Of a stretch of DNA of 64,000 bases, positions 1 to 64,000 are shown piece after piece. Where the stretch lies: the NCBI GenBank assembly GCA_963785325.1, contig CAWAVC010000025.1:202051-266050 (forward strand), read 5' to 3'. Positions within the stretch are counted from its first letter, which is position 1; the number at the start of each line of letters is the position of its first letter. This stretch comes from an uncultured Bacteroidales bacterium. Lineage in GTDB: Bacteria > Bacteroidota > Bacteroidia > Bacteroidales > FEN-979. A program made the position numbers and the translations under genes. The notes under the pieces were generated by a model, which saw only the letters and a list, made by a program, of their open reading frames with translations, had not been told where the DNA came from and made no database searches.

Positions 1-216
1 AATGAAAATAAAAATATAAAACATTGCGTCAAGTAAAGATAGAACTATAGAACAGAGGTCGATATCCAGTCACGATAAGGAATTTTATTTTTTATTTCCT
101 AAGGAATATTGATCAACGATTTTTGAAGTCAGAGCGAAATTCAGAATGTCAAGATGGCAAGATAGTAAAATGGTAAAATGGTAAAATTAAGTTCAGCTAT
201 TTAAGTGGCTAAGACT

Positions 217-1179
217 CTATTCCTTGATCCATTTCCCGGTCTCAATAATCCTGTCGTTAAAAACGATTCGCCAGACATAGGTCCCTGAAGGCAGAGATTT
301 CGTCTCCAATGTTGTTCTTCTTTTATCGAGTGTTTTAGCAATTACCTGTTTCCCTTCAATGGAAGTCATCATGAATTGTGCTCTTGAAATTTGCGGACCT
401 GATTCAATGATCAGGTAATCTGAACCGGGGTTGGGAAAAACAATGGCATCGTGAACCGATGGGTCTGTTTTGTTATCGTTTACACCGACCAATCCGTTGT
501 GATCCACTTTAATTACATAGACATCTCTTTCATTAACCTGTGTTACAGAATCATAAATAGATCCAAACAACAGACAACCACCGTCTTTTGTAGCTCTGAT
601 ACCCATTAATACATAATACGCATTACCCCCATAGAATTTTTCCCATCTGACATTTAGTAAAGAATCCATATTGGTAAGTGAGAACCAACTAATTTGGTTA
701 CAAATTTCATATTGGCAAAAGTTATGTGTGCCACCAATATATATGTTATTTGTATCAATATAATCAAGATTCTTCCATTTACCTGGCCATTCAATAGTGT
801 CATGATCACCTATATAAAGTTCATGATTAAGGGAGTAACTCGTATCAAGTGAAAAAACACCGATACAACGATCGTTAGGAAATGGTATGGAATCCTTTCT
901 CCCGGTGAGGATAAATGTTTTTTTATTAATCCATTTGGAATTTAATGTTTCTGAAAGTTCATGAGGCACACCAGTAACATTTACGATTGAAAATGAATTG
1001 TCAAGATCGAGAATTGCTTCATTATAATTTGCCCACATAGAATGATATCCGGTAAGGAACAAGGTTGAATTTGTTTTAACATTGAATCGTTTCCTCAACT
1101 TAGCCATCATCTTGGCAATTGCAGATTCAGTAATGAGTATTTTCTCCGCAATTTGTTGCAAATTCATATCTTGTAACAT
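217..1179 (-). CDS. T9SS C-terminal sorting-domain protein with an N-terminal LuxR/GerE-type HTH remnant (chimeric or decayed gene)
   Basis: C-terminus VFPNPGSDYLIIES...GTYVWRIVFNDRIIETGKWIKE resembles a Por_Secre_tail sorting domain. The N-terminus (KPREKEILSL)MLQDMNLQQIAEKILITESAIAKMMAKLRKRF is a GerE-type HTH whose first helix lies upstream of the only ATG. No signal peptide. Confidence 0.5.
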   Translation of the reverse strand: MLQDMNLQQIAEKILITESAIAKMMAKLRKRFNVKTNSTLFLTGYHSMWANYNEAILDLDNSFSIVNVTGVPHELSETLNSKWINKKTFILTGRKDSIPFPNDRCIGVFSLDTSYSLNHELYIGDHDTIEWPGKWKNLDYIDTNNIYIGGTHNFCQYEICNQISWFSLTNMDSLLNVRWEKFYGGNAYYVLMGIRATKDGGCLLFGSIYDSVTQVNERDVYVIKVDHNGLVGVNDNKTDPSVHDAIVFPNPGSDYLIIESGPQISRAQFMMTSIEGKQVIAKTLDKRRTTLETKSLPSGTYVWRIVFNDRIIETGKWIKE

Positions 1180-1288
1180 GAGCGAAAGGATTTCTTTCTC
1201 CCTTGGTTTAAGAAAGGGCTCATTTTTATTTGAATAAAAGGCTATTACTTTTCCTTTTCTGACCGATTAATCGGGAAATGCCAGGGGG

Positions 1289-2125
1289 ATGGTTATAAAC
1301 CGGACTATTTTATGTTTCGTTTTCTTTGTTTCCAATTGTGTTTATGCTGCCGGAGATTACAAAGCCACAGGTGGCAGGGCTGCTGCTTTGGGCTATACGT
1401 CAGTAAGGCAATCGGATGAATGGTCGGTGTTCAACAATCAGGCCGGATTGGCATGGTGCAAACAGTTCAGTACCGGTATCTATTTCGAGAATCGTTTCTT
1501 TTTAGAAGATCTTAGCGGGAAAGCCCTGGCTTTAACGCTTCCGGTTGGTAAAGGCGCCTTTGGCGTTTCCTTTTTTCAGTTTGGGTTTTCCCTGTATTCC
1601 GAGATGAATACCGGTATTGCTTACGGAATGCATCTGACGAAAAGGTTTTCCGCCGGAGTACAGGCAGATTACCTGCGCCTGCATGTGGCCGACGGTTTTA
1701 AAGATAACAGTGTTTTTTCCTGTGGGATCGGGTTGCAATTCAGGGCCAGTGACCACCTTTGGCTCGGATTGCATATTGCTAACCCTGTTCCGGTAAAACT
1801 CTCTCCTTTGGCTAATGACAGACTTCCTACCCTTATGAGATTCGGGATAAGCTGGAGAATCTCTGAAGTACTGCACTGCGATGCCGAGGTGGAAAAGGAT
1901 CTTATTCTTAAACCGTCATTGAAGGCAGGAATTGAATATTGTCCGATAAAATCATTTTCCATCCGTATGGGATTTCTTTCTAATCCGGCAACGTTCACTT
2001 TTGGATTTGGACTTGCGATCGGGAACCTGCAGTTTGACCTGGCGTCATCGTATAATTTGATACTGGGTTATTCACCTCAGGCGTCGATGGTTTATTATTT
2101 CGGAAAGGTCAAAGCGGGAAAGTGA
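1289..2125 (+). CDS. outer-membrane beta-barrel protein (FadL/PorV/PorQ-like signature)
   Basis: Hydrophobic N-terminus ending VYA. GGRAAALGYTSV...FNNQAGLA motif. Alternating beta-strand pattern throughout. Confidence 0.45.
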   Translation: MVINRTILCFVFFVSNCVYAAGDYKATGGRAAALGYTSVRQSDEWSVFNNQAGLAWCKQFSTGIYFENRFFLEDLSGKALALTLPVGKGAFGVSFFQFGFSLYSEMNTGIAYGMHLTKRFSAGVQADYLRLHVADGFKDNSVFSCGIGLQFRASDHLWLGLHIANPVPVKLSPLANDRLPTLMRFGISWRISEVLHCDAEVEKDLILKPSLKAGIEYCPIKSFSIRMGFLSNPATFTFGFGLAIGNLQFDLASSYNLILGYSPQASMVYYFGKVKAGK

Positions 2126-2130
2126 GTCAA

Positions 2131-2733
2131 GTTGGGTGTTGGGTGTTGGGTGTTGGGAATCAGGCACTGGGTACTGGGCACTGGGTACTGGGTACTGGGT
2201 ACTAGGTACTGGGTACTAGGTACTGGGTACTGGGTACTGGGCACTGGGTACTAGGTACTGGGTACTGGGTACTGGGTACTGGGTACTGGGCACTGGGTAC
2301 TAGGTACTGGGTACTGGGTACTGGGTACTGGGTACTGGGTACTGGGTACTGGGTACTGGGTACTGGGTACTGGGTACTGGGTACTGGGTACTGGGTACTG
2401 GGTACTGGATACTGGGTACTGGGTACTGGATACTGGGTACTGGGTACTGGGTACTGGGTGCTGGGTACTGGGTACTGGGTACTGGGTGCTGGGTACTGGG
2501 TACTGGGTGCTGGGTACTGGGTACTGGGTACTGGGTGCTGGGTACTGGGTGCTGGGTACTGGGTACTGGGTACTGGGTACTAGGTACTGGGTACTGGGTG
2601 CTGGGTACTGGGTACTGGGTGCTGGGTACTGGGTACTGGGTACTGGGTGCTGGGTACTGGGTACTAGGTACTGGGTACTGGGTACTGGGTACTGGCTACT
2701 GGGTGCTGGGTACTAGGAACTGGATACTGGATA
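2131..2733 (+). repeat. heptamer tandem array, about 85 units of GGGTACT (variants GGGCACT, AGGTACT, GGGTGCT, GGATACT; begins with 3x GTTGGGT)
   Basis: Direct reading. The array starts 6 nt after the stop of the preceding ORF. It is open in all six frames, which produces the artefactual ORFs at 2486-2753. Confidence 0.97.
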
Positions 2734-2821
2734 TTAGCTATTTTCCAATATAGAGAGGGAGGAGAGGTGATACAAAAAATATTTTTATATGTAGTTATTG
2801 TTTGAATTAGTAAAAAAGCCT

Positions 2822-4897
2822 ATGAAAAGTGTACTGGAATTCTGTCTGGCATTACTTTTTATTATTCCTGTTGACGGACATTCACAGGATGAAAACCGGG
2901 ATCTACTCGAAAGAATGACAGAAAAGTTATCAGAAACATCTGATAAACCTATCGACTTTTCAGAAATCTCAGAGTGTCTTGACCACCTGAAAGACCATCC
3001 TATCAATCTGAACAACACGACCCAGGAAGAGCTCAGTCAATTAGTGTTCCTGGATGACAGGCAGATCAGCAATCTCATCCGGTACATTGTTACTTATGGA
3101 ACAATCTATTCTGTATATGAACTCAAAGTGGTAGATGGTTTTGATTCTGCAACCATTCGAAAAATTCTACCCTACGTGTCCATTGGGCCGGAAAAGGAGA
3201 AACATCCAATCAGGATAAATGATCTACTGAAATCAGGAAGACACCAACTTGTGATAAGAGCCGGGCAGGTTGTCCAGAAGCAGGCCGGATACCATGTTTC
3301 AGATTCACTGCTTAAGAAGAATCCCAATGCCGGATATGAGGGTAGTCCTGCGAGACTTTATTTCCGCTATTCCTATTCCTTTTATAATCGTCTTTCGATA
3401 GGCTTCAGCGGACAGAAAGATGCCGGTGAACAGTTTTTCAGGGGAGCTCAGAAATATGGGATGGATTTTTATTCCGGGTATATCAGTCTTCAAAATACAG
3501 GCATACTCAAACAGATTACGATCGGTAATTTTAATGTTGACTTTGGACAGGGACTTACTTTCAGTTCCGGCATTTCAGCGGGAGCCATTCCAGGAACGGG
3601 AAACGTAAGAAGATATGCACGGGGCATCGTGCCAAGCCAGTCGGTCAATGAAGAGAATTATCTCCGGGGAATTGCCATGGTGTTAAAAAAATGGAAATTC
3701 AGGTTATCCCTTATCTGTTCAACTCATAAGCGAGATGCAAATGTGACGGGGGTAGATACGGTTACCGGCGATGCTGGAATCGTTAGTTCATTTACTGAAA
3801 CCGGATATCACCGGATCCCAAGGGAAATTGAAGACAAGAATTCCATCCGTGAATCCATCCTGGGAGGCAATGTCAACTTTAAGAACTCTTTCTTTTCCAT
3901 CGGTTTTACCGGTTTCCATAGCCACTGGAGCGCAGACCTGGAGCCAAAGATCTATCCCTACAACCTTTTTACTTTTCATGGAAAGGAAAACATGAATGCC
4001 GGGGTTGATTTCCAGGTCGCGTTGCCTGATATATATATATCCGGCGAATGTTCCCGAAGCAGGAATGGAGGAATGGCATTTGTTTCCGGTATCCAGTTTA
4101 CTCCCGATCCAAGGATGATGTTTTCTGTTTCATTGCGTGACTATCAGCGCAATTACCAGGATCTTTTATCAAATGCGCCAGGACAAAACAGTTCAAATGA
4201 AAATGAAGAAGGGGTACAGGTTACCTTCAATGCCGGGATTGCGCCAGGTTTGGGTTTGACCGGCTATGCCGATATTTACCGGTTCCCCTGGCTGAAGTAC
4301 AGAACCGACAGCCCATCCTATGGAAGTGAATATCAAATGCAGTCAAATTATACTGCCGGCAGATTTATTAAGATGTTCTTACGACTCAGGATCAGGTCTA
4401 AACAGATTAATAGTACTGAGGCATCGCGGCCGGTCAATGTATTGCAAGAAGAAAAAATAATCACGCTGCGTTACCAGGCTGATTGGCAGGTAACCGAATT
4501 TTTGCTTTTAAGAAGCTGTTTTGATTGGCTGCAAAACCGTTATAAAAAATCCACTCCAGCTTATGGTTATTTACTCAGCCAGAACCTCGTGTACAAACTC
4601 CCGGTACATCATTTTTCATTTATTTTACTTTATGCCTTGTTTGATACCGACTCCTATAACGAAAGGATCTATTCTTATGAAAGTGATGTACAGTACAGTA
4701 ATTCAATTCCTTCTTATTATGGGAAGGGAATTCGTTGTATGATCATGATCGATTGGGCGCCTTATCACTGGTTTGATTTTTCCCTGAGATACGGACAGAC
4801 CTGGTATTCCGACAGAAACGTAATTGGTACCGGTCTCGACCAGATCAACGGCAGTACAAAATCGGAAGTAGAGTTGCAGTATAAGATGAGGTTCTGA
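2822..4897 (+). CDS. helix-hairpin-helix domain-containing outer-membrane protein
   Basis: Signal-like N-terminus MKSVLEFCLALLFIIPVDGHS. ComEA-like HhH segment INLNNTTQEELSQLVFLDDRQISNLIRYI. Long beta-rich region ending ...QYKMRF. ATG 2822 preferred over TTG 2798. Confidence 0.6.
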   Translation: MKSVLEFCLALLFIIPVDGHSQDENRDLLERMTEKLSETSDKPIDFSEISECLDHLKDHPINLNNTTQEELSQLVFLDDRQISNLIRYIVTYGTIYSVYELKVVDGFDSATIRKILPYVSIGPEKEKHPIRINDLLKSGRHQLVIRAGQVVQKQAGYHVSDSLLKKNPNAGYEGSPARLYFRYSYSFYNRLSIGFSGQKDAGEQFFRGAQKYGMDFYSGYISLQNTGILKQITIGNFNVDFGQGLTFSSGISAGAIPGTGNVRRYARGIVPSQSVNEENYLRGIAMVLKKWKFRLSLICSTHKRDANVTGVDTVTGDAGIVSSFTETGYHRIPREIEDKNSIRESILGGNVNFKNSFFSIGFTGFHSHWSADLEPKIYPYNLFTFHGKENMNAGVDFQVALPDIYISGECSRSRNGGMAFVSGIQFTPDPRMMFSVSLRDYQRNYQDLLSNAPGQNSSNENEEGVQVTFNAGIAPGLGLTGYADIYRFPWLKYRTDSPSYGSEYQMQSNYTAGRFIKMFLRLRIRSKQINSTEASRPVNVLQEEKIITLRYQADWQVTEFLLLRSCFDWLQNRYKKSTPAYGYLLSQNLVYKLPVHHFSFILLYALFDTDSYNERIYSYESDVQYSNSIPSYYGKGIRCMIMIDWAPYHWFDFSLRYGQTWYSDRNVIGTGLDQINGSTKSEVELQYKMRF

Positions 4898-4990
4898 GAT
4901 CAGAAATAATAAATTTGTTCACAATAAGTGAACTTTTATAGCAAATGACCATATATTTGCATTCTGTTGATGATTATTAAGACAATTTAG

Positions 4991-5440
4991 ATGAAAACGT
5001 TGAAATATAAGATAATCAAATCCCTAAAGCAGTATCAACAGTATTGCAAAACATTAGAGATACTGGTTGGTACAAAGTCAAAGAGTAAAGAGGTCAGGGA
5101 TGAAATTGAACTTTTGACTTTTTTAATTTTTAAATGGGATTCTGAAAATTCTTCTACCAAGGATCTTGATCCAATTGAACTGTTTCATTCGCTTATGAAG
5201 GAACATAATCTCAGAGCCAAAAACCTGGTCAATATATTAGGCGTAAGTAAAGGGATGATCTCGGATATTTTAAATTACAAAAAAGGTTTATCAAAGGATA
5301 TTATCCGAAATCTGGCTGGATATTTCAAGGTTTCCCAGGAAGCTTTCAACCGCACTTACAAATTGAAAAATCCTGTAAATTCCCGGTTACAGGATGCAAG
5401 TTTGATGAATACGTCCAAAGAGCTTGAAATGATTTATTAA
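4991..5440 (+). CDS. XRE-family HTH protein, HigA-like antitoxin (no partner toxin ORF seen)
   Basis: HTH segment NLVNILGVSKGMISDILNYKKGLSKDIIRNLAGYF preceded by a helical N-domain, as in HigA-type antitoxins. Confidence 0.5.
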   Translation: MKTLKYKIIKSLKQYQQYCKTLEILVGTKSKSKEVRDEIELLTFLIFKWDSENSSTKDLDPIELFHSLMKEHNLRAKNLVNILGVSKGMISDILNYKKGLSKDIIRNLAGYFKVSQEAFNRTYKLKNPVNSRLQDASLMNTSKELEMIY

Positions 5441-5460
5441 ACTATAACCTATCGGGTAAT

Positions 5461-6039
5461 TCACTTTAATAAAATTTCCAGTACAACATTCGCCTGCATA
5501 TTTGCGACCATCCCCACCCTTGGGGCAATTGGAGGTAAATCAGAGGTAATTTCAGAGATTTCATCTCCACAGATAAACATATTATCGACCTGCCGGCAAT
5601 GAATAGTATCATTTCCGCCCCACCCTGCTACACCAAGTCCCACAATGAGTGGTTTTTCAGGAAATGTCGTAAGAATGGTTCCGATGAGTATCTCTTTTTG
5701 ACCAGCCTGGTCAAATGCTTCTACGATGACATCGCAATCCTTGAAGAGAGCAGGAATATTTTTCTCCGTAAGACGGATCTTGTGAGAAATTACATTTACT
5801 AATGGATTGATCTTTTGAATATTTTCCTTTAATGCATCTACCTTTGGTAACCCGATCTGGTCATAGAAAAAATACTGACGATTCAGGTTGCTCTCGCTTA
5901 TCACATCAAAATCAGCGATGATCAGGGTACCGATCCCGACCCTGGCAAGTGCCACAGCGCAATTGGATCCAAGTCCACCGGCGCCTGCAATCCCGACAAT
6001 TTTTTGCTGAAGGATTTTTTTTATCTCATTGAAGGTCAT
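5461..6039 (-). CDS. thiF: ThiF-family (family 2) adenylyltransferase
   Basis: Rossmann motif IVGIAGAGGLGSNCAVALARVGIG, DFDVISESNLNRQ, about 190 aa. Start moved to the internal Met (MTFNEIKK). Confidence 0.7.
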   Translation of the reverse strand: MTFNEIKKILQQKIVGIAGAGGLGSNCAVALARVGIGTLIIADFDVISESNLNRQYFFYDQIGLPKVDALKENIQKINPLVNVISHKIRLTEKNIPALFKDCDVIVEAFDQAGQKEILIGTILTTFPEKPLIVGLGVAGWGGNDTIHCRQVDNMFICGDEISEITSDLPPIAPRVGMVANMQANVVLEILLK

Positions 6040-6242
6040 GGTGTGGTTTGAGACTAAAGGATGATGGACAAAGACCAACACCTCACCTCCAGACTCCCTC
6101 TCCTGAAGGAGAGGGGGTAAGATAGATGTGACTTGATCCCAGACAAAAATAATAAATCCGGATGAATGAAAATCACTAACTTTGCAATAGTATCCTGAAA
6201 TGTAACTTATCCGGAAGTATTTTCTATCAACTCAACCTTACT

Positions 6243-7976
6243 ATGTCAAGAAGAAAATTGCTCATAAGGGATTTGACTTTGCGTGATGGACAGCAATCCC
6301 TTTTTGCCACTCGGATGACCCAGGAGCAGGTCGACCGTGTTCTACCTTATTATAAAGATGCGAAATTTTATGCCATGGAAGTCTGGGGCGGCGCTGTTCC
6401 CGATTCCGTTATGCGTTACCTGGGTGAAAATCCATGGGAGAGGTTAGAAAAAATCAAAGCAGCTATCGGAGATGTTTCGTTTCTGACTGCTCTTTCAAGG
6501 GGAAGAAATCTTTTTGGATACAATCCTTACCCGAATACGGTCATCGAGGGGTTTAACCGGAATGCCATTCGTTCAGGCATAGGGATCATGCGGATTTTCG
6601 ATGCCCTGAATGATCTCGATAACATGAAATCCACCATAAAATATGTGAAGGAAAATGGAGGATTGGCCGATTGTGCTTTGAGTTTTACTGTGGATCCGAA
6701 ATTTTCAACAAAACAAAAATTCCATTCATGGATAAAGCTGAAATCCCTTCCCCATCATATTTTCACCCTGGATTATTTTACAGGTAAGTCAAAGGAACTC
6801 GAAGCCATGGGCGCCGATATGATAAGTATCAAAGACATGGCCGGGCTTATAACTCCTTCAGTATCCGGGCAACTTGTCCGCAAACTAAAGGAAGAAGTCG
6901 GGGTTCCCATTGATTTCCATACGCATTGCACACCGGGATTCGGTCTTGCTTCAGTGCTTATGGCAATCGTCAATGGAGCTGATGTGGTTGATACCTCCAT
7001 CTGGAATTTTGCAGGAGGGCCTGCTGCTCCTGCTTTTGAGCTCATTCAGATCTTTGCCGACCGCATGGGAATTGACACGGGGGTTGATCTGGATGCTGTT
7101 GTTAAAATCAATAAAGAGCTCAGGGTCATCCGGGAAGAATTGGGAGATTTTGATACCTCCCGTCAGTTTCCAAAGGAGTTCGATATCACAAGAGACAAAC
7201 TTCCCAGGGAAATTAACCGTCAGTTCACCAAAGCCATCTATATGGCAATACACGAAAAGGAAGAAGAGCTGCTGGAAGCCTGCCGTGAGATTGAAGACTA
7301 TTTTCAATTTCCCCAACCGGATGAAACAATCCGGAAAGCTGAAATACCAGGGGGAATGTACACGAATATGCTGGCCCAGTTAAAACAACTCAAAATGGAT
7401 CACCTCTTCCCAAGGGTACTTGAGCTGGTTCCCCTTGTAAGAATAAAATCGGGGTGCCCTCCTCTTGTTACACCGACCAGCCAGATTGTCGGGGTTCAAG
7501 CAGTGAACTGCGTAATCGACGAAAACAAAGGACAACCTTTCTTTACCACAAAATCAATCCAGTATGTCAACCTTGTAAAAGGTCTTTATGGCAAAACACC
7601 TATTCCGATAGATCCTGATTTCAGGGAACATCTTACCGGAGTCAGAGAAGAAACCTCCTATGATTCAAAGAATTATAAAAAGCAGGAGAATACGGTCTTT
7701 GAAGATTACGGCGACATGAAACTGGCACAGAATGAAAAGGAAGAACTGCTGCTGGAACTGTTCCCGACTGTTGCCCGCGATTTTCTGACCCGGTGCGTCG
7801 AAGAAAGATACACGGAAAATATATACAAGATCGAGGAAGAAAAACGTCGGAAACAACAGGAAGCACACGATGCCTATGAAAGACTTACTCCCGAAGAAAA
7901 ATTCAAACGTATCGAAAAAGGTTTGTATAATTATCCATGGCTTTCATATCCGGATGAAGACCTGGGAAGATCTTAA
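6243..7976 (+). CDS. carboxyltransferase, oxaloacetate decarboxylase alpha / transcarboxylase 5S-like, without a biotinyl domain
   Basis: N-terminus LIRDLTLRDGQQSLFATRMT...AMEVWGGA is typical of the HMGL-like pyruvate carboxyltransferase domain. No AMKM biotinylation motif. Confidence 0.7.
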   Translation: MSRRKLLIRDLTLRDGQQSLFATRMTQEQVDRVLPYYKDAKFYAMEVWGGAVPDSVMRYLGENPWERLEKIKAAIGDVSFLTALSRGRNLFGYNPYPNTVIEGFNRNAIRSGIGIMRIFDALNDLDNMKSTIKYVKENGGLADCALSFTVDPKFSTKQKFHSWIKLKSLPHHIFTLDYFTGKSKELEAMGADMISIKDMAGLITPSVSGQLVRKLKEEVGVPIDFHTHCTPGFGLASVLMAIVNGADVVDTSIWNFAGGPAAPAFELIQIFADRMGIDTGVDLDAVVKINKELRVIREELGDFDTSRQFPKEFDITRDKLPREINRQFTKAIYMAIHEKEEELLEACREIEDYFQFPQPDETIRKAEIPGGMYTNMLAQLKQLKMDHLFPRVLELVPLVRIKSGCPPLVTPTSQIVGVQAVNCVIDENKGQPFFTTKSIQYVNLVKGLYGKTPIPIDPDFREHLTGVREETSYDSKNYKKQENTVFEDYGDMKLAQNEKEELLLELFPTVARDFLTRCVEERYTENIYKIEEEKRRKQQEAHDAYERLTPEEKFKRIEKGLYNYPWLSYPDEDLGRS

Positions 7977-7977
7977 G

Positions 7978-8088
7978 AAAATGAAGAATGAAGAATGAAG
8001 AATGAAAAATGAAGGATGGAGTATAAAGAATGAAGAATGAAGAATGAAAAATGAAGAATGAAAAATGAAGGATGGTGGATTGAATGAC
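7978..8088 (+). repeat. heptamer array GAATGAA (with GGATGGA variants)
   Basis: Direct reading. Starts at the stop codon of the preceding gene. Confidence 0.9.
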
Positions 8089-8198
8089 ACCGGGCGATAT
8101 GCAGCATTTACCCTATCGAACTTTTTGAATGACTACTAGTTACATTGATCTTTTTATTATTTTTACAATCGGAATCGTTTGCTTTAAATCCGATCGTT

Positions 8199-10361
8199 AT
8201 GAAACTTGAAGAATTCACGGAGAAACACAAACTACTCGCAACTTACAAGTACACCTGGGCTCCAATCGACAAAGGTTACAATAACCGTACGCTATACGTT
8301 AATGTGGGTGATCGCACGTTCAAAGAGAAGCCGATCACACAGGAAATGAAAGATAAATTTATCGGAGGGAAGGGATTTGACCTCCGGCTTTTGTGGGATG
8401 CTACTCAACCCCAGACAAAATGGAATGATCCGGAAAACGAGATCGTTATTTCCGGAGGGCCTTGTTGCGGAATCACTCAATATTCGGGAGCAGGGAAAGC
8501 CATTTGTTGTGCTATCAGTCCGGAAACCGATATTGTCATCGACTCCAACGTGGGGGGGTACTTTGGTCCCTTTCTGAAATTCTGCGGGTTTGATGCCATT
8601 GAATTGCAAGGAAAATCGGATCAGGAAATCCTGATATTATTGGATGAAGAACGTGAAGTCACCGAGATCTATGAAGCCGGTGATTTGCCTTCTGATAGTC
8701 ATGTTCTCGGAGAAATACTTCATGAGACATTTGCAAAGGAAAACAACGAGAAGGACAAAATAAATGTGGCTGTTGTCGCTGCGGGTACAGCTGCGGAGCA
8801 TTCGCTCATCGGGATGCTAAATTTCACCTTCTATGATATGAAACGCAAGCTGGTCAGGCTGAAACAGGCTGGTCGCGGGGGGATTGGCACGGTTCTTCGC
8901 GATAAGAAAGTGAAGGCGATGGTCGCAAAGGTTAAGTCTATCGGAGGCAACCGTAACAATGTGGCGAATCCTGAAGCTATCCAGGAACGCGGACGCCGCT
9001 TTAACAAAGAGATGCGCGAGTTGGATGACCAGCAGAACGAAATGCGTTCAAAAGGAACAGCCCACCTCACCCTGATCATGAATGACTATGATCTTTTACC
9101 GGTTAAAAATTTTCGCTTCGGGAGCCATCCTGATGCTGTAAGGATAAGCGGGGAAGTCTGGAAATCGCACTTTACACAAAATGTACCCGATGGATGCTGG
9201 ATAGGCTGCAATATGGCCTGCGCCAAAGGTGTGGATAATTATGAACTGCGTACCGGTCCATACAAAGGAGATAAGGTAATTGTCGATGGACCCGAATATG
9301 AAACAACTTCTTCACTGGGATCCATTGCCGGGATCTTTAACCCGGATTATACCATCGAAGCAAACTTTTATTGTGATACTTATGGTATCTGCACTATCAG
9401 TTGGGGAACCATCCTTGGTTTCGTCATGGAATGTTATGAGACCGGTATCCTGAATGAGGAGCGTACAGGGGGACTGAAACTTAATTTCGGGAATGCCGAT
9501 GCAGCCATGAGCCTTCTGCACCAGGTATCAAAGGGTGAGGGATTTGGACTCATCGCCGGACAGGGGGTCAGAAAGATGAAAGAAATCTTTGCAAAGAGCG
9601 GCTGGGGAGATCCGAAATTTATGCAGGACATAGGAATGGAAAACAAAGGCCTGGAGTATTCACAATATGTTTCCAAAGAATCACTTGCCCAGCAGGGCGG
9701 ATATGCAATGACAAATAAAGGTCCGCAACACGATGAAGCATGGCTGATCTTTATGGATATGGTAAATAACCAGATACCTACATTTGAAAAGAAAGCAGAA
9801 GCGCTTCATTACTTCCCGATGTTCCGGACCTGGTTTGGCCTGGCAGGATTCTGCAAACTTCCCTGGAATGATGTTGAGCCCGAAGACAATCCCAAAACTT
9901 CCGAACCCGCAAAAGTACCCGAGCACGTCGACAATTATGTGACCATATTTAATGCTGTTACAGGCAAGAACATAGATAAAACCGAATTGTTAAGGCAATC
10001 GGAAAGGGTTTATAATTTTCAGCGGATCTTCAATCTTCGCAGGGGCTATGGCATGCGGCAGCATGATGCTCAGCCTTATCGTGCATGCGGACCGGTGACA
10101 AAAGAAGAGTATGAATCGCGTGCTGAACGTTATAACAAACAGCTTTTAGAGAAGGTAAACTTTGACCCTGCGGGGAAAACAACTGAAGAGAAGATGGCAA
10201 TGCTGAGGAAATACAGGGAAGACCAGTATGAGAAACTATTGGATGCGGTTTATGAGCGCCGCGGATGGAATAAAAACGGAGTTCCAAAGATAGAGCATCT
10301 GAAAAACATCGGCATGGATCTGCCGGAGTTGATTGAGACCGTGACACCGTACCAGGAGTAA
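8199..10361 (+). CDS. aor: aldehyde:ferredoxin oxidoreductase family protein (tungstopterin enzyme type)
   Basis: AOR N-domain (NRTLYVNVGD..., GGKGFDLRLLWD), GRGGIGTVLRDKKVKAMV, and C-terminal domains with EYETTSSLGS and GICTISWG motifs. Start moved to MKLEEF. Confidence 0.85.
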   Translation: MKLEEFTEKHKLLATYKYTWAPIDKGYNNRTLYVNVGDRTFKEKPITQEMKDKFIGGKGFDLRLLWDATQPQTKWNDPENEIVISGGPCCGITQYSGAGKAICCAISPETDIVIDSNVGGYFGPFLKFCGFDAIELQGKSDQEILILLDEEREVTEIYEAGDLPSDSHVLGEILHETFAKENNEKDKINVAVVAAGTAAEHSLIGMLNFTFYDMKRKLVRLKQAGRGGIGTVLRDKKVKAMVAKVKSIGGNRNNVANPEAIQERGRRFNKEMRELDDQQNEMRSKGTAHLTLIMNDYDLLPVKNFRFGSHPDAVRISGEVWKSHFTQNVPDGCWIGCNMACAKGVDNYELRTGPYKGDKVIVDGPEYETTSSLGSIAGIFNPDYTIEANFYCDTYGICTISWGTILGFVMECYETGILNEERTGGLKLNFGNADAAMSLLHQVSKGEGFGLIAGQGVRKMKEIFAKSGWGDPKFMQDIGMENKGLEYSQYVSKESLAQQGGYAMTNKGPQHDEAWLIFMDMVNNQIPTFEKKAEALHYFPMFRTWFGLAGFCKLPWNDVEPEDNPKTSEPAKVPEHVDNYVTIFNAVTGKNIDKTELLRQSERVYNFQRIFNLRRGYGMRQHDAQPYRACGPVTKEEYESRAERYNKQLLEKVNFDPAGKTTEEKMAMLRKYREDQYEKLLDAVYERRGWNKNGVPKIEHLKNIGMDLPELIETVTPYQE

Positions 10362-10380
10362 GCCGTGACGTAAAGTTTGT

Positions 10381-10435
10381 GAATAGTGAGAAGTGAGAAG
10401 TGAGAAGTGAGAGGAAATAGATGAGAGTTGAAGGA
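10381..10435 (+). repeat. heptamer array AGTGAGA/GGTGAGA
   Basis: Direct reading. Confidence 0.85.
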
Positions 10436-10499
10436 AATTAATTATTTTGTAATTTGGTGGCGGATAGAATGATTAAAAAGTCATCAAAAAAACAAAATC

Positions 10500-10850
10500 A
10501 TGAAAGAAATTGTAGAAAACACCAGTATGATAGCATACTGCGGCCTGTATTGCGGTGCGTGTAAAGCTTATTTGAAAGAGAAATGTATGGGGTGTCATGA
10601 AAATTCAAAGGCTTCCTGGTGTAAAGTTCGTTCCTGCAACATTGAGCATGGATATAAAAGCTGTGCGGATTGCACTGAATTTACCGATCCCCGGGAATGT
10701 AGGAAATTCAATAATTTCTTCTCTAAGATATTTGCCTTGTTCCTGGGCTCGGATCGCCCGGCATGTATCACTAAGATCAAAGAATCAGGCTACGAAGAAT
10801 TTACCCGCTTCATGACTGAACATCGCCTGCAAAGTATCAAAAGAAACTGA
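10500..10850 (+). CDS. Cys-rich DUF3795-like protein
   Basis: CGLYCGACKAYLKEKCMGC...CKVRSC...CADC pattern in about 115 aa. Confidence 0.55.
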   Translation: MKEIVENTSMIAYCGLYCGACKAYLKEKCMGCHENSKASWCKVRSCNIEHGYKSCADCTEFTDPRECRKFNNFFSKIFALFLGSDRPACITKIKESGYEEFTRFMTEHRLQSIKRN

Positions 10851-10912
10851 ACTTTGCAAAACCTCAAGATTTTCGAGTCAAACGTCACTATTTTTCCATT
10901 TTGCTATTTTAC

Positions 10913-12553
10913 TTAATGGCATCGGTCTTCTTTCATGAATGGATAAGTAAATTCATCAGGTGGGATCAGGGTTTCTTTTATTGTCCTGGGGCTGGTCCAG
11001 CGTAAAAGGTTCAGGAAACTTCCCGATTTATCATTAGTGCCCGAACCCCTGGCTCCACCGAAAGGCTGTTGTCCAACCACGGCGCCGGTGGGCTTATCAT
11101 TAAAGTAGATGTTCCCGGCAGCATACCTGAGAATACGAAAGGCATGGTTCAGTGCATCCCTGTCATTTGCAAAGACTGATCCGGTCAGGGCATACGGTGA
11201 GGTCTGATCGCAAATCTTCAGCGTTTCTTCAAAATCTTTATCTTTATAAACATAGACAGTCATCACAGGACCAAAAATCTCTTCTTCCATCGTTTTAAAA
11301 TGAGGATCTTTTGTCAGAATCACTGTAGGCTCCACAAAATATCCTATTGATTTGTCCCCATTTCCTCCAAAGATCACTTCCGCATCCTTCGATTTCTTTG
11401 CATAATCGATGTAGCCCATGATGTTATCGAACGACTTCTCATCAATAACGGCATTCATAAAATGGCCAAATTCGTTAACATTCCCTAATGTAATCCTGGA
11501 AATCATATCACCCATCCTGGTTTTAATATCATTCCACAATGATTCCGGGATATAGGAACGGGAGGCAGCCGAACATTTTTGACCCTGATACTCAAATGCA
11601 CCTCTTACAATGGCAACGGCAACTTCCTGCGGACCGGCAGAAGGATGAACAAAGATGAAGTCTTTTCCTCCAGTCTCGCCAACGATCCTGGGATATGATC
11701 TGTATATCTGCATATTTTCCGCGATGGATTTCCATATCCCGTTAAAGGTGCCGGTTGAACCGGTAAAATGGATCCCTGAGAAATCACGGTGTTTTAATAC
11801 AGTTTTACCAATCAGGCTTCCCGATCCCGGTAAGAAATTGATCACTCCGTCAGGAATGCCGGCTTCCTGATAGATCTTCATTAGATAATAATTAGATAAC
11901 AGGCTGGTAGAAGAAGGCTTCCATACGACCGTATTCCCCATCACCACCGGAGCCATGTTCAGGTTGGAGCCAATGGCGGTAAAATTAAATGGAGAAACCG
12001 TAAAGATAAATCCTTCCAGTGGGCGGTATTCTGTGCGATTGATGACGCCCGGTTGTGAAGTAGGTTGAAGCTTGTATATTTCAGAAATAAAATAAGCATT
12101 GTACCGAAGATAATCAATGGTTTCACAGGCAGAGTCGATCTCGGCCTGATAAGCATTTTTCCCCTGGCCAAGCATGGTAGCGGCATTCATCACGAACCGA
12201 TATTTTTTTGCTATCAGATCTGCAATCTTCAGACTGATGGAGACGCGTTCTACCCATGAAAGAGATGCCCATTCCCTGTGGGCATTAAGAGCTGCATCGA
12301 TGGCCATCTTCACCTCCTTATCTCCCGCCATATGATAAACGGCAAGTACATGCTGATGATCATGAGGCATGATGACCTTCTTTGTATTACCTGTCCTGAC
12401 TTCCTTTCCATCGATGATAAGCGGAACGTCGATCACCTCGTTGCTCATACGGCTAAGTTCTGCATTCAGCGTTTTCCTTTCTTTACAACCTGGCGCATAA
12501 TCCAATGTATGCTCATTAACCGGTCGCTCCATATTAAAAATCGCATTATTCAT
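10913..12553 (-). CDS. pruA: L-glutamate gamma-semialdehyde (1-pyrroline-5-carboxylate) dehydrogenase
   Basis: Aldehyde dehydrogenase fold with ETGGKDF and QKCSAASR catalytic motifs. About 540 aa PruA-type length and N-terminus. Confidence 0.85.
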   Translation of the reverse strand: MNNAIFNMERPVNEHTLDYAPGCKERKTLNAELSRMSNEVIDVPLIIDGKEVRTGNTKKVIMPHDHQHVLAVYHMAGDKEVKMAIDAALNAHREWASLSWVERVSISLKIADLIAKKYRFVMNAATMLGQGKNAYQAEIDSACETIDYLRYNAYFISEIYKLQPTSQPGVINRTEYRPLEGFIFTVSPFNFTAIGSNLNMAPVVMGNTVVWKPSSTSLLSNYYLMKIYQEAGIPDGVINFLPGSGSLIGKTVLKHRDFSGIHFTGSTGTFNGIWKSIAENMQIYRSYPRIVGETGGKDFIFVHPSAGPQEVAVAIVRGAFEYQGQKCSAASRSYIPESLWNDIKTRMGDMISRITLGNVNEFGHFMNAVIDEKSFDNIMGYIDYAKKSKDAEVIFGGNGDKSIGYFVEPTVILTKDPHFKTMEEEIFGPVMTVYVYKDKDFEETLKICDQTSPYALTGSVFANDRDALNHAFRILRYAAGNIYFNDKPTGAVVGQQPFGGARGSGTNDKSGSFLNLLRWTSPRTIKETLIPPDEFTYPFMKEDRCH

Positions 12554-13009
12554 AAATTCAAATTTTTAGGTACAAATATACTGTTTATTTAGAACGTTTC
12601 CAATTAAACAACATGTTTTTACGATATGTTATTATTGACATATCGGGATCAAAAGTAATAAAATGAAGGTTATGTTGGCTTACAAGAAGAATTAAAAGGA
12701 TTAACCAAATCATCTCACAAGTGAAATGGATGAGTTGGAATCGGGCTAAAATAAAATCGGATATGCAAAAAACGGCTTGTGGAAAAAAGAAATAACTTTG
12801 TATAAAGATCATAGTCCGTGGAAAAAACATTCAAGAATGGTTTATCTGATATTCATCTTCATTACAAAATATGGATGTCGGATAAAGATAACAATGGAAT
12901 CCTTGGTGATGGGAAATGGCAGATCCTGAAACTGATTGAAAATTAAGAATGAAAAATGAAAAAGTAAAAATGATAATTGAAAATTATAAAACTTGTTAAT
13001 ACTTGCGTT

Positions 13010-13972
13010 ATGGTGAAAAAAATTACTCTCTTATTAATTGCAGTTATTACATCTATCAGTATGTACTCTCAACCAAAAAACAATGCTATCTCAGGTGATC
13101 TGATAATTTATCATGCCGGGAGTCTTTCGATGCCTTTTAAGGAAATTGTAGCGGAGTTCAATAAAATATACCCAAAAGTGAATGTTTTGACGGAAGCAGC
13201 AGGCAGTGTAGCTTCGGCACGCAAGATCACTGACCTCAACCAGCCCTGCGATATACTGGCATCTGCAGATTATGGAGTTATCGATAACATGCTTATCCCG
13301 AAATATGCAGACTGGGATATCAAGTTTGTAAGCAATGAACTCTCGATCGTTTATGACGAAAAATCGCGGCTTTCCAATCATATCAATTCCAAAAACTGGT
13401 ACACTATCCTAATGAATAAAGAAGTTTCTTTTGGCCGTTCCGATCCCAATGCCGATCCTTGCGGCTACCGTACTATCCTGTCGCTTGAGCTGGCTGAGAA
13501 ATATTATAAAAAACCGGGACTTGCCAAAATGATCTCCGGAAAGGATCAGAATTACATTCGTCCGAAAGAAGTGGATCTGCTTGCTTTGCTGGAATCAGGC
13601 AGTATCGATTACATTTTCCTTTATCGCTCAGTTGCTATTCAACACAACCTGAAATATATTACCCTGCCTGATGAAATTAATTTAAAAAGCATGGGCCTCG
13701 CTGCACAGTATGCCACTGTCGCTACCGAGATCAATGGAAAAGAACCGGGAAAGAAAGAAACGGTCAAAGGCGAACCAATGGTATATGGCGTTACGATGCT
13801 GCGCGATGCACCGAACAAACCTGCAGCCATTGCATTTTTACAATTCCTCCTTTCAAAGGATAAAGGGATGAAGATCATGGAGAAGGATGGGCAGCCATCA
13901 GTAATTCCAATGGCTGTTCAAAATTATGATAAGCTTCCGAAGGAGCTGAAGGAATTCGCGAAGGCGAAGTAG
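13010..13972 (+). CDS. periplasmic tungstate/molybdate-binding protein, WtpA/ModA type
   Basis: Signal peptide. IIYHAGSLSMPF, AAGSVASARKI and SDPNADPCGYRT motifs resemble WtpA-type oxyanion binders. Permease and ATPase genes follow. Confidence 0.65.
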   Translation: MVKKITLLLIAVITSISMYSQPKNNAISGDLIIYHAGSLSMPFKEIVAEFNKIYPKVNVLTEAAGSVASARKITDLNQPCDILASADYGVIDNMLIPKYADWDIKFVSNELSIVYDEKSRLSNHINSKNWYTILMNKEVSFGRSDPNADPCGYRTILSLELAEKYYKKPGLAKMISGKDQNYIRPKEVDLLALLESGSIDYIFLYRSVAIQHNLKYITLPDEINLKSMGLAAQYATVATEINGKEPGKKETVKGEPMVYGVTMLRDAPNKPAAIAFLQFLLSKDKGMKIMEKDGQPSVIPMAVQNYDKLPKELKEFAKAK

Positions 13973-14012
13973 TGAGAGGTGAATGGTGAGAAGTGAGAGG
14001 TGAGAAGTGAAT
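13972..14012 (+). repeat. short mosaic array GGTGAGA/GGTGAAT
   Basis: Direct reading. The stop codon TAG of the binding-protein gene lies inside the first unit. Confidence 0.8.
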
Positions 14013-14024
14013 ATTTAATTACAG

Positions 14025-15101
14025 ATGAGATACTTTTTTAACATTTCGATAATTCTTTTTATATCTTCTTTGCTAATAAACAATGGTATAATGGGACAAG
14101 ATTTCAGGAAAGGCGATTCCATTAAAAACATTATCCCGGCTGCTGATGCCGGTGATTTAAACAATAACTTTTATGATAATACGGAAACCTACAGGTTATC
14201 CGGTGGTGAGATCGAGGTTGCAGGTGAAATAGAGAATCCGGGGAAAGTTGATCTCTCAAAGTTACCAAAACACGCGGTAATCGTTAAAGAAACCTTGATC
14301 AAGGAAGATGGGACCGATGCTTTTGTCGGCGCTTATCGCTACGATGGATATTCTTTGTTCGATATCCTTTGTGACAGGATAGTCAGAAAAAAGAATGCTG
14401 CTGAATTTAAGCTTATCATTGATCTTTATGTCGAGATCGAAAATCAAAAAGGCGATAAAGTCGTCCTTAGCTGGGGAGAGATCTATTACCCAAATTCCCT
14501 TCATAATTGTATAATTGCTACCGATGTAGCACGAATTGTCCCCAGCAAATCGAAAGATCTGTGGCCATTACCAGCTGAACGAAAGCTGGTTGTCGGAAAT
14601 GATCTTATCACGGAAAGAAATATTTCCAATCCAGTAAAGATCACTGTCAGGTCCTGGTCCCATTCAATTCCGGTTAACCGTGATCTTGATCCTTTGTATT
14701 CTCCGGAATTCAATATTTTTAATGGAGATAAGATCCTGACGACGGTCAGTGAAAGTCCTAAGTTACAACCTGAGACTGTCCATACCATTTTCTATGGCCG
14801 TGGCAGGGGAATTCACAGTACACAGCCATATACAGGGTTCTACCTGAAAGAGTTTCTGGGCAAATATTTTACTCCGGAAAAAAAGAACCTGCAGCAGGGG
14901 CTGGTGACCATCGTTGGGAAAGATGGTTATCGAGCTGTATTCAGCTTTAGTGAGATCATGAACCGTAATGACCAGTCGGAAGTGTTGCTAATACCTTGTA
15001 AAGAAGAGAAAGACGGTGGAAAATTCAGGATCTTTCCCGCCGGTGATTTTTTCTCGGACAGAGCGGTGAAGGCGGTTTCTGAGATACGGGTAACTTGGTA
15101 A
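14025..15101 (+). CDS. secreted protein of unknown function with two tandem modules resembling the SUOX/YedY-type molybdopterin-oxidoreductase fold
   Basis: Signal-like N-terminus. Two internal modules each carry a DGY...F/L..I and ...R.VK.V..I.V-type pattern (YRYDGYSLFDIL...NPVKITV; GKDGYRAVFSFSEIM...RAVKAVSEIRV). Confidence 0.4.
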   Translation: MRYFFNISIILFISSLLINNGIMGQDFRKGDSIKNIIPAADAGDLNNNFYDNTETYRLSGGEIEVAGEIENPGKVDLSKLPKHAVIVKETLIKEDGTDAFVGAYRYDGYSLFDILCDRIVRKKNAAEFKLIIDLYVEIENQKGDKVVLSWGEIYYPNSLHNCIIATDVARIVPSKSKDLWPLPAERKLVVGNDLITERNISNPVKITVRSWSHSIPVNRDLDPLYSPEFNIFNGDKILTTVSESPKLQPETVHTIFYGRGRGIHSTQPYTGFYLKEFLGKYFTPEKKNLQQGLVTIVGKDGYRAVFSFSEIMNRNDQSEVLLIPCKEEKDGGKFRIFPAGDFFSDRAVKAVSEIRVTW

Positions 15102-15102
15102 A

Positions 15103-15207
15103 ATCGTGACGCGTGACGCGAAAGAATTGGCGAACTGGTGAACTGGCGAACTGGTGAACTGGCGAGTGAAAAAGTAGTGAATTGGTGATGTTGTGACGCA
15201 GTGAACT
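15103..15207 (+). repeat. mosaic array: GCGTGAC x2, then octamers GGCGAACT/GGTGAACT
   Basis: Direct reading. Confidence 0.85.
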
Positions 15208-15280
15208 AAAAAAATATTTTGTAACTCTTTGTAAATCTGTTACTTTTTTATTCGATAAAGATCTAAATACAGTTTTAACC

Positions 15281-16114
15281 TTGAAACGGTATCAGCCAAT
15301 ACAATTAGTATTCATTTTATTAGGAGCGCTTGTCCTATTATTTATTCTTGCACCCTTGTTGGGGATGTTTTTAAAAACCAGTCCTCAAAGTCTATTTGAA
15401 ACTGCAAAAGACGAGGAAGTTACAAACAGTATCTGGCTAACTATATGGATCTCTGTTGTATCCACATCATTATTTGCATTGGCTGCCATTCCGCTCTCTT
15501 ATCTACTGGCGAGAAAGAAATTTCCACTTAAAAAGCTGATAACGGGCATTATCGATCTTCCGGTTGTAATTCCTCATTCTGCTGCCGGGATCGCTATCCT
15601 GGGATTTGTTTCCAGGGATACTATCCTTGGCAAAATGGGTTCGGCCATAGGGCTGAATTTTGTAGGGAATCCGGCGGGGATAGCTGTTGCCATGGCATTT
15701 GTGAGCATCCCCTACCTCATAAATTCTGCACGTGACGGTTTTGCCGGCGTTCCTGAGCGTACTGAAAAGGCAGCACTTACATTGGGCGCTACACCAGCCC
15801 GTGTTTTCTTCACCATTTCGCTGCCACTTGCCTGGAGAAATGTTGTTTCAGGCCTGATCCTTATGTTTGCCCGTGGAATGAGTGAATTCGGCGCTGTAAT
15901 TGTAGTTGCTTATCACCCCATGATAACGCCTGTACTGATCTATGAGCGTTTCGGTGCTTTCGGGCTGAAGTACGCACGGCCGGTTTCGGTTTTATTCATC
16001 CTGATCTCACTTACGTTGTTTATTTTACTGAGATGGCTGGCGAGAGAAGAGGACGGAGGACGGAGAACGGAAGACAGAGGACGGAGGGTTGAGAAGGGTG
16101 AAATAGAGAAATGA
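15281..16114 (+). CDS. ABC transporter permease (ModB/WtpB type); the 3' end runs through a GGACGGA heptamer array
   Basis: Six-TM profile and an EAA-like loop ARDGFAGVPERTEKAALTLGA. TTG start. The tail EEDGGRRTEDRGRR is encoded by 5 heptamer units at 16047-16098. Confidence 0.8.
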   Translation: MKRYQPIQLVFILLGALVLLFILAPLLGMFLKTSPQSLFETAKDEEVTNSIWLTIWISVVSTSLFALAAIPLSYLLARKKFPLKKLITGIIDLPVVIPHSAAGIAILGFVSRDTILGKMGSAIGLNFVGNPAGIAVAMAFVSIPYLINSARDGFAGVPERTEKAALTLGATPARVFFTISLPLAWRNVVSGLILMFARGMSEFGAVIVVAYHPMITPVLIYERFGAFGLKYARPVSVLFILISLTLFILLRWLAREEDGGRRTEDRGRRVEKGEIEK

Positions 16115-16127
16115 TGAAAGAAGAAAG

Positions 16128-17180
16128 ATGTTAGAGGTTAGGAATATTTCAAAGCGATTCCCGGATTTCTGTTTGAGGAACGTTTCTTTCTCGGTTGAAG
16201 AGGGAGATTATTTTATTCTGCTGGGGGAATCGGGGGCAGGTAAATCCATGTTGTTGGAAACTATTGCCGGACTGGTTCATCCGGAGAGCGGATCGATTTT
16301 ATTGGAAGGCAACGATATTACGCATCAAAAGATCCATGACCGGAAGATTGGGTTGGTATTCCAGGACTATGCAGTTTTCCCGCACATGACTGTTTACGAG
16401 AACATTGCATTTTCCCATCACGGGCAAAAATTAACCCGCAAAGAAAAAAAAGAATGCGTTTATCAGATTGCAGAGCAACTAAGTATCTTGGGACTTCTTG
16501 CCAGACGGCCTTCTACTCTATCGGGCGGCGAACTGCAAAGGATTGCATTAGCGAGGACGCTGATCCAACAACCGCGGGTATTGTTGCTTGATGAACCGCT
16601 GGCTTCACTCGACAGTCGTATTAAATCTGAACTTCGAAGTCAGTTAAGGAAGATCCACCGTCAAGGACAGACCATTCTTCATGTGACCCACGACTATGAA
16701 GAAGCCCTATCACTAGGAAACAGGATTGCCGTGATCAATAATGGATCAATCGTACAGGAAGGTACACCGGATGAGGTGTTCAAAACTCCGAGATCTGAGT
16801 TTGTAGCGCATTTTACTGGAGCCGGTAATTTTTTCAAAGCCTGGTTGACGGGAGAAAACAATAACAGCATTGCTCTTGCAGAGAATGTACTTCCTGTCAG
16901 GCTGCTTCCTCCTGAGGCCGGACCTGAAGGTTTTATCCTGATCAGGAGTGAAGATATCTTTCTTTCAAATGAATCTTTTGATTCCAGCGCCACAAATAAT
17001 TTCGAAGGAACTGTAACAGAGATCATTCCCGGAATCAGGGGAACCGAAGTAGTGGTTAATACCGGGGTCATCTTTCATGCGCTGATCACTGCTGAATCAC
17101 TGGTTCGTCTTGAACTCACAGAAGGCAAAAAGATATGGCTTCATTTCAAGGCGACGGCGGTAAGATTCATTCCGGGTTAG
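16128..17180 (+). CDS. ABC transporter ATP-binding protein with a C-terminal TOBE-like domain (ModC/WtpC type)
   Basis: Walker A GESGAGKS, signature LSGGELQR, Walker B LLLDEP, plus a roughly 110-aa C-terminal beta domain. Confidence 0.85.
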   Translation: MLEVRNISKRFPDFCLRNVSFSVEEGDYFILLGESGAGKSMLLETIAGLVHPESGSILLEGNDITHQKIHDRKIGLVFQDYAVFPHMTVYENIAFSHHGQKLTRKEKKECVYQIAEQLSILGLLARRPSTLSGGELQRIALARTLIQQPRVLLLDEPLASLDSRIKSELRSQLRKIHRQGQTILHVTHDYEEALSLGNRIAVINNGSIVQEGTPDEVFKTPRSEFVAHFTGAGNFFKAWLTGENNNSIALAENVLPVRLLPPEAGPEGFILIRSEDIFLSNESFDSSATNNFEGTVTEIIPGIRGTEVVVNTGVIFHALITAESLVRLELTEGKKIWLHFKATAVRFIPG

Positions 17181-17197
17181 TCGTATCTTTGCAGATT

Positions 17198-17797
17198 GGG
17201 TACTGGGTACTGGGTTCTGGGTTCTGGGTACTGGGTTCTGGGTACTGGGTTCTGGGTTCTGGGTTCTGGGTACTGGGTACTGGGTACTGGGTACTGGGTT
17301 CTGGGTTCTGGGTTCTGGGTTCTGGGTACTGGGTACTGGGTACTGGGTACTGGGTTCTGGGTACTGGGTTCTGGGTACTGGGTTCTGGGTACTGGGTTCT
17401 GGGTACTGGGTTCTGGGTACTGGGTTCTGGGTACTGGGTTCTGGGTACTGGGTTCTGGGTACTGGGTTCTGGGTACTGGGTTCTGGGTACTGGGTTCTGG
17501 GTACTGGGTTCTGGGTTCTGGGTTCTGGGTTCTGGGTACTGGGTACTGGGTACTGGGTACTGGGTACTGGGTTCTGGGTACTGGGTTCTGGGTACTGGGT
17601 ACTGGGTACTGGGTTCTGGGTTCTGGGTACTGGGTACTGGGTTCTGGGTACTGGGTTCTGGGTACTGGGTTCTGGGTACTGGGTTCTGGGTACTGGGTTC
17701 TGGGTTCTGGGTTCTGGGTACTGGGTACTGGGTACTGGGTTCTGGGTACTGGGTTCTGGGTACTGGGTTCTAGGTACTGGGTACGGGGTACGGGGTA
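17198..17797 (+). repeat. heptamer array, about 85 units, binary mix of GGGTACT and GGGTTCT
   Basis: Direct reading. Long stretches alternate strictly (14-bp period) and others form blocks of 4+4. The array is open in six frames, which produces the artefactual ORFs at 17135-17803. Confidence 0.97.
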
Positions 17798-17818
17798 ATT
17801 CATAATTTATAATTAACC

Positions 17819-18991
17819 ATGATATTGTTTGAGGAGGCTTACCGGATTGTGATGGATCATGTTACCGTTTTTCCAACGGAACGGGTCAACATGATGGATT
17901 GTCCGGGCCGTATTCTGGCAGAGGATATCTATTCGGATACTGATATGCCCCCTTTCAACAAATCGGCAGTTGACGGATTTGCCTGCAAGATTGCTGATCT
18001 TGGCCGCGAGCTTGAAGTAATTGAGACTATTCCGGCAGGTAAAATACCTGAGTTCAGGGTTACTGAAGGAAAATGTTCAAGAATTATGACCGGTGCTACA
18101 CTTCCTGAAGGATCTGATTGTGTGGTTATGGTTGAAGATACACAAATTCTGGATAATGGAATGATGCGATCGAATGGAAAGCCCGGCTCGCCGAACGTCT
18201 GTTACCAAGGTGAAGATATTAAGGCAGGCGACGTGGTCCTCCAGAAAGGAACACTTATAAAGCCTCAACACATTGCAGTCCTTGCTTCAACAGGAGCTGT
18301 CACTCCGAAAGTATCGAAACAGCTTCACGTCGGAATACTCTCAACCGGAGATGAGCTGGTAGAACCTGAACATCTCCCCTCTCCTTCCAAAATAAGAAAT
18401 ACAAACGCATACCAACTTATCGCTCAGGTCACCAACACAGGAGCAATTCCACAGTATGGGGGAATTGCTTCAGATACTGAGATCTCCTTATCGGCGATGC
18501 TTTCTGATTCGCTTGACCGGAATGATATTGTTCTCCTCACCGGGGGTGTTTCGATGGGTGATTTTGACTATGTTCCCAAGGTGATAGAAAACATGAATAT
18601 CAAGATTCTTTTTAAAAGTGTTGCCATCCAACCCGGGAAACCCACAGTTTTCGGGAAACGCGGGGACCAGTTTATTTTTGGATTGCCAGGGAATCCGGTT
18701 TCCTCATTTGTGCTTTACGAAGTTCTTGTAAAACCTTTCCTGCTAAGGACGATGGGATGCCAGGAAGAACCATTAATTATCGCGCTGCCTTTAGGAATTC
18801 CTTTTAAAAGGAAAAAATCTTCACGAAAATTGCTTATCCCGGTAAGAATTGAGAACGGGTTGGTTTTTCCGGTTGAATATCATGGTTCGGCCCACATCAA
18901 TGCATATTCTGAAGCTAAAGGCATGATTGCCATTGATATCGGGAAAACGGAATTGGTAAAAGGAGAAATGACAGATGTTCGATTCCTATAA
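17819..18991 (+). CDS. moeA: molybdopterin molybdenum/tungsten transferase MoeA
   Basis: MoeA domain order. STGDELV, LLTGGVSMGDFDY and GLPGNPVSS motifs. Confidence 0.85.
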   Translation: MILFEEAYRIVMDHVTVFPTERVNMMDCPGRILAEDIYSDTDMPPFNKSAVDGFACKIADLGRELEVIETIPAGKIPEFRVTEGKCSRIMTGATLPEGSDCVVMVEDTQILDNGMMRSNGKPGSPNVCYQGEDIKAGDVVLQKGTLIKPQHIAVLASTGAVTPKVSKQLHVGILSTGDELVEPEHLPSPSKIRNTNAYQLIAQVTNTGAIPQYGGIASDTEISLSAMLSDSLDRNDIVLLTGGVSMGDFDYVPKVIENMNIKILFKSVAIQPGKPTVFGKRGDQFIFGLPGNPVSSFVLYEVLVKPFLLRTMGCQEEPLIIALPLGIPFKRKKSSRKLLIPVRIENGLVFPVEYHGSAHINAYSEAKGMIAIDIGKTELVKGEMTDVRFL

Positions 18992-19775
18992 CCGTTCCCT
19001 TAACTATCTGCGGGTCTCCGTTACTGACCGCTGCAACCTGCGATGTATTTATTGTATGCCTGCGGAAGGTATCCGGCTGATAGATCATTCAGATATCCTA
19101 TCTTTTGAAGAAATCTATAAAGTGATCCTTGAAGGGATCCATCTGGGAATCACCAAAGTACGGATTACAGGCGGTGAGCCGCTTGTAAGAAAAGGTGTTG
19201 TCAACCTGGTAAAAATGGTATCTCAGTTGGAAGCAATCACTGATTTTGGAATGACCACAAACGGAATCCTTCTTGGACAGTTTGCGGTAGAACTTTCAAA
19301 AGCGGGACTTCACAGAGTGAACATCAGTCTCGATACGATCAATCCTGAAAAATACCGCCAGATCACACGTGGTGGAGAAATTGGAAAAGTCTTTGCCGGG
19401 ATTTATGCCGCACAAGAAGCCGGGATCTCCCCTATCAAGATAAATTGTGTTGTTAATAATTCCTCCACGGAACCTGATGCTGTGGAAGTCAGGAACTTCT
19501 GCTTCCAAAATGGGCTTGAGGTCAGGTTTATTCATGAAATGGATCTGGACACGGGTTGTTTTACCCTGGTGGAAGGTGGCGAGGGAGGAAACTGCAGTCA
19601 TTGTAACCGGTTGAGATTGACTGCAAACGGAATGATCAAACCTTGTCTGTTCTCCAATCTTGAATACAGCATCCGTGAGTTTGGGATAAGGGAAGCCCTG
19701 CTGCATGCGATTCATACAAAACCGGAAAAAGGGATAGCCAATAACAGAGATTTATTTCATAATATTGGAGGATGA
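18975..19775 (+). CDS. moaA: GTP 3',8-cyclase MoaA (radical SAM)
   Basis: CNLRCIYCMP radical-SAM cluster, a second cluster CSHCNRLRLTANG...C, and a C-terminal GG tail. Confidence 0.85.
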   Translation: MFDSYNRSLNYLRVSVTDRCNLRCIYCMPAEGIRLIDHSDILSFEEIYKVILEGIHLGITKVRITGGEPLVRKGVVNLVKMVSQLEAITDFGMTTNGILLGQFAVELSKAGLHRVNISLDTINPEKYRQITRGGEIGKVFAGIYAAQEAGISPIKINCVVNNSSTEPDAVEVRNFCFQNGLEVRFIHEMDLDTGCFTLVEGGEGGNCSHCNRLRLTANGMIKPCLFSNLEYSIREFGIREALLHAIHTKPEKGIANNRDLFHNIGG

Positions 19776-19804
19776 AAAGAAATGACGAAATAGCTAGAAT
19801 GGGG

Positions 19805-19876
19805 AGGTACTGGGTACTAGGTACTAGGTACTGGGTACTAGGTACTGGGTACTGGGTACAGGGTACTGGATACTGG
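19805..19876 (+). repeat. heptamer array GGGTACT/AGGTACT
   Basis: Direct reading, between moaA and moaC. Confidence 0.9.
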
Positions 19877-19910
19877 AAAAATGAAAAAGAGGTAATATTA
19901 ATTTTCAATT

Positions 19911-20390
19911 ATGAAAAAACTTAGTCATGTATCTTCTGAGGGGAAGGCGGAGATGGTTGATGTGAGCAACAAGCCCGATCAACTAAGGATAGCCAGGGCC
20001 GCAGGTCATATCACTCTTCTGCCTGAGACTATCAAACTGGTCAGGGAAAACAAAATGAAGAAAGGAGATGTACTTACAGTTGCTGAGATTGCAGGGATCC
20101 AAGGCGGAAAAAAGACAAGTGAACTGATTCCGCTTTGTCACCCTTTACAGATCACAAAGATTGACGTTAAGGCATCCCTTGATCAGACGGGAGTTTTCGT
20201 TGAGAGTGAAGCCCGCTGTATCGGGCCAACCGGCATTGAGATGGAAGCGCTGACCGCCACCGGCATAGCCCTCCTAACCATATATGACATGTGCAAGGCA
20301 GTGGATAAGGGCATGGTAATTGATGAAATTAAGCTTATCGAGAAAAGGAAACAGGAGAAGATCGTGACACGGAAGGGAAATGAAAAATGA
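19911..20390 (+). CDS. moaC: cyclic pyranopterin monophosphate synthase MoaC
   Basis: KGDVL..A.IAGI.., LIPLCHPL and EALTA..IALLTIYDMCKA motifs. Confidence 0.9.
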   Translation: MKKLSHVSSEGKAEMVDVSNKPDQLRIARAAGHITLLPETIKLVRENKMKKGDVLTVAEIAGIQGGKKTSELIPLCHPLQITKIDVKASLDQTGVFVESEARCIGPTGIEMEALTATGIALLTIYDMCKAVDKGMVIDEIKLIEKRKQEKIVTRKGNEK

Positions 20391-20512
20391 AAGATGAAAA
20401 ATAGAGGACGAGCGGATAAGCGGATAAGCAGACGGACGAAGTGGTGAGTAGTGAACGGAGGATGGAAGATGGAGAATGAAGAATGAAGAATGAAAAATGA
20501 AGAATGAAAAAT
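20378..20512 (+). repeat. mosaic array: AATGAAA, AAGCGGAT, GGATGGA, GAATGAA
   Basis: Direct reading. Overlaps the moaC stop codon and the next start codon. Confidence 0.85.
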
Positions 20513-21434
20513 GAAAGAGTTAAAAGTTATTTCGGTCAATGTGTCTGAGACTAAGGGGACGATAAAGCACCCTGTTGAGTCAATTCATTTGACTGATATG
20601 GGGGTGGAGCATGATGCTCATTCGGGAGCCTGGAACAGGCAGGTGAGTTTGCTTGGGATTGAAAGCATCCGGAAGTATGAAAAAGTAACAAGCAGGAAAG
20701 TATCTCACGGTGAATTTGCTGAAAATATTACGACGGAGGGATTTGATCTTTGGAAAATGAACCCCCTAGATAGGTTCACCGTTGGGGATGCCGAACTTGA
20801 AGTGACCCAGATCGGTAAAGAATGTCATGGGACTTCGTGCGCAATTTTTAAGGAAACCGGAGATTGTATAATGCCTAAAGAAGGGATTTTCTGCCGTGTA
20901 ATCCGGCCGGGAGTGATTCGACCGAGTGATGTACTCGAATATCATCCGAAAGTTTTTTTAATCCGGATCATTACTCTCAGTGACCGTGCCAGTCGCGGTG
21001 AATATGAGGACAAGTCGGGTCCTCTAATCAAAGAACTCCTCATGGAATTTTTTACCAGTCACCATTTACAATTCACAATTCACAATTCACTAATCCCTGA
21101 TGATCCTGATCAACTTAGAGACTTTATGAACCGGGCAAAGCAGGATAAAACTGATTTTGTTTTCACTACCGGGGGTACAGGAATCGGTACTAAAGATCTC
21201 ACTCCGGAAGTTGTTAAACCTTTGCTGGATAAGGAAATCCCGGGTATTATGGAGTTGATCCGCACCAAGTATGGGGCAGAAAAACCGAATGCTCTTGTCA
21301 GCCGGAGTATAGCAGGTGTCATGAGGGAAAGTCTTGTTTTCACGTTACCAGGTAGTGTGAAGGCTGTAAATGAATACATGACCGAAATCTTACCCACCAT
21401 CAATCACCTGGTATTTCATGCTTCATGGCATTGA
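20511..21434 (+). CDS. MOSC domain fused to a MogA/MoaB-type molybdopterin adenylyltransferase domain
   Basis: N-terminal half has a MOSC-like beta barrel (ENITTEG...GDAELEVTQIGKECH). C-terminal half has ITLSDRASRGEYEDKSGP...TTGGTGIGTKDLTPE. An in-frame 3x ACAATTC array lies at 21068-21090. Confidence 0.75.
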   Translation: MKELKVISVNVSETKGTIKHPVESIHLTDMGVEHDAHSGAWNRQVSLLGIESIRKYEKVTSRKVSHGEFAENITTEGFDLWKMNPLDRFTVGDAELEVTQIGKECHGTSCAIFKETGDCIMPKEGIFCRVIRPGVIRPSDVLEYHPKVFLIRIITLSDRASRGEYEDKSGPLIKELLMEFFTSHHLQFTIHNSLIPDDPDQLRDFMNRAKQDKTDFVFTTGGTGIGTKDLTPEVVKPLLDKEIPGIMELIRTKYGAEKPNALVSRSIAGVMRESLVFTLPGSVKAVNEYMTEILPTINHLVFHASWH

Positions 21435-21509
21435 CATTCATTGAGAAGTGAAATAGTAAAATACGAAATTAAAAAAGTGATGGAATGTTGAAACCTGCCT
21501 GCTGGATAA

Positions 21510-22379
21510 TTAAAAAGCCCGGACGGCACGTACATTGATTGTGGTGTCCCCCTTATCGGCATTGCGCTGGAGGAGACTACCGACGTAGCTGGTCCATGCA
21601 TTGTCAAGACTGCTCTCTGATGAACTCCAATAGAAACCGCCAAGAGCAAAACGACCAATAACATCAGTGTGAATAATCATCTGATTAAGTTCTTCCTGTG
21701 ATGGTAGAAACCAATCACTGTAACCGTTCAGTACGAGAGCATCACAAATCCGGGCTGCTGTACCTGCCATATTACATCCGCTAACAATAGCCTTAGTATT
21801 GGCTTGTCCTGTGCCAATGGTCGTTCCTGTGCCACCAATAAGAATTCCTTTACAACCCCAAACTGCTCCCATACATTGGTCGCTTGTTGCCGAGATAAGT
21901 CCGTGCTGGCCTGTTTTATCAATATAGAAGATTATTCCACCTTCATAACTTTGACCAATATGGAATACTGTCTTAAAACTTACAAGATTGCCATAACCAG
22001 TTCCGCTGCTGTTGGTGGCATAGGCCCGTATATAGTAAGTCGTGTCGTAATTTAATCCTGTAATAAAACTGGTAAAATTGCCAATATTTGCACCACTTGC
22101 AATTTTATTAAGACATTGTTCTATCGTACAGGATTGACTACTGGTACTCCAGCATACCCCTCTAATGATAATTGCTGTTCCTCCACCCCAGGTTATATTA
22201 CCACCACAGATAGCAGTGTGTGGCGTTATACCGGTCACCGCTGATGTTGTTAGTACAGGTATTGTCGGAGGTTGAATGACATCACCAGTGACCCCGGATT
22301 TATTACAGTTGCTTGTGAATATTAAAAGAAAAGCTATTATGACAAATGCGAGAATCCGGATTATTGATTTTTTTTTCAT
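21510..22379 (-). CDS. lipoprotein with a DUF1566 (Lcl C-terminal-like) domain
   Basis: Lipobox-like FTSNC. C-terminal GYSDWFLPSQEELNQM...YWSSSE...VRAVRAF is typical of DUF1566. Confidence 0.65.
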   Translation of the reverse strand: MKKKSIIRILAFVIIAFLLIFTSNCNKSGVTGDVIQPPTIPVLTTSAVTGITPHTAICGGNITWGGGTAIIIRGVCWSTSSQSCTIEQCLNKIASGANIGNFTSFITGLNYDTTYYIRAYATNSSGTGYGNLVSFKTVFHIGQSYEGGIIFYIDKTGQHGLISATSDQCMGAVWGCKGILIGGTGTTIGTGQANTKAIVSGCNMAGTAARICDALVLNGYSDWFLPSQEELNQMIIHTDVIGRFALGGFYWSSSESSLDNAWTSYVGSLLQRNADKGDTTINVRAVRAF

Positions 22380-22879
22380 GGTTGTTTAATTAATTTTACC
22401 CTAATAATTTCACCCTATGATAAAAAAACTGGCATTTATTTACAAAGTAATATTTAATTTTGATATCAATAGGGTCAGACTCATATAATTTTTGCACAAG
22501 TTGTTGTTAATCATTTTGCATGCTCATCCGGCATCCATATAAAAAAATCTAAACTATTTTGAATCAGATCAGAAAAAAAATTTACAAGAAATGGGGGTGC
22601 GTCCCGGGGAAGGACATACAATAATTGCTACATTAAGACTTAAAAGAAAAGATTGTTTTTGATGACACCCCCATAGCTGATCACAAATGTAAATAAGGGA
22701 GATCACCAATCAACGACGTTTTAAGAAAGTTATTGACAGGTGACAGTGAATTAAATTAATAAACCATGATCTCATCGCAAATTAATGAAAGAAAAAATCA
22801 TAAAATGAAAGGCAGGATAAGGAAAGATGAACGTTTAAGTAATAAAATGCACATTGGATACAGAATCATGTAATTTATT

Positions 22880-24237
22880 CACAGCTGTCCAAAATAAATT
22901 TAACTTCTCATAATTACTATTGATAACCAGATATATAGGTTATCGTTTTATCGATTTTCAAGATTAACCCTCCCCATCAAACAGTAATAATTGTTCTATT
23001 TTATTGCTATTTGGACGGATAAACGGCTCATTAATCCAAGCCCATAGGTCAATTTTCACGAATAGATTCAATCGAATAAATGTGATCAGGTTTGACATGT
23101 GCCATTTGTATTGTGCCTTTGTCTTCAGGAATGCTAGTAGTAATATCGTGATTAAAGCTGTCCAGATTTGTATTTGAACTGCATTCTCAGAGGTTCCAAC
23201 AAATGATTTGATTTTCAGGTTCTGTTTAATCATCTTGAAAAAAGATTCAATATACCACCGCTCCTTATAGATCATGGCAACGGTCGTTGCTGTCCAAGAT
23301 CGGTTATTGGTTATAAAGACAAGTTCTCTTTGATGCTCTTCATCCCAATACCTTACCATTCTAAGCATTTTGGGGTATTCTTCTTGGGCTTTTACCCCTT
23401 TCAGTCGAATATTGCAGTCCTGGAGCACATTCTTATCCTTCTCGTCCGACAAATCAAAGTCTTCAACGATTTCATAATCCATGTTGTCTTTCGCACGGGT
23501 CACAAACCAGTTGTTTATGCTGTCCAAATTATACCACCAAGAAAAATCATAGTAGCCCATGTCGAACACCAGAATGCTATCCAAGGGCAACCTCATCTTT
23601 CGTGCAACCTTTATTTCATGTACTTTCCCATGGGTAAGATCAGCGAATGCTGGTAAACAACCCTCGTAGTCAAGTAACAGGTGAAGTTTTACAGCCCCTT
23701 TGCGAGTACGGAACTTAGCCCAGTCATAAAGCGAAAGCGATAAGGAGATCACGCTGGCATCTAGCAGGAATACTTTGCGTTTAATCTTCTTCAACGCAGG
23801 TTTGGAGAACTTTGTCTGGGTACGGAAATAATCGGCAAGAACATAATAGAACTCTTGAAAAATCTCATAGTTGCGGTGCTCGTTAACATAAGACACGGTG
23901 GATTTGGCGGGTGCATGGCTACATCCAAGATGTTTTATGTTCCCCGTGATGCTTCGCAAACCGTTTGAAATGTCTCTTACTGAATTTGCATGACCCAGAT
24001 GGCAGAAAAGCATACTGACCAGATGCGTCCAGCTATCAATTCCTTTGCTGTATTTATCAGTACCGTACTTTTTAACAATATTGCTGAACAATTCTCTGGG
24101 TATTAAACTTGTCATTTGTGAAAAAAGAGATAATTTTACCATAGGGATTGGTTTTTGTCGATATTGTAAAATTACCCCTTTCAGGGGTATCTCCAATCCC
24201 TTCTTTTTTTCTTAAAAATTTATTTTGGACGGATGTG
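22880..24237 (-). mobile_element. IS4-family insertion sequence, 1358 bp, 22-bp imperfect terminal IRs, 9-bp target duplication
   Basis: IRL 22880-22901 is CACAGCTGTCCAAAATAAATTT. The reverse complement of IRR 24216-24237 is CACATCCGTCCAAAATAAATTT (20/22 match). TAATTTATT is present at both 22871-22879 and 24238-24246. Confidence 0.85.
22964..24142 (-). CDS. IS4-family DDE transposase
   Basis: N-terminal DUF4372-like MVKLSLFSQMTSLIPRELF. DDE region with FLLDASVISL, LVFDMGYYDF and YKERWYIESFFKMIKQ (Y-R-E-K signature). Confidence 0.85.
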   Translation of the reverse strand: MVKLSLFSQMTSLIPRELFSNIVKKYGTDKYSKGIDSWTHLVSMLFCHLGHANSVRDISNGLRSITGNIKHLGCSHAPAKSTVSYVNEHRNYEIFQEFYYVLADYFRTQTKFSKPALKKIKRKVFLLDASVISLSLSLYDWAKFRTRKGAVKLHLLLDYEGCLPAFADLTHGKVHEIKVARKMRLPLDSILVFDMGYYDFSWWYNLDSINNWFVTRAKDNMDYEIVEDFDLSDEKDKNVLQDCNIRLKGVKAQEEYPKMLRMVRYWDEEHQRELVFITNNRSWTATTVAMIYKERWYIESFFKMIKQNLKIKSFVGTSENAVQIQIWTALITILLLAFLKTKAQYKWHMSNLITFIRLNLFVKIDLWAWINEPFIRPNSNKIEQLLLFDGEG

Positions 24238-24742
24238 TAATTTATTTTAACTTTGTATAAACATACAAACGATTAACAATGAGGTACAGTTCAATATTTG
24301 TAAAAATATGCAAACCAACTTACAACCTTAGCAGGATAATGTTACCTATCGGAACTATCTTATTAGTTATCGGACTGGCGACAAATCTATTCTTCGATAA
24401 AGGATGGGTGGTATTCCTGATTGGAATTTGTCTGCTTTGCAGTCTGGATCATTTTACATTATCTCCCAGTAGGATATTTGACATTTTTAATTAAATCGAT
24501 CGATGAATCTTTGACTGCAAAAAAGGTGATAAAAATCGTAGAGCGCCATTTGAATGATCATAATGTGAATAATTCTTTCTATTTCCTTTCAGACTTTTAT
24601 AACGAGATTCAAGAGAAGAATAAGAACAATATTAGCGAAAAAGAAAGAAAAAGGCTTCAAAAATTTGATACTATGTTAAAGATCAGGCACAGAATAAAAA
24701 AAAGGAAAATGTAATGACCATTTTTTCTGTGTTATATGAATG

Positions 24743-26903
24743 TTAATCTTTGATTATCTTTCCCACTTCAACCGTTCTATCATTGGTTAATCGCACAAAA
24801 TAAACTCCACTTTGCAAATTGCTGATATTTATTTTTGTTTCAGGCTCAGTGATTTGGCGGTTCAATACCTCCTGACCGCTTAAGTTCAGAATGGATAATC
24901 GGCTTTGGGTATGAGTTTCTGATGTTTCGATGGTTACAAAGCCGGATGAAGGGTTGGGGTGAATGTTCAATTTGCCGGAGTTAAATGGTAATACAATGAA
25001 ACCCGCCGGATAACCTCCTCCGTTTGTAGTTTTTAAAATTGTTCCATTTTCTCCGACTGCATATCCTGTATTGGCATCAGTAAAATAAACTGAAGATAAA
25101 CTATTAGTTGTTCCGCTTGTTAATAAACTCCAGTTTGTGCCTCCATCAACGGTTTTAAAAATTCTTCCAATAGAATTGGACCAATTTATATTACCACTCA
25201 TAATATATCCTGTATTGGCATCTGTAAAGTATACTGAATTAAGCCAATCAGTTGTTCCGACCGATGAAGTAGTCCAGGTTTCACCTCCATCGATGGTTTT
25301 TAATATAATTCCTGTAGAAGAAGCAGACCCAATTATACTATCGCCTACCACATACCCTGTATTGGAATCAGTAAAATATATGGAATTTAAAAAATCATTT
25401 GGATCGTTAAATGCAACTGTCCAGTTTGCTCCTCCATTGATAGTTTTTAAAATGATCCCATAATTTACCACTACATACCCTGTTTCAGAATTAGTAAAGT
25501 AAACCGAATTAAAATTTTCACTTGAATCGCTATATATAATTGTCCAGTTTATGCCCCCATTGATAGTTTTTAAGATGGTCCCATTTTGCTGAGAACAATA
25601 ATTACCACCTGTCACATACCCGGTACTGGCATCGGGAAAGGAAAGTGAATATAAATCATTAGAAGTTCCGCTCGATAAAGAAGTCCCAGGTTTCACCTCC
25701 ATTGATGGTTTTCAAGATTGTTCCACTATCTCCAACTGTGTATCCTGTATTAGCATCGATAAAGCGAGCCGAAGATAAACTATTAGAAGTTCCGCTCGTT
25801 AAAGAAGTCCAATTTTCACCTCCATTGATGGTTTTTAAGATTGTTCCGCCTGTACCTATTGCATACCCAGTATTGGCATCGGCGAAGAAAACCGAAGATA
25901 AATAATTATAAGTTATTCCAGTTGATAAAATGGTCCATGTGGTACTTCCATTAATGGTTTTTAAGATAGTTCCACCGTTACCCACTACGTAGCCTGTATT
26001 GACATCGGTAAAGTAAACTGAATATAAACCGTTAGAAGTTCCGCTCGATAAAGAAGTCCATGTTTCACCTCCATTGATGGTTTTTAAGATGGTTCCGCTA
26101 TCGCCTACCGTATAACCCGTATTAGCGCCGATAAAGTAAACTGAAAATAAATCAATAGTGGTTCCGCTCGTTAAAAAAGTCCAAGTAGTGCCACCATTAA
26201 TGGTTTTCAGGATGGTTCCATGATTCTCCACTATATATCCTATACTGGCCTCGGTAAAGAAAACCGAAGATAAATCAACATACTGGTAACTCGGTAATAT
26301 AGTGGAAGTCCAGTTTGAACCTCCATCGATAGTTTTTAAGATGATTTCAATTGAATTAGACCCAACCAGACTATCTCCAACAACAAAGCCTGTATTGGCA
26401 TCCGTAAAGTAAACTGATAATAAAGGAGTAGTTGTTCCGCCCGACAAAGAAGTCCAGGTTTCACCTCCATTGATGGTTTTTAAAATTGTTCCACTATCTC
26501 CTACTGCATACCCTGTATTGGCATCGGTAAAGAAAACCGAAGATAAACAATTAGTTGTTCCGGTTGATAAAACAGTCCATGTTGTACCTCCGTCAATGGT
26601 TTTTAAAATAGTTCCGTTTTCCGGAAAATTATAATTACCACCTACTGCATAACCTGTATTTACATCTGTAAAGTAAACTGAAAATAAATAATCAGAAGTT
26701 CCGCCCGATAAAGAAGTCCAGGTTTCACCTCCATTAATGGTTTTCAAAAGTGTTCCACTTGTACCTACTGTAAACCCTGTATTGGCATCGATAAAGAAAA
26801 CTGAAGATAATGGATTGCCTTGTGGTAAGGGGTTTTGCCATATCCATTGTGAAAAAGCGGCAAATGGAAAAAAGGAAAAGAAAATGCAGATAACTTTTTT
26901 CAT
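24743..26903 (-). pseudogene. secreted BNR/Ycf48-like repeat protein with a T9SS sorting domain, split by a 1-nt indel (or a sequencing error)
   Basis: ORFs 25659-26903 (signal peptide, repeats GTILKTINGGETWTSLSSGTSN.LYSVYFTD) and 24743-25702 (the same repeats plus a Por_Secre_tail). The repeat phase is restored by removing one C from CCC at 25685-25687. Confidence 0.75.
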
Positions 26904-27074
26904 AAATTTTTCTTACTGTACTTAACTTATTCTAAATGCCATGAAAGGTAAGAAATTAGTTTCTAAAGTCAAGAATAAAGTGGACAAAAACAGATTTTCC
27001 CGTCCTCTTTATCGTTCCCTGGAAAAAAAACGCCGTAAGTGATTAGCTTACGGCATGATAAATTGAAATGTATG

Positions 27075-27159
27075 TACCCGGAGCGGGAATTGAACCCGCA
27101 CGGCCGCAATGGCCACAGGATTTTAAGTCCTGCGTGTCTACCAATTCCACCATCCGGGC
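27075..27159 (-). tRNA. tRNA-Leu (anticodon UAA), long variable arm, no encoded CCA
   Basis: The reverse complement GCCCGGATGGTGGAATTGGTAGACACGCAGGACTTAAAATCCTG...GCGGGTTCAATTCCCGCTCCGGGTA folds as a class II cloverleaf. Confidence 0.9.
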
Positions 27160-27204
27160 GTATGAAACGTGATGCGCCCGCGGAAAGAAGGTTTGAGAAA
27201 AAAA

Positions 27205-27228
27205 ACCCTCTTCAGAGGGTTTTACTTT
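27205..27228 (-). terminator. hairpin AACCCTC-TGAA-GAGGGTT flanked by A/T runs (possibly bidirectional)
   Basis: Seen between the two tRNA genes. T-run follows on both strands. Confidence 0.35.
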
Positions 27229-27233
27229 TTTAG

Positions 27234-27306
<73 letters not shown>

Positions 27307-27390
27307 GTTTACATTGGGTTTGCAAATTTATTAAAATTTTGAAAAACACAAGGATTTTTATTGGTTAAATCTTATTTTAATGTGCCGGAG

Positions 27391-27495
27391 TGAAAAGATA
27401 ATTTACGATTGGACAATGTTAATTTACGATTGGACGATTTCAGATTTCAGATTGAATCTTTTGATTGATGATTTACGATTGAAGTCAAGACGACT
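27391..27495 (+). repeat. AT-rich repeat patch (AATTTACGATTGGAC x2, GATTTCA x2, GATTTACGATTGAAG)
   Basis: Direct reading. Confidence 0.7.
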
Positions 27496-27555
27496 GATGA
27501 ATGGCCCCAGCCTTGTGATGCGGAGGGTGGAAGGAATCGGAGAAGGAAACGGACT

Positions 27556-30226
27556 CTATTTACCAAGCAGCTTTTTAATTTCATTGAGTTTCATCAGTGC
27601 TTCTACAGGAGTGAGGGTATTGATATCGGTGTTCAGGATGTCTTCCTTGATCTGGAGAAGGGTTGGGTCGTCAAGTTGGATAAAGCTGAGCTGGTAGCCG
27701 GACGCTTGTTGTCTGGATTTGGATGGTGGATGCTTGGCACTGGATAATGGGTACTGGGTACCGGGTACTGGATTTTGGTTTCCTAATTCCCGGGCGTTAT
27801 GGGATTCTTCCAGTTGGTGAAGGAGGGTGTTGGCATTTTCTATCACAGTACCCGGCATGCCGGCCATTTTTGCAACATGGATCCCAAAACTGTGTTCACT
27901 TCCTCCTGGTAAGAGCTTCCGGATAAAAATGACCTGGTTCTGGATTTCTTTCACTGCCACATGATAATTCCTGATCCGAGGGAAAAGTTCGGCCATTTCA
28001 TTTAGTTCATGGTAATGCGTGGCAAAAAGGACTTTCGGTCTGAACAAGGGATGCTCATGAAGGTACTGGGCAATAGCCCACGCAATGGAAATACCATCAT
28101 AAGTGCTGGTACCTCTTCCGATCTCATCGAGGAGGATCAGGCTGCGATTGGAGATGTTGTTCAGGATGCTGGCTGTTTCATTCATCTCGACCATGAAGGT
28201 CGATTCGCCGGAAGTGATGTTGTCGGATGCCCCCACACGGGTGAACACCTTGTCTACGATGCCCAATTCCGCAGATTCCGCAGGCACATAGCTGCCCATC
28301 TGGGCCATTAATACGATAAGGGCTGTCTGTCGAAGTAACGCGGATTTCCCTGACATATTCGGCCCGGTGATGATCATGATCTGCTGGTTCTTATCATCCA
28401 GGTGAACGTCGTTGGAAATATATTCTTCACCCTGCTTCATCTGCTGCTCTATAACAGGATGCCTTCCGCCTTTAATATCCAGAACATAAGAATCGTTCAG
28501 GACGGGACGGGTATAATTGTTCTTCTCTGCAATGACAGCAAAGGAAACCAGAACATCGAGCCGGGCGGCAAGAATGGCATTCAGCTGGATCGGACGGATA
28601 TAATCATTAAGGAACAAAACCAGGTTTTCGAAAATACGGGTTTCCAGTGCAAGGATCTTTTCTTCAGCCCCAAGAATCTTTTCTTCATATTCTTTAAGCT
28701 CTTCAGTAGTGTACCTTTCAGCATTCACCAGTGTTTGTTTTCGTGACCATTCGGGTGGGCACCTTGTCTTTATGCGCGTTGGTGACCTCAAGATAGTACC
28801 CGAAAACATTGGTATATCCGATCTTCAAGGAAGAAATCCCCGTTCGTTCGATTTCACGTTGCCTGATCTTCACCAGGTAGTCTTTTCCTGAATATGCCAG
28901 CTTCCGCAATTCATCAAGTTCCTCAGAAACCCCTTCCCTGATTATATTGCCTTTAGAAACGAGTGCCGGAGGGTCGGGCTGGATCTCCTTTTCAATCTTT
29001 TCCCTGACGAGCTGGCATATATTAAATTGTTCCCCGATCTTCTTCATTCCTTCATTGCCGGAAGATTCACAGGCATTTTTCATGATGTCGATGCACTCGA
29101 GTACCCTGGCCAGATGTACTATTTCGCGGGGGATGATTTTTCCGACAGAAACCTTTGAAATGAGCCGCTCCAGATCACCGATACGTTGGATATTTTGCCG
29201 GATGAGTTCACGGGTATCGGGATTGGCTATAAACCAGGTCACTATATCCAATCTTTCCTTGATGGGCAGATGGTCTTTGAGAGGAAGGATGATCCAACGT
29301 TTCAGGAGTCGCGAGCCCATAGGTGAAACCGTATGATCGAGGGTACTCAGAAGGGTCGCCGCATTTTCACCGGATGAATTCAGCAGTTCGAGGTTCCTGA
29401 TCGTAAAACGGTCGAGCCAGACATAATGATCTTCCTCGATCCGTGATAGTTTGGTGATGTGACTTACCCGGTCATGCTGAGTCTCGGCAAGATAATGCAT
29501 GGCCGCCCCGGCAGCGATCACGGCAGGTTCCATGTTGCTGACCCCAAAACCTTTCAGGGATGTGGTCTGAAAATGTTTCCGGAGTATATCATTGGCAAAA
29601 TCAGACGTAAAAACCCAATCTTCAAAAGTGTTGATATAATATTTATTACCAAACAATTCACAGAATTTCTGACGTTTGTTCTTCTGCACGATGATCTCGC
29701 TGGGACGAAAGGTCTGGATCAGTTTGTCAATATATTCTATTGATCCCTGGGCAAGATAAAATTCGCCGGTCGATACATCCAGGAAAGAAATTCCGGATGT
29801 TTTTGGCTCCAGATTCACACTTGCCAGGTAGTTATTTTCCCGCTGTTCAAGGATCTTATCGTTATAAGAAACGCCGGGGGTTACCAGTTCGGTGACCCCT
29901 CTTTTCACAATCGTTTTAGCGAGTTTCGGATCTTCCAATTGGTCACAAATGGCCACTCTCAAGCCAGATTTTACGAGCTTGGGAAGATAAAGATCGAGTG
30001 CATGATACGGAAATCCGGCAAGTTCGACATAAGAGGCCGCGCCGTTGGCCCGGCGGGTCAGTACGATACCGAGGATGCCGGATGTTTTAACAGCATCCTC
30101 ACCAAATGTTTCATAAAAATCACCCACCCTGAATAGCAGCAATGCATCCGGGTATTTTGCCTTGATGTTGTTGTACTGGCTCATCAGCGGAGTGACAGAA
30201 GAATTTTTTACTATGTCCTTGGACAT
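27556..30226 (-). pseudogene. mutS: DNA mismatch repair protein MutS, interrupted by a 1-nt indel (or a sequencing error)
   Basis: The N-terminal ORF ends ...[11 protein letters not shown] and the C-terminal ORF resumes [15 protein letters not shown]. The junction is at 28752-28762 (GTGCCCACCCGAATGG on the coding strand). Walker A GPNMSGKS is intact. A heptamer patch at 27738-27778 encodes NPVPGTQYP in the C-terminal linker. Confidence 0.85.
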
Positions 30227-30242
30227 TACGTGTTATGTGTTA

Positions 30243-30382
30243 AGTGAGGGGCGAGAATCGTGAAGCGTGACGCGGAAAAGTGAATGGTGAATGGGGGGCA
30301 GAGGGCGGACAAGCGGACGAGTGAAAAATCGTGAAGCGTGACGTGAAAAAGTGAATGGTGAGTGGTGAAAAGTGAGTGGGAA
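30243..30382 (+). repeat. mosaic array (AATCGTGAAGCGTGACGCG x2, GGTGAAT, CAAGCGGA, GGTGAGT)
   Basis: Direct reading, upstream of mutS. Confidence 0.85.
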
Positions 30383-30459
30383 AAAAGTTTAATTTTACCA
30401 TTTTCGTTTTTTATTATGAATGATCAGGATCAATACACAAAAGTATATTAAATTCTTAC

Positions 30460-31017
30460 ATGCGAAAACTGAAAACTTCAGAAATGAACCGCCTGACTAT
30501 TGACGAATTCAAGTCGTCGGCAAAGGCGCCCTTGATCATTGTGCTTGACAATATCCGCAGCCAGAATAATGTAGGATCGGTTTTTCGCACTGCCGATGCT
30601 TTCAGGGTCGAAGCCATCTATCTCTGTGGTATAACAGCTACGCCACCGCACAGGGAAATTAACAAAACAGCTCTGGGTGCAACAGATTCCGTAAGCTGGA
30701 AATATTTCCCTGAAACATCCGTCGCCCTTAAATCCCTCCATAATGAAGGGTATTGCGTTATCGGTGTCGAGCAAACAAATACCAGTCTTCCTCTGCATCT
30801 TTTTCATCCTGACAAAGAGAAAAAATATGCTCTTGTTTTTGGAAATGAAGTCAACGGACTCGATGAATGTCTGATCCCTTTCTTTGATGATTGCGTTGAG
30901 ATCCCCCAATATGGGACGAAACATTCGCTGAATATTTCCGTTGCGGCAGGAATTGTGATCTGGGACGTGTTTGTCAAACTTGATCCAAGCGGGAAAATGG
31001 TGAGAGGTGAGAGGTAA
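30460..31017 (+). CDS. TrmH/SpoU-family RNA 2'-O-methyltransferase
   Basis: NVGSVFRTADAF, ALVFGNEVNGL and SLNISVAAGIVIW motifs. The last codons and the stop lie in a GGTGAGA array. Confidence 0.8.
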   Translation: MRKLKTSEMNRLTIDEFKSSAKAPLIIVLDNIRSQNNVGSVFRTADAFRVEAIYLCGITATPPHREINKTALGATDSVSWKYFPETSVALKSLHNEGYCVIGVEQTNTSLPLHLFHPDKEKKYALVFGNEVNGLDECLIPFFDDCVEIPQYGTKHSLNISVAAGIVIWDVFVKLDPSGKMVRGER

Positions 31018-31290
31018 ATGGGTACTGGGTACTGGGTTCTGGGTTCTGGGTTCTGGGTACTGGGTTCTGGGTACTGGGTTCTGGGTTCTGGGTTCTGGGT
31101 TCTGGGTTCTGGGTTCTGGGTTCTGGGTTCTGGGTACTGGGTTCTGGGTTCTGGGTTCTGGGCACTGGGCACTGGGCAAAAAAGAAATGGCAAAATGGCA
31201 AAAATAGTGAATGGTGAGAGGTGAATGGTGAATAGTGAGTAGTGAGTAGTGAGTAGTGAATGGTGAGTAGTGAAAGGTGGGGGGGGTGAA
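30999..31290 (+). repeat. mosaic array: GGTGAGA x2, GGGTWCT x about 20, GGGCACT, AAATGGC, then GGTGAAT/AGTGAGT
   Basis: Direct reading. Confidence 0.95.
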
Positions 31291-31573
31291 AAAGATTTTT
31301 GAAAAATGTAACTAATCGGTAAATGACCCGTATAATTCAACAAAATTGTGTTTTTTTATTGCAGATTTAGTAAAAAGCTATAATTTTGCGAGTAGGGAAG
31401 AAAATAATTCGATTTTATCTAACTAAAAATCAATTATTTGAAGACAGAATGGAGTTCTATAACAACTCATTGCAAAAAAAAACGATGGGAAATATGTTGT
31501 TTTTCCTTCATTAATCAATATATTTGTAAAATCAATATGCAAAACTTTAAATTATAATTAAAATTTCGGTTGT

Positions 31574-34195
31574 ATGAAAAAACTTTATGAACAATTGTCA
31601 AAGGCACTAATTGTCATGCTTGTGACAATCATTCCGTTGGTTTCGTTAGCTCAAACCACGCCAACGAAAAATGATACAAAAGCAACGAAAGACCAGGCAA
31701 AGAAAGAAGAACCCAAAAAGGAAGAACAGAAAAAGGAAGAACAGAAAAAAGTCAGGGATCTGGCTCCGAGCAACACCTATTGGGCTGTAACAGCTTATGG
31801 CGCCCTCGATCAGTTTAACGGAGATCTTTCCAAGAATCTCTTGTTTAATGATAAATGGATGTTTGGTGCCGGCGGTATAGTAACAAGGCAATTTGGCAGG
31901 GTGATCGGAGCCCGGGTTAATATTGGATGGGCACCTCTTTCAAGTAGTGTGACCAATAAATATCTTCCTGAAGCAGGATATGTTTCTCCATACATCAGTC
32001 AAAAGTTTACCTCGTATGTAATTCAAACCGACCTTGAAGTAACCGTTAACTGGATAAACTGGATCCTTGGATCCAAGCCCGAAAGGTTCTTCTCTTCCTA
32101 TCTCATAGGGGGTATTGGTTTTGACCATGCTCAGGGAACAAAGTGGGATACCAAAGCAGATACCATCCTGGCTTATCTTGGTTATCCTACACACAAGGGA
32201 GCGGCTAACCTGGGCACTGGAAATAACAGCGGTATTGGCGGCTGGAATCTTCAATTCCAAGCCCTTGCAGGAATCGGTTTTGATTTCAACATCAACAAAC
32301 ATTGGTCCATCAACCCTGAATTCACCTGGAGATGGACGGATGGAGATAATCTTGACCTTACAAATGGAGGTTCCAAGCCAATTAAACAAGACATGTATAG
32401 TGGTGTACAGGTTGGGCTGACCTATAAATTCTGTTACGGCGGTTGCAGCCTGAAAACGATGGAAAAGAATTATACGCTAGTTAAATTCGAAACCACTCCG
32501 GCTGTCCTTGTTGAAAAAGGCGATTCTGTCACAGTGACTGTTAAAGGAACTTTCCCCGAAAAATACTTCTGTCCAAGAGTTGCTATGTATTTCCAGCCTA
32601 CGCTGAAATATGACGGCGGATCTTATGTACTGAAACCGATCACTATTATGGGTGAAAAGGTGACCGGCGACGGACCACAGATAAAATACAAAGAAGGTGG
32701 CTCTTTCACTTATACCACTACGTTCCCATACAAACCGGAAATGGCTTCATCCGAGCTTACTGTTTCCCCGCTCATCTATGAACCAAAAGACTATAAAGCC
32801 ATACCGAAAAAAGATGACATCAAAACCAACACAAAATCCATGGAGCTTTCTTTCAGGGATCTTGCACCCGGGATCATCCACACTGCAACGCGAATCAATC
32901 CTGATTTTATCACCGAGATTGCCGATCATGGTTACCAGAAAGAAGTCATCATATCAAAGAATGGCGTTCTTTACTTCCCGATCAATGTATACAGATTGGA
33001 CCTGAAATTCGGTATCAATAAAACCCAGGCTGCAAAAGATGCACTTTCACAGCTGGATGAATTCATTCAGAAATCCTGGAAAATGAAGGATATTACCATC
33101 AACGGCTGGGCATCTCCGGACGGGGAAGAAACTTTCAATGTCGGATTATCCGAAAACCGTTCAAAGGCAGGAAACACCTATATGATCGACCAGTACAAGT
33201 CATGGGCAAAGGATGCTGAAAAAGGCAATAAAAACAGGAAAGAAGTTAAAGAAAAAATAGAAGCTGCAGGAAAAGATGTCAACTTCGTCATCAACCACCA
33301 TGGCCCGGATTGGAATGGGTTACTCGCAAATATCAAAGCCAGCAACATCAAGGATAAAGATAAAATCCTGAATGTGATCAATTCAGCCGGCGATAATAAA
33401 AAGAAGGAACAGGAAATCCGGAATATGATCGTGATCTATCCTGAACTGGAAAAAGAACTACTTCCACCACTCAGAAGGGCCGAGATCACTGCCAATGCTT
33501 ATGAAAAGAAATACACCGATGAAGAACTCTCCAAAATGGCTGTCAGCAGTCCTGATAAGCTGAAAGTGGAAGAACTCCTTTATGCCGGTACTCTCACCAA
33601 TGATCCCGATACCAAGCTTGCCATCTATGAAAATGCAGCAAGGCTATATCCGGACAACTGGAAAGCTCAAAACAATGCAGGATGTGCAAACATTGCCAAG
33701 GGGAATCTTGACAAGGCTGCCAACAACCTTCAGAAAGCACAGGCTCTCGCACCAAACAACGGAATTATCGAAAACAACCTTGGCGCTGTAGCCGGTAAGA
33801 AGAAGGATTATAAGAAAGCTGAAGACCAATTCAAGAAAGCTCAATCACTGGGTGAAAATGAAAATTACAACCTGGGTGTGCTGATGATCCCGAAAGGCGA
33901 TTATTCAAAAGCAAACAGTTTGTTGTCGAATTCAAAGTGCAGCTATAACCTTGGTTTGGCACAACTTGTTTCAGGGAATACCAGTACAGCAGTTACTACT
34001 CTGCAGTGTGCTCCTGCAACACCGCAAACAGCTTATTTGTTAGCTATTTGTGGCGCACGCACATCAAACACCAAGATGTTGTATGATAATCTCAAGAAAG
34101 CCGTTGTTGATCCTGGTCTTAAAGCAGATGCAAAGACTGACAGGGAATTCTTCAACTACGCCAACGCACAGGATTTCCAGAATATTGTTAAATAA
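31574..34195 (+). CDS. outer-membrane protein: N-terminal barrel-like region, OmpA-like segment, C-terminal TPR repeats
   Basis: Signal peptide. Lys/Glu low-complexity stretch KKEEPKKEEQKKEEQKK. ITINGWASPDGEETFNVGLSENRSKA resembles an OmpA-like domain. TPR-like AQNNAGCANIAKGNLDKAANNLQKAQALAPNN. Confidence 0.55.
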   Translation: MKKLYEQLSKALIVMLVTIIPLVSLAQTTPTKNDTKATKDQAKKEEPKKEEQKKEEQKKVRDLAPSNTYWAVTAYGALDQFNGDLSKNLLFNDKWMFGAGGIVTRQFGRVIGARVNIGWAPLSSSVTNKYLPEAGYVSPYISQKFTSYVIQTDLEVTVNWINWILGSKPERFFSSYLIGGIGFDHAQGTKWDTKADTILAYLGYPTHKGAANLGTGNNSGIGGWNLQFQALAGIGFDFNINKHWSINPEFTWRWTDGDNLDLTNGGSKPIKQDMYSGVQVGLTYKFCYGGCSLKTMEKNYTLVKFETTPAVLVEKGDSVTVTVKGTFPEKYFCPRVAMYFQPTLKYDGGSYVLKPITIMGEKVTGDGPQIKYKEGGSFTYTTTFPYKPEMASSELTVSPLIYEPKDYKAIPKKDDIKTNTKSMELSFRDLAPGIIHTATRINPDFITEIADHGYQKEVIISKNGVLYFPINVYRLDLKFGINKTQAAKDALSQLDEFIQKSWKMKDITINGWASPDGEETFNVGLSENRSKAGNTYMIDQYKSWAKDAEKGNKNRKEVKEKIEAAGKDVNFVINHHGPDWNGLLANIKASNIKDKDKILNVINSAGDNKKKEQEIRNMIVIYPELEKELLPPLRRAEITANAYEKKYTDEELSKMAVSSPDKLKVEELLYAGTLTNDPDTKLAIYENAARLYPDNWKAQNNAGCANIAKGNLDKAANNLQKAQALAPNNGIIENNLGAVAGKKKDYKKAEDQFKKAQSLGENENYNLGVLMIPKGDYSKANSLLSNSKCSYNLGLAQLVSGNTSTAVTTLQCAPATPQTAYLLAICGARTSNTKMLYDNLKKAVVDPGLKADAKTDREFFNYANAQDFQNIVK

Positions 34196-34211
34196 TTGTT
34201 TATTTTCTTAG

Positions 34212-34245
34212 AAAAAAAGCCGCTCCCAAGAGCGGCTTTTTTTTT
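34212..34245. terminator. Rho-independent terminator, bidirectional (A-run, GCCGCTC-CCAA-GAGCGGC, T-run)
   Basis: Perfect 7-bp GC-rich stem followed by T9, located between convergent genes. Confidence 0.8.
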
Positions 34246-34310
34246 GAGAAGCAGTGAAGTTGCGAACTGGTGACGTGGTGAACTGGTGACGTGGTGAAAT
34301 AGTGAGGTGG

Positions 34311-34812
34311 TTACAGGAATTTCCGGACTTCTTTCGTGTCTTTGCATTCAGCGAGAAGTTGTTTGATGGCCTTTCCGGAAAGGGGATGGATCAGGCGGGG
34401 TGCTATTTCATTGAGAGGAACGAGAACGAATTTCCGGTCCTGAATGCCGGGATGAGGAATTTTCAAGATGTCATTGAGCAATATAATGTCGTCATAAAAC
34501 AAAATGTCAACATCCATAGTTCTTCGAAGAATAGCCACCTTTATATCTTTTCCTTCCAAAGGTTTTTTCAATTTCATCGATCTTCATCAATATCTCTTTA
34601 GGAGAAAAAAATGTTGATATTTTCAATACCCTGTTCAGGAAGGAATCTTTCGAAGAAAAGCCCCAGGGTTCGGTTTCATAGATTGAAGAATGCCTGATAA
34701 CAGGGCCGATCATTTCACGGATCAAGCCCTGGGCTTTATCCATTTGTTTTTTCTTATCCCCCAGGTTACTGCCGAGGACGAGATACAGAATATGATTCTT
34801 ATTCTGCTTCAT
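34311..34812 (-). pseudogene. folK: 2-amino-4-hydroxy-6-hydroxymethyldihydropteridine diphosphokinase, split by a 1-nt indel (or a sequencing error)
   Basis: LYLVLGSNLGD...SSIYETEPWG in one frame and RTMDVDILFYDD...IPHPGIQDRKFVLVPLNEI in the next. The junction is near 34525-34531. Confidence 0.8.
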
Positions 34813-34962
34813 GATTACAAAAATAGCGAAATAAAGGACAGGCGGACAAGGGGACAAATTGTAATTACAAATTACGAATTACGAAGTATGTGGAATGTTG
34901 GAAAGCGGACAAGCGGACAGGTTTTTGTTTATCTTTGTCCTGACAATCTTATCCTTATCATT

Positions 34963-36726
34963 ATGAAAGATTTTTTTAAATTCATGTTTGCTTCGATGCT
35001 GGGATTTTTTCTCACCATCATGCTGCTTTCTATAATTCTGTTTACGGTTGTGGTTTCATTAGTTGCACTGGCGACTACTGAGGAGGTTAAGACTCCGCGA
35101 AATTGCATCCTCCAGATCAGACTTGACAACCCCATCAGCGACCGCAGTCCCAAGAATCCCTTATTCGTCGATCTGCGTGCCTGGAGCAGAAGAAACGGTT
35201 TGACCGATATTCTGCACAATATCCATAAAGCCAAGAATGATAACAACATTAAAGGTATCTTACTTGACGTCAGTGTCATACAGGCAGGTTATTCTACCAT
35301 CGGCGAGATCCGTGATGCTCTAATTGATTTTAAAAAGTCAGGAAAATTTATCGTCAGTTACAGTGAATTTTATTCGCAGGGAGCTTATTATCTTGCTTCG
35401 GTTGCTGATCGCATTTACCTTCAGCCTCAGGGGATGATCCTGTTCAAGGGACTGGATGCTGAAGTTACGTTCATCAAAGGTACCCTCGACAAGCTCGATA
35501 TCAAGATGCAGATCCTCCGGCATGGAAAGTTCAAATCAGCAACAGAGCCTCTCTTTCTGGACAAAATGAGTCCCGAAAACCGAAAGCAGTGGACGGAACT
35601 GATCAATAATTTCTGGGCTAAAATCGTTGAGGGAATCTCTGTTTCAAGGGGCATCAGCACCGTCAGGCTGAACCAGATTGCCGACAGCCTGAAAGCAGAG
35701 ACACCCGCGTATGCGTTAAAAAATAATCTTGTCGATCAACTCGCATACCGGGATGAGCTTATGAATGACCTTCGCCAGAAGCTGGGTCTTGTAAACAAAA
35801 AAGAAATTAATTTCATCACCATTGAGAAATATGACAATGTTGCTGATCTTCATCGTAATTTTTCAGAAAAAGATGGAAGAATTGCAATCATTTATGCGAC
35901 CGGCTCAATAGATGGAGGAAATGGCGATGATCAGTCAATCGGATCAGAAAGACTCAGCAAGGCTTTCCGGAAAGCCAGGGAAGATAAAAAGGTCAAGGCC
36001 ATCGTATTCAGGATCAATTCTCCCGGAGGCAGTGCATTGGCATCTGATGTGATCTGGCGGGAAGTAATGCTTACTGCAAAAGAAAAACCTGTAGTGGCCT
36101 CATTTGGGGATGTCGCCGCTTCAGGGGGTTATTATATTGCCTGTCCATCCACTAAGATCCTTGCCGATCCCACAAGCATCACCGGATCGATAGGGGTGTT
36201 CGGAGTAGTTCCAAACCTGAAAGGATTGTTCAATAATAAACTCGGGATCACCTTTGATGAAGCAAAAACCAATGTCAACTCCGATTATATCAGCATATAC
36301 AAGCCGATGCCTCCCTACCAGTTAAATGTTCTGCAGGCAGAAATTGAAAATATCTATTCTTCATTTGTCTTAAAAGTGGCCGAAGGAAGACACCTCTCAG
36401 AAGCGACGGTGGACAGTATCGGCCAAGGCAGGGTATGGAGCGGAACAGATGCAAGAAAGATCGGGTTGATTGATGATTTCGGCGGATACGAACGGGCTAT
36501 AGAAGTTGCTGCTGATCTTGCAAAGATGAAAAACTACGGTCTCATTTACCTGCCTGAACAGAAAGAGCCGATCGAGGAGATCATCGATCGTTTGACAGGC
36601 AATGAAACACAGGCAATTCTTGAGAAAGAGATGGGCGAATACTATCAGTATTTCCAATATCTCAAGGAAATGCAGCGGATGAAAGGGGTGCAGGTACGAA
36701 TGCCGTTTGACGTCAGCATTGAGTAA
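34963..36726 (+). CDS. sppA: signal peptide peptidase SppA, 67K type
   Basis: N-terminal TM segment and two ClpP-like halves. INSPGGSALASD and GDVAASGGYYIA motifs. Start moved to MKDFFKF. Confidence 0.85.
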   Translation: MKDFFKFMFASMLGFFLTIMLLSIILFTVVVSLVALATTEEVKTPRNCILQIRLDNPISDRSPKNPLFVDLRAWSRRNGLTDILHNIHKAKNDNNIKGILLDVSVIQAGYSTIGEIRDALIDFKKSGKFIVSYSEFYSQGAYYLASVADRIYLQPQGMILFKGLDAEVTFIKGTLDKLDIKMQILRHGKFKSATEPLFLDKMSPENRKQWTELINNFWAKIVEGISVSRGISTVRLNQIADSLKAETPAYALKNNLVDQLAYRDELMNDLRQKLGLVNKKEINFITIEKYDNVADLHRNFSEKDGRIAIIYATGSIDGGNGDDQSIGSERLSKAFRKAREDKKVKAIVFRINSPGGSALASDVIWREVMLTAKEKPVVASFGDVAASGGYYIACPSTKILADPTSITGSIGVFGVVPNLKGLFNNKLGITFDEAKTNVNSDYISIYKPMPPYQLNVLQAEIENIYSSFVLKVAEGRHLSEATVDSIGQGRVWSGTDARKIGLIDDFGGYERAIEVAADLAKMKNYGLIYLPEQKEPIEEIIDRLTGNETQAILEKEMGEYYQYFQYLKEMQRMKGVQVRMPFDVSIE

Positions 36727-36727
36727 A

Positions 36728-37215
36728 GGGGTACTGGGTACTAGGCACTGGGTACTGGGTACTGGGTACTGGGTACTGGGTACTAGGTACTAGGCAACTG
36801 GGTACTAGGTACTGGGTACTGGGTACTAGGCACTGGGTACTGGGTACTGGGTACTAGGCAACTGGGTACTAGGTACTGGGTACTGGGTACTGGGTACTGG
36901 GTACTGGGTACTGGGTACTAGGCAACTGGGTACTAGGCACTGGGTACTAGGCAACTGGGTACTAGGCACTGGGTACTGGGTACTAGGTACTAGGCACTGG
37001 GTACTGGGTACTAGGTACTAGGCACTGGGTACTGGGTACTAGGCAACTGGGTACTAGGCACTGGGTACTGGGTACTAGGCAACTGGGTACTGGGTACTAG
37101 GTACTGGGTACTAGGCACTGGGTACTGGGTACTGGGTACTGGGTACTAGGCACTGGGTACTGGGTACTAGGTACTGGGTACTATGCACTGGGTACTAGGC
37201 AACTGGGTACTGGGA
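36728..37215 (+). repeat. heptamer array, about 68 units: GGGTACT, AGGTACT, AGGCACT and the 8-mer AGGCAACT
   Basis: Direct reading. This array has its own private variant set. Its 3' edge supplies the complement of the stop codon of the minus-strand gene. Confidence 0.97.
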
Positions 37216-37216
37216 G

Positions 37217-38230
37217 CTAGCGTTGGGGGTAGCGGATGAAGATCTCTTCGGATTTCATCAGGATATCAATATATTGAGCACGTTTGTAGACAAAGGGGTC
37301 TTTTATATTCTTTCTTGAAAGTTTGCCATGAAACTTATCAATGGAATCATATTTCTTATGATCCATCCAGTTGGTGATTTCATTCAACATCTTAGTGATC
37401 TGATCGATTCCATTCTTATACAGGGTGCTGACCACCTGAACACAATCGGCCCCGGCAAGGAGCATTTTAATCACATCGGCACCGGTAAAGATCCCGGTGT
37501 TGGCACAAATGGAACCGCGAGTTTCTCCATAAAGCAAGCCCACATACTTCAGGGGTAAACGCATATCGTCGGGATTGCTGAGGTGCCAGGGGAAATGATG
37601 TACTTCCTTTTCGATATCAATGTCAGGCTGGAATAAACGGTTGAATAATACAAACCCGTCAACGCCTTCAAAGTACATCACCTGGATCAAATTCAGGACA
37701 TTTGTATAGAAAGGGCTGAGTTTGACACTTACAGGGATCCGGAGGTTTTTCTTCACCTGATTAACTACATCCAATTGTTCATTGACGATGGATTTCTCTT
37801 CTTTCTTGAAATCGCCGGGGATAGAATAAAAATTCAGTTCAATGGCATTGACGCCAGCCTGCTCAATGGCTTTAGCATATTCCACCCATGTTTCCCCTAA
37901 GGTGCAGTTCAGGCTTGCAATGACCGGTATTGTCACAGCATCGACCGTTTTCCTGAGGTGCATCAGATGCTCCTTAGGACCGGCATGTTCGATATCCGGA
38001 AAGAGGCTGATCATCTCTGCATGCCGTTCGTTGTATTGGTTCAGCTCTTCTGATAGCTGAAGCCGTTCCAGTTCGATCTGTTCTTCGAAAAGGGTCTTAT
38101 AGACGATGGCTGCCGCACCGGCTTCTTCAATTTTCTTAATGTTATCAAGGTCTTTAACAAAATTGCTTGCACCGACGATAATGGGGTTCTTCAGATTTAA
38201 ACCCATGTAAGTTGTGGTAAGGTTGGCCAT
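37217..38230 (-). CDS. dihydroorotate dehydrogenase-like protein (class 1 DHOD fold)
   Basis: [21 protein letters not shown] and [10 protein letters not shown].. motifs, about 335 aa. Confidence 0.75.
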
Positions 38231-38616
38231 TGGTTCTGGGTATTGGGTACTGGGTTCTGGGTACTGGGTTCTGGGTTCTGGGTTCTGGGTACTGGGTACT
38301 GGGTATTGGGTACTGGGTACTGGGTACTGGGTTCTGGGTACTGGGTACTGGGTTCTGGGTACTGGGTTTTGGGTACTGGGTACTGGGTACTGGGTACTGG
38401 GTACTAGGTACTGGGTACTGGGTTCTGGGTTCTGGGTTCTGGGTTCTGGGTACTGGGCTCTGGGTACTGGGTTCTGGGTTCTGGGTTCTGGGTACTAGGT
38501 ACTGGGTACTGGGTACTGGGTACTGGGTTCTGGGTTCTGGGTTCTGGGTTCTGGGTACTGGGTTTTGGGTACTGGGTACTGGACTTTGCCTAGTACCCAG
38601 TACTTAGTACCTAGTG
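38231..38616 (+). repeat. heptamer array GGGTTCT/GGGTACT/GGGTATT/GGGTTTT, ending in a short inverted segment (38590-38616)
   Basis: Direct reading. The array fills the whole gap between the nifJ stop and the start codon of the DHOD-like gene. The terminal inverted part pairs with the adjacent units (about a 14-bp stem). Confidence 0.97.
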
Positions 38617-41600
38617 CTATTTTGAAAATACCATTTCTGATAGTCGTTTGTAGTTCGCGTAACGCCATTTTGCATTTTCTTCTGCTGCTTTGAAGAGGAT
38701 GTCGGCTTCTTCAGGGAACATCTTTTTTAGCGAGGTATAACGGACTTCGCCATCAAGAAATGGCTGGAATTTAGTCCAATCGGGTTCTTTTGAGTCGAGG
38801 GTGAATGGATTTTTTCCTTCTATTTCGTTGAGTGGGTTGTACCGGTAAAGATGCCAGTAGCCTGCCTGGACGGCGCGGTCCATTTCGTCCTGGGTCTTTC
38901 CCATTCCTGCGCGCATTCCGTGATTGATACAGGGGGCATACGCGATAAGGATGGAAGGACCGGGATAGGCTTCGGCTTCTTTCATAGCCCGGAAAAGCTG
39001 GCTATTGTTGGCGCCCATGGCAACCTGTGCAACATATACATATCCGTAGGTCATGGCCATGGCACCCAGGTCTTTTTTTCTGACCTTCTTGCCGGAAGCC
39101 GCAAATTTAGCTACAGCGCCCTCCGGAGTAGATTTTGATGCCTGTCCGCCCGTATTTGAATAGACTTCGGTATCGAGCACGAGAATGTTGACATCTTCAT
39201 CCTGGGCGATCACATGATCGAGACCGCCATAGCCTATATCATAAGCCCAGCCGTCGCCTCCAAAGATCCAGATGGATTTTTTTACGAGGTACTGTTTCAG
39301 GTCAAGGATATCTTTTGCCAGCGGGTTCTTTTCTTTTGCCAGCAGGGGAATGATCTTAGAGGCTGCAGCCTTTGATTTTTCCGGATCATCTTTTCCATCC
39401 ATCCATTCCCGGAAGGCATCCAGAAGCTCGATAGACATCATATTTTCTTTTATGGCCTCTGTCATCTTCTGTGTTATTCGTTTTCTCAGGTTGCGCACGC
39501 CAACTGCCATTCCAAAGCCATATTCTGAATTGTCTTCAAACAATGAATTTGCCCATGCCGGTCCTTGTCCTTCACGATTCTTTGTGTATGGAGTAAATGG
39601 GGCAGTTCCACCATAGATTGAGGAACATCCTGTGGCGTTGGCAACCATCATACGTTCGCCAAAGAGCTGAGTAATCAGTTTTATATAAGGAGTTTCACCG
39701 CAACCAGAACAGGCGCCTGAGAATTCAAAGAGCGGCTGTACAAACTGGCTGTTCTTAAAAGTTCTCAAACGTGGGGCGACATCCGGTTTGTAAGTAACTT
39801 TCGAAATGAGGTAATCCCAGTTCACGGTTTCTTTCATCTGCGATTCCAGTGGTTTCATTTCCAGCGCTTTGATCTTGGCAGAACAAACATCGATGCAATT
39901 GCCACAGCCTGTGCAGTCGAGCACTGTGACCTGTATCCTGTACTCAAGTCCGGCCAATTCTTTTCCTATTGCTTTCAGGGTAACCATGTCTGACGGTGCA
40001 TTTTTTTTCTCCTCAGGATTGAGCAGAAAAGGACGGATAGCAGCGTGAGGACAGACATAGGCACATTGGTTACACTGAATACAATTTTCAGGGATCCATT
40101 CAGGAACGGTAACGGCGATGCCTCTCTTCTCCAGTTGTGTCATTCCAACCGGGAAGGTACCATCTTCGCGTCCGAGGAATGCGCTAACGGGAATATCGTC
40201 GCCTTCAAATTTATTGACCTTATCGAAAACCTGTTTGACAAATGCTGAACGGTTGGGATCGTCAATCTCAGGTTTAATTTCTATATTGGCCCACTCGGCC
40301 GGAACGGGAATTTCTTCAACTTCTCCTCCCCTGTCGATAGCCATGTTGTTCATATTAATAATATCTTCCCCTTTTCTTCCATAAGTCTTCTTTATGGCAT
40401 ATTTCATTTCTTTCACTGCCATTTCGTAAGGGATTATATTGGCCAGACGGAAGAAGGTCGATTGCATGATGGTGTTTGTCCGGTTCCCAAGGCCTATCTC
40501 CACGGCGATCTTGGTGGCATCGATAATAAAAAAGCTGATTTTGTGTATGGCAAGATATTTCTTCATATGATCGGGAAGCCGTTCTTTAGTTTCTTCTGCG
40601 TTCCAGATACTGTTCAGCAGGAAAGTGCCCCCGTCCTTCAGTCCTTTCAGCATATCATATTTCTCCAGATAAGCCGGAACATGACAAGCCACGAAATCAG
40701 GAGTAATAACCAGGTAAGGCGCGCGGATAGGCCTGTCGCCAAAACGAAGGTGAGATACCGTGATTCCTCCCGACTTTTTGGAGTCGTAGGCGAAATAAGC
40801 CTGTGCATATTTATCGGTCGATTCGCCGATGATTTTGATCGAATTCTTATTGGCGCCCACCGTTCCGTCGGAACCGATGCCAAAGAATTTTGCCGAGAAG
40901 GTGCCGGGCTGATCAATGCTGACTTCCGGAAGAAGCGGTAATGAATGGAAGGTGACATCATCGACAATACCGATGGTAAAATGATCTTTCGGCTCTTTGG
41001 CTTTGAGGTTGTCAAATACGGAAATGATCTGTGAGGGGGTAGTATCTTTTGAACTTAATCCATAACGGCCGGCATAAATCATTGGTCTGTTTTCCCTGTC
41101 GTAGAACAGGTCGCGGATATCAAGGTAGAGCGGATCACCATTGGCTCCGGGCTCTTTCGTACGGTCGAGCACCGTGATCCTTTTAACTGACGAAGGAAGT
41201 ACCTTGAAGAAATATTTTGCGGAGAAGGGTCTGTACAGATGTACCGAGATCAGGCCGACTTTTTCTCCTTTTTCAATCATGTGATCGATCACGTCCTTTA
41301 TAGTATCGGTCACAGAGCCCATTGCAATGATAATGTTTTCGGCATCCGGGGCACCATAATAGGTGAAAGGATGATATTCCCTGCCGGTAAGCTTTGTGAT
41401 CTGCTGCATATAACTTTCAACGATATCGGCAACCGGCTCATAGAAACGGTTCACGGCTTCTTTTGCCTGGAAGAAGATATCCGGGTTCTGGGCAGTACCG
41501 CGGGTTACAGGATGTTCGGGGTTGAGAGCTCTGTCGCGGAATTCCTGTAAAGCCTTGTAATCGATCAGCCCAGCCATGTCTTCATTGGAGAAGGCTTCAA

Positions 41601-42153
41601 TTTTCTGGATCTCGTGGGAGGAACGGAAGCCGTCAAAAAAATGAAGAAAAGGAATGCGTGAAGTGATGGCGCTGAGGTGAGCTATTCCTGCCAGATCCAT
41701 GATTTCCTGAACGCTGCCGCTGGCCAGCATGGCAAAACCGGTTTGCCGGGTTGCATAGATATCTGAATGATCTCCAAAGATCGACAGTGCATGGGCAGCA
41801 ACTGTCCGTGCACTAACGTGGAATACACCTGGAAGTAATTCACCTGCAATCTTATACATATTCGGGATCATCAGCAAGAGTCCCTGGGAAGCGGTAAACG
41901 TGGTAGTCAATGAACCCGACTGAAGAGAGCCATGAACGGCGCCAGCAGCGCCAGCTTCCGACTGCATTTCGACAACTTTTACTTCATCACCGAAAATGTT
42001 CTTTCTCCCATGAGCAGCCCATTCGTCGACATTTTCGGCCATATTTGAAGAGGGGGTTATCGGGTAAATTGCCGCCACTTCACTAAACATATAGGCCATA
42101 TGAGATGCGGCCTGGTTTCCATCGCAGGTGATGAAATTTTTTTTCTTTTCCAT
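38617..42153 (-). CDS. nifJ: pyruvate:ferredoxin (flavodoxin) oxidoreductase
   Basis: 1178 aa. Two ferredoxin-type CxxCxxCxxxCP motifs (CIQCNQCAYVCP, CTGCGNCIDVC) and a TPP-binding region GGDGWAYDIGYGG. Confidence 0.95.
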   Translation of the reverse strand: MEKKKNFITCDGNQAASHMAYMFSEVAAIYPITPSSNMAENVDEWAAHGRKNIFGDEVKVVEMQSEAGAAGAVHGSLQSGSLTTTFTASQGLLLMIPNMYKIAGELLPGVFHVSARTVAAHALSIFGDHSDIYATRQTGFAMLASGSVQEIMDLAGIAHLSAITSRIPFLHFFDGFRSSHEIQKIEAFSNEDMAGLIDYKALQEFRDRALNPEHPVTRGTAQNPDIFFQAKEAVNRFYEPVADIVESYMQQITKLTGREYHPFTYYGAPDAENIIIAMGSVTDTIKDVIDHMIEKGEKVGLISVHLYRPFSAKYFFKVLPSSVKRITVLDRTKEPGANGDPLYLDIRDLFYDRENRPMIYAGRYGLSSKDTTPSQIISVFDNLKAKEPKDHFTIGIVDDVTFHSLPLLPEVSIDQPGTFSAKFFGIGSDGTVGANKNSIKIIGESTDKYAQAYFAYDSKKSGGITVSHLRFGDRPIRAPYLVITPDFVACHVPAYLEKYDMLKGLKDGGTFLLNSIWNAEETKERLPDHMKKYLAIHKISFFIIDATKIAVEIGLGNRTNTIMQSTFFRLANIIPYEMAVKEMKYAIKKTYGRKGEDIINMNNMAIDRGGEVEEIPVPAEWANIEIKPEIDDPNRSAFVKQVFDKVNKFEGDDIPVSAFLGREDGTFPVGMTQLEKRGIAVTVPEWIPENCIQCNQCAYVCPHAAIRPFLLNPEEKKNAPSDMVTLKAIGKELAGLEYRIQVTVLDCTGCGNCIDVCSAKIKALEMKPLESQMKETVNWDYLISKVTYKPDVAPRLRTFKNSQFVQPLFEFSGACSGCGETPYIKLITQLFGERMMVANATGCSSIYGGTAPFTPYTKNREGQGPAWANSLFEDNSEYGFGMAVGVRNLRKRITQKMTEAIKENMMSIELLDAFREWMDGKDDPEKSKAAASKIIPLLAKEKNPLAKDILDLKQYLVKKSIWIFGGDGWAYDIGYGGLDHVIAQDEDVNILVLDTEVYSNTGGQASKSTPEGAVAKFAASGKKVRKKDLGAMAMTYGYVYVAQVAMGANNSQLFRAMKEAEAYPGPSILIAYAPCINHGMRAGMGKTQDEMDRAVQAGYWHLYRYNPLNEIEGKNPFTLDSKEPDWTKFQPFLDGEVRYTSLKKMFPEEADILFKAAEENAKWRYANYKRLSEMVFSK

Positions 42154-42208
42154 AATAAATTGGTTGTTAATATTTTATGTGTGCTCTTGTGAATTCAATA
42201 ACAAGGTG

Positions 42209-42216
42209 CAAAGGTA
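42209..42216 (-). promoter_or_regulatory. candidate Bacteroidota -7 box TACCTTTG upstream of nifJ
   Basis: Matches TAnnTTTG about 55 nt upstream of the start. No clear -33 TTTG. Confidence 0.35.
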
Positions 42217-42294
42217 CGATTTCTTTTTTTTTGAATGGCAAGGGAAGGGGGAAATTATTTGGTACTGGGTGCTCTGGGTACTGGGTGCTGGGTG

Positions 42295-44560
42295 CTAGAA
42301 CCTGAATCCAACTATGGTGACCCCCGCTCCACCGTGCTCAAGTTCCTCATCCCCGAATTTCTTAACCTCCTTAACACTTGCAAGAATAATCCCTCGTGAC
42401 CTGTCGGAGGACTCCATTTCCTTTACCGTGCAGGATCCTGACTTCGGGAATGTTCAGGAGAATGGCGTCATCAATGTACTTCTGCAATAAGGCGTGGGCT
42501 TCGTCGGCCCGTTTCCCTCTCAAATCCAGTGTGAGCTCAAAATGAAGAAGCTTCCTCTGAAGATCGTCATAAAACGACTGATAGGGTCCGCGGGTAGTGG
42601 TGACCGCCGACTGTTTCGGGATCAGTGGTACAAACTTTTTCCCCTTTTGATCCTTTTTATCTTCTTTAGGAGCATCCTGTTCAATCCTGGCTTTTAGTTC
42701 CTGGATTTCCTGTCTCACTTCTTTTGTCCGGTTTTTATCTGCCTGGCTCTCCCTGATCTCTTTAATGGTCTTTTCAATGAGGCGGTTTGATTCATTCAAT
42801 ATATTAAGGGCTTCCTCCTTCGCCTTCCGGAGGATTTCTTTTTGTGAGATTTCCAGTTCTTCTTTCAGTCTGGTATATTTGGTGATCATCTCATTCAGAA
42901 ACTCATCTGCCACTTTAATTTCTGTGGATTTCTGTATCAGTTCTGTCTTTTCAGCTTCCAGGTTTTGGAGTTCCCGGTCGAAATCAAGCTGACTGGTCCC
43001 GGTCTTACCGGCAGCAGCCTTAAGCACCTTTGATGGAAATCCGATCTGACGTGCAATCTCAAAAGCAAATGAACTTCCGGGTTTGCCAATCTTTAACAGA
43101 TACAGCGGCTTCATTTTTACGGTGTCATATAGCATGGCACCATTAGCAATCCCGGGGGTCTTCCCGGCCAGAAGTTTAAGGTTTGAATAATGGGTGGTGA
43201 CCAGCCCGAATGCGTTTTTACGGTTCATCTCCTCAAGACTGGCTTCGGCTATAGGACCACCCAGGGCGGGATCGGTACCGGTTCCGAATTCATCGATCAG
43301 GAAAAGAGAATTTTCATCCAGGTGTTCAAGGAAAAATTTCAGGTTCAGCAACTTTGAAGTATAGGTGCTGAGGTCATTTTCGAGAGATTGTTCATCACCG
43401 ATATCGATGAAGATATTCCTGAAAACGCCAAAGACAGAATCTTCCTTTGAAGAAGGCAGCATCCCGCATTGAAACATATACTGTAACAATCCTGCTGTTT
43501 TGAGACAAACCGACTTACCGCCGGCATTCGGGCCTGAGATGATCAGAATCCTGTTCTCAGTATCCAGCTCGATGGAGAGTGGCACGACCTTTTTTTTCTG
43601 TCGCTGATGAGCAATGTACAGGAGAGGGTGAACTGCTTCTCTCCAATGAATAAGTGGCTTTTCTGAAAGAGTAGCAGGCAGTATTCCGTTGATCCGGATT
43701 GCCATCATGGCCTTGGCACGGATAAAGTCTATGGTTCCCAGGAAGTTGTATGCACGGATCAGTTCCCCGCAGCTTGGCCTGAGGCTATCGGTAAAGTCAG
43801 TCAGGATGTGGATAATCTCTCTGCGTTCAGCATAATCTAATTCACGAATCTCGTTATTGGTTTCAAGAACATCTGCAGGCTCAAGGTAAACGGTTTGCCC
43901 CGTAGCTGATTCGTCATGAACAAATCCCTGTAGTTTTCTTTTATGAGTACTTAATATTGGGATGACGAGTCTTCCGTCGCGCAAGGTCAATTCTGCATTT
44001 TCAGGAGTCCAGCCTGAATGCCTGGCCAGTTTCAGGTTCTGGGCAATCTTTTTTTCCACTGTCGCCAGCTTCGATCTTTTTTCCTTCCTGATCTTCTTCA
44101 AAGCTGCCGATGCCTCGTCCCTGACCTGCGATTTTTCGTCGATGATCCTGTCTATTCCCCTGATCAACTCCTTGTCGATGCTTATCTCTCCGCAGAGTAA
44201 GGAAAGATAAGGAAAATCATCCTCCGGATGCTTCCGGAAGAAATCAATGATCTGTGAGATGGAAGAGAGCGAAAGTTTCAGCAAGGATAGATTTTCAGGC
44301 TCGATAAATGTTCCTTCGATCCTTATCCTGAGTAGTTCAGAGGTCAGGTCATAATAATCCTGAGAAGGAAAATTTTCTTCCGATAAAAGGATGCGGCGCA
44401 ATTCCTCTGTCTGTCCCAGGAGCTGCCTGATCTCAGAAAGATCATCAGAAAACCCCATTTCCTCTGCATGGATTTTACCGGGACCGATACAGAATTCTTT
44501 CACAAGTTCCCGTATAGCATCAAATCCAATTTTCGATTCGAAATCAGAAGGAAAAACCAC
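42295..44560 (-). pseudogene. mutS2: endonuclease MutS2 with a frameshifted Smr-domain tail (or a sequencing error)
   Basis: Walker A GPNAGGKS and Smr motif ILHGKGNGVLRQ. After ...TRDY the conserved tail LASVKEVKKFGDEELEHGGAGVTIVGFRF continues in another frame down to a TAG inside a heptamer unit. The junction is near 42380-42392. Confidence 0.8.
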
Positions 44561-44590
44561 GATTAAAGTTTTGTGTAAAGGTACTATTTT

Positions 44591-44707
44591 ACTAGGTACT
44601 GGGTACTAGGTACTGGGTACTAGGTTCTGGGCACTGGGTACTGGGTGCTCTGGGTACTGGGTACTCTAGGTACTGGGTACTGGGTACTGGGTGCTGGGTA
44701 CTGGGTT
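44591..44707 (+). repeat. heptamer array GGGTACT/AGGTACT/GGGTGCT (5' arm of cassette D)
   Basis: Direct reading. Confidence 0.95.
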
Positions 44708-44765
44708 ATTAAATAAAAAATTCGTATTACTTTTTTGATTTTAGCCGATTAAGTTAATAAAAACC

Positions 44766-45140
44766 ATGAGCTATAAAAATCTTGAAATCTGGAAACTATC
44801 CAATGAACTGGTAAAAGAAATTCATCTGATGACAATAAATAAGCTACCTGGTTTCGAATTGTATGAAACAGGAAGCCAAATAAGGCGATCTAGTAAATCT
44901 GTGAAATCAAACATTGTTGAAGGCTATGGCAGACGAATATATAAACAAGAATATGTTCATTTTCTGATTATTGCAATTGCATCAAATGACGAAACGGTTG
45001 ATCATTTGGAAACGTTGTACATTACAGGTTCTTTAAAAGATGAGGTGTTATATCTTTCACTCACGTCAAAATATGAAAAACTCGGAAAAATGATTAATTC
45101 ATATATTGAAGCTGTAAAAAATGATTACAAAAAAAGATAA
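44766..45140 (+). CDS. four-helix-bundle protein (23S rRNA intervening-sequence protein / Avd-like family), divergent copy D
   Basis: LEIWKLSNELVKEIH...SQIRRSSKSVKSNIVEGYGR...FLIIAIASNDE has the family signature (W..a..l, Q..RAa.Si..NIaEG, a.gS..E). Confidence 0.8.
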   Translation: MSYKNLEIWKLSNELVKEIHLMTINKLPGFELYETGSQIRRSSKSVKSNIVEGYGRRIYKQEYVHFLIIAIASNDETVDHLETLYITGSLKDEVLYLSLTSKYEKLGKMINSYIEAVKNDYKKR

Positions 45141-45160
45141 TACCCAAGAACATAGAATCG

Positions 45161-45246
45161 AGCACCCAATACCCAGTACCTAGAGTACCCAGTACCCAGT
45201 ACCTAGTACCCAGAGTACCCAGTACCCAGAGCACCCAGTACCTAAC
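45161..45246 (-). repeat. inverted heptamer array (AGTACCC on +), 3' arm of cassette D
   Basis: AGTACCCAGTACCTAGTACCC is the perfect complement of GGGTACTAGGTACTGGGTACT in the 5' arm. Confidence 0.95.
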
Positions 45247-45252
45247 ACCTGA

Positions 45253-45284
45253 TTTGCTATTTAGGTATTTTGATACTACCTTTG
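45253..45284 (+). promoter_or_regulatory. Bacteroidota-type promoter TTTG-N20-TACCTTTG
   Basis: TTTG at 45253-45256 and TACCTTTG at 45277-45284, 23 nt upstream of the start codon. Confidence 0.55.
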
Positions 45285-45306
45285 CACGTTTTCGAAAATC
45301 CCGACC

Positions 45307-46853
45307 ATGAGTTTACGTCAAAAAAGAAATGACCTTAAAAAAAGAATGCAGGAAGCATTCAAAGGAGGTGGCGAGAAGGCTACCGAGAAACAAAAGGCAT
45401 CCGGGAAGATGACCGCCCGTGAGCGGATCGTCGAATTGCTCGATGCCGATTCGTTTCATGAGTACGATCTTTTTGTCAAGCATGCAGGGGTGGATTTCGA
45501 CATGGACAAAAAATATCTTCCGGGCGATGGGGTTATCACCGGCACCGGATCTATCGATTCACATCCTGTTTGTGTTTTCGCACAGGACTTCACCGTAGCG
45601 GGAGGATCTTTGGGTTATATGCATGCCAAGAAGATCGGCAAGATCATGGATCAGGCGATGAAGATGAAAGTGCCGCTCATCGGGATCAACGATTCCGGGG
45701 GCGCCCGTATCCAGGAAGGAGTAAATTCACTGGCCGGTTATGGCGAGATCTTTTACCGTAACACTCAGGCCTCCGGCGTCATCCCACAGATCTCGGTAAT
45801 CCTTGGTCCCTGTGCCGGCGGAGCAGTATACTCACCGGCCCTGACTGATTTTGTTTTTGTGGTGGACAAGATCTCGAAGATGTTCATCACCGGGCCCGAA
45901 GTGATCAAGACTGTTCTCGGCGAAGAGATCTCCATGGAAGATCTTGGAGGCGCACGGGTTCATGCTGAGATCACAGGAAATGCCCATTTCTTCGCAGAGA
46001 GTGAAATAGAATGTTTCGAACAGATCAAGAGACTGGTCAGCTTTATTCCCTGGAACAACGAAAAAAGAGCCGATACCTTTCCGAGTAAAGCCCCGAAATC
46101 AAGGCAGTACAAGATCGACCAGATCTTCCCGTCGATCAAATGCAGGCCTATGATGTCAGGGATATCATAAAAGCTATCTGCGACGACTCAGATTTCTTTG
46201 AAGTTCATGAACACTGGGCAGCCAATATCGTGGTCGGCTTTGCAAGGCTCGATGGACAGACCGTAGGGTTTGTCGCCAACCAGCCCATGGTGCTTGCGGG
46301 AGTGCTCGATGTCGATTCATCAGATAAAGCCGCTCGTTTTATCAGGTTCTGCGATGCATTCAATATTCCACTTGTGACCTTTGTCGACCTTCCCGGTTAC
46401 CTTCCAGGCGTTGACCAGGAATATGCCGGTGTTATCCGTCACGGTGCCAAAGTACTTTATGCTTATTCCGAAGCTACCGTTCCAAAGATGACTGTGATTC
46501 TCCGTAAGGCTTATGGAGGAGGATATATCGCTATGTGTTCCCATCACCTTAAAGCTGATTTTGTGTTTGCCTGGCCTACCGCAGAAATTGCAGTCATGGG
46601 ACCTGAGGGAGCAGCCAATATCATCTTCAGGAATGAAATAAAAGCTGCGGAGAATCCTGAAGAGACCCGTAAAAAACTGATCGAGGATTATCGTAGTAAA
46701 TTTGCAAACCCCTATGTAGCTGCAGCTTATGGATATGTTGATGCAGTAATTTTACCGTCGGAAACCCGTGGTTTTCTTATCCATTCACTCAGCATAGCTG
46801 CCAACAAGGGTGAGGCAAGGCCAAAGAAGAAACATGGAATTCCTCCATTTTAA
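45307..46853 (+). pseudogene. acyl-CoA carboxylase carboxyltransferase (PccB / methylmalonyl-CoA decarboxylase alpha / transcarboxylase 12S type), split by a 1-nt indel (or a sequencing error)
   Basis: GKMTARERI, DFTVAGGSLG and SVILGPCAGGAVYSPA in ORF1. YDVRDII, VGFVANQP and AYGGGYIAM in ORF2. The frames overlap at 46089-46170, with a CCCC run at 46091-46094. Confidence 0.85.
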
Positions 46854-46968
46854 ATGGTGAATGGTGAAAAAGGTACTGGGTACTAGGTACTGGGTGCTGG
46901 GTACTGGGTGCTGGGTACTGGGTACTAGGTACTGGGTGCTGGGTTCTGGGTACTGGGTACTGGGTTTT
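46854..46968 (+). repeat. mosaic array GGTGAAT x2, then GGGTACT/GGGTGCT/AGGTACT
   Basis: Direct reading. Starts at the stop codon. Confidence 0.95.
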
Positions 46969-47016
46969 TGTTTTCTTACTTTGTGACTTTTTAATGCTAC
47001 AATTAAATTAACAATT

Positions 47017-47343
47017 ATGGATAACGAATACCAAGAGCCTGAATATAAAATCTTTAATTTCGAGGAAGGTCAATACCAGACTACCTTTACCAAAAAGTTC
47101 CTGAACCGGAAAGTGTATGTTGCTCCTGATCCTAAAAAGGTTTTTGCTTTCATCCCGGGAACTATTGTGAAGGTTTACGTTAAAGAAAGACACCGGGTGA
47201 AGAAAGGAGATCCCCTGCTCACTTTCCAGGCTATGAAGATGAATAACATTCTCACCGCTCCCATAGATGGTCGTATCAAGAAGATCAGTGTCAAGGTTGG
47301 CGATTGCTTCCCAAAATCGCAGATACTGGTGGAGTTCAGTTAA
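47017..47343 (+). CDS. biotin carboxyl carrier (biotinyl domain) protein
   Basis: LLTFQAMKMNNILTAPIDG contains the AMKM biotinylation motif. Confidence 0.8.
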   Translation: MDNEYQEPEYKIFNFEEGQYQTTFTKKFLNRKVYVAPDPKKVFAFIPGTIVKVYVKERHRVKKGDPLLTFQAMKMNNILTAPIDGRIKKISVKVGDCFPKSQILVEFS

Positions 47344-47482
47344 TAAATGGCGAAAATCGTGACGCGAAAAAATGGTGAATGGTGAATAGTGAGTGGTGAG
47401 TAGTGAGAAGACTAACACAATTGAAAAAAATGGTGTTTGTCTTTTTACCATTCACTTGTCTGCTTGTTCGCGACAGGAATTT

Positions 47483-47513
47483 TTTGTGGATTAATGAATA
47501 ATAATTATCTTTG
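47483..47513 (+). promoter_or_regulatory. Bacteroidota-type promoter TTTG-N19-TATCTTTG for rpsT
   Basis: TTTG at 47483-47486 and TATCTTTG at 47506-47513. Confidence 0.55.
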
Positions 47514-47545
47514 CAACCCTAAAAAAATTAAGACCCTTTAAAAAG

Positions 47546-47821
47546 ATGGCAAATCACAAGAGTTCAAAAAAACGAATCCGTTCAACCGAAACAAAAAAAG
47601 CACAAAACCGTTACCAGGCCAAGACTATAAGGAATTCTGTTAAAAAAATGAGAGCCACGACTGAAAAGGAAGAAGTCGTGAAGAGTCTTCCTGATGTGGT
47701 TTCTCATCTGGATAAGCTTGCAAAGAAAAATGTGATCCATAAGAATAAGGCGGCTAACCTGAAGTCGAAGATGATGAAGAAGGCGAACTCAGTGTCGAAG
47801 GTCGTGACGGAAAATTCGTGA
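47546..47821 (+). CDS. rpsT: 30S ribosomal protein S20
   Basis: [29 protein letters not shown]..., basic, 91 aa. Confidence 0.9.
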
Positions 47822-47857
47822 CGTGTGACACGAAGAGCCCCACCCCCGTCCCCTCCC

Positions 47858-49366
47858 CATTCGGGGCGTAATGGCGCTAACATAATATAATTATTATTAT
47901 CTTTGGCAAATAATTAAAACCAAAGATTATGACACCAAACCAATCATTAGAACGGAGCAACCAATTAAGAAAGTTCTTTAGAGCAGACTATTTTCAAGGG
48001 ATGTACAGTGTTTTTCCATTTGAAGTAATAGAACAGTTTGATACTTCAGGTACCAGGGATAGAGTATATAGTTGCGAAAACACGATCTTGACTATGGTAT
48101 ACTCTTCCACCCAAACAGATAAGACACTCCAAAATTCAGTAAACATTTTTAGCAAGATTCATCAAAACCAATCCGTGCGAATAATTAATGAAGCGGGAGC
48201 AGCAATTGAGCGGGAGAAAATGGAGGATTTGAGAAACGTTGAAGTTCGTAGAGGTCCAAAGAAAAAGTACAAGGTAAAAGTACCCAAAAGTAAAATTTCT
48301 GAAATATCAGTCAATACTGCAGGATATTCAAAAGCACGGAAGCGGATAAAATTCGAATTATTTCAGGAAATATTTAATAAAACAAAAGAGAATGACAGTT
48401 CAACGGCATTATGGCACGGAAAGAGAACTTTCATAACAGATGGCACTTATGTTCAAATGCAAGACACGGAGGAACTTCGAAAGATTTACAATGTCAACCA
48501 CAATGATGAAGAACATAAAGATAGCTATCCTCAGGGCCTGATACAGGCCATAATAGAACAAGGCAGTGGATTTATTCATGATTATACTTTATCAGACAGA
48601 CATTCCTCAGAGTTGTTCTTGATTTACCAATTAATAAAAAGTATTCCAAAGGATTGTTTTTTGCTGGCTGATGATTTGTATAACTGTTATGCAATATTTG
48701 CATTGGCCAGGAAACAAGGCTTTGATCTGATTGTTCCGGGCAAAAGAGTGAAAAATTATACTGTTTTAAAAGTGCTCGCTAAAGGGGATGAAATAGTTGA
48801 AGTGCAAAAGAGAGAGCATCCGAAATGGTTACCCAAGAGTGAAATTTTACCGGCGAAATTGTTACTTAGAAGATTGTCTTTTCTTTCTCCTGATGGTGCT
48901 ACTACACTGGTTATATACACTACATGGATGGATAAGAATATTCCTGCAAGTGAAATAATCCTAAAATATTTTACACGATGGGACATTGAAATAACAATAC
49001 GTGAAATAAAAACAATAATGGATGTCAATGTACTTAGAGGAAAAACGGATGATATTGTCAAAAAGGAGCTTATTTCGGCATTCATTGCCTATAACCTGAT
49101 AAAAAAGATAATAATGCAGTCAACCGAAAAGACTGCTTTTTCCCCCGAAAGAGATATCATTCAAGAATTCTTTGAGAACAATAAGGACATTCTTATTGAC
49201 AGAAAAGGTAGAGTTTACACCAGATGGTCTCCAGGTAGATATGGTAAAACTGGGAAAAGAAATCCTTAAGCATGTTATTAAAAGAAAACAAGGCAGACAA
49301 TACCCAAGAAGAACAAAAAAAGGTGCTTATAGAAAATACAAATAATAAGTTATGTTAGCGCCATTA
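47858..49366 (+). mobile_element. IS4-family insertion sequence inserted into a C-rich/G-rich hairpin element
   Basis: Perfect 17-bp IRs TAATGGCGCTAACATAA (47868-47884, and 49350-49366 inverted). TCCCC is present on both sides (47853-47857, 49367-49371). Whether the left boundary is 47858 or 47868 is uncertain. An internal TATCTTTG box lies at 47897-47904. Confidence 0.75.
47929..49269 (+). CDS. IS4-family DDE transposase
   Basis: FITDGTYVQM, FLLADDLYNCY and YFTRWDIEITIREIKT (Y-R-E-K signature). Confidence 0.8.
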   Translation: MTPNQSLERSNQLRKFFRADYFQGMYSVFPFEVIEQFDTSGTRDRVYSCENTILTMVYSSTQTDKTLQNSVNIFSKIHQNQSVRIINEAGAAIEREKMEDLRNVEVRRGPKKKYKVKVPKSKISEISVNTAGYSKARKRIKFELFQEIFNKTKENDSSTALWHGKRTFITDGTYVQMQDTEELRKIYNVNHNDEEHKDSYPQGLIQAIIEQGSGFIHDYTLSDRHSSELFLIYQLIKSIPKDCFLLADDLYNCYAIFALARKQGFDLIVPGKRVKNYTVLKVLAKGDEIVEVQKREHPKWLPKSEILPAKLLLRRLSFLSPDGATTLVIYTTWMDKNIPASEIILKYFTRWDIEITIREIKTIMDVNVLRGKTDDIVKKELISAFIAYNLIKKIIMQSTEKTAFSPERDIIQEFFENNKDILIDRKGRVYTRWSPGRYGKTGKRNP

Positions 49367-49499
49367 TCCCCCAAGAGGGAGGGGAGAAGCGAAAAGTGTT
49401 AAGTTTTAAGTGTTAAGTCATTAGGTTATTAGTTATTAATGACTATTTTGTGACTTTTCCCACGTCACGATTAAAATCCCAACCGGACAAACAAATTTC

Positions 49500-50363
49500 A
49501 TGGACGAACCTGTTGAAATAACCAGGAACTTTATTGATGTAAAGTCTCTATTTGCGGCTAAAAACCCACGGCTGCTAAAAATCATCCCTGGTTTTATTTT
49601 TTCCCTCATCAAGAAAATCGTTCACCAGGATACCATTAATGGTTATATTTATAAACATCGTGATAAATCCGGGCTTACTTTTGTAAGTGCGATGCTTCAG
49701 GAGTTCGGAGTGAAGCTGGTAGTTATGAAAAGCTCCGGAGCAATTATTGAGGGTGACAATCTGCGAAGTATTATCCCTCCTTACGGAGGATATATTCTCG
49801 CATCCAATCACCCGCTGGGGGCATTAGACGGTCTCGCGCTGCTGCATATTGCAGGACTATCGCGCCCGGATGTAGTTTTTCCTGTTAATGACCTACTGAT
49901 GTTCGTCCCCGGCCTGAAGCCGCTCTTCATCCCGATCAATAAACATGGAAAGAATACAGAAAATATAGAGATCATCCACCAGACCTTTGCCTCCAAAAGG
50001 ACTATCCTTTACTTTCCTGCAGGACTGGTGTCGAGAAAACAAAAAGGAGGTAAGATCCATGACCCCGAATGGAAAAAGACCTTTGTCACACAGGCCAAGC
50101 AGTACCAGCGTGATATAATCCCTGTCTATATCTCGGGACGAAATACCAATTTCTTTTATAACCTTGCCAACCTGAGGAAAAAGCTGAGGATCAAAAGCAA
50201 TATCGAGATGATCCTTCTTCCCGATGAGATGCTCCGGCAGAATGATAAGACCATCCGGCTGATCTTCGGAGAACCTATCTCATGGACTTCATTCGATAGT
50301 TCGCATTCCGATACGGAATGGGGACGGATTATCATGGAGAAAGTCTATGAGATGGGGAGTTAG
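49500..50363 (+). CDS. lysophospholipid/PlsC-type O-acyltransferase (OlsA/GlsA-like)
   Basis: ILASNHPLGALDG acyltransferase motif and FPAGLVSR. Paired with the next gene. Confidence 0.55.
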   Translation: MDEPVEITRNFIDVKSLFAAKNPRLLKIIPGFIFSLIKKIVHQDTINGYIYKHRDKSGLTFVSAMLQEFGVKLVVMKSSGAIIEGDNLRSIIPPYGGYILASNHPLGALDGLALLHIAGLSRPDVVFPVNDLLMFVPGLKPLFIPINKHGKNTENIEIIHQTFASKRTILYFPAGLVSRKQKGGKIHDPEWKKTFVTQAKQYQRDIIPVYISGRNTNFFYNLANLRKKLRIKSNIEMILLPDEMLRQNDKTIRLIFGEPISWTSFDSSHSDTEWGRIIMEKVYEMGS

Positions 50364-50468
50364 TGAAAGAGTGACAGAAACAGAGTCACAAAGTCACAAA
50401 GTCACAAAGTCACAAAGCGGACGGGCGACAAGCGGACAATTTGTAATTACAAATTACGAATTACGAAA
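50363..50468 (+). repeat. mosaic array: AAGTCACA x4, CAAGCGGA, AATTACG units
   Basis: Direct reading. Confidence 0.9.
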
Positions 50469-50700
50469 ACATTTTAGATTAACGATTACAATGTCCTTAT
50501 AATATTCCCGTTAATGTTATGAAATATTAATATTTGGATTTCTGCATTGTTTTTTTATTTCTTACTTTTGAAATCGTGACGCGAAACAATGACCCACCCC
50601 CTGCCCCTCCCCCAAGAGGGAGGGAGAGATGAAGGGAGAATATTGCGACGCGAATATCGAAATTCGTAATTTCAATTGTTATTCGTAATTCGTAATTTTT
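50440..50700. repeat. MITE-like palindromic element with AATTACG-array arms and a central C/G hairpin
   Basis: AATTACGAATTACGAA at 50452-50467 is perfectly complementary to 50682-50697. The centre carries CCCCTCCCCCAAGAGGGAGGGA (about 50604-50625). No ORF. Confidence 0.6.
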
Positions 50701-50707
50701 TACTGCC

Positions 50708-51685
50708 ATGGAACCAATCATTCCCCCGTTAGAGAAGGCATTGCTGGAAGAGGAGATTGCCGAGGCTGATTTCGTGCGCAATACCAACAACGGTCACAAC
50801 AAGATTTATATCTTCACGGCGCACAGCTCGCCAAACCTGATGCGTGAAGTCGGCAGGCTCAGGGAAGAGACCTTTCGTGATGCAGGCGGCGGTACGGGTA
50901 AATCCATTGATATTGATGAATATGATACGGCAGAGAAGCCCTTTGTCCAGCTTATCGTCTGGAACCCATTTGAGAAGGAAATCATCGGAGGTTACCGGTT
51001 CATTTATGGAAAAGACATTCCCTGCAATAAGGATGGAGCACTGAACAGCGCCACGGCTGAACTTTTTAATTATTCAGACCACTTCATCCGCGATTATCTT
51101 CCTATATCCATCGAGCTAGGACGGTCGTTCGTTCAGACCGAGTACCAACCCACGGTGAACCTGAAAAAAGGGTTGTATTCACTGGATAACCTCTGGGATG
51201 GGCTTGGCGCCATGGTTATCGATAATTCAGATATTCAATATTTTTTTGGTAAGATGACTATGTACCCCGACTATAACCGGGTTGCAAGGGATATCATCCT
51301 CTATTTTCTGAAGATCTATTTTCCCGATCATGAACAACTGATGACGCCGAAAGAACCGGTTACCCTGGAGACAGATGAAGAATACCTGAAAAGCCTTTTT
51401 ACCGGTAAAGATTACAACGAAAACTACAAGATCCTGGTTCATGAGATCCGCGGCCATAATGAGGGCATCCCACCGCTCGTCAATGCATACATGAACCTTT
51501 CTCCTACCATGATTACTTTTGGCACGGCCATTAACCGTGATTTCGGGGATGTGGAAGAGACGGGTATCATGATCAGGATCCCTGATATCTATCCGGGGAA
51601 AAAGGAAAGACATCTGATGACATATATACGGAGGTTCTCATCGTGGACGAGTATCAAGCTGGAGGAGGAAGAGAGAAAGTCGTGA
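50708..51685 (+). CDS. GNAT-fold N-acyltransferase of the OlsB/GlsB (hemolysin-like) type
   Basis: [24 protein letters not shown] motif is typical of lipid amino-acid N-acyltransferases. Adjacent to a PlsC-type gene. Confidence 0.55.
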
Positions 51686-52245
51686 TGCGTGACGCGGAAA
51701 AGAGTGAGAGGTGAGAGGTGAGAGGTGAGAGGTGAGAGGTGAGAGGTGAGAGGTGAGAGGTGAGAGGTGAGTGGTGAGAGGTGAGAGGTGAGAAGTGAGA
51801 AGTGAGTGGTGAGTGGTGAGAGGTGAGTGGTGAGAAGTGAGTGGTGAGTGGTGAGAGGTGAGAGGTGAGAGGTGAGAAGTGAGAGGTGAGAGGTGAGAGG
51901 TGAGAAGTGAGTGGTGAGTGGTGAGTGGTGAGAGGTGAGAGGTGAGAGGTGAGAGGTGAGAGGTGAGAGGTGAGAGGTGAGAGGTGAGAGGTGAGAGGTG
52001 AGAGGTGAGAGGTGAGAGGTGAGAGGTGAGTGGTGAGAGGTGAGAGGTGAGAGGTGAGAAGTGAGTGGTGAGAGGTGAGAGGTGAGAGGTGAGAGGTGAG
52101 AGGTGAGTGGTGAGTGGTGAGAAGTGAGAGGTGAGAAGTGAGAGGTGAGATGTGAGATGTGAAATGTGAGATGTGAAAGGTGAGAAGTGAATGGAAGATG
52201 GAGGATGGAGGATGGAGGATGGAAAATGAAGAATTAAGAATGAAA
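51679..52245 (+). repeat. heptamer array, about 75 units of GGTGAGA/GGTGAGT/AGTGAGA, then GATGTGA and GGATGGA, GAATGAA
   Basis: Direct reading. The minus strand is open in three frames, which produces the artefactual ORF at 51654-52433. Confidence 0.97.
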
Positions 52246-52834
52246 ATGCAAATATTTACTGCGAGGTTTGTTTCGAGTAGTCCTTCACTGAAACTTTGTC
52301 CGATAGGCAATCTTCCGGAATTTGCTTTTATCGGGCGGTCGAACGTCGGGAAGTCTTCTTTGATCAATATGATCACCGGGAGCAGAGCCCTGGCAAAAGT
52401 ATCGGGCACTCCAGGGAAAACGCGGCTGATCAATCATTTTCTCATCAATGAGTCGTGGTATATGGTCGACCTTCCGGGATTCGGGTTTGCAAGGATATCC
52501 AAAGAAGAGAGCCGTAAGATAAGAATCATGATCGAGAGTTACCTGCTTCACCGTGATAGCCTTCGCCTTACCTTCTTACTCATCGATTCCCGCCACCTGC
52601 CACAAAAGAATGATCTTGAATTTATGGCCTGGCTTACGCGTAAACATATCCCCTTCGTCATCCTCTTCACCAAGGCCGACAAGATCACTAAAGCCCACCA
52701 TACAGATAATCCTTACCAGTACCGGAAAGCCCTCATCGAAATGCTGAAATATAGACCCTGAGTTTATTCTGACGTCAGCGGAAAAGAAGATGGGGGGAGA
52801 AGAAGTACTTAAGGTTGTTGAGAGGGAGAAGTAG
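52246..52834 (+). pseudogene. engB: ribosome-biogenesis GTPase EngB/YihA with a frameshifted C-terminus (or a sequencing error)
   Basis: G1 [18 protein letters not shown] and TKADK motifs. After ...EMLKY the conserved tail DPEFILTSAEKKMGGEEVLKVV continues in another frame. The junction is at 52748-52756. Confidence 0.8.
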
Positions 52835-52936
52835 TGAGAGGTGAGAAGTGAGAAGTGAATAGTGAATGGTGAGTGGTGAATGGAGAGCGGACGGGTGAAC
52901 AAGCGAACGAGCGGACGGGAGAAAATCGTGAATATT
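52834..52936 (+). repeat. mosaic array GGTGAGA, AGTGAAT, GAGCGGAC-type units
   Basis: Direct reading. Confidence 0.9.
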
Positions 52937-53015
52937 TGAAAAATTATTAACATTTTTTTGGAGAAGTTAATTTTTCGAGTAAATTTGTTACTCATTTTCA
53001 CGAGATCAATGCCTT

Positions 53016-53535
53016 ATGGAGAACTTGCAGCATTGGTATGCCGTTTACACGAAACCCAGGAGTGAAAAGAAATTAGCCGAACGGTTGAGCGATCAGGGTA
53101 TCGAGGCCTATCTTCCCATGCGCAAAACCCTGAAACAATGGTCGGACCGGAAGAAGATGGTTAGTGAGCCGCTGATTTCTTCTTATGTTTTCGTTAATAT
53201 TTTCCAGAAAGATTATCTTGAAGTACTCAAGAAATGCCCGAAGCGCGTGAGGTATATGTGGTTCTGCGGCAAGCCTGCTGTTATTCCTTCAAACCGAGAT
53301 CCAGTCATTGAAGCTTATCATAAAACCAGGACCTTGATATCCAACGTGTTTCGTCATCTTTTCCCACAAGGTACCCGTGTGCAGGTGGTCTCGGTCATTT
53401 GAAGGGACTTACGGCGAACTGCTGAACCATGCCGGGAAACATAGAGTCATGATCAGGCTCGATAATCTGGATAAGGCGCTACTGCTGACGATTTCACCAC
53501 GGCTGTTGGAGGAAGTGAATGTGAGTAGTGAATAG
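53016..53535 (+). pseudogene. UpxY-family (NusG-like) transcription antiterminator, disrupted by at least one and probably three frameshifts
   Basis: The NGN domain WYAVYTKPRSEKKLAERL...SYVFV is intact. EIQSLKLIIKPG, FPQGTRVQVVS and FEGTYGELLNHAGKHRVMIRL (KOW region) lie in alternating frames between 53294 and 53400. Confidence 0.7.
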
Positions 53536-53592
53536 TGAGAGGTGAGAGGTGAGAGGTGAGAGGTGAGAGGTGAGAGGTGAGAGGTGAGAAGG
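53515..53592 (+). repeat. heptamer array AGTGAAT, then GGTGAGA x8
   Basis: Direct reading. Confidence 0.95.
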
Positions 53593-53816
53593 TAATTACT
53601 CATTTTTGTGTGCTAAGTTTTGGTATTTTCAGAGATGGGACTGGACAGGGCGAAGCTGTAAATGGTGAAAAGTGAGAGGTGAGAGGTGAGTGAGGGTGTG
53701 GGTGAGTGGAAAATGGTTAGTAGTGAATGTGGTCATGGAGAGTGGAGAATGAAATTTCAATAAAAAATCAAGATTATTTTGTATTTTTGAAAACATGTTA
53801 CAATAAATCACCTGGT

Positions 53817-54020
53817 ATGACAACCATTGTTATTAAGCCAAAAACAAAAACAGAAAGGGATTTTATTACCCGTCTGTTAAAAAAAATGAATATTGAAGTT
53901 GACCTGATTGAAGAACCTGAACCTAATTATAAAACCCGAAAAGCAATGGAAGAGGTTTATCATAAAAGGGGCACCAAGGTCAAGGATTCCAAAGAACTCT
54001 TTAAAGAGCTTGGAATCTGA
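53817..54020 (+). CDS. DUF2683-like antitoxin candidate
   Basis: MTTIVIKPKTKTERDFITRLLKKMNIEVDLIEE... The stop overlaps the start of the toxin remnant (ATGA). Confidence 0.45.
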   Translation: MTTIVIKPKTKTERDFITRLLKKMNIEVDLIEEPEPNYKTRKAMEEVYHKRGTKVKDSKELFKELGI

Positions 54021-54139
54021 TGTTTCAACTGGTCTACACCAATAGATTCAAAAAAGACATAAAACTTCTTCAGAAAAGAGGCTTTGACCTGAACTTGCTA
54101 AAAATCGTCATCTCCATTCTGGAAGAAAATAGTGAGTAG
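54020..54139 (+). pseudogene. YafQ/RelE-type toxin remnant (first ~37 codons only), cut off by the repeat arm of cassette A
   Basis: MFQLVYTNRFKKDIKLLQKRGFDLNLLKIVISILEEN matches the N-terminus of YafQ-type toxins (about 90 aa expected). The ORF then runs into AGTGAGT units and a TAG. Confidence 0.55.
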
Positions 54140-54161
54140 TGAGTGGTGAATAGTGAATGGT
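54131..54161 (+). repeat. 5' arm of cassette A (AGTGAGT, GGTGAAT, AGTGAAT)
   Basis: GTGGTGAATAGTGAATGGT at 54143-54161 is the perfect reverse complement of 54579-54597. Confidence 0.95.
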
Positions 54162-54177
54162 AAAAAAATGAATTTTC

Positions 54178-54524
54178 ATGGATCATAAAGATCTGGAGGT
54201 TTGGAAAGAATCAATGCTTCTTGCAAAGGAGGTATATTTTTTGACAAAAGGGTTTCCCAAAGAAGAAATATATGGGATTACCTCCCAAATCAGAAGAGCA
54301 TCGGTATCAGTTCCATCAAATATCGCTGAAGGCGCTGCAAGAAGTAGCGATAAAGAATTCATTCAATTTCTTTATATTTCCCTTGGTTCTCTCTCTGAAT
54401 TGGAAACTCAATTATTGTTATCCCGGGATTTGGAATTCATGAGGAATCCAGATATCTTACCAAAAATCGAATCGACAAAAAGAAAATTTTAGGTCTGATC
54501 AAATATCTGAAAAACAAAATTTAG
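54178..54524 (+). pseudogene. four-helix-bundle protein (23S rRNA IVS protein / Avd-like), copy A, with a 1-nt indel in an A-run near the 3' end (or a sequencing error)
   Basis: About 85% aa identity to copies B and C. After ...IESTK the tail KKILGLIKYLKNKI continues in another frame. The junction is at 54478-54490. Confidence 0.8.
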
Positions 54525-54548
54525 AAATAATGTAGTCGAATTCCCGCA

Positions 54549-54597
54549 CCCACACACACTACTAACTATTCACCTCTCACCATTCACTATTCACCAC
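54549..54597 (-). repeat. 3' arm of cassette A (inverted GGTGAAT/GGTGAGA units)
   Basis: See the 5' arm: 19-bp perfect complementarity. Confidence 0.95.
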
Positions 54598-55134
54598 TTG
54601 TTAGATACCCTTATCACAAGCAAGACGCGGATTAAGCTGCTGCTGAGGTTTTTCCTGAACAGCAACACTACTTCTTATCTGCGAAACCTGGAGACGGATT
54701 TCGACGAATCTACCAACTCCATCAGGATCGAGCTGAACAGGTTTGAGAAAGCCGGTTTGCTGGTTTCCGGGAAAGAACAGAACCGGAAGGTTTATAAGGC
54801 CAATACCAACCATCCCCTATTTCCCGATATCAACAATATCCTGAGGAAGTACATCGGGGTCGATCAGATCATCGATAAGGTGCTCGGACACCTGGGATCT
54901 GTAAATAAGGCATATATCACGGGTGATCTTGCGAGAGGAAAGGACGCCGACAGCATCAACCTCTACCTCATCGGCACTGAACTCGATCTCGACTACCTCA
55001 AACATCTCATAAAGAAGACTCAAACGCTGATACACCGCGGTATCAAGTATAAACTGCTGGACGAAGGGGAAGAAGCGGAATTTCTCAAAGAGAATCCAGA
55101 TGCATTTGTTATTTGGAAGGGGAATGGTGAATAG
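54598..55134 (+). CDS. winged-helix transcriptional regulator with a C-terminal nucleotidyltransferase-like domain
   Basis: MLDTLITSKTRIKLLLRFFLN...YLRNLE...IRIELNRFEKAGLL (ArsR-like wHTH). The TTG start directly abuts the repeat arm. Confidence 0.55.
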   Translation: MLDTLITSKTRIKLLLRFFLNSNTTSYLRNLETDFDESTNSIRIELNRFEKAGLLVSGKEQNRKVYKANTNHPLFPDINNILRKYIGVDQIIDKVLGHLGSVNKAYITGDLARGKDADSINLYLIGTELDLDYLKHLIKKTQTLIHRGIKYKLLDEGEEAEFLKENPDAFVIWKGNGE

Positions 55135-55238
55135 TGAATGGTGAGAGGTGAGAGGAGAAAAAGTGAGAGGTGAGAGGTGAGAGGAAAAAAAGTGAGAGGT
55201 GAGAGGTGAGAAGACGTGAGATGTGAGAAGTGAGAAGT
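55122..55238 (+). repeat. 5' arm of cassette B (GGTGAAT, then GGTGAGA blocks, GATGTGA, AGTGAGA)
   Basis: GTGAGAGGTGAGAGGTGAGA at 55192-55211 is complementary to part of 55628-55655. Confidence 0.95.
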
Positions 55239-55255
55239 AAAAAAAAAAGAATTTT

Positions 55256-55609
55256 ATGAATCATAAAGAGTTGGAGGTTTGGAAAGAGTCAATGATTCTT
55301 GCAAGGGAAGCTTACCTTTTGACTAAAGGTTTTCCTAAGGAAGAATTGTATGGAATTACTTCACAGATAAGAAGAGCATCGGTTTCTATACCATCAAATA
55401 TTGCAGAAGGTGCTGCACGAAGCAGTGATAAAGAATTCATTCAATTTCTATATATATCTCTGGGGTCACTCTCTGAACTTGAAACCCAATTCTTATTATC
55501 AAAAGATTTGAAATTTATTGAAAACCTTGAGGTTTTACATAAAATCGAATCGATAAAAATGAAACTTCTCGGCTTGATAAAATACCTGAAAAACAAAAAG
55601 AAAAAATAA
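55256..55609 (+). CDS. four-helix-bundle protein (23S rRNA IVS protein / Avd-like), copy B
   Basis: LEVWKESMILAREAY...SQIRRASVSIPSNIAEGAARSSDKEFIQFLYISLGSLSELETQ, 117 aa. Confidence 0.85.
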   Translation: MNHKELEVWKESMILAREAYLLTKGFPKEELYGITSQIRRASVSIPSNIAEGAARSSDKEFIQFLYISLGSLSELETQFLLSKDLKFIENLEVLHKIESIKMKLLGLIKYLKNKKKK

Positions 55610-55627
55610 CATCATACCTGTATTTAC

Positions 55628-55655
55628 ATCTCACCTCTCACCTCTCACCTCTCAC
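55628..55655 (-). repeat. 3' arm of cassette B (inverted GGTGAGA x4), followed by an AAACTTA array to 55710
   Basis: Direct reading. Confidence 0.95.
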
Positions 55656-55710
55656 AGCTTAACACTTAAAACTTAAAACTTAAAACTAATAACACTTAAA
55701 ACTAATACTT

Positions 55711-56413
55711 TTGAAAGCAGTAATTCTGGCGGGGGGTAAGGGAACGAGGTTGAAACCTTATACTACCGTTATTCCGAAGCCATTGGTGCCGGTTGGGGAG
55801 ACTTCGATTATCGAGATCCTGATCAGGCAACTTAAAAAGTCGGGAATTGAAGAGGTGGATGTGTGCCTGGGCCACTTTGCCGAAATCATCATGGCCTTCC
55901 TCGGAGATGGCAGCAAATGGGGAATAAAGATCAGGTATTCCGTTGAAACAAAGCTTATGGGGACAGTTGCTCCTCATTAAACTGCTCAGCGACCTGCCTG
56001 AGAATTTCCTGGTCATGAATGGCGATCTGCTGACAAATCTTGACTTTATGAATTTGTATGCTACCCATCTTAATAATGATTCATTGCTGACCGTTTCAAC
56101 GTATCAGCGGACGACAAAAATTGATTTTGGCGTTATCGAAACTGAAGGACAATCTGAGAAAGTTACCGGTTTTAAAGAAAAACCTGAATATAACTTCGAA
56201 GTCAGCATGGGGGTTTATGTGATGAACAGGAAGATCCTTGACTTTGTTCCCGATGACCAGCCTTTTGGGTTTGACGACCTGATGATCACACTGATTCAGA
56301 AGAAACAACCTATCTCAATCTACCGCTTCAATGGTTATTGGCTCGATATCGGGAGGCCGGATGATTATGAGAAGGCGAATGAGGATGTGGGAAAGGTGAG
56401 AGGTGAGAGGTGA
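55711..56413 (+). pseudogene. sugar-phosphate nucleotidyltransferase, split by a 1-nt indel (or a sequencing error)
   Basis: ILAGGKGTRLKPYT..IPKPLVPV in ORF1 and LVMNGDLLTN...WLDIGRPDDY in ORF2. The junction is at 55969-55977. TTG start. The stop lies inside a GGTGAGA unit. Confidence 0.8.
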
Positions 56414-56417
56414 GAAG
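56394..56417 (+). repeat. 5' arm of cassette C (GGTGAGA x3)
   Basis: Direct reading. Confidence 0.9.
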
Positions 56418-56434
56418 AAAAAAAATAAAAAAGT

Positions 56435-56788
56435 ATGAATCATAAAGATTTGGAAGTTTGGAAGGAATCGATGCTTCTTGCAAAGGAAGTATATCTTGTG
56501 ACAAAAGGTTTTCCTAAGGAAGAATTGTATGGAATTACTTCACAGATAAGAAGAGCATCGGTTTCTGTACCATCAAATATTGCAGAAGGCGCTGCACGAA
56601 GCAGTGATAAAGAGTTTATTCAATTTCTATATATCTCTCTTGGTTCCCTTTCTGAACTTGAAACCCAATTATTATTATCCCGGGATTTGAAATTTATTGA
56701 AAATCTGGATTTTTTACCAAAAATCGAATCGGTAAAAATGAAACTTATCGGCTTGATAAAATATCTTAAAAACAAAATGAAAAAATAA
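56435..56788 (+). CDS. four-helix-bundle protein (23S rRNA IVS protein / Avd-like), copy C
   Basis: 117 aa, about 90% identical to copy B. The nucleotide tract 56507-56566 is identical to 55328-55387. Confidence 0.85.
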   Translation: MNHKDLEVWKESMLLAKEVYLVTKGFPKEELYGITSQIRRASVSVPSNIAEGAARSSDKEFIQFLYISLGSLSELETQLLLSRDLKFIENLDFLPKIESVKMKLIGLIKYLKNKMKK

Positions 56789-56806
56789 CATCATAGTTGC
56801 ACTTAC

Positions 56807-56834
56807 ATCTCACCTCTCACTTCTCACTTCTCAC
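56807..56834 (-). repeat. 3' arm of cassette C (inverted GGTGAGA/AGTGAGA units)
   Basis: Direct reading. At least 13 bp is perfectly complementary to the 5' arm. Confidence 0.9.
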
Positions 56835-56844
56835 AATTTAAAAC

Positions 56845-57916
56845 TTGAAGATCGTAACGGTTATCGGGGCAAGGCCGCAGTTTATTAAGGCGGCGACTTA
56901 TGTCACGGTTACTTTGCATGTATCCTGATGTTGAAGAGATCCTCGTGCATACAGGGCAGCATTATGATCCGAATATGTCGGATATCTTTTTCGAGGAGCT
57001 GGATATTCCGCATCCTGATTTTAACCTGGAGGTCGGCTCAGGTTCTCACGCTGTTCAGACCGGTAAAATGCTCAGGGGTATAGAGACTATCCTTATGGAT
57101 AAAAAACCAGATTGGACACTGGTGTACGGTGATACAAATTCGACCCTTGCCGGTGCGCTTGCTTCCACGAAACTCAATATCCCCGTGGCTCATGTTGAGG
57201 CAGGGCTTCGATCCTTTAACCGGAAGATGCCTGAAGAGATCAACCGGATCGTGACAGACCATATTTCCGACCTCCTCTTCGCCCCTACCCCCACGGCTAT
57301 GGTCAACCTTGAAAAGGAAGGGCTGCTCGGATCAAGCTTCCAAACCGGAGATGTGATGTTCGATAGTACGCTATTTTACAAAGAGAAAATACTCAGGAAT
57401 CCTGACACGTATAAGACTAATGGACTTCCGGATAAATACCTGCTGGCTACGGTGCATCGTGCCGAAAATACCGATAACATCAATAACCTGAGAAACATTT
57501 TCAAGGCATTCTCTGAATCCCGGGAGACCATTGTGTTGCCCATCCATCCACGAACCCGGAAAAGCATCGCCAATATCATTCAGATTCCTGAAAATGTTCA
57601 CCTCATCGATCCCGTCGGATACCTTCAGATGCTTTATCTGACGATACATTCAGTCAAAGTCCTTACTGATTCAGGAGGCTTGCAGAAAGAGGCTTATTTT
57701 CTTGGTAAACAATGTATTACCCTGCGTACGGAAACGGAATGGCTGGAGACAGTTCACGATAATTGGAATATCGTTACAGGAACAGACCCGGATAAGATTC
57801 TGGGGGCTATACGGTCGGAAGTTCCTGATAAGCCTCAACATTCATCGTTTGGAGATGGACATGCGGCGGAGGCGATCGTTGAGAAGATAAAATGGGTACT
57901 GGGTACTGGGTACTAG
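56845..57916 (+). pseudogene. wecB: UDP-N-acetylglucosamine 2-epimerase with a frameshift after codon ~17 (or a sequencing error)
   Basis: (TTG)KIVTVIGARPQFIKAAT lies in one frame and SRLLCMYPDVEEILVHTGQHYDPNMS... in the next. There is one extra nt at 56896-56902 relative to the paralogous fragment at 62984. The tail WVLGTGY and the stop lie in a GGGTACT array. Confidence 0.8.
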
Positions 57917-58158
57917 GTACTGGGTACTGGGTACTGGGTACTAGGTACTGGGTACTGGGTACTGGGTACTGGGTACTAGGTACTGCAGACAAAGCGACGT
58001 GGTGAACTGGTGACAGAGTGATGTGGTGAACTGGTGAGAAGTGAATGGTGAGAGGTGAATAGTGAGTGGTGAATAGTGAGTGGTGAATAGTGAATGGTGA
58101 ATGGGAAAAAGTAATAAAGTGACAAAGTAACAAAGTAACAAAGTAACAGAGTAACAAA
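57894..58158 (+). repeat. mosaic array: GGGTACT x about 12, GGTGAACT/GGTGACAG, GGTGAAT/AGTGAGT, AAGTAACA octamers
   Basis: Direct reading. Confidence 0.95.
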
Positions 58159-58172
58159 TAATCACTGAAAAA

Positions 58173-59291
58173 ATGAACCCATTCAGTTACGGATCTATAG
58201 TCAGGGGGCCATATTTTTACGACAGAGTTCCGGAATGTAAGCGTATTGTTTCAACTTTATCAGGGGGAAACAATTTAGTGTTATTTGCACCCCGCCGTTA
58301 TGGAAAGACCTCTCTTGTTTTTCGAGTTATTGAGGAATTGGAAAAGATGGATTACACCTGCATCTATTTCGATTTTATGCCTGTTTATTCAAGAGAGTCA
58401 TTTATCGAAGCTTACTCAAAAGCCATTCTCGCAAAGCAAAGCAATCTTCAGCGTGCTGTTAAATCCATGGCCATCTGGGTAAAAGGCATCCGCACTAAAA
58501 TAGCATTTAACCAATCCGGAACCCCTGAATTCTCAATAGATTTTACAGACGATATCCTGACTGAAAAAACATTGGAAGATATTGTTGATTTACCCGAAAA
58601 ACTTGCTTCGGAAAGGAAACGATTTGTCATAATTTTTGATGAGTTTCAGGAAATAAATAAGTTGAATGGTGAGAATTTCGAAAAATTATTGCGCAGTAAG
58701 ATACAGCAGCAGCAATATATAACTTACATGTTTCTGGGAAGCCGTACCCATTTACTCAGTGATATGTTCAATAATAAGGCACGTTCGTTTTACAATGCTG
58801 CAATGTTGATGCAGTTGGACACTTTGCCTGAAAATGAAACCATCAGTTTTTTGAAAAACAGATTTGCCTTGTCAAATATTACCATTGATGAAGCTACGGC
58901 TATATTCCTTATTAAGCAAGCAGGAAATATTCCTTACTATATACAACTATTAGCTGCCGAAGTATGGCAAAATCTGGTATCATCATCTAAGAATTTAAAC
59001 ACAACTATTATTGCAGATTGTGCTGAGGGTATTGTTGATTTGAAAAGCGATTTTTACTTTGAGCTTTATGACAGGCAATCATCCTATCAGAAAAAATTAT
59101 TAAAATCTCTTCTGATCAGCGGTGAAAATGTATTTTCAGCAGATTATACAAAACGATTTCGTTTATCCGCCACATCGACAACTCAAAAAGCGTTACTGGG
59201 GTTGATAGAAACAGGTATCATTGAGAAATTGGGAGGTACATATTTTATTAGTGATCCATTTTTCAAACGATTTCTTTCACGTTACGCCTGA
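58173..59291 (+). CDS. AAA-type ATPase (archaeal-ATPase/DUF234-like)
   Basis: FYDRVPECKRI..., Walker A APRRYGKTSL and Walker B VIIFDEFQE. Confidence 0.65.
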   Translation: MNPFSYGSIVRGPYFYDRVPECKRIVSTLSGGNNLVLFAPRRYGKTSLVFRVIEELEKMDYTCIYFDFMPVYSRESFIEAYSKAILAKQSNLQRAVKSMAIWVKGIRTKIAFNQSGTPEFSIDFTDDILTEKTLEDIVDLPEKLASERKRFVIIFDEFQEINKLNGENFEKLLRSKIQQQQYITYMFLGSRTHLLSDMFNNKARSFYNAAMLMQLDTLPENETISFLKNRFALSNITIDEATAIFLIKQAGNIPYYIQLLAAEVWQNLVSSSKNLNTTIIADCAEGIVDLKSDFYFELYDRQSSYQKKLLKSLLISGENVFSADYTKRFRLSATSTTQKALLGLIETGIIEKLGGTYFISDPFFKRFLSRYA

Positions 59292-59317
59292 TGGCGTTAC
59301 GCCAAAAAGCGTAAAAA

Positions 59318-60665
59318 CAGGCGGACGAAAAAAAGTCACAAAGTGATAGAGTGATAGAGTGACAAAGTAAAAAAGCGGACAAGCGGACAAGCGGACGGAC
59401 GAGGTGGTGAGAAGTGAGAGGTGAGAAGTGAATGAAAAATTAATAAAAAGTCACAGAATTCACAAAGTAAAAAAGCGGACAAGCGGACAAGCGGACAAGC
59501 GGACGGACGAGGTGGTGAGAAGTGAGAGGTGAGAAGTGAATGAAAAATTAATAAAAAGTCACAGAATTCACAAAGTAAAAAAGCGGACAGGTGAACAAGC
59601 GGACAAGCGGACAAGCGGACAAGCGGACAAGCGGACGGACGAGGTGGTGAGAAGTGAGAGGTGAGAAGTGAATGAAAAATTAATAAAAAGTCACAGAATT
59701 CACAAAGTAAAAAAGCGGACAGGTGAACAAGCGGACAAGCGGACAAGCGGACAAGCGGACAAGCGGACGGGCGAGGTGGTGAGAAGTGAGAGGTGAGAAG
59801 TGAATGAAAAATTAATAAAAAGTCACAGAATTCACAAAGTAAAAAAGCGGACAGGTGAACAAGCGGACAAGCGGACAAGCGGACAAGCGGACGGGCGAGG
59901 TGGTGAGAAGTGAGAGGTGAGAAGTGAATGAAAAATTAATAAAAAGTCACAGAATTCACAAAGTAAAAAAGCGGACAGGTGAACAAGCGGACAAGCGGAC
60001 AAGCGGACAAGCGGACAAGCGGACAAGCGGACGGGCGAGGTGGTGAGAAGTGAGAGGTGAGAAGTGAATGAAAAATTAATAAAAAGTCACAGAATTCACA
60101 AAGTAAAAAAGCGGACAAGCGGACAAGCGGACAAGCGGACGGACGAGGTGGTGAGAAGTGAGAGGTGAGAAGTGAATGAAAAATTAATAAAAAGTCACAG
60201 AATTCACAAAGTAAAAAAGCGGACAGGTGAACAAGCGGACAAGCGGACAAGCGGACAAGCGGACGGGCGAGGTGGTGAGAAGTGAGAGGTGAGAAGTGAA
60301 TGAAAAATTAATAAAAAGTCACAGAATTCACAAAGTAAAAAAGCGGACAGGTGAACAAGCGGACAAGCGGACAAGCGGACAAGCGGACAAGCGGACAAGC
60401 GGACAAGCGGACAAGCGGACGGACGAGGTGGTGAGAAGTGAGAGGTGAGAAGTGAATGAAAAATTAATAAAAAGTCACAGAATTCACAAAGTAAAAAAGC
60501 GGACAAGCGGACAAGCGGACAAGCGGACAAGCGGACAAGCGGACGGGCGAGGTGGTGAGAAGTGAGAGGTGAGAAGTGAATGAAAAATTAATAAAAAGTC
60601 ACAGAATTCACAAAGTCAGAGTCACAAAGTAAAAAAGTGACAAAGTAAGGAAGTGAGAACCTTGA
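59318..60665 (+). repeat. higher-order repeat: 10 composite units of about 108-157 bp
   Basis: Each unit has (CAAGCGGA)n with n about 3-8, with or without GGTGAAC, followed by a constant module CG(A/G)GCGAGGTGGTGAGAAGTGAGAGGTGAGAAGTGAATGAAAAATTAATAAAAAGTCACAGAATTCACAAAGTAAAAAAGCGGA. The constant module was counted 10 times. Confidence 0.95.
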
Positions 60666-60689
60666 GCTTGAAACCTTGAATTATAGAAG

Positions 60690-61544
60690 ATGAATACCCA
60701 TGTAGACATAGGTGAAATAATCTTATATCAGCCGGACGATAAATCCACACAACTTGAAGTCCGCATAGATGAAGAAACTGTATGGTTATCGCAAAGCCAA
60801 ATGGTTGAGCTTTTCAGTTCTACAAAGCAAAATGTAAGTTTGCATATTAGCAATATTTTTAAGGAAAATGAATTAGACCCAACTTCAACTGTCAAGGAAT
60901 ACTTGACAGTTCAATTGGAAGGAACAAGAAGGGTAAAGCGAAAGATGACCGTTTATAATCTTGACGTCATCATATCTGTAGGATATCGGGTTAAATCTCG
61001 GCGTGGTACGCAGTTTCGGATTTGGGCTAACCAGGTACTGAAAAATTATTTACTGAAGGGATATGTTCTGAATCAGCGTGTCGACAGGATTGAAAAAAAG
61101 CTGTTGGATCATGATCAAAAATTTGACTTAATGATAAAGACCAACCTGCTGCCAAACGAAGGGATTTTTTATGACGGGCAGATTTTTGATGCGTACCAGT
61201 TTGCATCGGATTTAATCAAATCTGCTAGCAAATCCATTGTGCTGATTGACAACTACGTGGATGAAAGCGTATTGACATTACTTTCGAAAAGAGCCACTGG
61301 AGTGACAGCTATGATATACACAGCCTCAGTTTCAAAACAACTGGCACTGGATCTGAAACGCTTTAATGCCCAATACCCGGTAATTAATGTGAAAACTTTT
61401 ACCAGATCGCACGACCGTTTCCTGATCATTGACAATTCTGCAATTTATCACATTGGGGCTTCATTAAAGGATCTTGGAAAGAAATGGTTTGCCTTTTCCA
61501 AAATCAAGTTTGATGCAATGGAGATGATTAAAAAATTGAAGTGA
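60690..61544 (+). CDS. RhuM-family protein (virulence-RhuM N-domain plus a C-terminal HxD/PLD-like segment)
   Basis: EVRIDEETVWLSQSQMVELF...NLDVIISVGYRVKSRRGTQFRIWANQVLK. C-terminal SHDRFLIIDN..IYHIGASLKDLGKK. Confidence 0.65.
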   Translation: MNTHVDIGEIILYQPDDKSTQLEVRIDEETVWLSQSQMVELFSSTKQNVSLHISNIFKENELDPTSTVKEYLTVQLEGTRRVKRKMTVYNLDVIISVGYRVKSRRGTQFRIWANQVLKNYLLKGYVLNQRVDRIEKKLLDHDQKFDLMIKTNLLPNEGIFYDGQIFDAYQFASDLIKSASKSIVLIDNYVDESVLTLLSKRATGVTAMIYTASVSKQLALDLKRFNAQYPVINVKTFTRSHDRFLIIDNSAIYHIGASLKDLGKKWFAFSKIKFDAMEMIKKLK

Positions 61545-61730
61545 AAGTCATAAAGTCAAGAAGTCACAAAGTAACAAAGTGACAAAGTGATAAACGGACA
61601 AGCGGACAGGAGAAAATCGTGACGCGGAAATCGTGGGAAGTGAGAGGTGAGAGGTGAGAGGTGAAAAAGTGAGAAGTGAGAGGTGAGAGGTGAGAAGTGA
61701 GTGGTGAGAAGTGAGTGGTGAGATGTGAAA
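61545..61730 (+). repeat. mosaic array: AAGTCA(C/T)A octamers, CAAGCGGA, AATCGTGACGCGG, GGTGAGA/AGTGAGA
   Basis: Direct reading. Confidence 0.9.
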
Positions 61731-61848
61731 AAGGCTTTTCGGAGCAAGTTCAAGTTTTAGGTGTATTGTTGTATATTTGTACTAAAGTATAAAATTATAG
61801 CTATCGGATATTTGATAGATCTTCAGGATGAGATAATACTAAACAAAA

Positions 61849-62268
61849 TTGGCACTTCAAACAATTGACATTCCTAATCTGACTAAAATCCTGGAACAAC
61901 AGTTTCAAGAGATTTTATTTGCTTTTATTTTCGGTTCTGCGAAAGATGGATTAATCAGAACAGAGGGAGATGTCGATATTGCCGTGTGGATAGACGACCC
62001 CAAAAAAAAGATGGATTTGATACCGCGGTTAACAGGAATAGTGGAGTCAATAACTCAAGGCACACCGTGTGATCTTCTACTGCTTAATGAAGCCGGCAGC
62101 CAATTGGCCTTTGAAGCGCTTCAGGGGCAGCTCCTTTTTGTAAGGGATGAAGCGATGGACCTCTATTCAGGGTTTTATGCACAGACTTGCAGGGGGTATG
62201 AAGATGCTATAGGCTGGATGAAAAAACAACTTCAATACCGTGGATATGAAGTACAATGGGATCATTGA
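61849..62268 (+). CDS. MNT-type minimal nucleotidyltransferase (type VII antitoxin candidate)
   Basis: FIFGSAKDG...GDVDIAVW nucleotidyltransferase motif. TTG start. Overlaps the next ORF. Confidence 0.7.
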   Translation: MALQTIDIPNLTKILEQQFQEILFAFIFGSAKDGLIRTEGDVDIAVWIDDPKKKMDLIPRLTGIVESITQGTPCDLLLLNEAGSQLAFEALQGQLLFVRDEAMDLYSGFYAQTCRGYEDAIGWMKKQLQYRGYEVQWDH

Positions 62269-62650
62269 ATCGAAACTAAGAATTATCGAGCAGAAATTGG
62301 GAGAGATTGAAAGCTGGAATATTCAATCATTTGAACAGCTTAAAGAAAGTTCGTTATTGCAAAATGCCCTGGAAAGAGCCCTCCAGGTGAATATCGAAGT
62401 AATGATCGATATCAGCGAACGTATCCTTGCATTAAACAAGGAACGGCCGCTCCCCACAGCGCAGGATAATATCATCAGATTACAGGAGTCAGGAATTATA
62501 TCCACAAGGCCTGAATATAGTGAAATGGTAAAATTCAGAAACTTTATTGTACACCGGTACGAAAAAATTGACCTTGAAATTATTTATGGTATCCTGAAAA
62601 ATAAACTTTTCCTATTCAGGGAATTCATTAATGATATCAGAAAGAGTTGA
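62240..62650 (+). CDS. HepT/DUF86 HEPN-domain toxin candidate
   Basis: RNFIVHRY (the R-x4-H HEPN motif) near the C-terminus, about 130 aa. Confidence 0.7.
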   Translation: MDMKYNGIIESKLRIIEQKLGEIESWNIQSFEQLKESSLLQNALERALQVNIEVMIDISERILALNKERPLPTAQDNIIRLQESGIISTRPEYSEMVKFRNFIVHRYEKIDLEIIYGILKNKLFLFREFINDIRKS

Positions 62651-62689
62651 AGGGTTTGAAGTTTGGATTTCGGATATAGACATCTTGAA

Positions 62690-62955
62690 AAAGTCACAAA
62701 GTCACAAAGTCACAAAGTCGCAGAGTAAAAGGCGGACAGGTGAACAAGCGGACAAGCGGACGAAAAAGGTCACAAAGTGACAGAGTGACAGAGTGACAAA
62801 GTAAAAAAGCGGACAAGCGGACAAGCGGATAAGCGGACGAAAAAAATCACAAAGTCACAGAGTAAAAGGCGGACAGGTGAACAAGCGGACAAGCGGACGA
62901 AAAAGGTCACAAAGTGACAGAGTGATAGAGTGACAAAGTCACAAAGTAAAAAAGG
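62690..62955 (+). repeat. second higher-order repeat (two units of about 120 bp built from AAGTCACA/AGTGACAG octamers and CAAGCGGA)
   Basis: GTAAAAGGCGGACAGGTGAACAAGCGGACAAGCGGACGAAAAAGGTCACAAAGTGACAGAGTGA occurs twice. Confidence 0.9.
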
Positions 62956-62983
62956 GAAAAAAACAGTAAACAGTACTTAACAC

Positions 62984-63318
62984 TTGAAGATTGTAACGGT
63001 TATCGGGGCAAGGGGGCAGTTTATTAAGGCGGCAACTATATCACGGTTACGAATTCATGATTCTGATGTTGAAGAAATATTGGCCCATACCGGGCAGCAG
63101 TATGATCCGAATATGCTGGATATCTTTTTCGAGGAATTGAATATCCCACATCCTGATTTTAATCTGGGGGTGGTTCAGGTTCTCATGCTATTCAGACCGG
63201 TAAAATGCTAAAGGGCATAGAGACTATCCTCCTGGATAAAAAACCAGACTGGACACTGGTGTATGGCGATACAAATTCGACGCTTGGCGGAGCAGTTGCT
63301 TCCATGAATTTAAACTAA
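62984..63318 (+). pseudogene. 5' fragment (about 105 codons) of a second UDP-GlcNAc 2-epimerase gene, frameshifted and truncated
   Basis: MKIVTVIGARGQFIKAAT...HTGQQYDPNM. There is a frameshift at the G-run 63166-63170, then SGSHAIQTGKMLKGIETILLDKKPDWTLVYGDTNSTL..., ending MNLN*. By eye it is roughly 80-90% identical to 56845-57185. Confidence 0.8.
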
Positions 63319-63333
63319 TTTAATTAACATCTT

Positions 63334-64000
63334 ATGAAAGTCCTAATCCTTGCAGGTGGTGTTGGTTCCAGATTATCTGAAGAAACACTGGTTAAACCTA
63401 AACCAATGATTGAAATAGGAGGCAAACCTATTCTTTGGCATATAATGAAACTATATTCTTTTTATGGCCACGATGATTTTATAATATTGTGCGGCTATAA
63501 AAGCTATTTAATTAAAGAATATTTTGCAAACTATTATTTTCATGAGGCGGATCTGACTGTTGACCTAAAAAATAATGCTATTAATGTTCATCATTCGAAT
63601 GCTGAGCCCTGGCAAATAACAATGGTAGATACTGGATTGGATACAATGACCGGAGGAAGAATTAAACGGGTATCAGATTACATTGGGAAGGAGACTTTTC
63701 TCCTGACCTATGGAGACGGCGTTGGGAATGTCAACATCGGGGAACTAATTGCGTTTCATAAACAACATAATAAAAAAGCGACTGTCACGATTGTTCAGCC
63801 ATCAGGAAGATTTGGAACTATAAACTTTGATGATAAAGAGGAGGTTACGGTCTTTTCATTCCAAGAAAAACCTGCTGGAGACGGTTCTTGGATAAATGGC
63901 GGTTTTTTTGTTTGTGAACCTGATGTCTTGAATTACATAAGAGATGACCAAACAATTTGGGAAAAAGAGCCGCTTGAACATTTAGCGAAAGAAAAAGAAT
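63334..64000 (+). CDS. rfbF: glucose-1-phosphate cytidylyltransferase (partial, runs off the window)
   Basis: My own translation gives MKVLILAGGVGSRLSEETLVKPKPMIEIGGKPILWHIMKLYSFYG...LLTYGDGVGNVNI...WINGGFFV. This ORF is not in the supplied track because no stop codon is reached. Confidence 0.8.
   Translation, partial: MKVLILAGGVGSRLSEETLVKPKPMIEIGGKPILWHIMKLYSFYGHDDFIILCGYKSYLIKEYFANYYFHEADLTVDLKNNAINVHHSNAEPWQITMVDTGLDTMTGGRIKRVSDYIGKETFLLTYGDGVGNVNIGELIAFHKQHNKKATVTIVQPSGRFGTINFDDKEEVTVFSFQEKPAGDGSWINGGFFVCEPDVLNYIRDDQTIWEKEPLEHLAKEKE

Follow-up and report, generated by a model that had tools for sequence, protein, structure and literature searches.

Repeat arrays of the window

The window, the 64,000-nucleotide stretch of DNA analyzed here, comes from an uncultured Bacteroidales-like Bacteroidota whose non-coding DNA is colonized by prokaryotic "satellite DNA", tandem arrays of the STRR or long-simple-sequence-repeat class. 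Members of this class are already known from cyanobacteria, Xanthomonas, Beggiatoaceae, and a few Bacteroidetes; what is unusual in the window is the density and the length of its arrays. These arrays, and the S23p gene cassettes among them, are as follows.

2131–2730, +: GTTGGGT x4, then ~80 GGGTACT/GGGCACT; fills the hyp278–HHH protein gap
7980–8074, +: GAATGAA x13.6; begins 3 nt past the carboxylase gene stop
10379–10412, +: AGTGAGA x4; 3' of the AFOR gene
13971–14012, +: GGTGAGA/GGTGAAT; includes the solute-binding protein gene's stop codon
15105–15165, +: GCGTGAC x2.3, then GGTGAACT/GGCGAACT x5
17197–17814, +: ~86 GGGTTCT/GGGTACT; fills the ABC ATPase–moeA gap, 16 nt past the stop and 4 nt before the start
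19806–19876, +: GGGTACT/AGGTACT x10; between moaA and moaC
20378–20515, +: GAATGAA, AAGCGGAT, GAATGAA; overlaps the moaC stop and extends to the next start codon
30999–31290, +: mosaic of GGTGAGA (encoding the last SpoU codons), GGGTTCT x20, AAATGGCA, AGTGAAT x10
34264–34311, +: 16-nt compound GGTGAACT/GGTGACGT
34836–34919, +: GGACAAGC, AATTACG, AAGCGGAC; precedes the probable true start of SppA
36729–37214, +: GGGTACT x68; fills the convergent SppA/DHOdh gap, 2 nt from each stop
38232–38615, +: GGGTWCT x50; fills the PFOR–DHOdh gap (both genes on the minus strand); its last 29 nt (38587–38615) are inverted, giving a hairpin immediately beyond the stop of PFOR
42261–42296, +: GGGTGCT/GGGTACT x5; between PFOR and MutS2
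44590–45242, +: S23p cassette 1; 5' arm (GGGTACT)n 44590–44706, PF05635 gene 44766–45140, 3' arm (AGTACCC)n 45164–45242
46853–46965, +: AATGGTG x2, then GGGTACT/GGGTGCT x13; begins at the carboxyltransferase stop
50380–50697, unstranded: AAGTCACA x5 and AATTACG x3, followed 190–214 nt downstream by an inverted TCGTAAT array; no S23p gene between the arms of this pair
51704–52253, +: GGTGAGA x70, then GGATGGA/GAATGAA; fills the gap ahead of the EngB-like GTPase gene
52833–52917, +: mosaic of AGTGAGA, AGTGAAT, GAGCGAAC
53514–53708, +: AGTGAAT and GGTGAGA x8, then GGTGAGA x4; 3' of the NusG-like gene
54128–54598, +: S23p cassette 2; 5' arm AGTGAAT/GGTGAAT 54128–54161, PF05635 gene 54178–54492, 3' arm ATTCACC 54568–54598
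55122–55707, +: S23p cassette 3; 5' arm (GGTGAGA)n 55122–55236, PF05635 gene 55256–55609, 3' arm (TCTCACC)n 55629–55655, then CTTAAAA x6
56388–56835, +: S23p cassette 4; 5' arm (GGTGAGA)n 56394–56415, PF05635 gene 56435–56788, 3' arm (TCTCACY)n 56808–56834
57893–58158, +: mosaic of GGGTACT x13 (holding the epimerase stop codon), GGTGAACT, GGTGAAT/AGTGAG x11, AAAGTAAC x6
59342–60656, +: higher-order repeat, with a 1.2-kb block at 59373–60656; ten 70-nt cores (GTGAGAA... AAGTCACA... motifs) alternating with AAGCGGAC arrays
61544–61728, +: AAGTCACA/AAGTGACA x5, then GGTGAGA/AGTGAGA x13; begins at the RhuM stop codon
62690–62975, +: AAGTCACA, AAGCGGAC, ACAGAGTG; downstream of the MNT/HepT pair

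TRF returned 165 rows for the window, which merged into ~80 short-period arrays (6.4 kb); a score cut-off of ≥40 left 71 arrays and 5.7 kb. The first-pass annotation had described about 40 arrays of 7–8-nt units summing to ~7 kb, or ~10% of the window. Its share is borne out by TRF, as is its total once the higher-order block is added to the ~6.4 kb of short-period arrays, whereas the count rises to ~70–80. Period-7/8 rows cover 4,962 bp, as compared with a mean of 55 bp (maximum 124 bp) in 20 second-order Markov simulations of the window sequence, an excess of ~90-fold over chance expectation; no array in these simulations scored ≥50. The longest arrays are those at 2131–2730, 17197–17814, 36729–37214, 38232–38615, and 51704–52253.

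TRF recovered the units that had been listed in the first-pass annotation (GGGTACT and variants, GGTGAGA/AGTGAGA/GGTGAGT, GGTGAAT/AGTGAAT, GAATGAA, GCGTGAC, AATTACG, and AAGTGTT, along with AAGCGGAC, AAGTCACA/AAGTGACA/AAGTAACA, and GGTGAACT) as well as the mosaics at 30999–31290 and 57893–58158. The description of a small shared vocabulary also holds: 42 canonical units fall into 19 clusters, dominated by five, namely the GTGA type (24 sites), the GGGTACT type (12 sites), AAGCGGAC, GAATGAA, and AAGTSACA. Long arrays contain higher-order periods of 14, 21, and 49 nt (as at 2131–2730) and of 124–156 nt, which points to multi-unit exchange. Within the block at 59342–60656, the 70-nt core does not vary among its ten copies, and yet the AAGCGGAC arrays embedded between them range from 3 to 10 copies (3, 4, 7, 7, 6, 8, 4, 6, 10, and 6); slippage therefore far outpaces substitution.

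Placement and orientation

Arrays make up 41% of the 14.2 kb of intergenic DNA, as compared with 1.0% of the 49.8 kb of genic DNA, and most of the apparent genic overlap lies at extreme ORF ends or in over-long mechanical ORF starts. An array is present in 34 of 45 gaps, and in 31 of the 37 that are ≥100 bp. Arrays begin at or near stop codons at the positions first proposed, and the proposal that the stop codon may itself be a repeat unit is confirmed at 13972, 20390, 31017, 56413, and 57916, to which 46853, 55134, and 61544 can be added. For genes on the plus strand, arrays begin 0–5 nt after many stops, usually leaving 60–380 nt before the next start; gaps can be filled to within 1–2 nt of both genes, and two consist of array only.

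The arrays are G-rich on the plus strand in 62 of 71 cases (93% of array bp) whatever the gene direction, and this orientation is kept beside the minus-strand genes DHOdh, PFOR, and MutS2. This co-orientation, like the reversed arrays bracketing S23p genes, had been missed in the first-pass annotation. The GGGTACT arrays are, by sequence, canonical G-quadruplex (G4) motifs on one strand, with 21 G4 tracts (1,740 bp) on the plus strand versus 3 (70 bp) on the minus strand; most families (GGTGAGA, GAATGAA, AAGCGGAC, AAGTCACA) lack a G3 tract. No replication origin or terminus was seen in the window, and third-position GC skew only weakly suggests that the plus strand is the leading strand. In other genomes, 53 arrays are sense and 52 antisense.

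S23p genes between inverted arrays

The few reverse-oriented arrays of the window are mostly the 3' arms of its four S23p (PF05635/TIGR02436) genes, all of which lie within predicted stem-loops whose arms are inverted heptamer arrays. The 59-nt arms of cassette 1 are 95% complementary (predicted stem ~70 bp) and the 20-nt arms of cassette 2, whose gene is C-terminally frameshifted, are 100% complementary; the NTP-transferase gene upstream of cassette 4 takes its stop codon from the 5' arm of that cassette. This S23p–array link was absent from the earlier description and constitutes a new lead. The architecture is that of the 23S-rRNA intervening sequence, which is excised by RNase III, except that the copies in the window lie between protein-coding genes.

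Inverted repeats (score ≥30) flank 37 of 74 metagenomic S23p genes but only 10 of 344 control ORFs (50% versus 3%; Fisher 2e-23), and S23p flanks show inverted similarity in 41 of 78 cases versus direct similarity in 7 of 78. The arms are G-rich on the 5' side in 43 of 44 cases, with visible 7–8-nt periodicity. The same architecture occurs in Xanthomonas (accB–S23p–accC, GGGAATC arms), in all eight named plasmid loci (Calothrix, Nostoc, Pseudanabaena, Stanieria, Aulosira, Picosynechococcus, Riemerella, and Gemmatirosa), and in Gemmatimonadales, Planctomycetaceae, and Flavobacteriales MAGs; a predicted S23p gene between mirror-image arrays was found in each phylum checked.

Reproducibility and relatives

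In L119 (ENA ERZ25039480), a second assembly made from this population, 9 of 12 shared arrays are identical, including the 486-bp array at 36729–37214, which shows zero differences, and a Logan contig (L001) aligns over 3,161 bp at 100% identity, with both ends breaking inside arrays. Array lengths match between the two assemblies, as does the order in which variant units follow one another within an array; as far as can be judged, the arrays are not an assembly artifact. No length polymorphism was seen between these two assemblies, and the inference of array instability draws on the higher-order repeat and on the relatives.

Across a syntenic 21–24 kb, arrays occupy 7.9% of the window sequence versus 2.0%, 1.4%, and 0.3% in the relatives L120, L122, and L124 (DHOdh identity to the window 90%, 81%, and 82%, respectively), and two orthologous gaps of 386 and 490 bp in the window measure 128–202 and 5–94 bp in relatives. 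Because relatives with the same gene order carry 4–25 times less array DNA, built from different units, the arrays appear young and fast-evolving. The few arrays of these relatives are likewise intergenic.

The initial comparison with cyanobacterial STRRs is apt. The STRR1 unit is CCCCAGT (= ACTGGGG), a single base from GGGTACT (= ACTGGGT). Exact (GGGTACT)3 was found at >117 places, in many Nostoc genomes, in other Bacteroidales, Flavobacteriales, Chitinophaga-labelled, and Lewinella genomes, and in at least 10 other phyla. The accompanying suggestion that this organization was undescribed for Bacteroidota was too strong: intergenic arrays of TAACTGA and other heptamers, up to 43 copies, have been reported in five Bacteroidetes (MacGregor, 2015; PMC4679880).

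Origin of the arrays

On balance, these data favor prokaryotic satellite arrays grown by slippage and unequal exchange, bounded by coding selection, and both recent and lineage-specific. Short seeds would be amplified in place by whole-unit replication slippage and multi-unit unequal exchange, which would account for the 14/21/49-nt and 124–156-nt periods, and private variants would be homogenized within each array. Growth would be halted only by purifying selection on coding sequence, such that arrays abut or overrun stops and fill gaps almost completely; the expansion would be recent and confined to this lineage. Most array DNA is probably not individually functional, and arrays may supply structure-forming material, as G4 motifs or as a long stem where an array meets its reverse complement. 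In-place slippage alone fails to explain why a few units recur at 12–24 separate sites, or (GGGTACT)3 across phyla; this recurrence requires some spreading or unit-selecting process.

It is conceivable, though unlikely, that the arrays serve in cis as sites for a trans-acting system centered on the S23p four-helix-bundle proteins, which would promote their maintenance or spread. S23p would bind the heptamer arrays, in DNA or RNA form, either by itself or together with an enzyme that it recruits, a relationship much like that of REP/REPIN sequences to the RAYT transposase gene, itself flanked by inverted REPs. The S23p genes examined are bracketed by inverted arrays of the host's own heptamers; arm units are common to orphan arrays of the same contig at 18 of 40 loci, versus 7% between loci; and DNA >300 nt from S23p genes is 1.8% array, versus 0.2–0.5% in array-poor relatives, which have no S23p gene in 21 kb each, as compared with four in the 64-kb window. 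Plasmid matches to the family are almost all cyanobacterial, plus Riemerella and Gemmatirosa, and its closest solved structure comes from Xanthomonas campestris, among the genomes richest in 5–11-nt repeats according to MacGregor's summary (PMC4679880) of Mrazek (2007). However, S23p is a small helical protein without a catalytic motif, and its genes in the window have no linked reverse transcriptase, transposase, or nuclease. GGGTACT-arm S23p proteins across phyla are no closer to each other than to other-arm paralogues, and thus show no visible protein–unit specificity. Orphan arrays have no decayed S23p remnants beside them, and in the window 93% of these arrays share one orientation, where abandoned arms would be expected in both. 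Selected regulatory or structural elements (G-quadruplex terminators, insulators, or mRNA 3'-end stabilizers after stops) are a less probable explanation still. The G4 motifs, the spacing after plus-strand stops, the hairpin directly after the PFOR stop, and the array-only gaps, in which any terminator must be array, are consistent with such a role, as is the report that GGGNATC repeats are placed in the same way, form G4 in vitro, and are transcribed (Rehm, 2015). Most families nevertheless lack the G3 tract, orientation is independent of transcription both here and elsewhere, close relatives have no array in the same gaps, and arrays of 50–86 units far exceed the needs of a G4 or terminator, the preference in GGGNATC repeats being for four (Rehm, 2015).

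Expansion through lost mismatch repair, a broken mutS leaving slipped-strand intermediates unrepaired, is improbable. A 1-nt insertion near 28760 divides MutS1 into ORFs 28718–30184 and 27556–28809, and mutS is intact in L120, L122, and L124, all with far fewer arrays; yet the extra base is missing from L119, other conserved genes of the window (carboxyltransferase and a BNR protein) are split too, as expected from long-read indel errors, and L120 carries 2% array despite its intact mutS. Two exact-protein look-ups of the frameshift in other assemblies gave no match. Loops of 7–8 nt are, moreover, poor MutS substrates. The same probable indel errors in several window genes could be taken to favor artifacts of noisy long-read assembly, the least credible explanation of all given the concordance of the two assemblies and the k-mer-based Logan match; arrays of this kind are also present in relatives and in many isolate genomes, complete Nostoc chromosomes among them.

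Extent and placement of the arrays

Searching the whole window with Tandem Repeats Finder (TRF) returned 165 rows, which merged into ~80 short-period arrays totalling 6.4 kb; a score cut-off of >=40 retained 71 arrays (5.7 kb). Rows of period 7 or 8 alone amount to 4,962 bp. In 20 second-order Markov simulations of the window, such rows averaged 55 bp and never exceeded 124 bp, and no array scored >=50. A gene map built from ORFs and Pfam matches divides the window into 14.2 kb of intergenic DNA, of which arrays occupy 41%, and 49.8 kb of genic DNA, of which they occupy 1.0%. Arrays are present in 34 of 45 gaps; the overlap called genic lies almost entirely in the final codons of genes or over-long mechanical ORF starts. 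In the gaps at 36727-37216 and 38231-38616, array extends to within 1-2 nt of both neighbouring genes, and stop codons fall inside arrays at 13972, 20390, 31017, 46853, 55134, 56413, 57916, and 61544. The first-pass annotation had described gaps filled by 7-8-nt arrays of a small shared vocabulary that begin at or near stop codons; its unit list matches the TRF units, and TRF, gene map, and unit clustering bear out the observation in every particular.

The 42 canonical units form 19 clusters, five of which dominate: the GTGA type (GGTGAGA/AGTGAGA/GGTGAAT-like units; 24 sites), the GGGTACT type (GGGTACT and variants; 12 sites, with arrays of 5-86 units), and then AAGCGGAC, GAATGAA, and AAGTSACA. 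G4 tracts number 21 on the + strand and three on the − strand. Predicted G4 capacity is limited to one family, GGGTACT, which has one G3 tract per heptamer; the GTGA, GAATGAA, AAGCGGAC, and AAGTCACA families have none. The region richest in the 8-nt families (AAGCGGAC, AAGTCACA) is an island at 58173-62650, which encodes an ATPase_2/AAA protein, a RhuM-family protein, and a MNT/HepT toxin-antitoxin pair, and also holds a higher-order repeat. Three short heptamer-like arrays lie within coding sequence: at 21051-21090, in the MoCF domain of a MOSC protein; at 27739-27771, close to the MutS1 C-terminus; and at 16049-16087, 27 nt from the end of an ABC permease gene. The 123- and 141-nt periods at 25350-26756 (− strand) stem from repeats within the coding sequence of a BNR/Ycf48-like T9SS-secreted protein and stand outside the satellite.

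Agreement between assemblies

L119, a 20.5-kb contig of another ENA assembly of the same population (ERZ25039480), encodes a DHOdh protein identical to that of the window; the contig aligns to positions 27557-47821 and is noisy within highly conserved genes and identical elsewhere. Nine of the 12 arrays common to both are base-for-base identical, including the 486-bp array at 36729-37214; in a 384-bp array, the sole difference is one unit at a shifted position. A Logan contig from run ERR11748453 matches at 100% identity over 3,161 bp, and both its ends lie within arrays, the usual behaviour of a k-mer assembler at tandem repeats. The three assemblies largely agree on the arrays, though they may not be independent samples.

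Several genes are split in the window. The carboxyltransferase gene (45307-46853, + strand) is in two ORFs, where relatives have an intact gene (515 aa); the BNR/T9SS gene (24743-26903, − strand) is likewise in two ORFs, and the second S23p copy (54178-54521, + strand) has its C-terminus in another frame. These splits suggest residual assembly indel errors or pseudogenisation. In mutS (MutS1; 27556-30184, − strand), a single extra base near 28760 produces two ORFs, where the gene of relatives is intact (877-889 aa); this base could be an error of assembly or a true lesion, and exact-protein look-ups meant to trace the frameshift in other assemblies returned no match.

Host, relatives, and turnover

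The window encodes T9SS sorting domains, a PorV-family protein, and the anaerobe-type enzymes AFOR and PFOR, and its homologues carry the names Bacteroidales or Bacteroidota; the host is therefore a Bacteroidota anaerobe, rather than a heterocystous cyanobacterium. Its gene order (GNAT, acyltransferase, S20, BCCP, carboxyltransferase, MutS2, PFOR, DHOdh, SppA, TPR, SpoU, MutS) is kept in three relatives, L120, L122, and L124, with DHOdh identities of 90%, 81%, and 82%, respectively. Arrays cover 7.9% of the syntenic stretch in the window versus 2.0% in L120, 1.4% in L122, and 0.3% in L124. The PFOR-DHOdh gap measures 386 bp versus 128-202 bp in relatives, and the DHOdh-SppA gap 490 bp versus 5-94 bp. 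The L120 arrays are also intergenic, with a partly common vocabulary (GGTGAA types, GCGTGAC, GGGTATT); compared site by site with the window, both unit and length differ. The first-pass annotation had proposed that random array positions in relatives of the same gene order would indicate neutral slippage debris; such positions were not seen, but particular arrays are not conserved either. Because relatives have lower coverage, shorter gaps, and other units and lengths at each site, the arrays are a lineage trait of recent expansion and fast turnover.

Internal evidence on turnover comes from a block at 59342-60656, in which a 70-nt core recurs in 10 invariant copies with 3, 4, 7, 7, 6, 8, 4, 6, 10, and 6 embedded AAGCGGAC units; whole-unit gain and loss is therefore much faster than substitution, and the block serves as an internal clock. 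A CRISPR array was rejected for this block, as the invariant cores alternate with octamer arrays and there are no unique spacers; an Rfam search of the window gave no match to it. The long arrays show higher-order periods of 14, 21, and 49 nt and each has a private variant (GGGCACT, GGGTTCT, or AGGTACT), which together are a signature of local amplification and homogenisation. Arrays halt at coding sequence, and some contribute a gene's final codons together with its stop codon; SpoU, for instance, has 185 aa in the window versus 178 aa in L122 and L124. The simplest reading is that expansion is limited by purifying selection.

Other rearrangements were observed in the same comparison. In the SppA-TPR interval, L122 and L124 carry HPPK and deoxynucleoside kinase genes and L120 carries HPPK and a transposase; the window lacks the HPPK and deoxynucleoside kinase genes and has a 494-bp gap with arrays instead (34196-34689). 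MutS2 (42371-44560, − strand) is inverted relative to L122 and L124, where it is transcribed divergently from PFOR and in the same direction as carboxyltransferase; GGGTACT-type arrays lie at the bounds of the inverted segment, with a reverse-oriented array at 45164-45242, and there are hints that the inversion was array-mediated. Two IS elements with DDE transposases are present (47851-49384 and 22964-24196). The terminal inverted repeats of the former are 35 nt long (47851-47885 and 49350-49384), and the element splits the S20-acyltransferase gap, which is uninterrupted in relatives; its end motif, CCCCCAAGAGGGAGGG, also occurs as a solo copy at ~50600, between inverted AATTACG arrays.

Array orientation

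Arrays are G-rich on the + strand in 62 of 71 cases (93% of array bp), and this orientation is kept even next to DHOdh, PFOR, and MutS2, which are encoded on the − strand; polarity is therefore not set by transcription. A transcription-coupled polarity was rejected on these grounds and on the near parity of sense and antisense arrays in co-directional gene gaps at loci of other genomes (53 vs. 52 and 47 vs. 44). Third-position GC skew is positive on the + strand for genes of both strands, which weakly favours + as the leading strand; array co-orientation is possibly replication-linked. The polar G-rich units could be likened to Chi or KOPS sites, as AAGCGGAC contains AGCGG and GAACTGGTG resembles GCTGGTGG, but this reading was not adopted.

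S23p cassettes in the window

Four proteins in the window fall in the PF05635/TIGR02436 (S23p) family (E-values 7e-26 to 1.5e-37), and their closest solved structure is 2GSC, XCC0516 of Xanthomonas campestris. S23p, a four-helix-bundle protein related to the DGR accessory protein Avd, is encoded by the 23S rRNA intervening sequence (IVS). Each of the four genes has a G-rich array before it and the reverse complement after it.

Inverted arms of the four S23p cassettes
Cassette 1: 44637-44695 and 45184-45242; 59 nt, 95% complementary, irregular units mirrored too
Cassette 2: 54142-54161 and 54579-54598; 20 nt, 100% complementary
Cassette 3: 55163-55184 and 55634-55655; 22 nt, 100% complementary
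Cassette 4: 56388-56420 and 56803-56835; 33 nt, 82% complementary

Predicted RNA folds place a ~70-bp stem around the ORF of cassette 1 (z = -14) and a stem likewise around that of cassette 3 (z = -6.4). Three of the nine reverse-oriented arrays scoring >=40 are cassette 3' arms; the fourth 3' arm (54568-54596) scores under that threshold. In L122 and L124, the orthologous gap between MutS2 and carboxyltransferase lacks cassette 1. In addition, the 3' arm of cassette 2 (54570-54596) and the 5' arm of cassette 3 (55125-55151) are 100% complementary over 27 nt, and the gene at 54598-55134 therefore also lies within a potential stem, in opposite polarity; no family hit was obtained for this gene.

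The 23S rRNA IVSs of Coxiella and Leptospira likewise hold a PF05635 ORF in the loop of a terminal-inverted-repeat stem. In Coxiella, a 28-bp inverted-repeat stem is cut by RNase III, with the S23p ORF in the loop, and two to three tandem heptamers (GACAGAT) of strain-variable copy number lie upstream of the ORF (PMC4990558). The cassettes of the window differ in that their predicted stems are built of long heptamer arrays, and in that they lie between protein-coding genes rather than in 23S rRNA helix 25 or 45; no rRNA was found in the window.

S23p loci in other genomes

The same architecture recurs elsewhere. Among 80 metagenomic loci encoding S23p relatives, a flanking inverted repeat with a score >=30 was found for 37 of 74 S23p genes versus 10 of 344 control ORFs (Fisher 2e-23), and inverted flank similarity prevailed over direct in 41 versus 7 of 78 (Wilcoxon 3e-9). 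The metagenomic arms are visibly 7-8-nt periodic, and 43 of 44 are G-rich 5' of the gene. TRF-detectable arrays make up 12.9% of the DNA in the 300-nt S23p flanks versus 1.8% of more distant DNA, and arm units are reused in orphan arrays (those outside S23p cassettes) of the same contig at 18 of 40 loci, as compared with 7% between loci. In a set of 72,556 plasmids, nearly all members of the family come from cyanobacteria, Riemerella, and Gemmatirosa; all eight plasmid loci examined have heptamer-array arms, with units including GGGTGTA, GGGAGTA, AAAAGCC, AGGAGTC, GGTTYAA, and GGAGGGC. Judged from sequence, S23p lies between inverted arrays of the genome's own heptamers in every lineage examined. 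Apart from the Coxiella note, a general link between PF05635 and heptamer arrays was not found in the literature searched, of which coverage was incomplete.

Plasmid S23p genes are often wedged into operons, and cassettes interrupt conserved operons at cas6-cas4 in Pseudanabaena, cmr2-cmr3 in Picosynechococcus, nrdB-nrdA in Nostoc edaphicum, and accB-accC in Xanthomonas. The S23p cassette looks like a selfish insertion tolerated by the host operon.

Relation to described repeat systems

Heptamer repeat families have reportedly been known from cyanobacteria since 1990, the year in which Mazel et al. are said to have described the STRR heptamers of heterocystous species, and a prokaryote-wide catalogue is said to date from 2007. 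STRRs comprise several tandem 7-nt families dispersed in intergenic DNA, with the units CCCCAGT (STRR1), TTGGTCA (STRR2), and CAACAGT (STRR3); we know of no established function for them, nor of an accepted origin or function for heptamer repeats. The window resembles them in its several tandem 7-nt families with many dispersed intergenic copies, and its GGGTACT is one base off STRR1, but none of the three STRR units is among the TRF units. It differs in phylum, in its additional 8-nt families and ~86-copy arrays, in 41% intergenic coverage, and in co-orientation on one strand.

Exact (GGGTACT)3, searched for across 185,579 species genomes, matched at least 117 stretches, where ~0.3 chance matches are expected (an estimate from collection size). 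Many Nostoc, Scytonema, and Anabaena genomes contain it; the matches listed include Nostoc and other cyanobacteria, Acidobacteriota, Planctomycetota, Gemmatimonadota, Bacteroidota, Chlorobiota, Vibrionaceae, Desulfobacterales, Streptomyces, and others. Many of the listed 8-kb loci hold several 7-8-nt families at 2-7% coverage, and four of the five S23p genes in them have inverted array arms (Gemmatimonadales, Planctomycetaceae, and two Flavobacteriia/Flavobacteriales metagenome-assembled genomes).

Eukaryotic satellite DNA is characterised by higher-order repeats, a "library" of unit families, array-private variants, and rapid turnover. The window shares these features, its unit library being small and its turnover fast even among close relatives; unlike such satellites, it is prokaryotic, and its arrays span hundreds rather than millions of bp and are interspersed between genes.

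Among published prokaryotic repeats, the long simple sequence repeats (LSSRs, 5-11 nt) are dominated by heptanucleotides and have a sporadic phylogenetic distribution, with polymerase slippage as the proposed origin (Mrazek et al., 2007, as summarised in PMC4679880). The arrays of the window are longer than expected from composition and of this heptamer class; Bacteroidota are absent from the top genomes in that summary. In Xanthomonas and Nostoc, G4-forming GGGNATC heptamers are over-represented in non-coding DNA, lie <=50 bp from stop codons on the sense strand, and often form inverted pairs (70-75 per Xanthomonas genome), with four units preferred and at most 26 (Rehm et al., 2015, PMC4692102). 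The window likewise has G-rich heptamers in non-coding DNA close to stop codons and in inverted pairs, but its arrays reach tens of units, with no four-unit preference among GGGTACT arrays, and most of its families lack G3 tracts. Rehm et al. made no connection to S23p; in X. citri, the S23p gene between accB and accC has inverted GGGAATC-type arms, the repeat they described. TAACTGA direct repeats occur in Beggiatoaceae, cyanobacteria, and five Bacteroidetes, mostly directly upstream of start codons, and long Gramella and Aequorivita arrays are missing in close relatives with equal gene neighbourhood (MacGregor, 2015, PMC4679880). These too are intergenic heptamer arrays whose long forms are absent from close relatives; those of the window differ in being anchored at stop codons, and TAACTGA had no match in the window at <=1 mismatch. 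Density looks higher than in the published sets (2-43 units per set), for which those papers give no coverage figure. Given the cyanobacterial STRRs, the LSSR survey, both 2015 studies, and the (GGGTACT)3 matches, heptamer arrays as a kind are known and widespread; their density and length are unusual in the window.

Origin of the arrays

In the best-supported account, the arrays would be a satellite of the STRR/LSSR class that is driven by slippage, has expanded recently in the lineage, is bounded by selection on coding DNA, and is co-oriented, with IVS-like S23p stem-loop cassettes that may co-opt, or seed, the satellite. Two rival accounts are disfavoured. A selected G4 or terminator role fits one family only and is contradicted by array orientation and by the array-free gaps of relatives; loss of mismatch repair finds no support, as the mutS frameshift is absent from L119.

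In-place slippage fails to explain the reuse of units at many sites and in many phyla, and for this reason a broader reading is kept alive, in which the heptamer and octamer arrays and the S23p (PF05635, Avd-like) genes would form one cross-phylum system. As a pentamer, S23p would recognise heptamer arrays in the form of DNA or RNA; the gene would travel as a stem-loop cassette with heptamer arrays as arms; and cassettes would seed, spread, or stabilise orphan arrays in the manner of REPIN/RAYT. REPs are palindromic units of ~35 nt dispersed in intergenic DNA, and RAYT is a Y1 transposase flanked by inverted REPs. The parallel is a dispersed short intergenic repeat together with a gene flanked by its inverted copies; it is an analogy alone, since the units of the window are non-palindromic tandem 7-8-mers and S23p has no enzymatic motif, and Pfam scans of the window found no Y1 transposase. 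Nor was a correspondence between S23p clade and arm unit visible, and co-evolution of the two was rejected: GGGTACT-armed S23p of other phyla are no closer to paralogue 1 of the window than to paralogues 2-4. Orphan arrays as decayed cassettes were likewise rejected, as tblastn found no S23p remnants beside them or elsewhere in the window, and they run in one orientation. On balance, we regard a single system of this kind as unlikely. If true, it would explain the identical heptamers of unrelated phyla and the abundance of S23p in STRR-rich cyanobacteria and Xanthomonas, and would give the long-orphan S23p family a role.

The slippage satellite, for its part, indicates how far such repeats may extend in a bacterium, here across 41% of non-coding DNA; long-read metagenome assemblies reveal such arrays, where short-read assemblies break on them. 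The link to S23p is concrete and testable: experimenters gain a candidate trans-acting partner for the repeats and, in the cassettes, a defined RNA or DNA structure to probe. Inverted heptamer arms may also serve in annotation, as a signature of S23p cassettes inside operons.

Follow-up and report, generated by a model that had tools for sequence, protein, structure and literature searches.

Why do the tandem arrays in the intergenic spacers of this Bacteroidales DNA carry their G-rich strand predominantly on one side, even next to genes that run the opposite way? The window (the whole stretch of DNA analysed, 64 kb) contains about 105 merged short-period arrays detected by Tandem Repeats Finder. 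Their units are many unrelated 7-8 bp tandem repeats occupying intergenic spacers; GGGTWCTGGGTWCT, for instance, has 207 matches in the window against 0 expected. The main arrays, with coordinates and strand, are:

2131-2730, +: (GTTGGGT)n then (GGGTACT)n, about 85 units, G4-capable, between two plus-strand genes
7980-8074, +: (AATGAAG)n, C absent
17197-17814, +: (GGGTACT/GGGTTCT)n, 618 bp, G-rich, purine only 51%
19806-19876, +: (GGTACTG)n
20378-20515, +: (AAATGAA)n, (AGCGGATA)n and (GAAGAAT)n
30280-30384, +: (GTGAATG)n and (GTGAGTGGGAAAA)n, divergent spacer between mutS (-) and a SpoU methylase gene (+)
30999-31274, +: (GGTGAGA)n, (GGGTTCT)n and (AATAGTG)n
36729-37214, +: (GGGTACT)n, 486 bp, the entire convergent spacer between an S49 peptidase gene (+, stop 36726) and a DHOD-like gene (-, stop 37217)
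38232-38582, +: (GGTACTG/GGTTCTG)n, 351 bp, between the minus-strand DHOD-like gene (start 38230) and nifJ (stop 38617), G-rich on the non-coding strand of both
42261-42296, +: (GGTGCTG)n, between nifJ (-) and mutS2 (-)
46853-46965, +: (AATGGTG)n and (GGTACTG)n
51704-52253, +: (GTGAGAG)n then (ATGGAAG/AATGAAG)n, 550 bp, 1 C only, overlapping the start of an EngB-like GTPase gene
52833-53708, +: several (AGTGAGA/GTGAGAG/GAGCGAAC)n around a NusG-like gene (53016-53402)
57893-58158, +: (TGGGTAC)n, (TGGTGAA/TAGTGAG)n and (AAAGTAAC)n
59342-60656, +: composite higher-order repeat in which a unit of 108-156 bp, made of (AAGCGGAC)n, (GTGAGAA/GTGAGAG)3 and an A-rich spacer, recurs 9-10 times
61544-61728, +: (AAAGTCAC)n and (GTGAGAAGTGAGAG)n
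62690-62975, +: (AAAGTCAC)n, (AAGCGGAC)n and (ACAAAGTG)n

Scoring was limited to arrays 20 bp or longer with |G-C| of 4 or more; 68 were G-rich on the + strand and 8 were C-rich. Around 18 of the 68 belong to the single composite repeat at 59.4-60.6 kb; once this is collapsed, the count is 50 against 8 (p = 1e-5 against a 60% expectation, which allows for the background G excess of intergenic DNA). At the level of array-bearing spacers, 28 of 35 are net G-rich on + and 7 are not (p = 2.5e-4, one-sided, against 50%; p = 0.01 against 60%), a proportion that becomes 28 of 30 without five structured exceptions. The + strand has 59 canonical G4 motifs, the - strand 3. The strand polarity reported in a preliminary description of this DNA is thus borne out, but its wider label of purine-rich is not, since GGGTTCT-type arrays are only 47-51% purine. 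The sole compositional bias common to all arrays is G over C, and at least six unrelated unit families have this polarity in common within one window. Most families (GTGAGAG, AATGAAG, AAGCGGAC) are unable to form a canonical G4, so that a mechanism based on G4 only cannot account for the common polarity.

Could the pattern be a regional coincidence or an assembly artefact? Several ORFs of the window are split, which hints at long-read indel errors. Nevertheless, two independent assemblies of the same strain (L129 and L134) contain the same arrays, including those of 351 and 486 bp, the binomial tests are strongly significant and coherent polarity is seen again in further contigs, making this explanation barely credible.

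C-rich exceptions and four-helix-bundle cassettes

The seven exception spacers correspond to four 3′ arms of cassette pairs, one palindromic element and two tiny cases. Inverted pairs and C-rich arrays of the window include:

44590-44706, +: (TACTGGG)n, 5′ G-arm of the inverted pair around four-helix-bundle gene 44766-45140
45164-45242, -: (ACCCAGT)n, 3′ C-arm of the same cassette; polarity exception
54128-54596: cassette with G-arm (AATGGTG/AATAGTG)n 54128-54161, PF05635 gene 54178-54492 and C-arm (ATTCACC)n 54568-54596
55122-55655: cassette with G-arm (GGTGAGA)n 55122-55235, PF05635 gene 55256-55609 and C-arm (TCTCACC)n 55629-55655; its two arms pair with each other when folded as RNA (z = -6.4)
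56394-56834: cassette with G-arm (AGGTGAG)n 56394-56415, PF05635 gene 56435-56788 and C-arm (TCTCACT)n 56808-56834
50445-50698: palindromic element, left arm (AATTACG)n 50445-50467 and right arm (TCGTAAT)n 50657-50698, 90-100% complementary and about 190-213 nt apart
38589-38615, -: short inverted (CCTAGTA)n, pairing with the final part of the preceding array in a hairpin immediately 3′ of nifJ
22391-22417, -: small C-rich (TAATTTCACCCTAA)n upstream of minus-strand gene 21510-22379

All the inverted segments that had been listed beforehand are present (45164-45242, 54568-54596, 55629-55655, 56808-56834, 38589-38615 and 50657-50698). That list is not complete: 22391-22417 and further small arrays at 21051-21090 (within an ORF), 10888-10910 and 55658-55707 are also C-rich.

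In the window and its relatives together, the G-arm lies 5′ and the C-arm 3′ of the gene in 9/9 cassettes, and in 7/9 the longer arm has the locally favoured polarity. The longest array of disfavoured polarity in the window measures 79 bp against a favoured maximum of 618 bp (17197-17814); in the C-polar relative L259 the values are 38 and 262 bp. Like 23S rRNA intervening sequences, the cassettes place a PF05635 ORF inside inverted repeats that could form a long stem. Unlike them, they are located between protein-coding operon genes, and heptamer arrays make up their stem arms, with a unit that co-varies between cassettes.

Array polarity is not set by transcription

A simple explanation would be that transcription orients the arrays, with the G-rich strand on the operon sense strand, and that the apparent polarity of the window results simply from its having two thirds of its genes on +. 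Of the 76 scored arrays, 57 have plus-strand genes on both sides, and 52 of these are G-rich on +. The small C-rich arrays 22391-22417 and 10888-10910 adjoin minus-strand genes, and the cassette arms follow the frame of their gene. The relevant minus-strand region is:

27556-44560, -: most minus-strand genes of the window, namely mutS (split), the DHOD-like gene, nifJ/PFOR and mutS2, with three plus-strand genes inside (30460-36726; SpoU, TPR protein and S49 peptidase)

Pfam confirms MutS, the DHO_dh-like gene, PFOR/nifJ and MutS2 with its Smr domain. Against transcription, the arrays 38232-38582, 42261-42296 and 27530-27553 have minus-strand genes on both sides and are G-rich on +. Also G-rich on +, as first described, are the arrays adjoining minus-strand genes at 30280-30384, 36729-37214, 38232-38582, 42261-42296 and 44590-44706. 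Among spacers touching minus-strand genes, 8 of 10 are G-rich on + (1151 bp versus about 50 bp), although those flanked by two such genes are only four (3 versus 1). The independence from transcription direction proposed earlier, thin in the window, is more strongly supported in relatives: arrays between co-directional genes are almost evenly divided, 43 having their G-rich side on the coding strand and 44 on the non-coding one. In addition, the arrays of a homologous all-plus capsule/polysaccharide operon are G-polar in the window and in L260 and L262, and C-polar in L259 and most of L256. Polarity is therefore not set by transcription; as its cause, transcription is already largely refuted and we regard it as very improbable.

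Is polarity then inherited with the arrays? In L130, whose DHOD-like protein is 90% identical at the amino-acid level, the syntenic spacers hold other units, at other positions and of other lengths, and both polarity and the sign of fourfold-site GC skew are as in the window. Array length varies between strains (40 versus 82 bp), and arrays are nearly absent from an 81%-identical relative, L132. Across relatives polarity is coherent within loci (chi-square heterogeneity p = 0.009); one JGI locus, L150, is 14% array with mixed G/C polarity, a counter-indication to the replication reading given below. Polarity is a property of the region, not of inherited arrays.

Fourfold-site GC skew and replication

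As an indicator of replication strand we used coding-strand GC skew at fourfold-degenerate codon sites, where G over C is the usual leading-strand signature. In the window, the 34 plus-strand genes have a skew of +0.018 and the 12 minus-strand genes one of -0.163 (p ~0.001); the + strand carries 65% of the coding bases. The minus-strand genes of 27556-44560 range from -0.08 to -0.30, as lagging-strand genes should show. A weak spot is that per-gene values within the 27-47 kb block differ little between plus and minus. Two tRNA genes are on the - strand, a counter-indication to + as the leading strand. In tests on 12 to 28 independent loci, the skew is +0.04 to +0.12 for genes running along the G-rich strand of the arrays and -0.03 to -0.09 for genes running against it (p = 0.001-0.02 at gene level, with some pseudo-replication); the within-locus paired test is weaker, being positive in 8/11 loci (Wilcoxon p = 0.065, sign test p = 0.23). 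For the syntenic operon, G-polar versions give +0.05, +0.09 and +0.14 versus -0.05 and ~0 in C-polar ones. Cross-phylum GGGTWCT loci, run as a pipeline control, have a slight trend in the opposite direction. The same genes flip skew sign in L132, which indicates that skew reflects strand location rather than gene identity. Hence the G-rich strand of the arrays coincides with the fourfold-site G>C strand, irrespective of gene orientation.

This coincidence suggests that array polarity is coupled to replication, the G-rich strand being the leading strand. The support is indirect, replication direction being read solely from synonymous-site skew and gene-strand bias on single-replichore fragments. 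To that extent the leading-strand link proposed in the preliminary description stands, but its GT-rich wording is wrong: A exceeds T in the arrays as a whole (AT skew +0.12), and a replication-type AT component is not seen.

A different origin of polarity would be a strand-specific generator or local copying unrelated to replication, each array being a direct-orientation copy of a neighbour, produced by gene conversion or by spread from the cassettes; alternatively, donor polarity could have been kept after horizontal acquisition. Polarity is indeed locus-coherent, homologous capsule loci (a frequent object of horizontal exchange) do not all have the same polarity, and in L256 it changes at the border of the polysaccharide locus (G-polar arrays in the left 3 kb, C-polar on the right, fourfold-site skew near 0, an ambiguous locus). 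Arrays are also carried by cassettes, "empty" inverted pairs exist alongside gene-bearing ones, and Y1 transposase genes are frequent among this lineage's contigs. On the other hand, copying of a single array would not give six or more unrelated families one polarity, the arrays of L130 have been replaced with polarity unchanged, and polarity correlates with the synonymous-site skew of ordinary genes. The window encodes no candidate enzyme for such a process, be it a reverse transcriptase, a Y1 transposase or any other. Strand-specific copying machinery need not be invoked, though it may exist, and we keep this family of explanations as a tentative minority reading.

KOPS, Chi and architecture-imparting sequences are likewise G-rich, leading-strand-biased words oriented by replichore; they occur as single 5-8-mers, each recognised by a known protein, whereas the present arrays are tandem and without known reader. 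The arrays might nonetheless be selected polar signals, KOPS-like or Chi-like clusters guiding FtsK or AddAB/RecBCD-type readers from origin to terminus. Their alignment with GC skew fits such a role, and so would the apparent resemblance of several units to known Chi or KOPS-type motifs (AGCGG in AAGCGGAC, CTGGTG in GAACTGGTGACGTGGT, and GAAGAAT/AATGAAG, similar to GAAGAAG). However, the units are too diverse for one recognition motif, and the turnover of arrays between close relatives and their near absence from L132 imply that they are dispensable, which makes a signalling role unlikely.

The best explanation, to which we give somewhat better than even odds (about 0.55), is that these are intergenic repeat expansions oriented by replication direction and not by neighbouring genes. 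The arrays would be fast-evolving, microsatellite- or minisatellite-like expansions of many unrelated 7-8 bp seeds, growing by slippage or unequal exchange. Their stability or growth would depend on orientation: with the G-rich, partly G4-forming strand as leading-strand template, arrays would contract or be counter-selected, whereas in the opposite orientation they would be free to reach hundreds of bp. Long arrays would thus last only where the G-rich strand is the leading-strand sequence (the template of lagging-strand synthesis), presumably the + strand in the window. C-rich exceptions may be retained for another reason, as distal arms of inverted pairs forming long RNA or DNA stems (PF05635 cassettes, terminator-like hairpins, the palindromic element); they remain short.

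Relation to known repeats

G-rich heptamer simple-sequence repeats have been described in Xanthomonas (GGGAATC) and Nostoc/Anabaena (GGGGAYT; STRR class) (Rehm et al. 2015, PMC4692102). They have in common with the present arrays 7-nt tandem units, mostly intergenic and chromosome-wide, of variable copy number, with G3-containing units G4-capable. In contrast, they form one family, favour about 4 units and are split about equally between strands, while the present arrays comprise many unrelated families, reach about 85 units and have one polarity. The Xanthomonas heptamers have no leading/lagging preference, which counts against the replication reading, and those of Anabaena are distributed 43% versus 57% (PMC4692102).

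TAACTGA direct repeats of Beggiatoaceae, Cyanobacteria and some Bacteroidetes (MacGregor 2015, PMC4679880) resemble the present arrays in being intergenic, in being combined, in Bacteroidetes, with other heptamers into long arrays and in being missing from the same spacers of close relatives. Eight Microcystis sets between stop codons have one chromosomal orientation, left unexplained in that work. The Beggiatoaceae repeats differ in having 2-6 copies that point toward the downstream start codon, an orientation that ties them to translation or transcription, a link with replication not being shown (PMC4679880).

Bacterial genomes whose GC skew is pronounced show leading-strand enrichment of G4 motifs (Quadrupia, PMC12581993). 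As here, the G-rich motif strand is the G>C (leading) strand and the bias is tied to GC skew. That bias is statistical and genome-wide and concerns single motifs in Bacillota and Pseudomonadota, whereas we deal with long tandem arrays of near all-or-none polarity that include non-G4 units. The G4-forming yeast minisatellite CEB1, also a G-rich tandem array, has an orientation-dependent instability set by which replication template bears the G strand; its unstable orientation (G strand as leading-strand template) is the one missing here, although CEB1 is a eukaryotic experimental system studied in helicase mutants and not a natural genome-wide pattern (PMC7063842).

Heptamer repeats and a leading-strand G4 bias were thus already known, and the polar arrays described here are a variant of both. 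Their host is an uncultured Bacteroidales lineage, in which strand polarity spans many unrelated repeat families.

Array content and genomic surroundings

Tandem Repeats Finder identified ~105 merged arrays, whose period is 7 or 8 nt or a multiple thereof. Together they cover ~7 kb, or 11%, of the window, which has a GC content of about 0.42. A two-unit pattern gave 207 matches in the window against 0 expected, so that head-to-tail units of 6–9 nt are present far above chance. The units fall into at least six unrelated families: GGGTACT/GGGTTCT, GTGAGAG/GGTGAGA, AATGGTG/AATAGTG, AATGAAG/GAAGAAT, AAGCGGAC and AAAGTCAC. Arrays were scored when they were at least 20 bp long and had |G−C| of at least 4; of the 76 that qualified, 66 are located outside ORFs, and several occupy a whole spacer. 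Because L129 and L134, assemblies obtained independently from the same strain, reproduce the arrays, an assembly artefact is ruled out. No obvious gradient of unit degeneracy, which would be a sign of directional growth, runs along the arrays, their variants being grouped in blocks. At 36726-36729, 37214-37217, 38230-38232 and 52209-52253 arrays abut or overlap stop or start codons, ordinary spacer being absent, and the start of an EngB-like GTPase gene apparently lies within the array 51704-52253. Given such arrangements, it may be asked where promoters and signals for translation initiation are placed.

Larger repeats and inserted genes in the window are the following:

59342-60656, higher-order repeat with 9–10 copies of a 108–156 bp composite unit, flanked by an ATPase gene and a RhuM-family gene
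61849-62650, nucleotidyltransferase/HepT-like toxin-antitoxin pair, an insertion in the polysaccharide locus
60690-61544, RhuM-family gene, an insertion in the polysaccharide locus
47929-49269, first IS4-family (DDE_Tnp_1) transposase gene
22964-24196, second IS4-family (DDE_Tnp_1) transposase gene

The composite unit consists, in this order, of (AAGCGGAC)n, GGACGAGGTG, three GTGAGAA/GTGAGAG units and an A-rich spacer of ~45 nt. The repeat has no match in Rfam, which over the whole window recognised two tRNAs only and no rRNA. Arrays also separate the toxin-antitoxin pair and the RhuM-family gene from their neighbours. The first transposase is identical on at least nine contigs from three ENA assemblies (L003-L008), often near Y1_Tnp genes of the IS200/IS605 or RAYT type.

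Several described repeat classes were considered and rejected. REP or BIME elements with a RAYT are imperfect palindromes of ~20–40 nt associated with a Y1 transposase gene; the array units are non-palindromic and 7–8 nt long and the window contains no PF01797 (Y1) gene, though such genes are present on related contigs. CRISPR repeats measure 24–48 nt and alternate with unique spacers, which are lacking both from the arrays, with their period of 7–8 nt, and from the 108–156 bp composite repeat. An NsiR1-like identity was dropped after the repeat and Rfam checks. A cyanobacterial STRR origin is ruled out by the genes themselves, as several window proteins carry a T9SS C-terminal sorting domain and the closest proteins come from Bacteroidales MAGs; for the DHOD-like protein, the closest homologues carry annotations as MAG proteins of Bacteroidales or Bacteroidia, and an identical copy is encoded on a contig of 275,697 bp. 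Other products of the window are PFOR/nifJ, an aldehyde:ferredoxin oxidoreductase, MutS and MutS2, and a polysaccharide locus comes after a UpxY/NusG-like gene. Exact protein look-ups returned no record for nifJ, MoeA or the second transposase.

Four genes are split into two overlapping ORFs: mutS (27556-30226, with the shift close to a CCCACCC tract, at about 28745), a carboxyl transferase (45307-46853), a BNR-repeat T9SS protein (24743-26903) and an NTP-transferase (55702-56413), the last of which is unsplit in L134. These splits are probably long-read indel errors. A real mutS frameshift would bear on repeat instability and could be thought to have caused the expansion of the arrays; however, other genes are split likewise and L130, a relative of the window strain, carries arrays with an intact mutS, so that the mutS shift is probably an assembly indel as well.

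Strand polarity and its independence of transcription

The preliminary description had claimed that the arrays are strand-polar, and this is borne out by the counts: 68 scored arrays in the window are G-rich on the + strand (G>C) and 8 are C-rich. About 18 of the 68 sit in the composite repeat at 59.4–60.6 kb; with that repeat collapsed the split is 50 to 8, which gives p = 1e-5 even against an expectation of 60%, a value that takes account of the surplus of G in intergenic DNA outside the arrays. At the level of array-bearing spacers, 28 are net G-rich on + and 7 C-rich. Canonical G4 motifs (at least four tracts of three or more G, loops of 1–7 nt) are distributed in the same window as 59 on + and 3 on −. 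This sequence-predicted pattern is matched by GGGTACT/GGGTTCT arrays and not by GTGAGAG, AATGAAG, AAGCGGAC, AAAGTCAC or other families. The wording of the earlier claim needs correction, since "purine-rich" does not hold in general (GGGTTCT-type arrays are ~50% purine) and "GT-rich" is inaccurate; the sole property common to all families is G>C. Its coordinates are all correct, including those of every inverted segment listed, but the list was incomplete, small C-rich arrays being present also at 21051-21090, 22391-22417, 10888-10910 and 55658-55707.

Where is the polarity broken? Of the seven C-rich spacers, four correspond to 3′ arms in pairs of inverted arrays enclosing genes of family PF05635 (23S rRNA IVS protein, four-helix bundle), recognised in the window with Pfam E-values from 7e-26 to 1.5e-37. 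These cassettes lie between ordinary operon genes and are listed here together with a palindromic element:

44590-45242, PF05635 cassette, arms TACTGGG/ACCCAGT
54128-54596, PF05635 cassette, arms AATGGTG/ATTCACC
55122-55655, PF05635 cassette, arms GGTGAGA/TCTCACC
56394-56834, PF05635 cassette, arms AGGTGAG/TCTCACT
50445-50698, palindromic element (AATTACG)n/(TCGTAAT)n, arms 90–100% complementary and ~190–213 nt apart, no four-helix-bundle gene between them

The arms are complementary in the four window cassettes and in five from relatives, while their units vary from one cassette to another, which amounts to covariation; cassettes with other units occur also in the compared loci L256, L259, L260 and L262. 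In the minimum free energy RNA fold of 55120-55665 the arms pair around the ORF (z = −6.4). The G-rich arm is invariably 5′ and the C-rich arm 3′ of the cassette gene, so that, unlike solo arrays outside cassettes, the arms follow their gene. The longer arm has the locally favoured polarity in 7 of 9 cassettes. Like the PF05635 cassettes of the 23S rRNA IVS type, these carry the ORF within stem-forming inverted repeats, but they stand between protein-coding genes and not inside a 23S rRNA gene. They look like IVS-type elements outside rRNA, possibly mobile or RNase III-processed. The right arm of the palindromic element, whose AATTACG unit recurs at 34863-34885, makes up the fifth exception. 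Finally, in an otherwise G-rich spacer directly 3′ of nifJ, the segment 38589-38615 pairs with the end of the array before it to form a hairpin. The polarity is broken only where a stem requires an inverted arm.

That polarity is independent of transcription, as had been proposed, follows from three observations. First, ten array spacers in the window touch a minus-strand gene; eight of these, with 1151 bp, have their G-rich strand on +, against two C-rich ones with about 50 bp. The array 38232-38582 (351 bp), G-rich on +, is flanked by minus-strand genes on both sides. Ten spacers being a small sample, the comparison was extended to relatives. Second, among arrays between co-directional genes, on contigs of the lineage and array-bearing metagenome loci, the G-rich strand is the coding one 43 times and the non-coding one 44 times. 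Despite this even overall split, loci are internally coherent, the ratio of coding to non-coding being 13:2 in L260, 4:9 in L259, 3:9 in L256 and 1:5 in L204 (heterogeneity p = 0.009). Third, a homologous polysaccharide operon with all its genes on one strand is G-polar in the window, L260 and L262 and C-polar in L259 and most of L256.

Silent-site skew and turnover of arrays in relatives

The effect of the strand can be separated from that of transcription by setting plus-strand against minus-strand genes in their GC skew at fourfold-degenerate codon positions. The contrast of co-oriented and anti-oriented genes replaced the GC3 skew of single small loci, which was discarded as too noisy and misleading for the frameshift-ridden L129. 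In the window, where 65% of coding bases are on the + strand, the 34 plus-strand genes have a coding-strand fourfold skew of +0.018 and the 12 on the minus strand one of −0.163 (Welch p = 0.0007, Mann-Whitney p = 0.002); hence, at silent sites of the + strand, G exceeds C by ~9% in either gene direction. An excess of G over C at silent sites regardless of gene direction is the classical leading-strand signature.

Two relatives, L130 and L132, whose DHOD-like proteins are 90% and 81% identical to that of the window, allow the same genes to be compared. The skew of L130 agrees with that of the window. In L132 versus the window, PFOR has −0.03 versus −0.29 and DHOD +0.14 versus −0.30, and the measure therefore reports strand location and not gene identity. 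The syntenic block has probably switched replication strand between the L132 genome and the window genome.

The association between polarity and skew extends to other loci. A scan of metagenome contigs with AAGCGGAC x2 gave heterogeneous matches, and about 12–28 independent polar-array loci among those listed were usable. In these, skews range from +0.04 to +0.12 for genes co-oriented with the G-rich strand and from −0.03 to −0.09 for genes in the opposite orientation (p = 0.001–0.02 at the gene level, robust to masking and to ORF-length cut-offs). A stricter within-locus comparison was positive in 8 of 11 loci, with a mean difference of +0.13 (Wilcoxon p = 0.065). In the shared polysaccharide operon, the G-polar versions have skews of +0.05, +0.09 and +0.14 and the C-polar versions −0.05 and about 0. 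As a control of the pipeline we used 119 cross-phylum loci with GGGTWCT arrays, taken from a GGGTWCT x3 scan of genome contigs (at least 120 matches listed); among these the trend was slight and opposite to that of the window lineage, the G-rich strand weakly tending to C>G at silent sites. The positive association is accordingly neither built into the method nor universal for such arrays. Among the matches listed (L009-L128), perfect (GGGTWCT)3 occurs in genomes of many phyla, including those of Planctomycetota, Acidobacteriota, Gemmatimonadota, Verrucomicrobiota, Cyanobacteria, Bacteroidota and Vibrionaceae.

Some observations run counter to a replication link. The two tRNA genes of the window are on the − strand, the skew contrast between plus and minus genes is small inside the 27–47 kb block, and L256 is ambiguous as to skew and polarity. 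L150, a 9.9 kb locus from another organism (JGI Ga0208828_1001268, 1-9910; GC 0.51, 14% heptamer/octamer array), has each family consistently oriented and a mixed G/C polarity (CTTGTCCG and AAACCCG beside TGGCTTT and GATGCGG), so that the G-rich rule is not universal in array-rich genomes. The skew data, which come from silent sites on fragments of up to 64 kb, support a link between polarity and replication indirectly, and we put the probability that array orientation is replication-linked at roughly 55%.

The arrays themselves turn over rapidly, syntenic spacers of L130 and L132 holding other arrays or none. L130 is syntenic with the window; its arrays have the units TGGTGAA, ACTGGTGA and AGTGGTGAATGGTG, differ in position and length and lack counterparts of the 351 and 486 bp arrays, and yet their polarity relative to the shared genes is that of the window. 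Polarity is therefore not inherited together with individual arrays. Between strains, one array differs in length, with 40 versus 82 bp. L132, a circular contig of 5.27 Mb, has almost no arrays, and these are without polarity; in its syntenic block (ENA ERZ21831265 ctg82162c, 5,001,610-5,022,623) mutS2 is inverted relative to nifJ and the same genes have a silent-site skew opposite to that in the window.

Possible origin and significance of the polarity

KOPS- or Chi-type motifs are defined words with genome-wide skew, recognised by FtsK or by RecBCD/AddAB. To our knowledge, bacterial heptamer arrays have been known for 35 years without agreement on their cause or function, and in earlier surveys neither replication strand was clearly preferred. 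The G-rich heptamer repeats described from Xanthomonas and Anabaena occur at about the same frequency on both strands, and those of Xanthomonas favour neither the leading nor the lagging strand (PMC4692102). In Beggiatoaceae, TAACTGA repeats are oriented toward the downstream start codon; long mixed heptamer arrays exist in some Bacteroidetes, and an orientation shared by certain Microcystis sets along the chromosome was left unexplained (PMC4679880). The reported enrichment of G4 motifs on the leading strand of bacteria whose GC skew is marked (PMC12581993) is compatible with the polarity of the window. What is new relative to known heptamer repeats is a polarity that spans several families, is nearly all-or-none and independent of transcription, and is aligned with synonymous-site GC skew.

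What could generate such a polarity? The background G excess could yield at most ~60% G-rich random seeds, so that the observed polarity calls for growth, loss or selection that depends on orientation. As most families cannot form a canonical G4, the cause must extend beyond G4. Arrays in the disfavoured orientation are short: maximum lengths of disfavoured and favoured arrays are 79 versus 618 bp in the window and 38 versus 262 bp in the C-polar L259. This would agree with structure-prone repeats being unstable in one orientation, the one missing in the window. It is conceivable, though we regard it as rather unlikely, that these are natural replication-direction-dependent repeat dynamics, in which any 7–8 bp seed expands when the G-rich strand is the lagging-strand template and erodes otherwise, turning intergenic DNA into a nearly binary, self-renewing replichore marker that could be co-opted as a polar signal.

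The preliminary description had offered replication or a strand-specific generating or copying mechanism as the source of the polarity. If polarity does not flip at the origin and terminus, another strand-specific generator would be needed, which would be the more surprising outcome. If it does, replication direction can govern the growth of bacterial microsatellites, with a tie to the leading-strand G4 bias and to the orientation-dependent repeat instability of yeast and E. coli model systems; the arrays would then also be a simple marker by which metagenomic contigs could be assigned to replichores and recent inversions or transfers recognised. Were the expansion-and-erosion dynamics true, the marker could serve chromosome processing as a polar signal, inversions or horizontal transfers could be dated by the degree to which polarity has re-equilibrated, and contigs of uncultured genomes could be oriented by the polarity of their arrays.

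Follow-up and report, generated by a model that had tools for sequence, protein, structure and literature searches.

A (GGGTWCT)86 array between modC-like and moeA genes as a probable hyper-expanded member of the G-rich heptameric SSR class

The (GGGTWCT)86 array at 17198-17797 of the window (the whole 64,000-nt stretch of DNA that was analysed, from an uncultured Bacteroidales bacterium) is probably a hyper-expanded heptanucleotide SSR of the G-rich heptameric SSR/LSSR/STRR class, with incidental potential to form G-quadruplexes (G4). This potential would be a by-product of one among many unit sequences and not what explains the array, and the sequence evidence argues against G4 folding as the reason why such arrays exist. 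The G4 and i-motif idea for G-rich heptameric SSRs was already published in 2015, together with CD tests (PMC4692102), and hence it is not new. The value of the array is mainly corrective: its 86 units, compared with a published maximum of 26, represent the record length for the class. The arrays of the window belong to a published repeat class and are very long examples of it in Bacteroidota, a phylum in which the G-rich heptameric SSR class had been uncharacterised until now.

Results

Structure and reading frames of the array

The array and its immediate neighbours were located as follows.

16128..17180, + strand: ABC transporter ATPase with a TOBE domain, modC-like (PF00005, 4e-38; PF03459, 1e-8)
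17181..17197, + strand: left flank TCGTATCTTTGCAGATT, conserved, present in 4 of 4 relatives
17198..17797, + strand: (GGGTWCT)86 array with 43 GGGTACT, 39 GGGTTCT and 4 variant units; the G-rich strand is the sense strand of the flanking genes
17798..17818, + strand: AT-rich right flank ATTCATAATTTATAATTAACC, conserved, abutting the moeA ATG and not entered by the array
17819..18991, + strand: moeA (molybdopterin molybdotransferase), ATG at 17819

Eighty-two perfect units were parsed in register from 17198, with no indel across them, and were followed by the variants AGGTACT, GGGTACG (twice) and GGGTAAT, which bears out the array of about 85 units that an earlier, sequence-only reading had placed at 17198-17797. 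By TRF, the array was delimited at 17197-17796 with a period of 14 (two 7-mers), 43.4 copies, 92% matches and a score of 976. Transitions between the two unit types numbered 53 against 40.9 +/- 4.5 expected (P = 0.005), and the longest alternating GGGTACT/GGGTTCT run spanned 24 units, whereas none longer than 19 arose in 5,000 shuffles. Since this alternation is far above chance, growth of the array by 14-nt as well as 7-nt steps is indicated.

No stop codon was present within the array in four of the six frames, and one was present in each of the remaining two, both derived from the AGGTACT variant (TAG). The array itself generates the ORFs of 212, 200 and 208 aa seen on the two strands. The sequence-only reading was thus right that the 200-aa ORFs on both strands (GYWVLGT and PSTQYPV periodic peptides) come from the array and that stops occur only at variant units such as AGGTACT. 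Its statement that the units are stop-free in all six frames holds for the perfect units but not as a distinctive trait: 50.4% of all 16,384 heptamers, taken as tandem arrays, share this property, which is therefore uninformative.

Gene neighbourhood and the orthologous spacer

The genes around the array (SBP, hyp358, permease, ATPase/TOBE, moeA, moaA, moaC and MOSC-MoCF) are a Bacteroidota molybdate-uptake and Moco-biosynthesis string, the order of which was kept in four relatives, in agreement with the earlier remark that arrays sit inside apparent operons. The host was assigned to Bacteroidota, the named MoeA and MutS2 homologues being from Bacteroidetes or Bacteroidales MAGs; T9SS tail domains adjoin the molybdate/Moco cluster in a relative (L125). 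In the Rfam search, just two tRNAs were obtained, with neither a Moco riboswitch nor a match at the arrays.

The stop codon of the modC-like gene lies 17 nt before the array. The left flank conserved across relatives is TCGTATCTTTGCA, in which TATCTTTG at 17184 matches the Bacteroidetes -7 promoter box motif TAnnTTTG (PMC6847099, PMC7366714) and could, judging by its sequence, serve as a working promoter; promoter motifs in Bacteroidota differ from those of sigma-70. The right flank conserved across relatives is ATTCATAATTTATAATT, immediately before the ATG. The array is placed exactly between the TAnnTTTG left flank and the AT-rich moeA leader. An SSR for phase variation, which would lie within an ORF or between the -35 and -10 promoter elements and switch expression by unit changes, was rejected, since the array follows the candidate -7 box and precedes an intact leader and ATG; a 7-nt unit in a 5' UTR alters neither frame nor promoter spacing, and the genes concerned are housekeeping Moco genes.

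The modC-moeA spacer is 638 nt long in the window, compared with 40, 41, 90 and 99 nt in four relatives whose MoeA proteins are 84-92% identical to that of the window. No GGGTWCT array was found at this site in these four relatives, which are short-read metagenome contigs of the kind that breaks at long arrays, so that absence is secure only at sites read through. Short, unrelated heptamer runs (GGTATTG.. and TGATAAG..) were present in the modC-moeA spacers of the relatives L119 and L120. From the short spacers without such an array next to such similar MoeA genes, the array of the window looks like a recent slippage expansion.

Other arrays in the window and their turnover

The window (GC content 42.8%) carries many period-7 and period-8 arrays, with the units ACTGGGT/CTGGGTT, GTGAGAG, AAGAATG, AATAGTG, AAGCGGAC and AAAGTCAC. 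Together, the 7- and 8-nt arrays account for 7.3% of the window and for at least 27% of its intergenic DNA. Those lying apart from PF05635 genes are as follows.

2131..2733, + strand: GGGTACT array of ~86 units, with GTTGGGT x4 at its head, 6 nt past the stop of the upstream + gene
19806..19876, + strand: short GGGTACT/AGGTACT array between moaA and moaC
31019..31180, + strand: GGGTTCT array of 23 units, 2 nt past the stop of a SpoU methylase gene
36729..37214, + strand: GGGTACT/AGGCACT array of ~69 units, occupying the entire convergent S49 peptidase/DHO_dh spacer
38232..38582, + strand: 50 GGGTWCT units in the spacer of the - strand genes DHO_dh and PFOR, the antisense strand being the G-rich one
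38583..38616, + strand: inverted (ACCCAGT-type) tail of the 38232 array, the two together being an ORF-less hairpin
46872..46968, + strand: GGGTACT/GGGTGCT array after the stop codon of a carboxyltransferase gene
51704..52228, + strand: GTGAGAG array of 527 bp, without a G3 tract, at the site of a PF05635 cassette in the relative L360
57890..57985, + strand: GGGTACT array into which the epimerase ORF 56900-57916 runs, ending at a variant-unit TAG

A further short array of the GGGTWCT type is located at 42262. The similar arrays claimed earlier at 2131-2733, 36728-37215 and 38231-38616 are real (~86, ~69 and 50 units, respectively). An array typically starts 1-30 nt past a stop codon, with the G-rich strand as the sense strand. 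The arrays at 2131, 19806, 31019, 36729 and 46872 are on the sense strand and start 2-30 nt after stops; those at 38232 and 44590 are antisense and lie 1-30 nt upstream of - strand genes. Most arrays and most genes are on the + strand, and the skew was +0.068 for + genes and -0.018 for - genes. A mobile element or MITE was rejected, since the junctions of 12 arrays showed neither shared ends nor a common flank motif or target-site duplication.

Spacer turnover at other array sites was seen in two more relatives (L358 and L360), which are syntenic with the window at 34-53 kb: 490 nt in the window versus 156 and 12 nt at one site, and 386 versus 231 and 131 nt, with a changed unit, at a second one. 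At the GNAT->GTPase site, the 527-bp GTGAGAG array of the window corresponds to the PF05635 cassette of L360. At the DHO_dh<-PFOR site, an ORF-less heptamer-array hairpin is present in three lineages with the units GGGTWCT, GGGTDTT and GCTGGAT; those of L358 and L360 resemble 38232-38616 in architecture and have other units. In such hairpins, the architecture is kept while the unit sequence turns over. Its conservation in three lineages points to a structural constraint on some arrays, and the term 'neutral' may thus be wrong for the array at 17198-17797 too.

Wider distribution

In public assemblies, at least 118 stretches of (GGGTWCT)4 from more than 15 phyla were found, in arrays mostly of 30-200 bp, and no homology to the window beyond the repeats was detected among the 118 genome loci. 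By a uniform-composition estimate, four exact tandem units would be expected by chance ~3e-4 times in the 596 Gb searched; the proper null for a tandem repeat is slippage rather than random sequence. Public contigs often end within such arrays. In practice, the arrays interrupt short-read assemblies, give rise to long false ORFs on either strand, lengthen real genes or join them together, and are signs of rearrangement junctions.

Comparison with known repeat classes

G-rich heptameric SSRs were described by Rehm et al. 2015 in PLoS One, with the units GGGAATC in Xanthomonas and GGGGAYT in Nostoc; these repeats are transcribed, and a regulatory role was not found (PMC4692102). The array at 17198-17797 has the same tandem head-to-tail 7-nt unit with a run of at least three G, the same intergenic position (within 50 bp of the preceding stop for sense-strand repeats, or ahead of an ORF for antisense ones) and the same variation in copy number and sequence between relatives (638 versus 40-99 nt). 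The likeness extends to the window arrays in general, which share with the published ones the G3+ heptamers, the strong intergenic bias, the location mostly between co-oriented ORFs, less than 50 bp past a stop (sense) or just upstream of an ORF (antisense), the differences in length and sequence among close relatives, and the occurrence of inverted pairs. Unlike the published SSRs with their maximum of 26 units, the window arrays reach 50-86 units, have the unit GGGTWCT and a Bacteroidota host, show no preference for four units, stand beside equally large non-G3 arrays, and possess in the self-complementarity of GGTACT a strong RNA hairpin competitor.

The STRR1 unit of cyanobacteria is reportedly CCCCAGT, according to Mazel in 1990. 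Cyanobacterial STRRs resemble the window arrays as intergenic tandem heptamers, and ACCCAGT is one base off that unit. ACCCAGT arrays were also found at Nostoc loci, and ACTGGGG (the STRR1 unit) lay alongside at one cyanobacterial MAG locus. STRRs are defined in heterocystous cyanobacteria, whereas the window arrays are far longer and from another phylum; a cyanobacterial STRR was rejected for the array at 17198-17797, whose unit is one base from STRR1 and whose host is Bacteroidota.

Arrays of the heptamer TAACTGA were described by MacGregor 2015 in Beggiatoaceae, Cyanobacteria and Bacteroidetes (PMC4679880). Like the window arrays, they are intergenic and patchy across phyla, occur as mixed heptamers in one spacer, and are missing at orthologous sites of close relatives, and in some Bacteroidetes they are also long (up to 43 copies). 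Unlike the window arrays, which follow stops and are far longer, they lie mainly 1-50 nt upstream of starts in sets of 2-6. As cited in PMC4679880, Mrazek 2007 on LSSRs names heptamers as the most frequent long SSR of prokaryotes and polymerase slippage as the rationale.

The plant telomere unit TTTAGGG and GGGTWCT have in common a length of 7 nt and a single G3 tract, and both have the potential to form G4. Telomeres are terminal on linear replicons, their G strand pointing 3' outward, whereas the window arrays are internal to a bacterial chromosome and have either gene-relative orientation. The telomere-like layout proposed earlier therefore failed, since the arrays have conserved genes on both sides while true telomeric arrays are terminal and inverted. 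A telomeric repeat was rejected on the same ground, the genes on either side being syntenic between the window and four relatives.

G-quadruplex potential and hairpin folding

With the regular expression G3N1-7 x4, 79 overlapping + strand starts were obtained within the array. The G3-N4 motif by which the sequence-only reading had named these arrays canonical G-quadruplex arrays is thus present, but G4 as their defining property was not supported. The usual G4Hunter cut-off is 1.2-1.5; the prediction score suggested with that reading was 1.16 as the mean over the array, borderline and slightly below 1.2. The ~20 stacked quadruplexes that had been envisaged were not borne out by an RNA model with G4 energies, in which ~2 G4s were placed in the entire array.

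Non-G3 arrays (GTGAGAG, AAGAATG, AATAGTG and AAGCGGAC) match the G3 arrays of the window in size and frequency. Among 346 units from nine arrays, the most variable unit position was the first G, with 38 G-to-A changes, compared with 0, 5, 5 and 3 changes at positions 2, 3, 6 and 7, respectively, the last two being loop positions of the GGGTWCT unit. In the 36729-37214 array, GGG is intact in only 45 of ~69 units and was lost in a third. In viral contigs, a population other than bacterial chromosomes, (GGGTWCT)4 occurred in 8 loci, versus 45 for GGTGWCT and 21 for GGTWGCT, composition-matched permuted units used as broken-G-run controls. Among generic G3N4 x6 arrays in an unbiased metagenome sample, 0 of 120 were GGGTWCT; the set was dominated by the eukaryote-type telomere unit GGGGATT, whose arrays lie at both contig ends in inverted orientation.

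The nine arrays of the window have about 10, 13, 13, 17, 23, 50, 69, 86 and 86 units, and a length of four units is not favoured among them; the case of Rehm et al. 2015 for the relevance of G4 had rested mainly on such a four-unit preference (PMC4692102). In the same work, (GGGAATC)3GGG formed a K+-dependent G4 with a T1/2 of 50.4 C, and possible i-motif behaviour was noted for the C strand (PMC4692102).

With G4 energies switched on in ViennaRNA, (GGGUACU)n was folded as a slipped hairpin through the self-complementary GGUACU; this hairpin was assigned -55.3 kcal per 84 nt, compared with -8.4 kcal for each G4, or about -25 for three. For the 600-nt array, an RNA MFE of -310 kcal/mol was predicted, nearly all of it from hairpin. 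By this model, the GGGUACU units would pair mutually in a long imperfect hairpin. Compensatory variation expected from a slipped hairpin was unsupported in the arrays, with 16 T4-to-C changes uncompensated and GGGTTCT breaking the helix. In single-stranded DNA, the competing hairpins are weak in the model (-5.1 kcal/mol per 140 nt); G4 folding is possible in transiently single-stranded DNA and may itself favour slippage.

PF05635 cassettes

Four PF05635 genes are present in the window, each bracketed by inverted heptamer arrays.

44590..44708, + strand: GGGTACT array, the 5' arm of a PF05635 cassette
44766..45140, + strand: PF05635 gene of 124 aa (E 7e-26; 23S rRNA IVS protein / S23p / Avd-like four-helix bundle)
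45164..45242, + strand: ACCCAGT array, inverted, the 3' arm of the same cassette
54178..54492, + strand: PF05635 gene with inverted AATAGTG-type arms at 54128-54161 and 54558-54591
55256..55609, + strand: PF05635 gene with inverted GTGAGAG arms at 55163-55188 and 55623-55648
56435..56788, + strand: PF05635 gene with inverted GTGAGAG arms at 56388-56420 and 56803-56835

The family is the one described as PF05635 / S23p = Avd-like (PMC10053308). Every array that is C-rich on the + strand (45164, 55624 and 56805) is the 3' arm of such a cassette. In the 44.6-kb cassette, a 59-nt part of the 45164 arm shows 95% complementarity to 44637-44695, irregular 9-nt units in one arm are matched by mirrored ones in the other, and a ~75-bp stem around the ORF was predicted by the RNA model.

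At loci fetched by their arrays, all eight PF05635 genes adjoin an array and six of the eight are bracketed. When 35 loci (~27 distinct) were fetched by PF05635 protein homology only, significant inverted period-7 arms (period-7 self-identity of at least 0.75), built from more than 12 different units, were found at 14 of the 27 distinct loci. Of 1,324 ORFs drawn at random from these array-rich sequences as a control, 6 passed the same criterion; three of the 6 were themselves PF05635 genes and one a neighbour sharing an arm, and the rate for other ORFs was ~0.2%. The period-7 architecture around PF05635 genes is conserved across lineages. Of 22 cassettes, 19 carry the G-rich arm 5' of the gene, and the stems are 20-75 bp long.

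Only 3 of the 118 array-selected loci contain a PF05635 gene, which indicates that most arrays, including that at 17198-17797, stand alone. A PF05635 cassette was rejected for the latter, with no ORF beyond the array-made frames and no inverted partner nearby.

Discussion

The anatomy of the array, the short orthologous spacers, the lack of a shared junction motif and the alternation of the two units together form a signature of slippage or unequal exchange. In this lineage, the array would have grown by one or two units (7 or 14 nt) at a time via replication slippage or unequal exchange; it would persist where intergenic spacers tolerate it, provided that the last ~20 nt before the start codon stay free, and would be transcribed along with moeA or as the moeA leader. 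Besides youth, homogenisation or selection could also account for 82 perfect units with little decay, and the recurrence of identical units in more than 15 phyla is not explained by pure local slippage.

Two alternatives assign a function to the folded repeat. A structured-RNA element, in which the array would be an intercistronic or leader RNA stem formed via self-complementary GGUACU and would share its function with the inverted heptamer-array hairpins and PF05635 cassette stems elsewhere in the genome, with processing by RNase III, or mRNA stabilisation that uncouples moeA from the upstream transporter genes, as candidate roles, is unlikely, although it draws on the predicted MFE with its mostly hairpin fold, on the ORF-less DHO_dh<-PFOR hairpin kept in three lineages with three units, on the cassette stems made from such units with the G-rich arm mostly 5', and on RNase III cleavage in the Coxiella IVS, whose 28-bp stem is the equivalent structure (PMC4990558). 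Against it, GGGTTCT, the unit type of 39 of the 82, lacks self-complementarity and gives U.U mismatches mid-helix, the 16 T4-to-C changes are uncompensated, the array has no inverted partner, and the four relatives have no such element at the modC-moeA site; moreover, by our own estimate about 1/4-1/3 of heptamers contain a self-complementary hexamer when G.U is included, so that the pairing could be due to chance. Functional tandem G-quadruplex or i-motif arrays, which would regulate the neighbours by making ribosomes or DNA or RNA polymerases pause, are less probable still. The canonical G3N4 motif with its 79 overlapping matches, the weak hairpin competitor in single-stranded DNA, the K+-dependent G4 of (GGGAATC)3GGG and the transcription of the class at the same gene-relative positions (PMC4692102) are in their favour; they are opposed by the borderline G4Hunter score, the equally abundant non-G3 arrays, the high mutability of the first G and the loss of GGG in a third of the units of the 36.7-kb array, the missing four-unit preference, the lack of enrichment over broken-G-run permutations, the hairpin favoured in the RNA model, and the finding of Rehm et al. 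that no regulatory role was seen (PMC4692102).

That the array or its length is an artefact of long-read assembly or sequencing is very improbable. In several genes of the window, apparent frameshifts of the kind seen in error-prone long-read assemblies interrupt the reading frame (45307-46170/46140-46853 and 55711-55980/55943-56413), and numerous public contigs terminate inside such arrays; yet the 82 units are in perfect register with the two types in non-random order, ~10 GGGTWCT arrays occur at separate sites with clean unique junctions, identical units are found in at least 118 independent public assemblies, and short arrays occupy orthologous sites of relatives. Hardly any weight can be given to a protein-coding repeat (GYWVLGT or PSTQYPV) or a telomere-type function at a chromosome end. 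The open frames of 200-212 aa on both strands, which would suit the former, are opposed by a 7-nt period that runs through all three frames and by the fact that half of all heptamers give open frames; the resemblance of unit length and G3 layout to plant TTTAGGG, which would suit the latter, is opposed by the internal position with conserved genes on each side and by the inverted arrangement of real telomeric G3N4 arrays at both contig ends, and the block is missing at orthologous loci in either case. The hyper-expanded SSR with incidental quadruplex potential is accordingly preferred.

A further, tentative reading is that heptanucleotide arrays are tied to the PF05635 family and are not mere slippage debris, arrays of the type at 17198-17797 being expanded or orphan arms or landing sites; this is possible, though on balance not expected. 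Hypothetically, the pentameric PF05635 protein would recognise 7-nt-periodic nucleic acid, or the arrays would act as RNase III-type stems; for the array at 17198-17797 itself, a tie to the PF05635 system is a hypothesis and not a result. Among the papers searched, none was found that states a general link between PF05635 and heptamer arrays. Two long-unexplained features of bacterial genomes, the SSRs with heptamer units and the '23S IVS protein' genes with their multiple copies, are linked by the period-7 architecture around PF05635 genes, and if the arrays are indeed tied to this family, the tie would provide a molecular handle on the decades-old question 'why heptamers?'.

The closest likeness is to the 23S rRNA IVS of Coxiella and Leptospira (PMC4990558), in which an inverted-repeat stem encloses a PF05635 ORF as in the cassettes of the window. 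In contrast to the IVS, the window cassettes lie between protein genes and have stems that are heptamer arrays. In the Coxiella IVS, strain-variable heptamers (GACAGAT x2-3) lie upstream of the S23p ORF (PMC4990558). The closest PDB entry to the PF05635 protein of the window is 2GSC, from Xanthomonas.

Inverted heptamer arms around PF05635 genes

The PF05635 (S23p / 23S-IVS / Avd-like) genes were found to be bounded on both sides by inverted arms, which were themselves period-7 arrays of lineage-specific sequence, with the 5' arm being the G-rich one in most cassettes. Such inverted period-7 arms were present at 14 of 27 PF05635 loci chosen by protein homology, versus about 0.2% of other ORFs. 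The cassettes were located as follows.

PF05635 cassettes with heptamer arms
Window 44590-45250
Window 54128-54591
Window 55163-55648
Window 56388-56835
Locus L026, 1980-2570
Locus L032, 6411-6901
L360 (relative syntenic with window 34-53 kb), 17060-17500
Among loci L323-L357 (fetched by PF05635 homology)

Array turnover at orthologous sites

The spacer between GNAT acetyltransferase and GTPase genes had different contents in the window and in the two syntenic relatives, L358 and L360. The DHO_dh<-PFOR spacer carried a hairpin of heptamer arrays without an ORF in all three lineages, and its units differed among them (GGGTWCT, GGGTDTT and GCTGGAT), so that the architecture was kept and the sequence turned over.

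Contents of the two spacers
GNAT -> GTPase, window 51704-52228: 527-bp GTGAGAG array
GNAT -> GTPase, L360 17103-17468: PF05635 cassette
GNAT -> GTPase, L358 18294-18439: 146-nt run of mixed heptamers
DHO_dh<-PFOR, window 38232-38616: array hairpin
DHO_dh<-PFOR, L358 3658-3888: array hairpin
DHO_dh<-PFOR, L360 6033-6163: array hairpin

Inversion and split genes

The mutS2 region (window 42262-44708) is inverted relative to L358 and L360, since mutS2 (window 42371-44560) lies on the minus strand in the window, whereas in both relatives it points the same way as the carboxyltransferase gene. GGGTRCT units formed arrays at both junctions, where a duplicated AAAGGTAC-ATTT box was also present. The carboxyltransferase gene, a single gene of 502-515 aa in relatives, was broken into two overlapping ORFs (window 45307-46853), as was an NTP-transferase gene (window 55711-56413); both splits are frameshifts, reflecting either real pseudogenes or assembly indel errors.

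Arrays within genes and upstream of moeA

In the MOSC-MoCF gene, a heptamer array was located within the coding linker joining the two domains, with TTCACAA as the unit in the window and ACCATTC (seven copies) in relatives with conserved Moco-cluster synteny, which suggests that two genes were fused by read-through of a stop-free intergenic array.

MOSC-MoCF linker arrays
Window 21051-21095
L119 8764-8812
L124 7424-7470
L125 13148-13186

Genuine genes were also observed to extend into arrays at two places: the permease ORF, 13 aa longer than the permease of relatives, ended in a GAGGACG array (window 16049-16114), and the UDP-GlcNAc 2-epimerase ORF, running into an array at window 57890-57916, terminated at a TAG within a variant unit, AGGTACT.

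A TAnnTTTG box directly 3' of the modC stop codon (window 17184-17191), conserved in the orthologous spacers of L119, L120, L124 and L125, suggests that moeA has a promoter of its own, which would turn the entire array into 5' UTR, roughly 620 nt in length.

Other features

The polysaccharide-type locus at window 53016-62650, with a NusG-like (UpxY-type) first gene, was interrupted by three PF05635 cassettes and by the genes below.

Further interrupting genes
Window 58173-59291: ATPase
Window 60690-61544: RhuM-family gene
Window 61849-62650: MNT/HEPN pair

A nested tandem repeat (window 59332-60616) comprised some nine units, 124-132 nt in length; a variable (AAGCGGAC)n run, heptamers of the GTGAGAA type and a conserved AT-rich block were present in every unit.

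A set of metagenome contigs of 1-3 kb (L127, L129, L148, L151, L155, L159, L171, L197, L198 and others) ended on both sides in GGGGATT arrays that were inverted relative to each other, and these contigs look like complete gene-sized linear chromosomes bearing telomeres; judging by the contig names, our guess is a ciliate source in rumen samples.

Follow-up and report, generated by a model that had tools for sequence, protein, structure and literature searches.

Intervening sequences (IVSs) of 23S rRNA genes, as found in Leptospira and Coxiella burnetii, are approximately 430-760 nt long, lie in helix 9, 25 or 45 of the 23S rRNA gene and carry an open reading frame (ORF) of the PF05635 family that is looped out by a long stem of terminal inverted repeats. 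In C. burnetii RNase III cleaves this stem, a terminal inverted repeat of 28 bp, and just 5' of the S23p ORF are found GACAGAT heptamers in tandem, variable in copy number, with the 5' cleavage site at the first of them; in the authors' view, S23p is unlikely to be produced in vivo (PMC4990558). A second PF05635 homologue, Avd, is the accessory protein of diversity-generating retroelements (DGRs): the Avd pentamer binds a specific RNA element, and in the DGR RNA a duplex of the avd 3' end with the downstream spacer brackets the template (bioRxiv 10.1101/2023.10.23.563531). Avd is a pentameric barrel and, as a basic four-helix bundle, is homologous to the proteins considered here.

As far as the arrangement of gene and repeats is concerned, RAYT transposases also need to be taken into account: short repeats of a family of its own stand in inverted orientation on both sides of the gene, different clades are paired with different REP families, and the repeats are dispersed intergenically. 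Heptanucleotide tandem repeats are in turn known from cyanobacteria, where they have been named STRR repeats. Among the bacterial heptamers described are GGGAATC in Xanthomonas, GGGGA(C/T)T in Nostoc and TAACTGA in Beggiatoaceae, Cyanobacteria and Bacteroidetes; the studies that reported them considered both function and origin to be unknown, with slippage, G-quadruplexes and unknown binding proteins among the proposals (PMC4692102, PMC4679880). Those studies make no connection to PF05635, and none of the papers that we consulted connects this family with arrays of heptamers, apart from the remark confined to Coxiella.

The 64,000-nt stretch of an uncultured Bacteroidales genome analysed here (the window) contains four PF05635 genes, copies A to D, each lying between a heptamer array on its 5' side and an inverted array on its 3' side. 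As in Coxiella, the tandem heptamers are directly 5' of the ORF, which sits in the loop of a long predicted terminal-inverted-repeat stem, and the size of these cassettes, approximately 650 nt, falls in the IVS range. The 23S rRNA IVS, which the first-pass annotation of this DNA did not name, is a nearer relative than Avd. Unlike the IVSs, the cassettes are found between, and once within, protein-coding genes, their arms are long degenerate heptamer arrays, and several paralogous cassettes with clade-specific repeat cores coexist in one genome. With these differences in mind, we propose, with a probability of roughly 0.5, that copies A-D are free-standing IVS-like cassettes, the arms of which form an RNA stem and the protein product of which reads its own repeat.

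Copy D (44766-45140, + strand) encodes a protein of 124 residues with a pI of 9.0, and it is matched well above the cut-offs by the HMMs of both PF05635 (E 7e-26; 90.9 bits, cut-off 33.8) and TIGR02436 (E 2e-26; 92.1 bits, cut-off 24) for four-helix-bundle proteins. Its neighbours are MutS2 and carboxyl transferase. The first-pass annotation had described it as a divergent copy flanked by GGGTACT-type arms, the 3' one inverted, with a 21-bp perfect complement between them, and all of these features were recovered. Identity with the proteins of copies A-C is 38-41%. The 5' arm (44590-44707, +), delimited with Tandem Repeats Finder and by a unit-by-unit view, is a degenerate (CTGGGTA/GGGTACT)n array of approximately 16 units, G-rich on the coding strand (period 7, 16 copies at 44590-44706 in the program output), and is followed by an AT-rich spacer of 58 nt (44708-44765) that leads to the start codon. 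The 3' arm (45160-45246, − strand; detected by the program as an inverted array at 45160/45164-45242) repeats part of the 5' arm in inverted orientation. In the inverted-repeat core, 44637-44695 pairs with 45184-45242 over 59 nt with 95% complementarity, and the predicted RNA fold is a stem of approximately 75 bp enclosing the whole ORF (z = −9.8). The 21-mer GGGTACTAGGTACTGGGTACT, starting at 44601, occurs 16 times in the forward direction in the window, and its reverse complement only once, at 45191. The two arms of cassette D also have in common their irregular units, including the 9-mers GGGTGCTCT and GGGTACTCT, in the same order: the order score was 52 as opposed to 31.7 ± 5.8 for shuffled units, with 5 of 1000 shuffles reaching 52. 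An identical D cassette is present in an independent ENA assembly (L001), so that an assembly artefact can be set aside.

The length of copy D fits the four-helix-bundle fold of solved members (approx. 110-125 residues). A profile built from 33 PF05635 members matched PDB entries 2GSC (E 2e-29), the protein XCC0516 of Xanthomonas campestris, and 2RLD (E 5e-13), with five chains each; Avd (4DWL) was not among its matches at E ≤ 0.01. For copy D, an AlphaFold2 model obtained from a four-sequence alignment was all-helical with a mean pLDDT of only 52.6, too poor for an analysis of binding surfaces; a Foldseek search of the PDB with it gave nothing below E = 2, and both model and search were discarded. 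A search for the Bacteroidetes-type TAnnTTTG promoter between the 5' arm and the ATG gave none in the four window cassettes and one in each of 13 of 79 D-clade loci, which makes this internal-promoter motif uninformative. In Maribellus (L070) a D-like gene adjoins a PFOR homologue, in an orientation and with a spacing that differ from those of copy D and make this locus unusable as an orthologous or empty-site comparison.

Copies A-C are approximately 88% identical to each other and score 123-128 bits; their cassettes have a NusG-like gene, NTP_transferase and Epimerase_2 as neighbours. Copy B (55256-55609, +; 117 residues, pI 9.4) is preceded by a (GGTGAGA)n arm at 55122-55236 (+), which ends 19 nt before the start codon, and followed by a (TCTCACC)n arm at 55624-55655 (−), with 22 of 22 positions complementary between 55163-55184 and 55634-55655. 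Copy C (56435-56788, +; 117 residues) lies between a (GGTGAGA)n arm at 56388-56420 (+), into which an upstream host ORF reads and where it stops, and an arm at 56802-56835 (−); here 56388-56420 pairs with 56803-56835 (33 nt at 82%), and the MFE and centroid folds alike retain a terminal stem of approximately 28 bp (z = −5.5). Copy A (54178-54492, +) has been truncated by a 1-nt deletion in an A-run, and homology to B and C runs on to about 54525. Its 5' arm at 54128-54161 (+) is made of GTGAGTA, GTGAATA and GTGAATG units; this array has an older portion at 53664-53708, on the other side of an inserted toxin-antitoxin-like module. The 3' arm of cassette A (54548-54598, −) pairs with its own 5' arm (54142-54161 with 54579-54598, 20/20) and also with the 5' arm of cassette B (54570-54596 with 55125-55151, 27/27). 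The GGTGAGA/GGTGAAT arms noticed at the outset are present, in inverted arrangement, around all three genes. Compared with one another, cassettes A, B and C are homologous from the 5' arm to just past the 3' arm.

Heptamer arrays are not confined to these genes, and they account for 6.8% of the window. They belong to a few families, which besides the two already mentioned include AATGAAG, AAGCGGAC, AATTACG and AAAGTCAC. Judged by G-versus-C polarity, the + strand is the G-rich one in 39 of 47 arrays. Were arrays of some kind present in nearly every intergenic region of a repeat-rich genome, the match between gene and arm might reflect nothing but the local array type. This explanation by coincidence deserves very little credence. 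Only five inverted arrays of the two families exist in the window: four are the 3' flanks of the four PF05635 genes, and the remaining one belongs to a short hairpin (38587-38611). Moreover, both families adjoin each other within single intergenic regions (30999-31274, 46853-46965 and 57893-58104), so that a regional array type does not explain the gene-arm match; the enrichment and shifted-interval controls in other genomes presented below contradict coincidence as well.

Other identities of the arrays were considered. A CRISPR array was rejected, as the 7-mers are head-to-tail and devoid of spacers, as opposed to repeats of approximately 25-40 nt with unique spacers, although such arrays may be taken for CRISPR-like repeats and the cassettes are easily mis-annotated. 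At gathering threshold, an Rfam search of the whole window returned two tRNAs only, and the arms matched no RNA family. The A-C unit contains GAGGTGA and could, by comparison with the 16S rRNA 3' end, resemble a Shine-Dalgarno sequence, a role that is not general because relatives use GTGAACA, GTGATTA and similar units; a G-quadruplex role is not general either, since the motif fits only units that contain G3, such as GGGTACT.

The comparison was extended to other genomes and metagenomes, from which 154 non-redundant loci were used, 80 of the D clade and 74 of the A-C clade. The cassette architecture recurs around PF05635 genes of Bacteroidota, Ignavibacteriota, Balneolaceae, Verrucomicrobiota and Cyanobacteriota, with a polarity that is fixed across phyla: the G-rich array is upstream on the coding strand and the inverted array downstream. 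The density of heptamer arrays was 0.87/kb within 250 bp of the ORF and 0.05/kb elsewhere, a 17-fold difference, and 38 of the 124 real ORFs examined had flanking inverted repeats with a score of at least 16, as opposed to none of 379 shifted control intervals of the same loci (p 6e-26). Arms reach 117 nt in the window and 186 nt in one of the other loci (L146). About half of the relatives have no detectable arms, which are thus not obligatory, and in L162 the arrays are direct rather than inverted. In all of 15 plasmid loci (14 cyanobacterial, one from Riemerella), short tandem repeats rich in purines or in G lie beside the gene, inverted on its other side in most cases, with GGGTGTA, GGGAGTA, GGGAACA, GGTGACA, GGCAGAG and AAGGTTC among the units.

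That protein clade and repeat family vary together had been suggested from the four copies of the window, and the suggestion was borne out in the 154 other loci. In an unbiased scan for 4-mers enriched in the flanks, the D clade gave CTGG/GGAT and the A-C clade GTGA/AGTG (Mann-Whitney p 8e-19), the two clades having been sampled from different collections. When only loci with periodic arrays were counted, 20 D-clade loci had CTGG and none GTGA, the figures for the A-C clade being 2 and 18 (Fisher p 3e-9); these labels were picked after the data had been seen and agree with the unbiased scan. By considering 67 loci, protein distance and unit distance were found to correlate (Mantel r 0.39, reached in none of 2000 permutations), also inside each clade, and the units in one arm of a locus resemble those of its partner arm more than they resemble units in the arms of other loci of the same clade (p 0.0006, 0.04 and 0.008). 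The unit logos read C-T-G-G-a-T-n in the D clade (7.7 bits) and G-T-G-A-n-n-n in the A-C clade (6.5 bits), while random sets gave at most 4.5 bits. Information amounts to 1.4-2 bits at four positions of the heptamer and to 0.1-0.4 bits at the other three, across proteins that are only 50-60% identical. A four-position core of the heptamer is conserved within each protein clade across phyla, and the other positions drift. The known heptamer repeats share with those of the window the intergenic location, the strand polarity, the frequent position directly upstream of start codons and the occasional convergent pairs; what distinguishes the present arrays is that they are tied to a gene family and that their core tracks the protein clade.

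The graded correlation between protein and unit is also predicted by plain co-descent, in which an old cassette was duplicated or moved as a whole, fold-back copying or quasi-palindrome correction kept the arms complementary, and the protein does not read them. The arm-to-arm homology of cassettes A, B and C and the ordered inverted copy seen in cassette D are in line with such a passive history. So are the arm mismatches, which show no bias for G-U over A-C (133 as opposed to 144 in 84 loci) and, therefore, no per-site signature of selection on pairing of the sense RNA; DNA-level copying may be what preserves the likeness of the arms. Passive co-descent is nevertheless judged unlikely, if the most serious of the alternatives, as neutral drift should affect the seven positions evenly and conservation is instead position-specific, even at syntenic cassettes in which the variable positions have turned over. 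This is seen at cassette A, the location of which after a NusG/UpxY-like gene is conserved in L084 and L086, with other parts of the neighbourhood shared by L082 and L085: GTGA is kept in the arms, and the variable positions change from genome to genome. The polarity conserved across phyla also speaks against a purely passive history.

The cassettes occupy many unrelated intergenic sites in either orientation, including the inside of cas, ribonucleotide-reductase and polysaccharide operons, and the gene order of L082 differs from that of the window exactly at the cassette boundaries. These observations, along with the lack of an RNA wobble signature in the arms and the long-standing suspicion that IVSs are mobile (PMC4990558), would be accommodated by a mobile or invertible DNA element with the arms as terminal inverted repeats or hairpin sites and the four-helix-bundle protein, or a host enzyme, as the mobility factor. 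The inverted flanking cognate repeat, its dispersal through the genome and the co-variation of clade and repeat are indeed reminiscent of the RAYT-REP/REPIN layout, as an analogy and not as membership of that class. The protein, however, is a helical bundle of 120 residues in which no nuclease or transposase domain is present; it is not an HUH/Y1 transposase, no catalytic domain is recognizable and PF05635 is the only family matched by the ORFs. The repeats are tandem 7-mers, unlike the palindromic REP/REPIN sequences of approximately 20-40 nt. Furthermore, cassette A stayed in place while the flanking proteins diverged to 57-80% identity. Target-site duplications and pairs of empty and filled sites were not found among the compared loci, and we regard the mobile-element explanation as improbable.

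The analogy with Avd initially drawn for copy D stands as far as distant homology is concerned (PMC10053308; bioRxiv 10.1101/2023.10.23.563531). It does not extend to the genetic context, since neither a reverse transcriptase nor a template/variable repeat pair adjoins any of the four copies, and the repeats are 7-nt arrays rather than paired, nearly identical segments of approximately 100 nt. That copy D is itself the accessory protein of a DGR, with the repeats as part of that system, is accordingly a most implausible reading.

According to the preferred reading, that of IVS-like cassettes with a repeat-reading protein, the cassette would be transcribed alone or within the host operon, and the arms would pair to give a long double-stranded RNA stem from which the ORF is looped out. 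By analogy with the Coxiella and Leptospira IVSs, for which this has been demonstrated, the stem may be a substrate of RNase III. The basic protein, probably a pentamer, would read the 4-nt core every 7 nt on its own arms, in the form of single-stranded RNA or DNA. The protein is the candidate reader because the specificity determinant travels with the cassette, of which the protein is the sole encoded product; that the determinant does so follows from the presence of two clades with two cores in one genome, and of one clade with one core in many hosts. In this genome the protein would also read many cognate arrays elsewhere, and the effect could be autoregulation, or stabilization and propagation of the repeats; a repeat-binding, repeat-maintaining or repeat-spreading factor had been put forward as one possibility in the first-pass annotation. 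As a broader and more tentative proposal, to which we give somewhat less weight, PF05635 proteins in general might recognize heptanucleotide tandem repeats in a sequence-specific manner, and possibly propagate them, each clade reading its own 4-nt core every 7 nt, plausibly with one heptamer per subunit of a pentameric ring.

These findings bear on the role of the widespread family annotated as 'IVS protein / four helix bundle protein', on the source of the abundant bacterial heptanucleotide repeats and the reason for their length of seven, and on why these small genes turn up in unrelated operons, including cas operons. The clade-specific core within inverted flanking arrays also offers a direct and cheap handle for tests of function. 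If the broader proposal is correct, it would provide the first function for the 23S-IVS/S23p family, it would explain the origin, polarity and patchy distribution of heptamer arrays in Cyanobacteria, Bacteroidota, Xanthomonas and Beggiatoaceae, and, in array-rich genomes such as the present one, it would imply that many genes are preceded by cognate sites which together resemble a regulon.

All members of the four-helix-bundle (4HB) family found in the window by phmmer and jackhmmer searches of all six frames, exactly four, lie on the + strand: copy D at 44766-45140 (124 aa; PF05635, 23S_rRNA_IVP, E 7e-26; TIGR02436, four helix bundle protein), copy A at 54178-54492, copy B at 55256-55609 and copy C at 56435-56788. 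Copy D is 38-41% identical to copies A-C, and copy B is 88% identical to copy C. The first-pass annotation had placed copy D between GGGTACT-type arms of opposite orientation, and this was confirmed: a period-7 array of approximately 16 units (CTGGGTA/GGGTACT) occupies 44590-44706 upstream of the gene and an inverted array occupies 45160-45246 downstream, the best arm pair (44637-44695 with 45184-45242) extending over 59 nt with 95% complementarity. The 21-mer singled out in that annotation was located forward at 44601 and as its reverse complement at 45191; throughout the window it occurs 16 times forward and only once as the reverse complement. Folding of the RNA of 44570-45260 predicted a terminal stem of approximately 75 bp around the entire D ORF (z = -9.8). 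Both arms also carry the irregular 9-mers GGGTGCTCT and GGGTACTCT in identical order, indicating that one arm is an inverted copy of the other; their alignment scores 52, whereas shuffling the units within one arm gave 31.7 +/- 5.8 and reached the observed score in 5 of 1000 trials. The identical cassette, namely the ORF with its two arms, is found with few flank SNPs in an independent ENA assembly (ERZ25039480 contig_42077, here L001) and is thus not an assembly artefact.

The architecture recurs around the 4HB family in other genomes. Relatives of copy D (the D clade) were the best 80 of one GTDB species genome scan, from which the source genome was absent; they are 41-74% identical and belong to Ignavibacteriales, Chitinophagaceae, Balneolaceae, Cyclobacteriaceae, Prolixibacteraceae and Verrucomicrobiota. 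Those of copies A-C (the A-C clade) were the best 80 of one metagenome contig scan. Within these best 80 loci per scan, inverted repeats with a score of 16 or more flank 38 of 124 real ORFs and 0 of 379 control intervals of the same length, shifted by 1.3-2 kb within the same loci (Fisher p 6e-26), and heptamer arrays are 17-fold denser within 250 bp of the ORF than elsewhere (0.87 versus 0.05 per kb), with approximately half of the relatives lacking detectable arms. Many loci below the strict periodicity threshold still show, by eye, degenerate units of the same type. Polarity is kept: upstream of the gene the motif lies on the coding strand, downstream of it on the opposite one (D clade, 208 + 138 versus 29 + 49 in the opposite sense; A-C clade, 275 + 294 versus 54 + 65). 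A conserved locus of Balneola/Balneolaceae (L021, L025, L027, L028, L040) contains two to three 4HB genes of different clades within 6 kb, 30-36% identical to D; beside them, arrays and inverted repeats are scarce or absent.

That protein clade and repeat family co-vary had been proposed from the four cases of the window, and it is borne out well beyond them. An unbiased 4-mer enrichment of 150-nt flanks over distal DNA, at 80 D-clade and 74 A-C-clade loci drawn from different collections (GTDB species genomes and metagenome contigs, respectively), gave CTGG (4.7x) and GGAT (4.4x) among the most enriched 4-mers of D-clade flanks, the rarer CTAG being first (7.0x), and GTGA (8.8-9.4x) and AGTG in A-C-clade flanks. 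At least four CTGG are present at 40/80 D-clade versus 3/74 A-C-clade loci, and at least four GTGA at 52/74 A-C-clade versus 4/80 D-clade loci (Mann-Whitney p 8e-19 for clade versus CTGG/GTGA flank content). Loci with periodic arrays, as detected with arbitrary thresholds, number 20 with CTGG and 0 with GTGA in the D clade, 2 and 18, respectively, in the A-C clade (p 3e-9). Unit logos, built from one unit per locus, reveal a conserved core specific to each clade, C-T-G-G-a-T-n for D and G-T-G-A-n-n-n for A-C, with a total information of 7.7 and 6.5 bits, to be compared with at most 4.5 bits for random heptamer sets subjected to the same rotation procedure. A third unit type, TGGTCGN, with arms of up to 186 nt, characterizes a low-identity subgroup (L144, L146, L151, L157). 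Protein distance correlates with cyclic unit distance over 67 non-redundant loci (Mantel r 0.39, reached in 0 of 2000 permutations) and, more weakly, within each clade. The two arms of a locus also co-vary, the 5' unit being closer to the reverse complement of its own 3' unit than to other loci of the same clade (p 0.0006, 0.04, 0.008). Overall, a family-wide pattern is strongly supported.

In a DNA alignment, A, B and C are homologous from the 5' arm to approximately 15 nt past the 3' arm and not outside, so that arm, ORF and arm form the cassette unit. The 5' arms of B and C end 17-19 nt before the start codon and the upstream host ORFs read into the arrays, so that the 5' arm can hardly lie outside the transcript; the folds of B (z -4.8) and C (z -5.5) contain terminal arm-arm stems. 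The 3' arm of cassette A (54570-54596) and the 5' arm of cassette B (55125-55151) are complementary at 27/27 positions; thus, arms of neighbouring cassettes could also pair, looping out the host gene between them. Copy A carries a 1-nt deletion in an A-run. Single frameshifts split 4HB copy A (54178-54525), a carboxyl transferase (45307-46853), the NusG/UpxY-like gene (53016-53535) and the NTP_transferase (55714-56413), and genes of the sister contig L001 are fragmented even more than those of the window; the split genes are likely to reflect long-read homopolymer errors, with pseudogenes as the alternative.

Cassettes A-C occupy the start of a polysaccharide-type operon (NusG/UpxY-like gene, 178-aa gene, NTP_transferase, Epimerase_2). 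In relatives with flanking proteins 57-80% identical, the cassette likewise follows the NusG-like gene in L084 and L086, or is found ahead of the 178-aa gene (L085, L086) or, in L082, between this gene and NTP_transferase; in all of them the NusG-like gene has a conserved "...GCGAAGCTGTAA" end, immediately followed by the start of the 5' arm. GTGA is constant across these arms and the variable positions are genome-specific (GTGAGTA/GTGAATA in the window and L082; GTGAGAG in L084; GTGAACA/GTGAACG/GTGAAGG in L085 and L086). Long persistence, with turnover at three positions of the unit and conservation at four, is the main argument for a core under selection rather than merely inherited. Between the window (54128-57916: A, 178-aa gene, B, NTP_transferase, C, epimerase) and L082, compared together with L083 (cassette, epimerase, 178-aa gene, cassette, NTP_transferase), the differences in gene order coincide exactly with cassette boundaries, which suggests recombination between cassettes. 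Within the 5' array of cassette A, 53727-54139 contains a DUF2683-like ORF and a truncated YafQ-type toxin that retains only positions 2-37 of the 88-position profile; in relatives the array directly follows the NusG-like gene with nothing between, and arrays may be insertion hot spots.

Arrays of 7- and 8-nt units are exceptionally abundant in the window, making up 6.8% of it and being present in most intergenic regions, with 39 of 47 G-rich on the + strand irrespective of the direction of the neighbouring gene. D-type or A-C-type arrays are inverted in five cases: one on the 3' side of each of the four 4HB genes, and a small hairpin (38587-38611). Both types adjoin within single spacers (30999-31274, 46853-46965, 57893-58104), so that the match of gene and arm is not a regional effect. 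The hairpin belongs to an 'empty' structure at 38560-38615, immediately beyond the stop codon of the pyruvate:ferredoxin oxidoreductase gene (38617-42153, minus strand), in which the end of a 350-bp GGTACTG array, an 8-nt loop and a short inverted arm (CCTAGTACCCAGTAC...) follow each other. The (GGGTACT/GGGTTCT)n arrays (2163-2702, 17195-17768, 36729-37214, 38232-38582 and other sites) are G3N4 repeats, telomeric-repeat-like and formally fitting a G-quadruplex motif; their chromosomal orientation stays the same even between genes on the minus strand, which suggests an asymmetry at the DNA level or linked to replication. At 59373-60616, approximately nine copies of a 124-132 bp unit, which combines an octamer run, (AAGCGGAC)n, with heptamers of the GTGAGAA type and an AT-rich spacer, look like a tandem series of array modules without genes. 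AATTACG-type inverted arms (50445-50467 and 50657-50697) flank approximately 190 bp of AT-rich DNA with a C-rich/G-rich hairpin and no 4HB ORF, possibly a cassette that has decayed or is of another kind. TCACAAT heptamers (21052-21090) are found within ORF 20511-21434, near its MOSC/MoCF_biosynth domain junction.

A tblastn search of PLSDB plasmids with copy B returned 34 records, mostly cyanobacterial. In the 15 loci read from these, purine- or G-rich short tandem repeats always adjoin the gene, mostly with an inverted complement on its other side; the units include GGGTGTA (Nostoc punctiforme, Calothrix brevissima), AAGGTTC (Riemerella), GGGAGTA, GGGAACA, GGTGACA, GGCAGAG, GGGAAAA, GGAGATA and GGAGTCA. 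An exception to the inverted arms is L162 (1335-2015), where the arrays are direct, (CTAAAAG)n preceding the gene and (CCAAAAG)n following it. In plasmids of Pseudanabaena (L162), Anabaena sp. 90 (L171), Picosynechococcus (L173) and Nostoc edaphicum (L164), cassettes lie within cas operons, twice between cas6 and cas4 and once between cas10 and cmr3, and one is antisense between two ribonucleotide reductase genes. Such cassettes may explain why "23S rRNA IVP" is listed among the domain abbreviations in a figure on CRISPR-associated genes (PMC10910872).

The family is named after ORFs within 23S rRNA intervening sequences (IVS). The IVS of Coxiella (428 nt) has terminal inverted repeats forming a 28-bp stem, in which RNase III cleaves, and tandem GACAGAT heptamers immediately 5' of the ORF, with the 5' cleavage site at the first heptamer (PMC4990558). 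The window cassettes are made of the same parts, but they lie between protein-coding genes, and Rfam detected no rRNA in the window; they therefore appear IVS-like in their parts, with the defining rRNA location absent. By homology with the IVS, transcribed arms would form a long double-stranded RNA stem with the ORF looped out, RNase III would cut it, and the cassette could thereby sit within operons at little harm. However, a purely RNA-level reading is disfavoured by the lack of a G-U excess in arm mismatches (133 versus 144) and by the absence of arms at approximately half of the relatives, and the ordered inverted copy in D is equally compatible with DNA-level copying.

Since two clades with different cores share the host factors of one genome, and one clade keeps one core across phyla, the specificity determinant should travel with the cassette; the protein, as its sole product, is therefore proposed to read the repeat. 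The 4HB proteins are basic (pI 9.0-9.4) and solved relatives crystallise with five chains. TRAP reads spaced triplets, and a TRAP-like protein ring in which each subunit reads one core at 7-nt spacing is plausible by analogy. The homologous Avd of diversity-generating retroelements is a basic pentameric barrel that binds a defined RNA element (PMC10053308; bioRxiv 10.1101/2023.10.23.563531); no reverse transcriptase or TR/VR pair was found beside copies A-D. Published accounts of heptamer arrays between genes in Xanthomonas (70-75 convergent pairs among them), Nostoc, Beggiatoaceae and Bacteroidetes explicitly leave the role of the arrays open; one author suggested a mobile repeat-binding protein as possibly involved, and none of the accounts mentions 4HB genes (PMC4692102; PMC4679880). 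Apart from the Coxiella description, no link between PF05635 and heptamer arrays was found in the literature searched, which covered few subscription journals. A functional reading, in which the 4HB protein would act on its own repeats, is plausible. The element is best described as a cassette of the IVS type that lies outside rRNA and has heptamer arms specific to each clade, and two old questions are thereby made directly testable.
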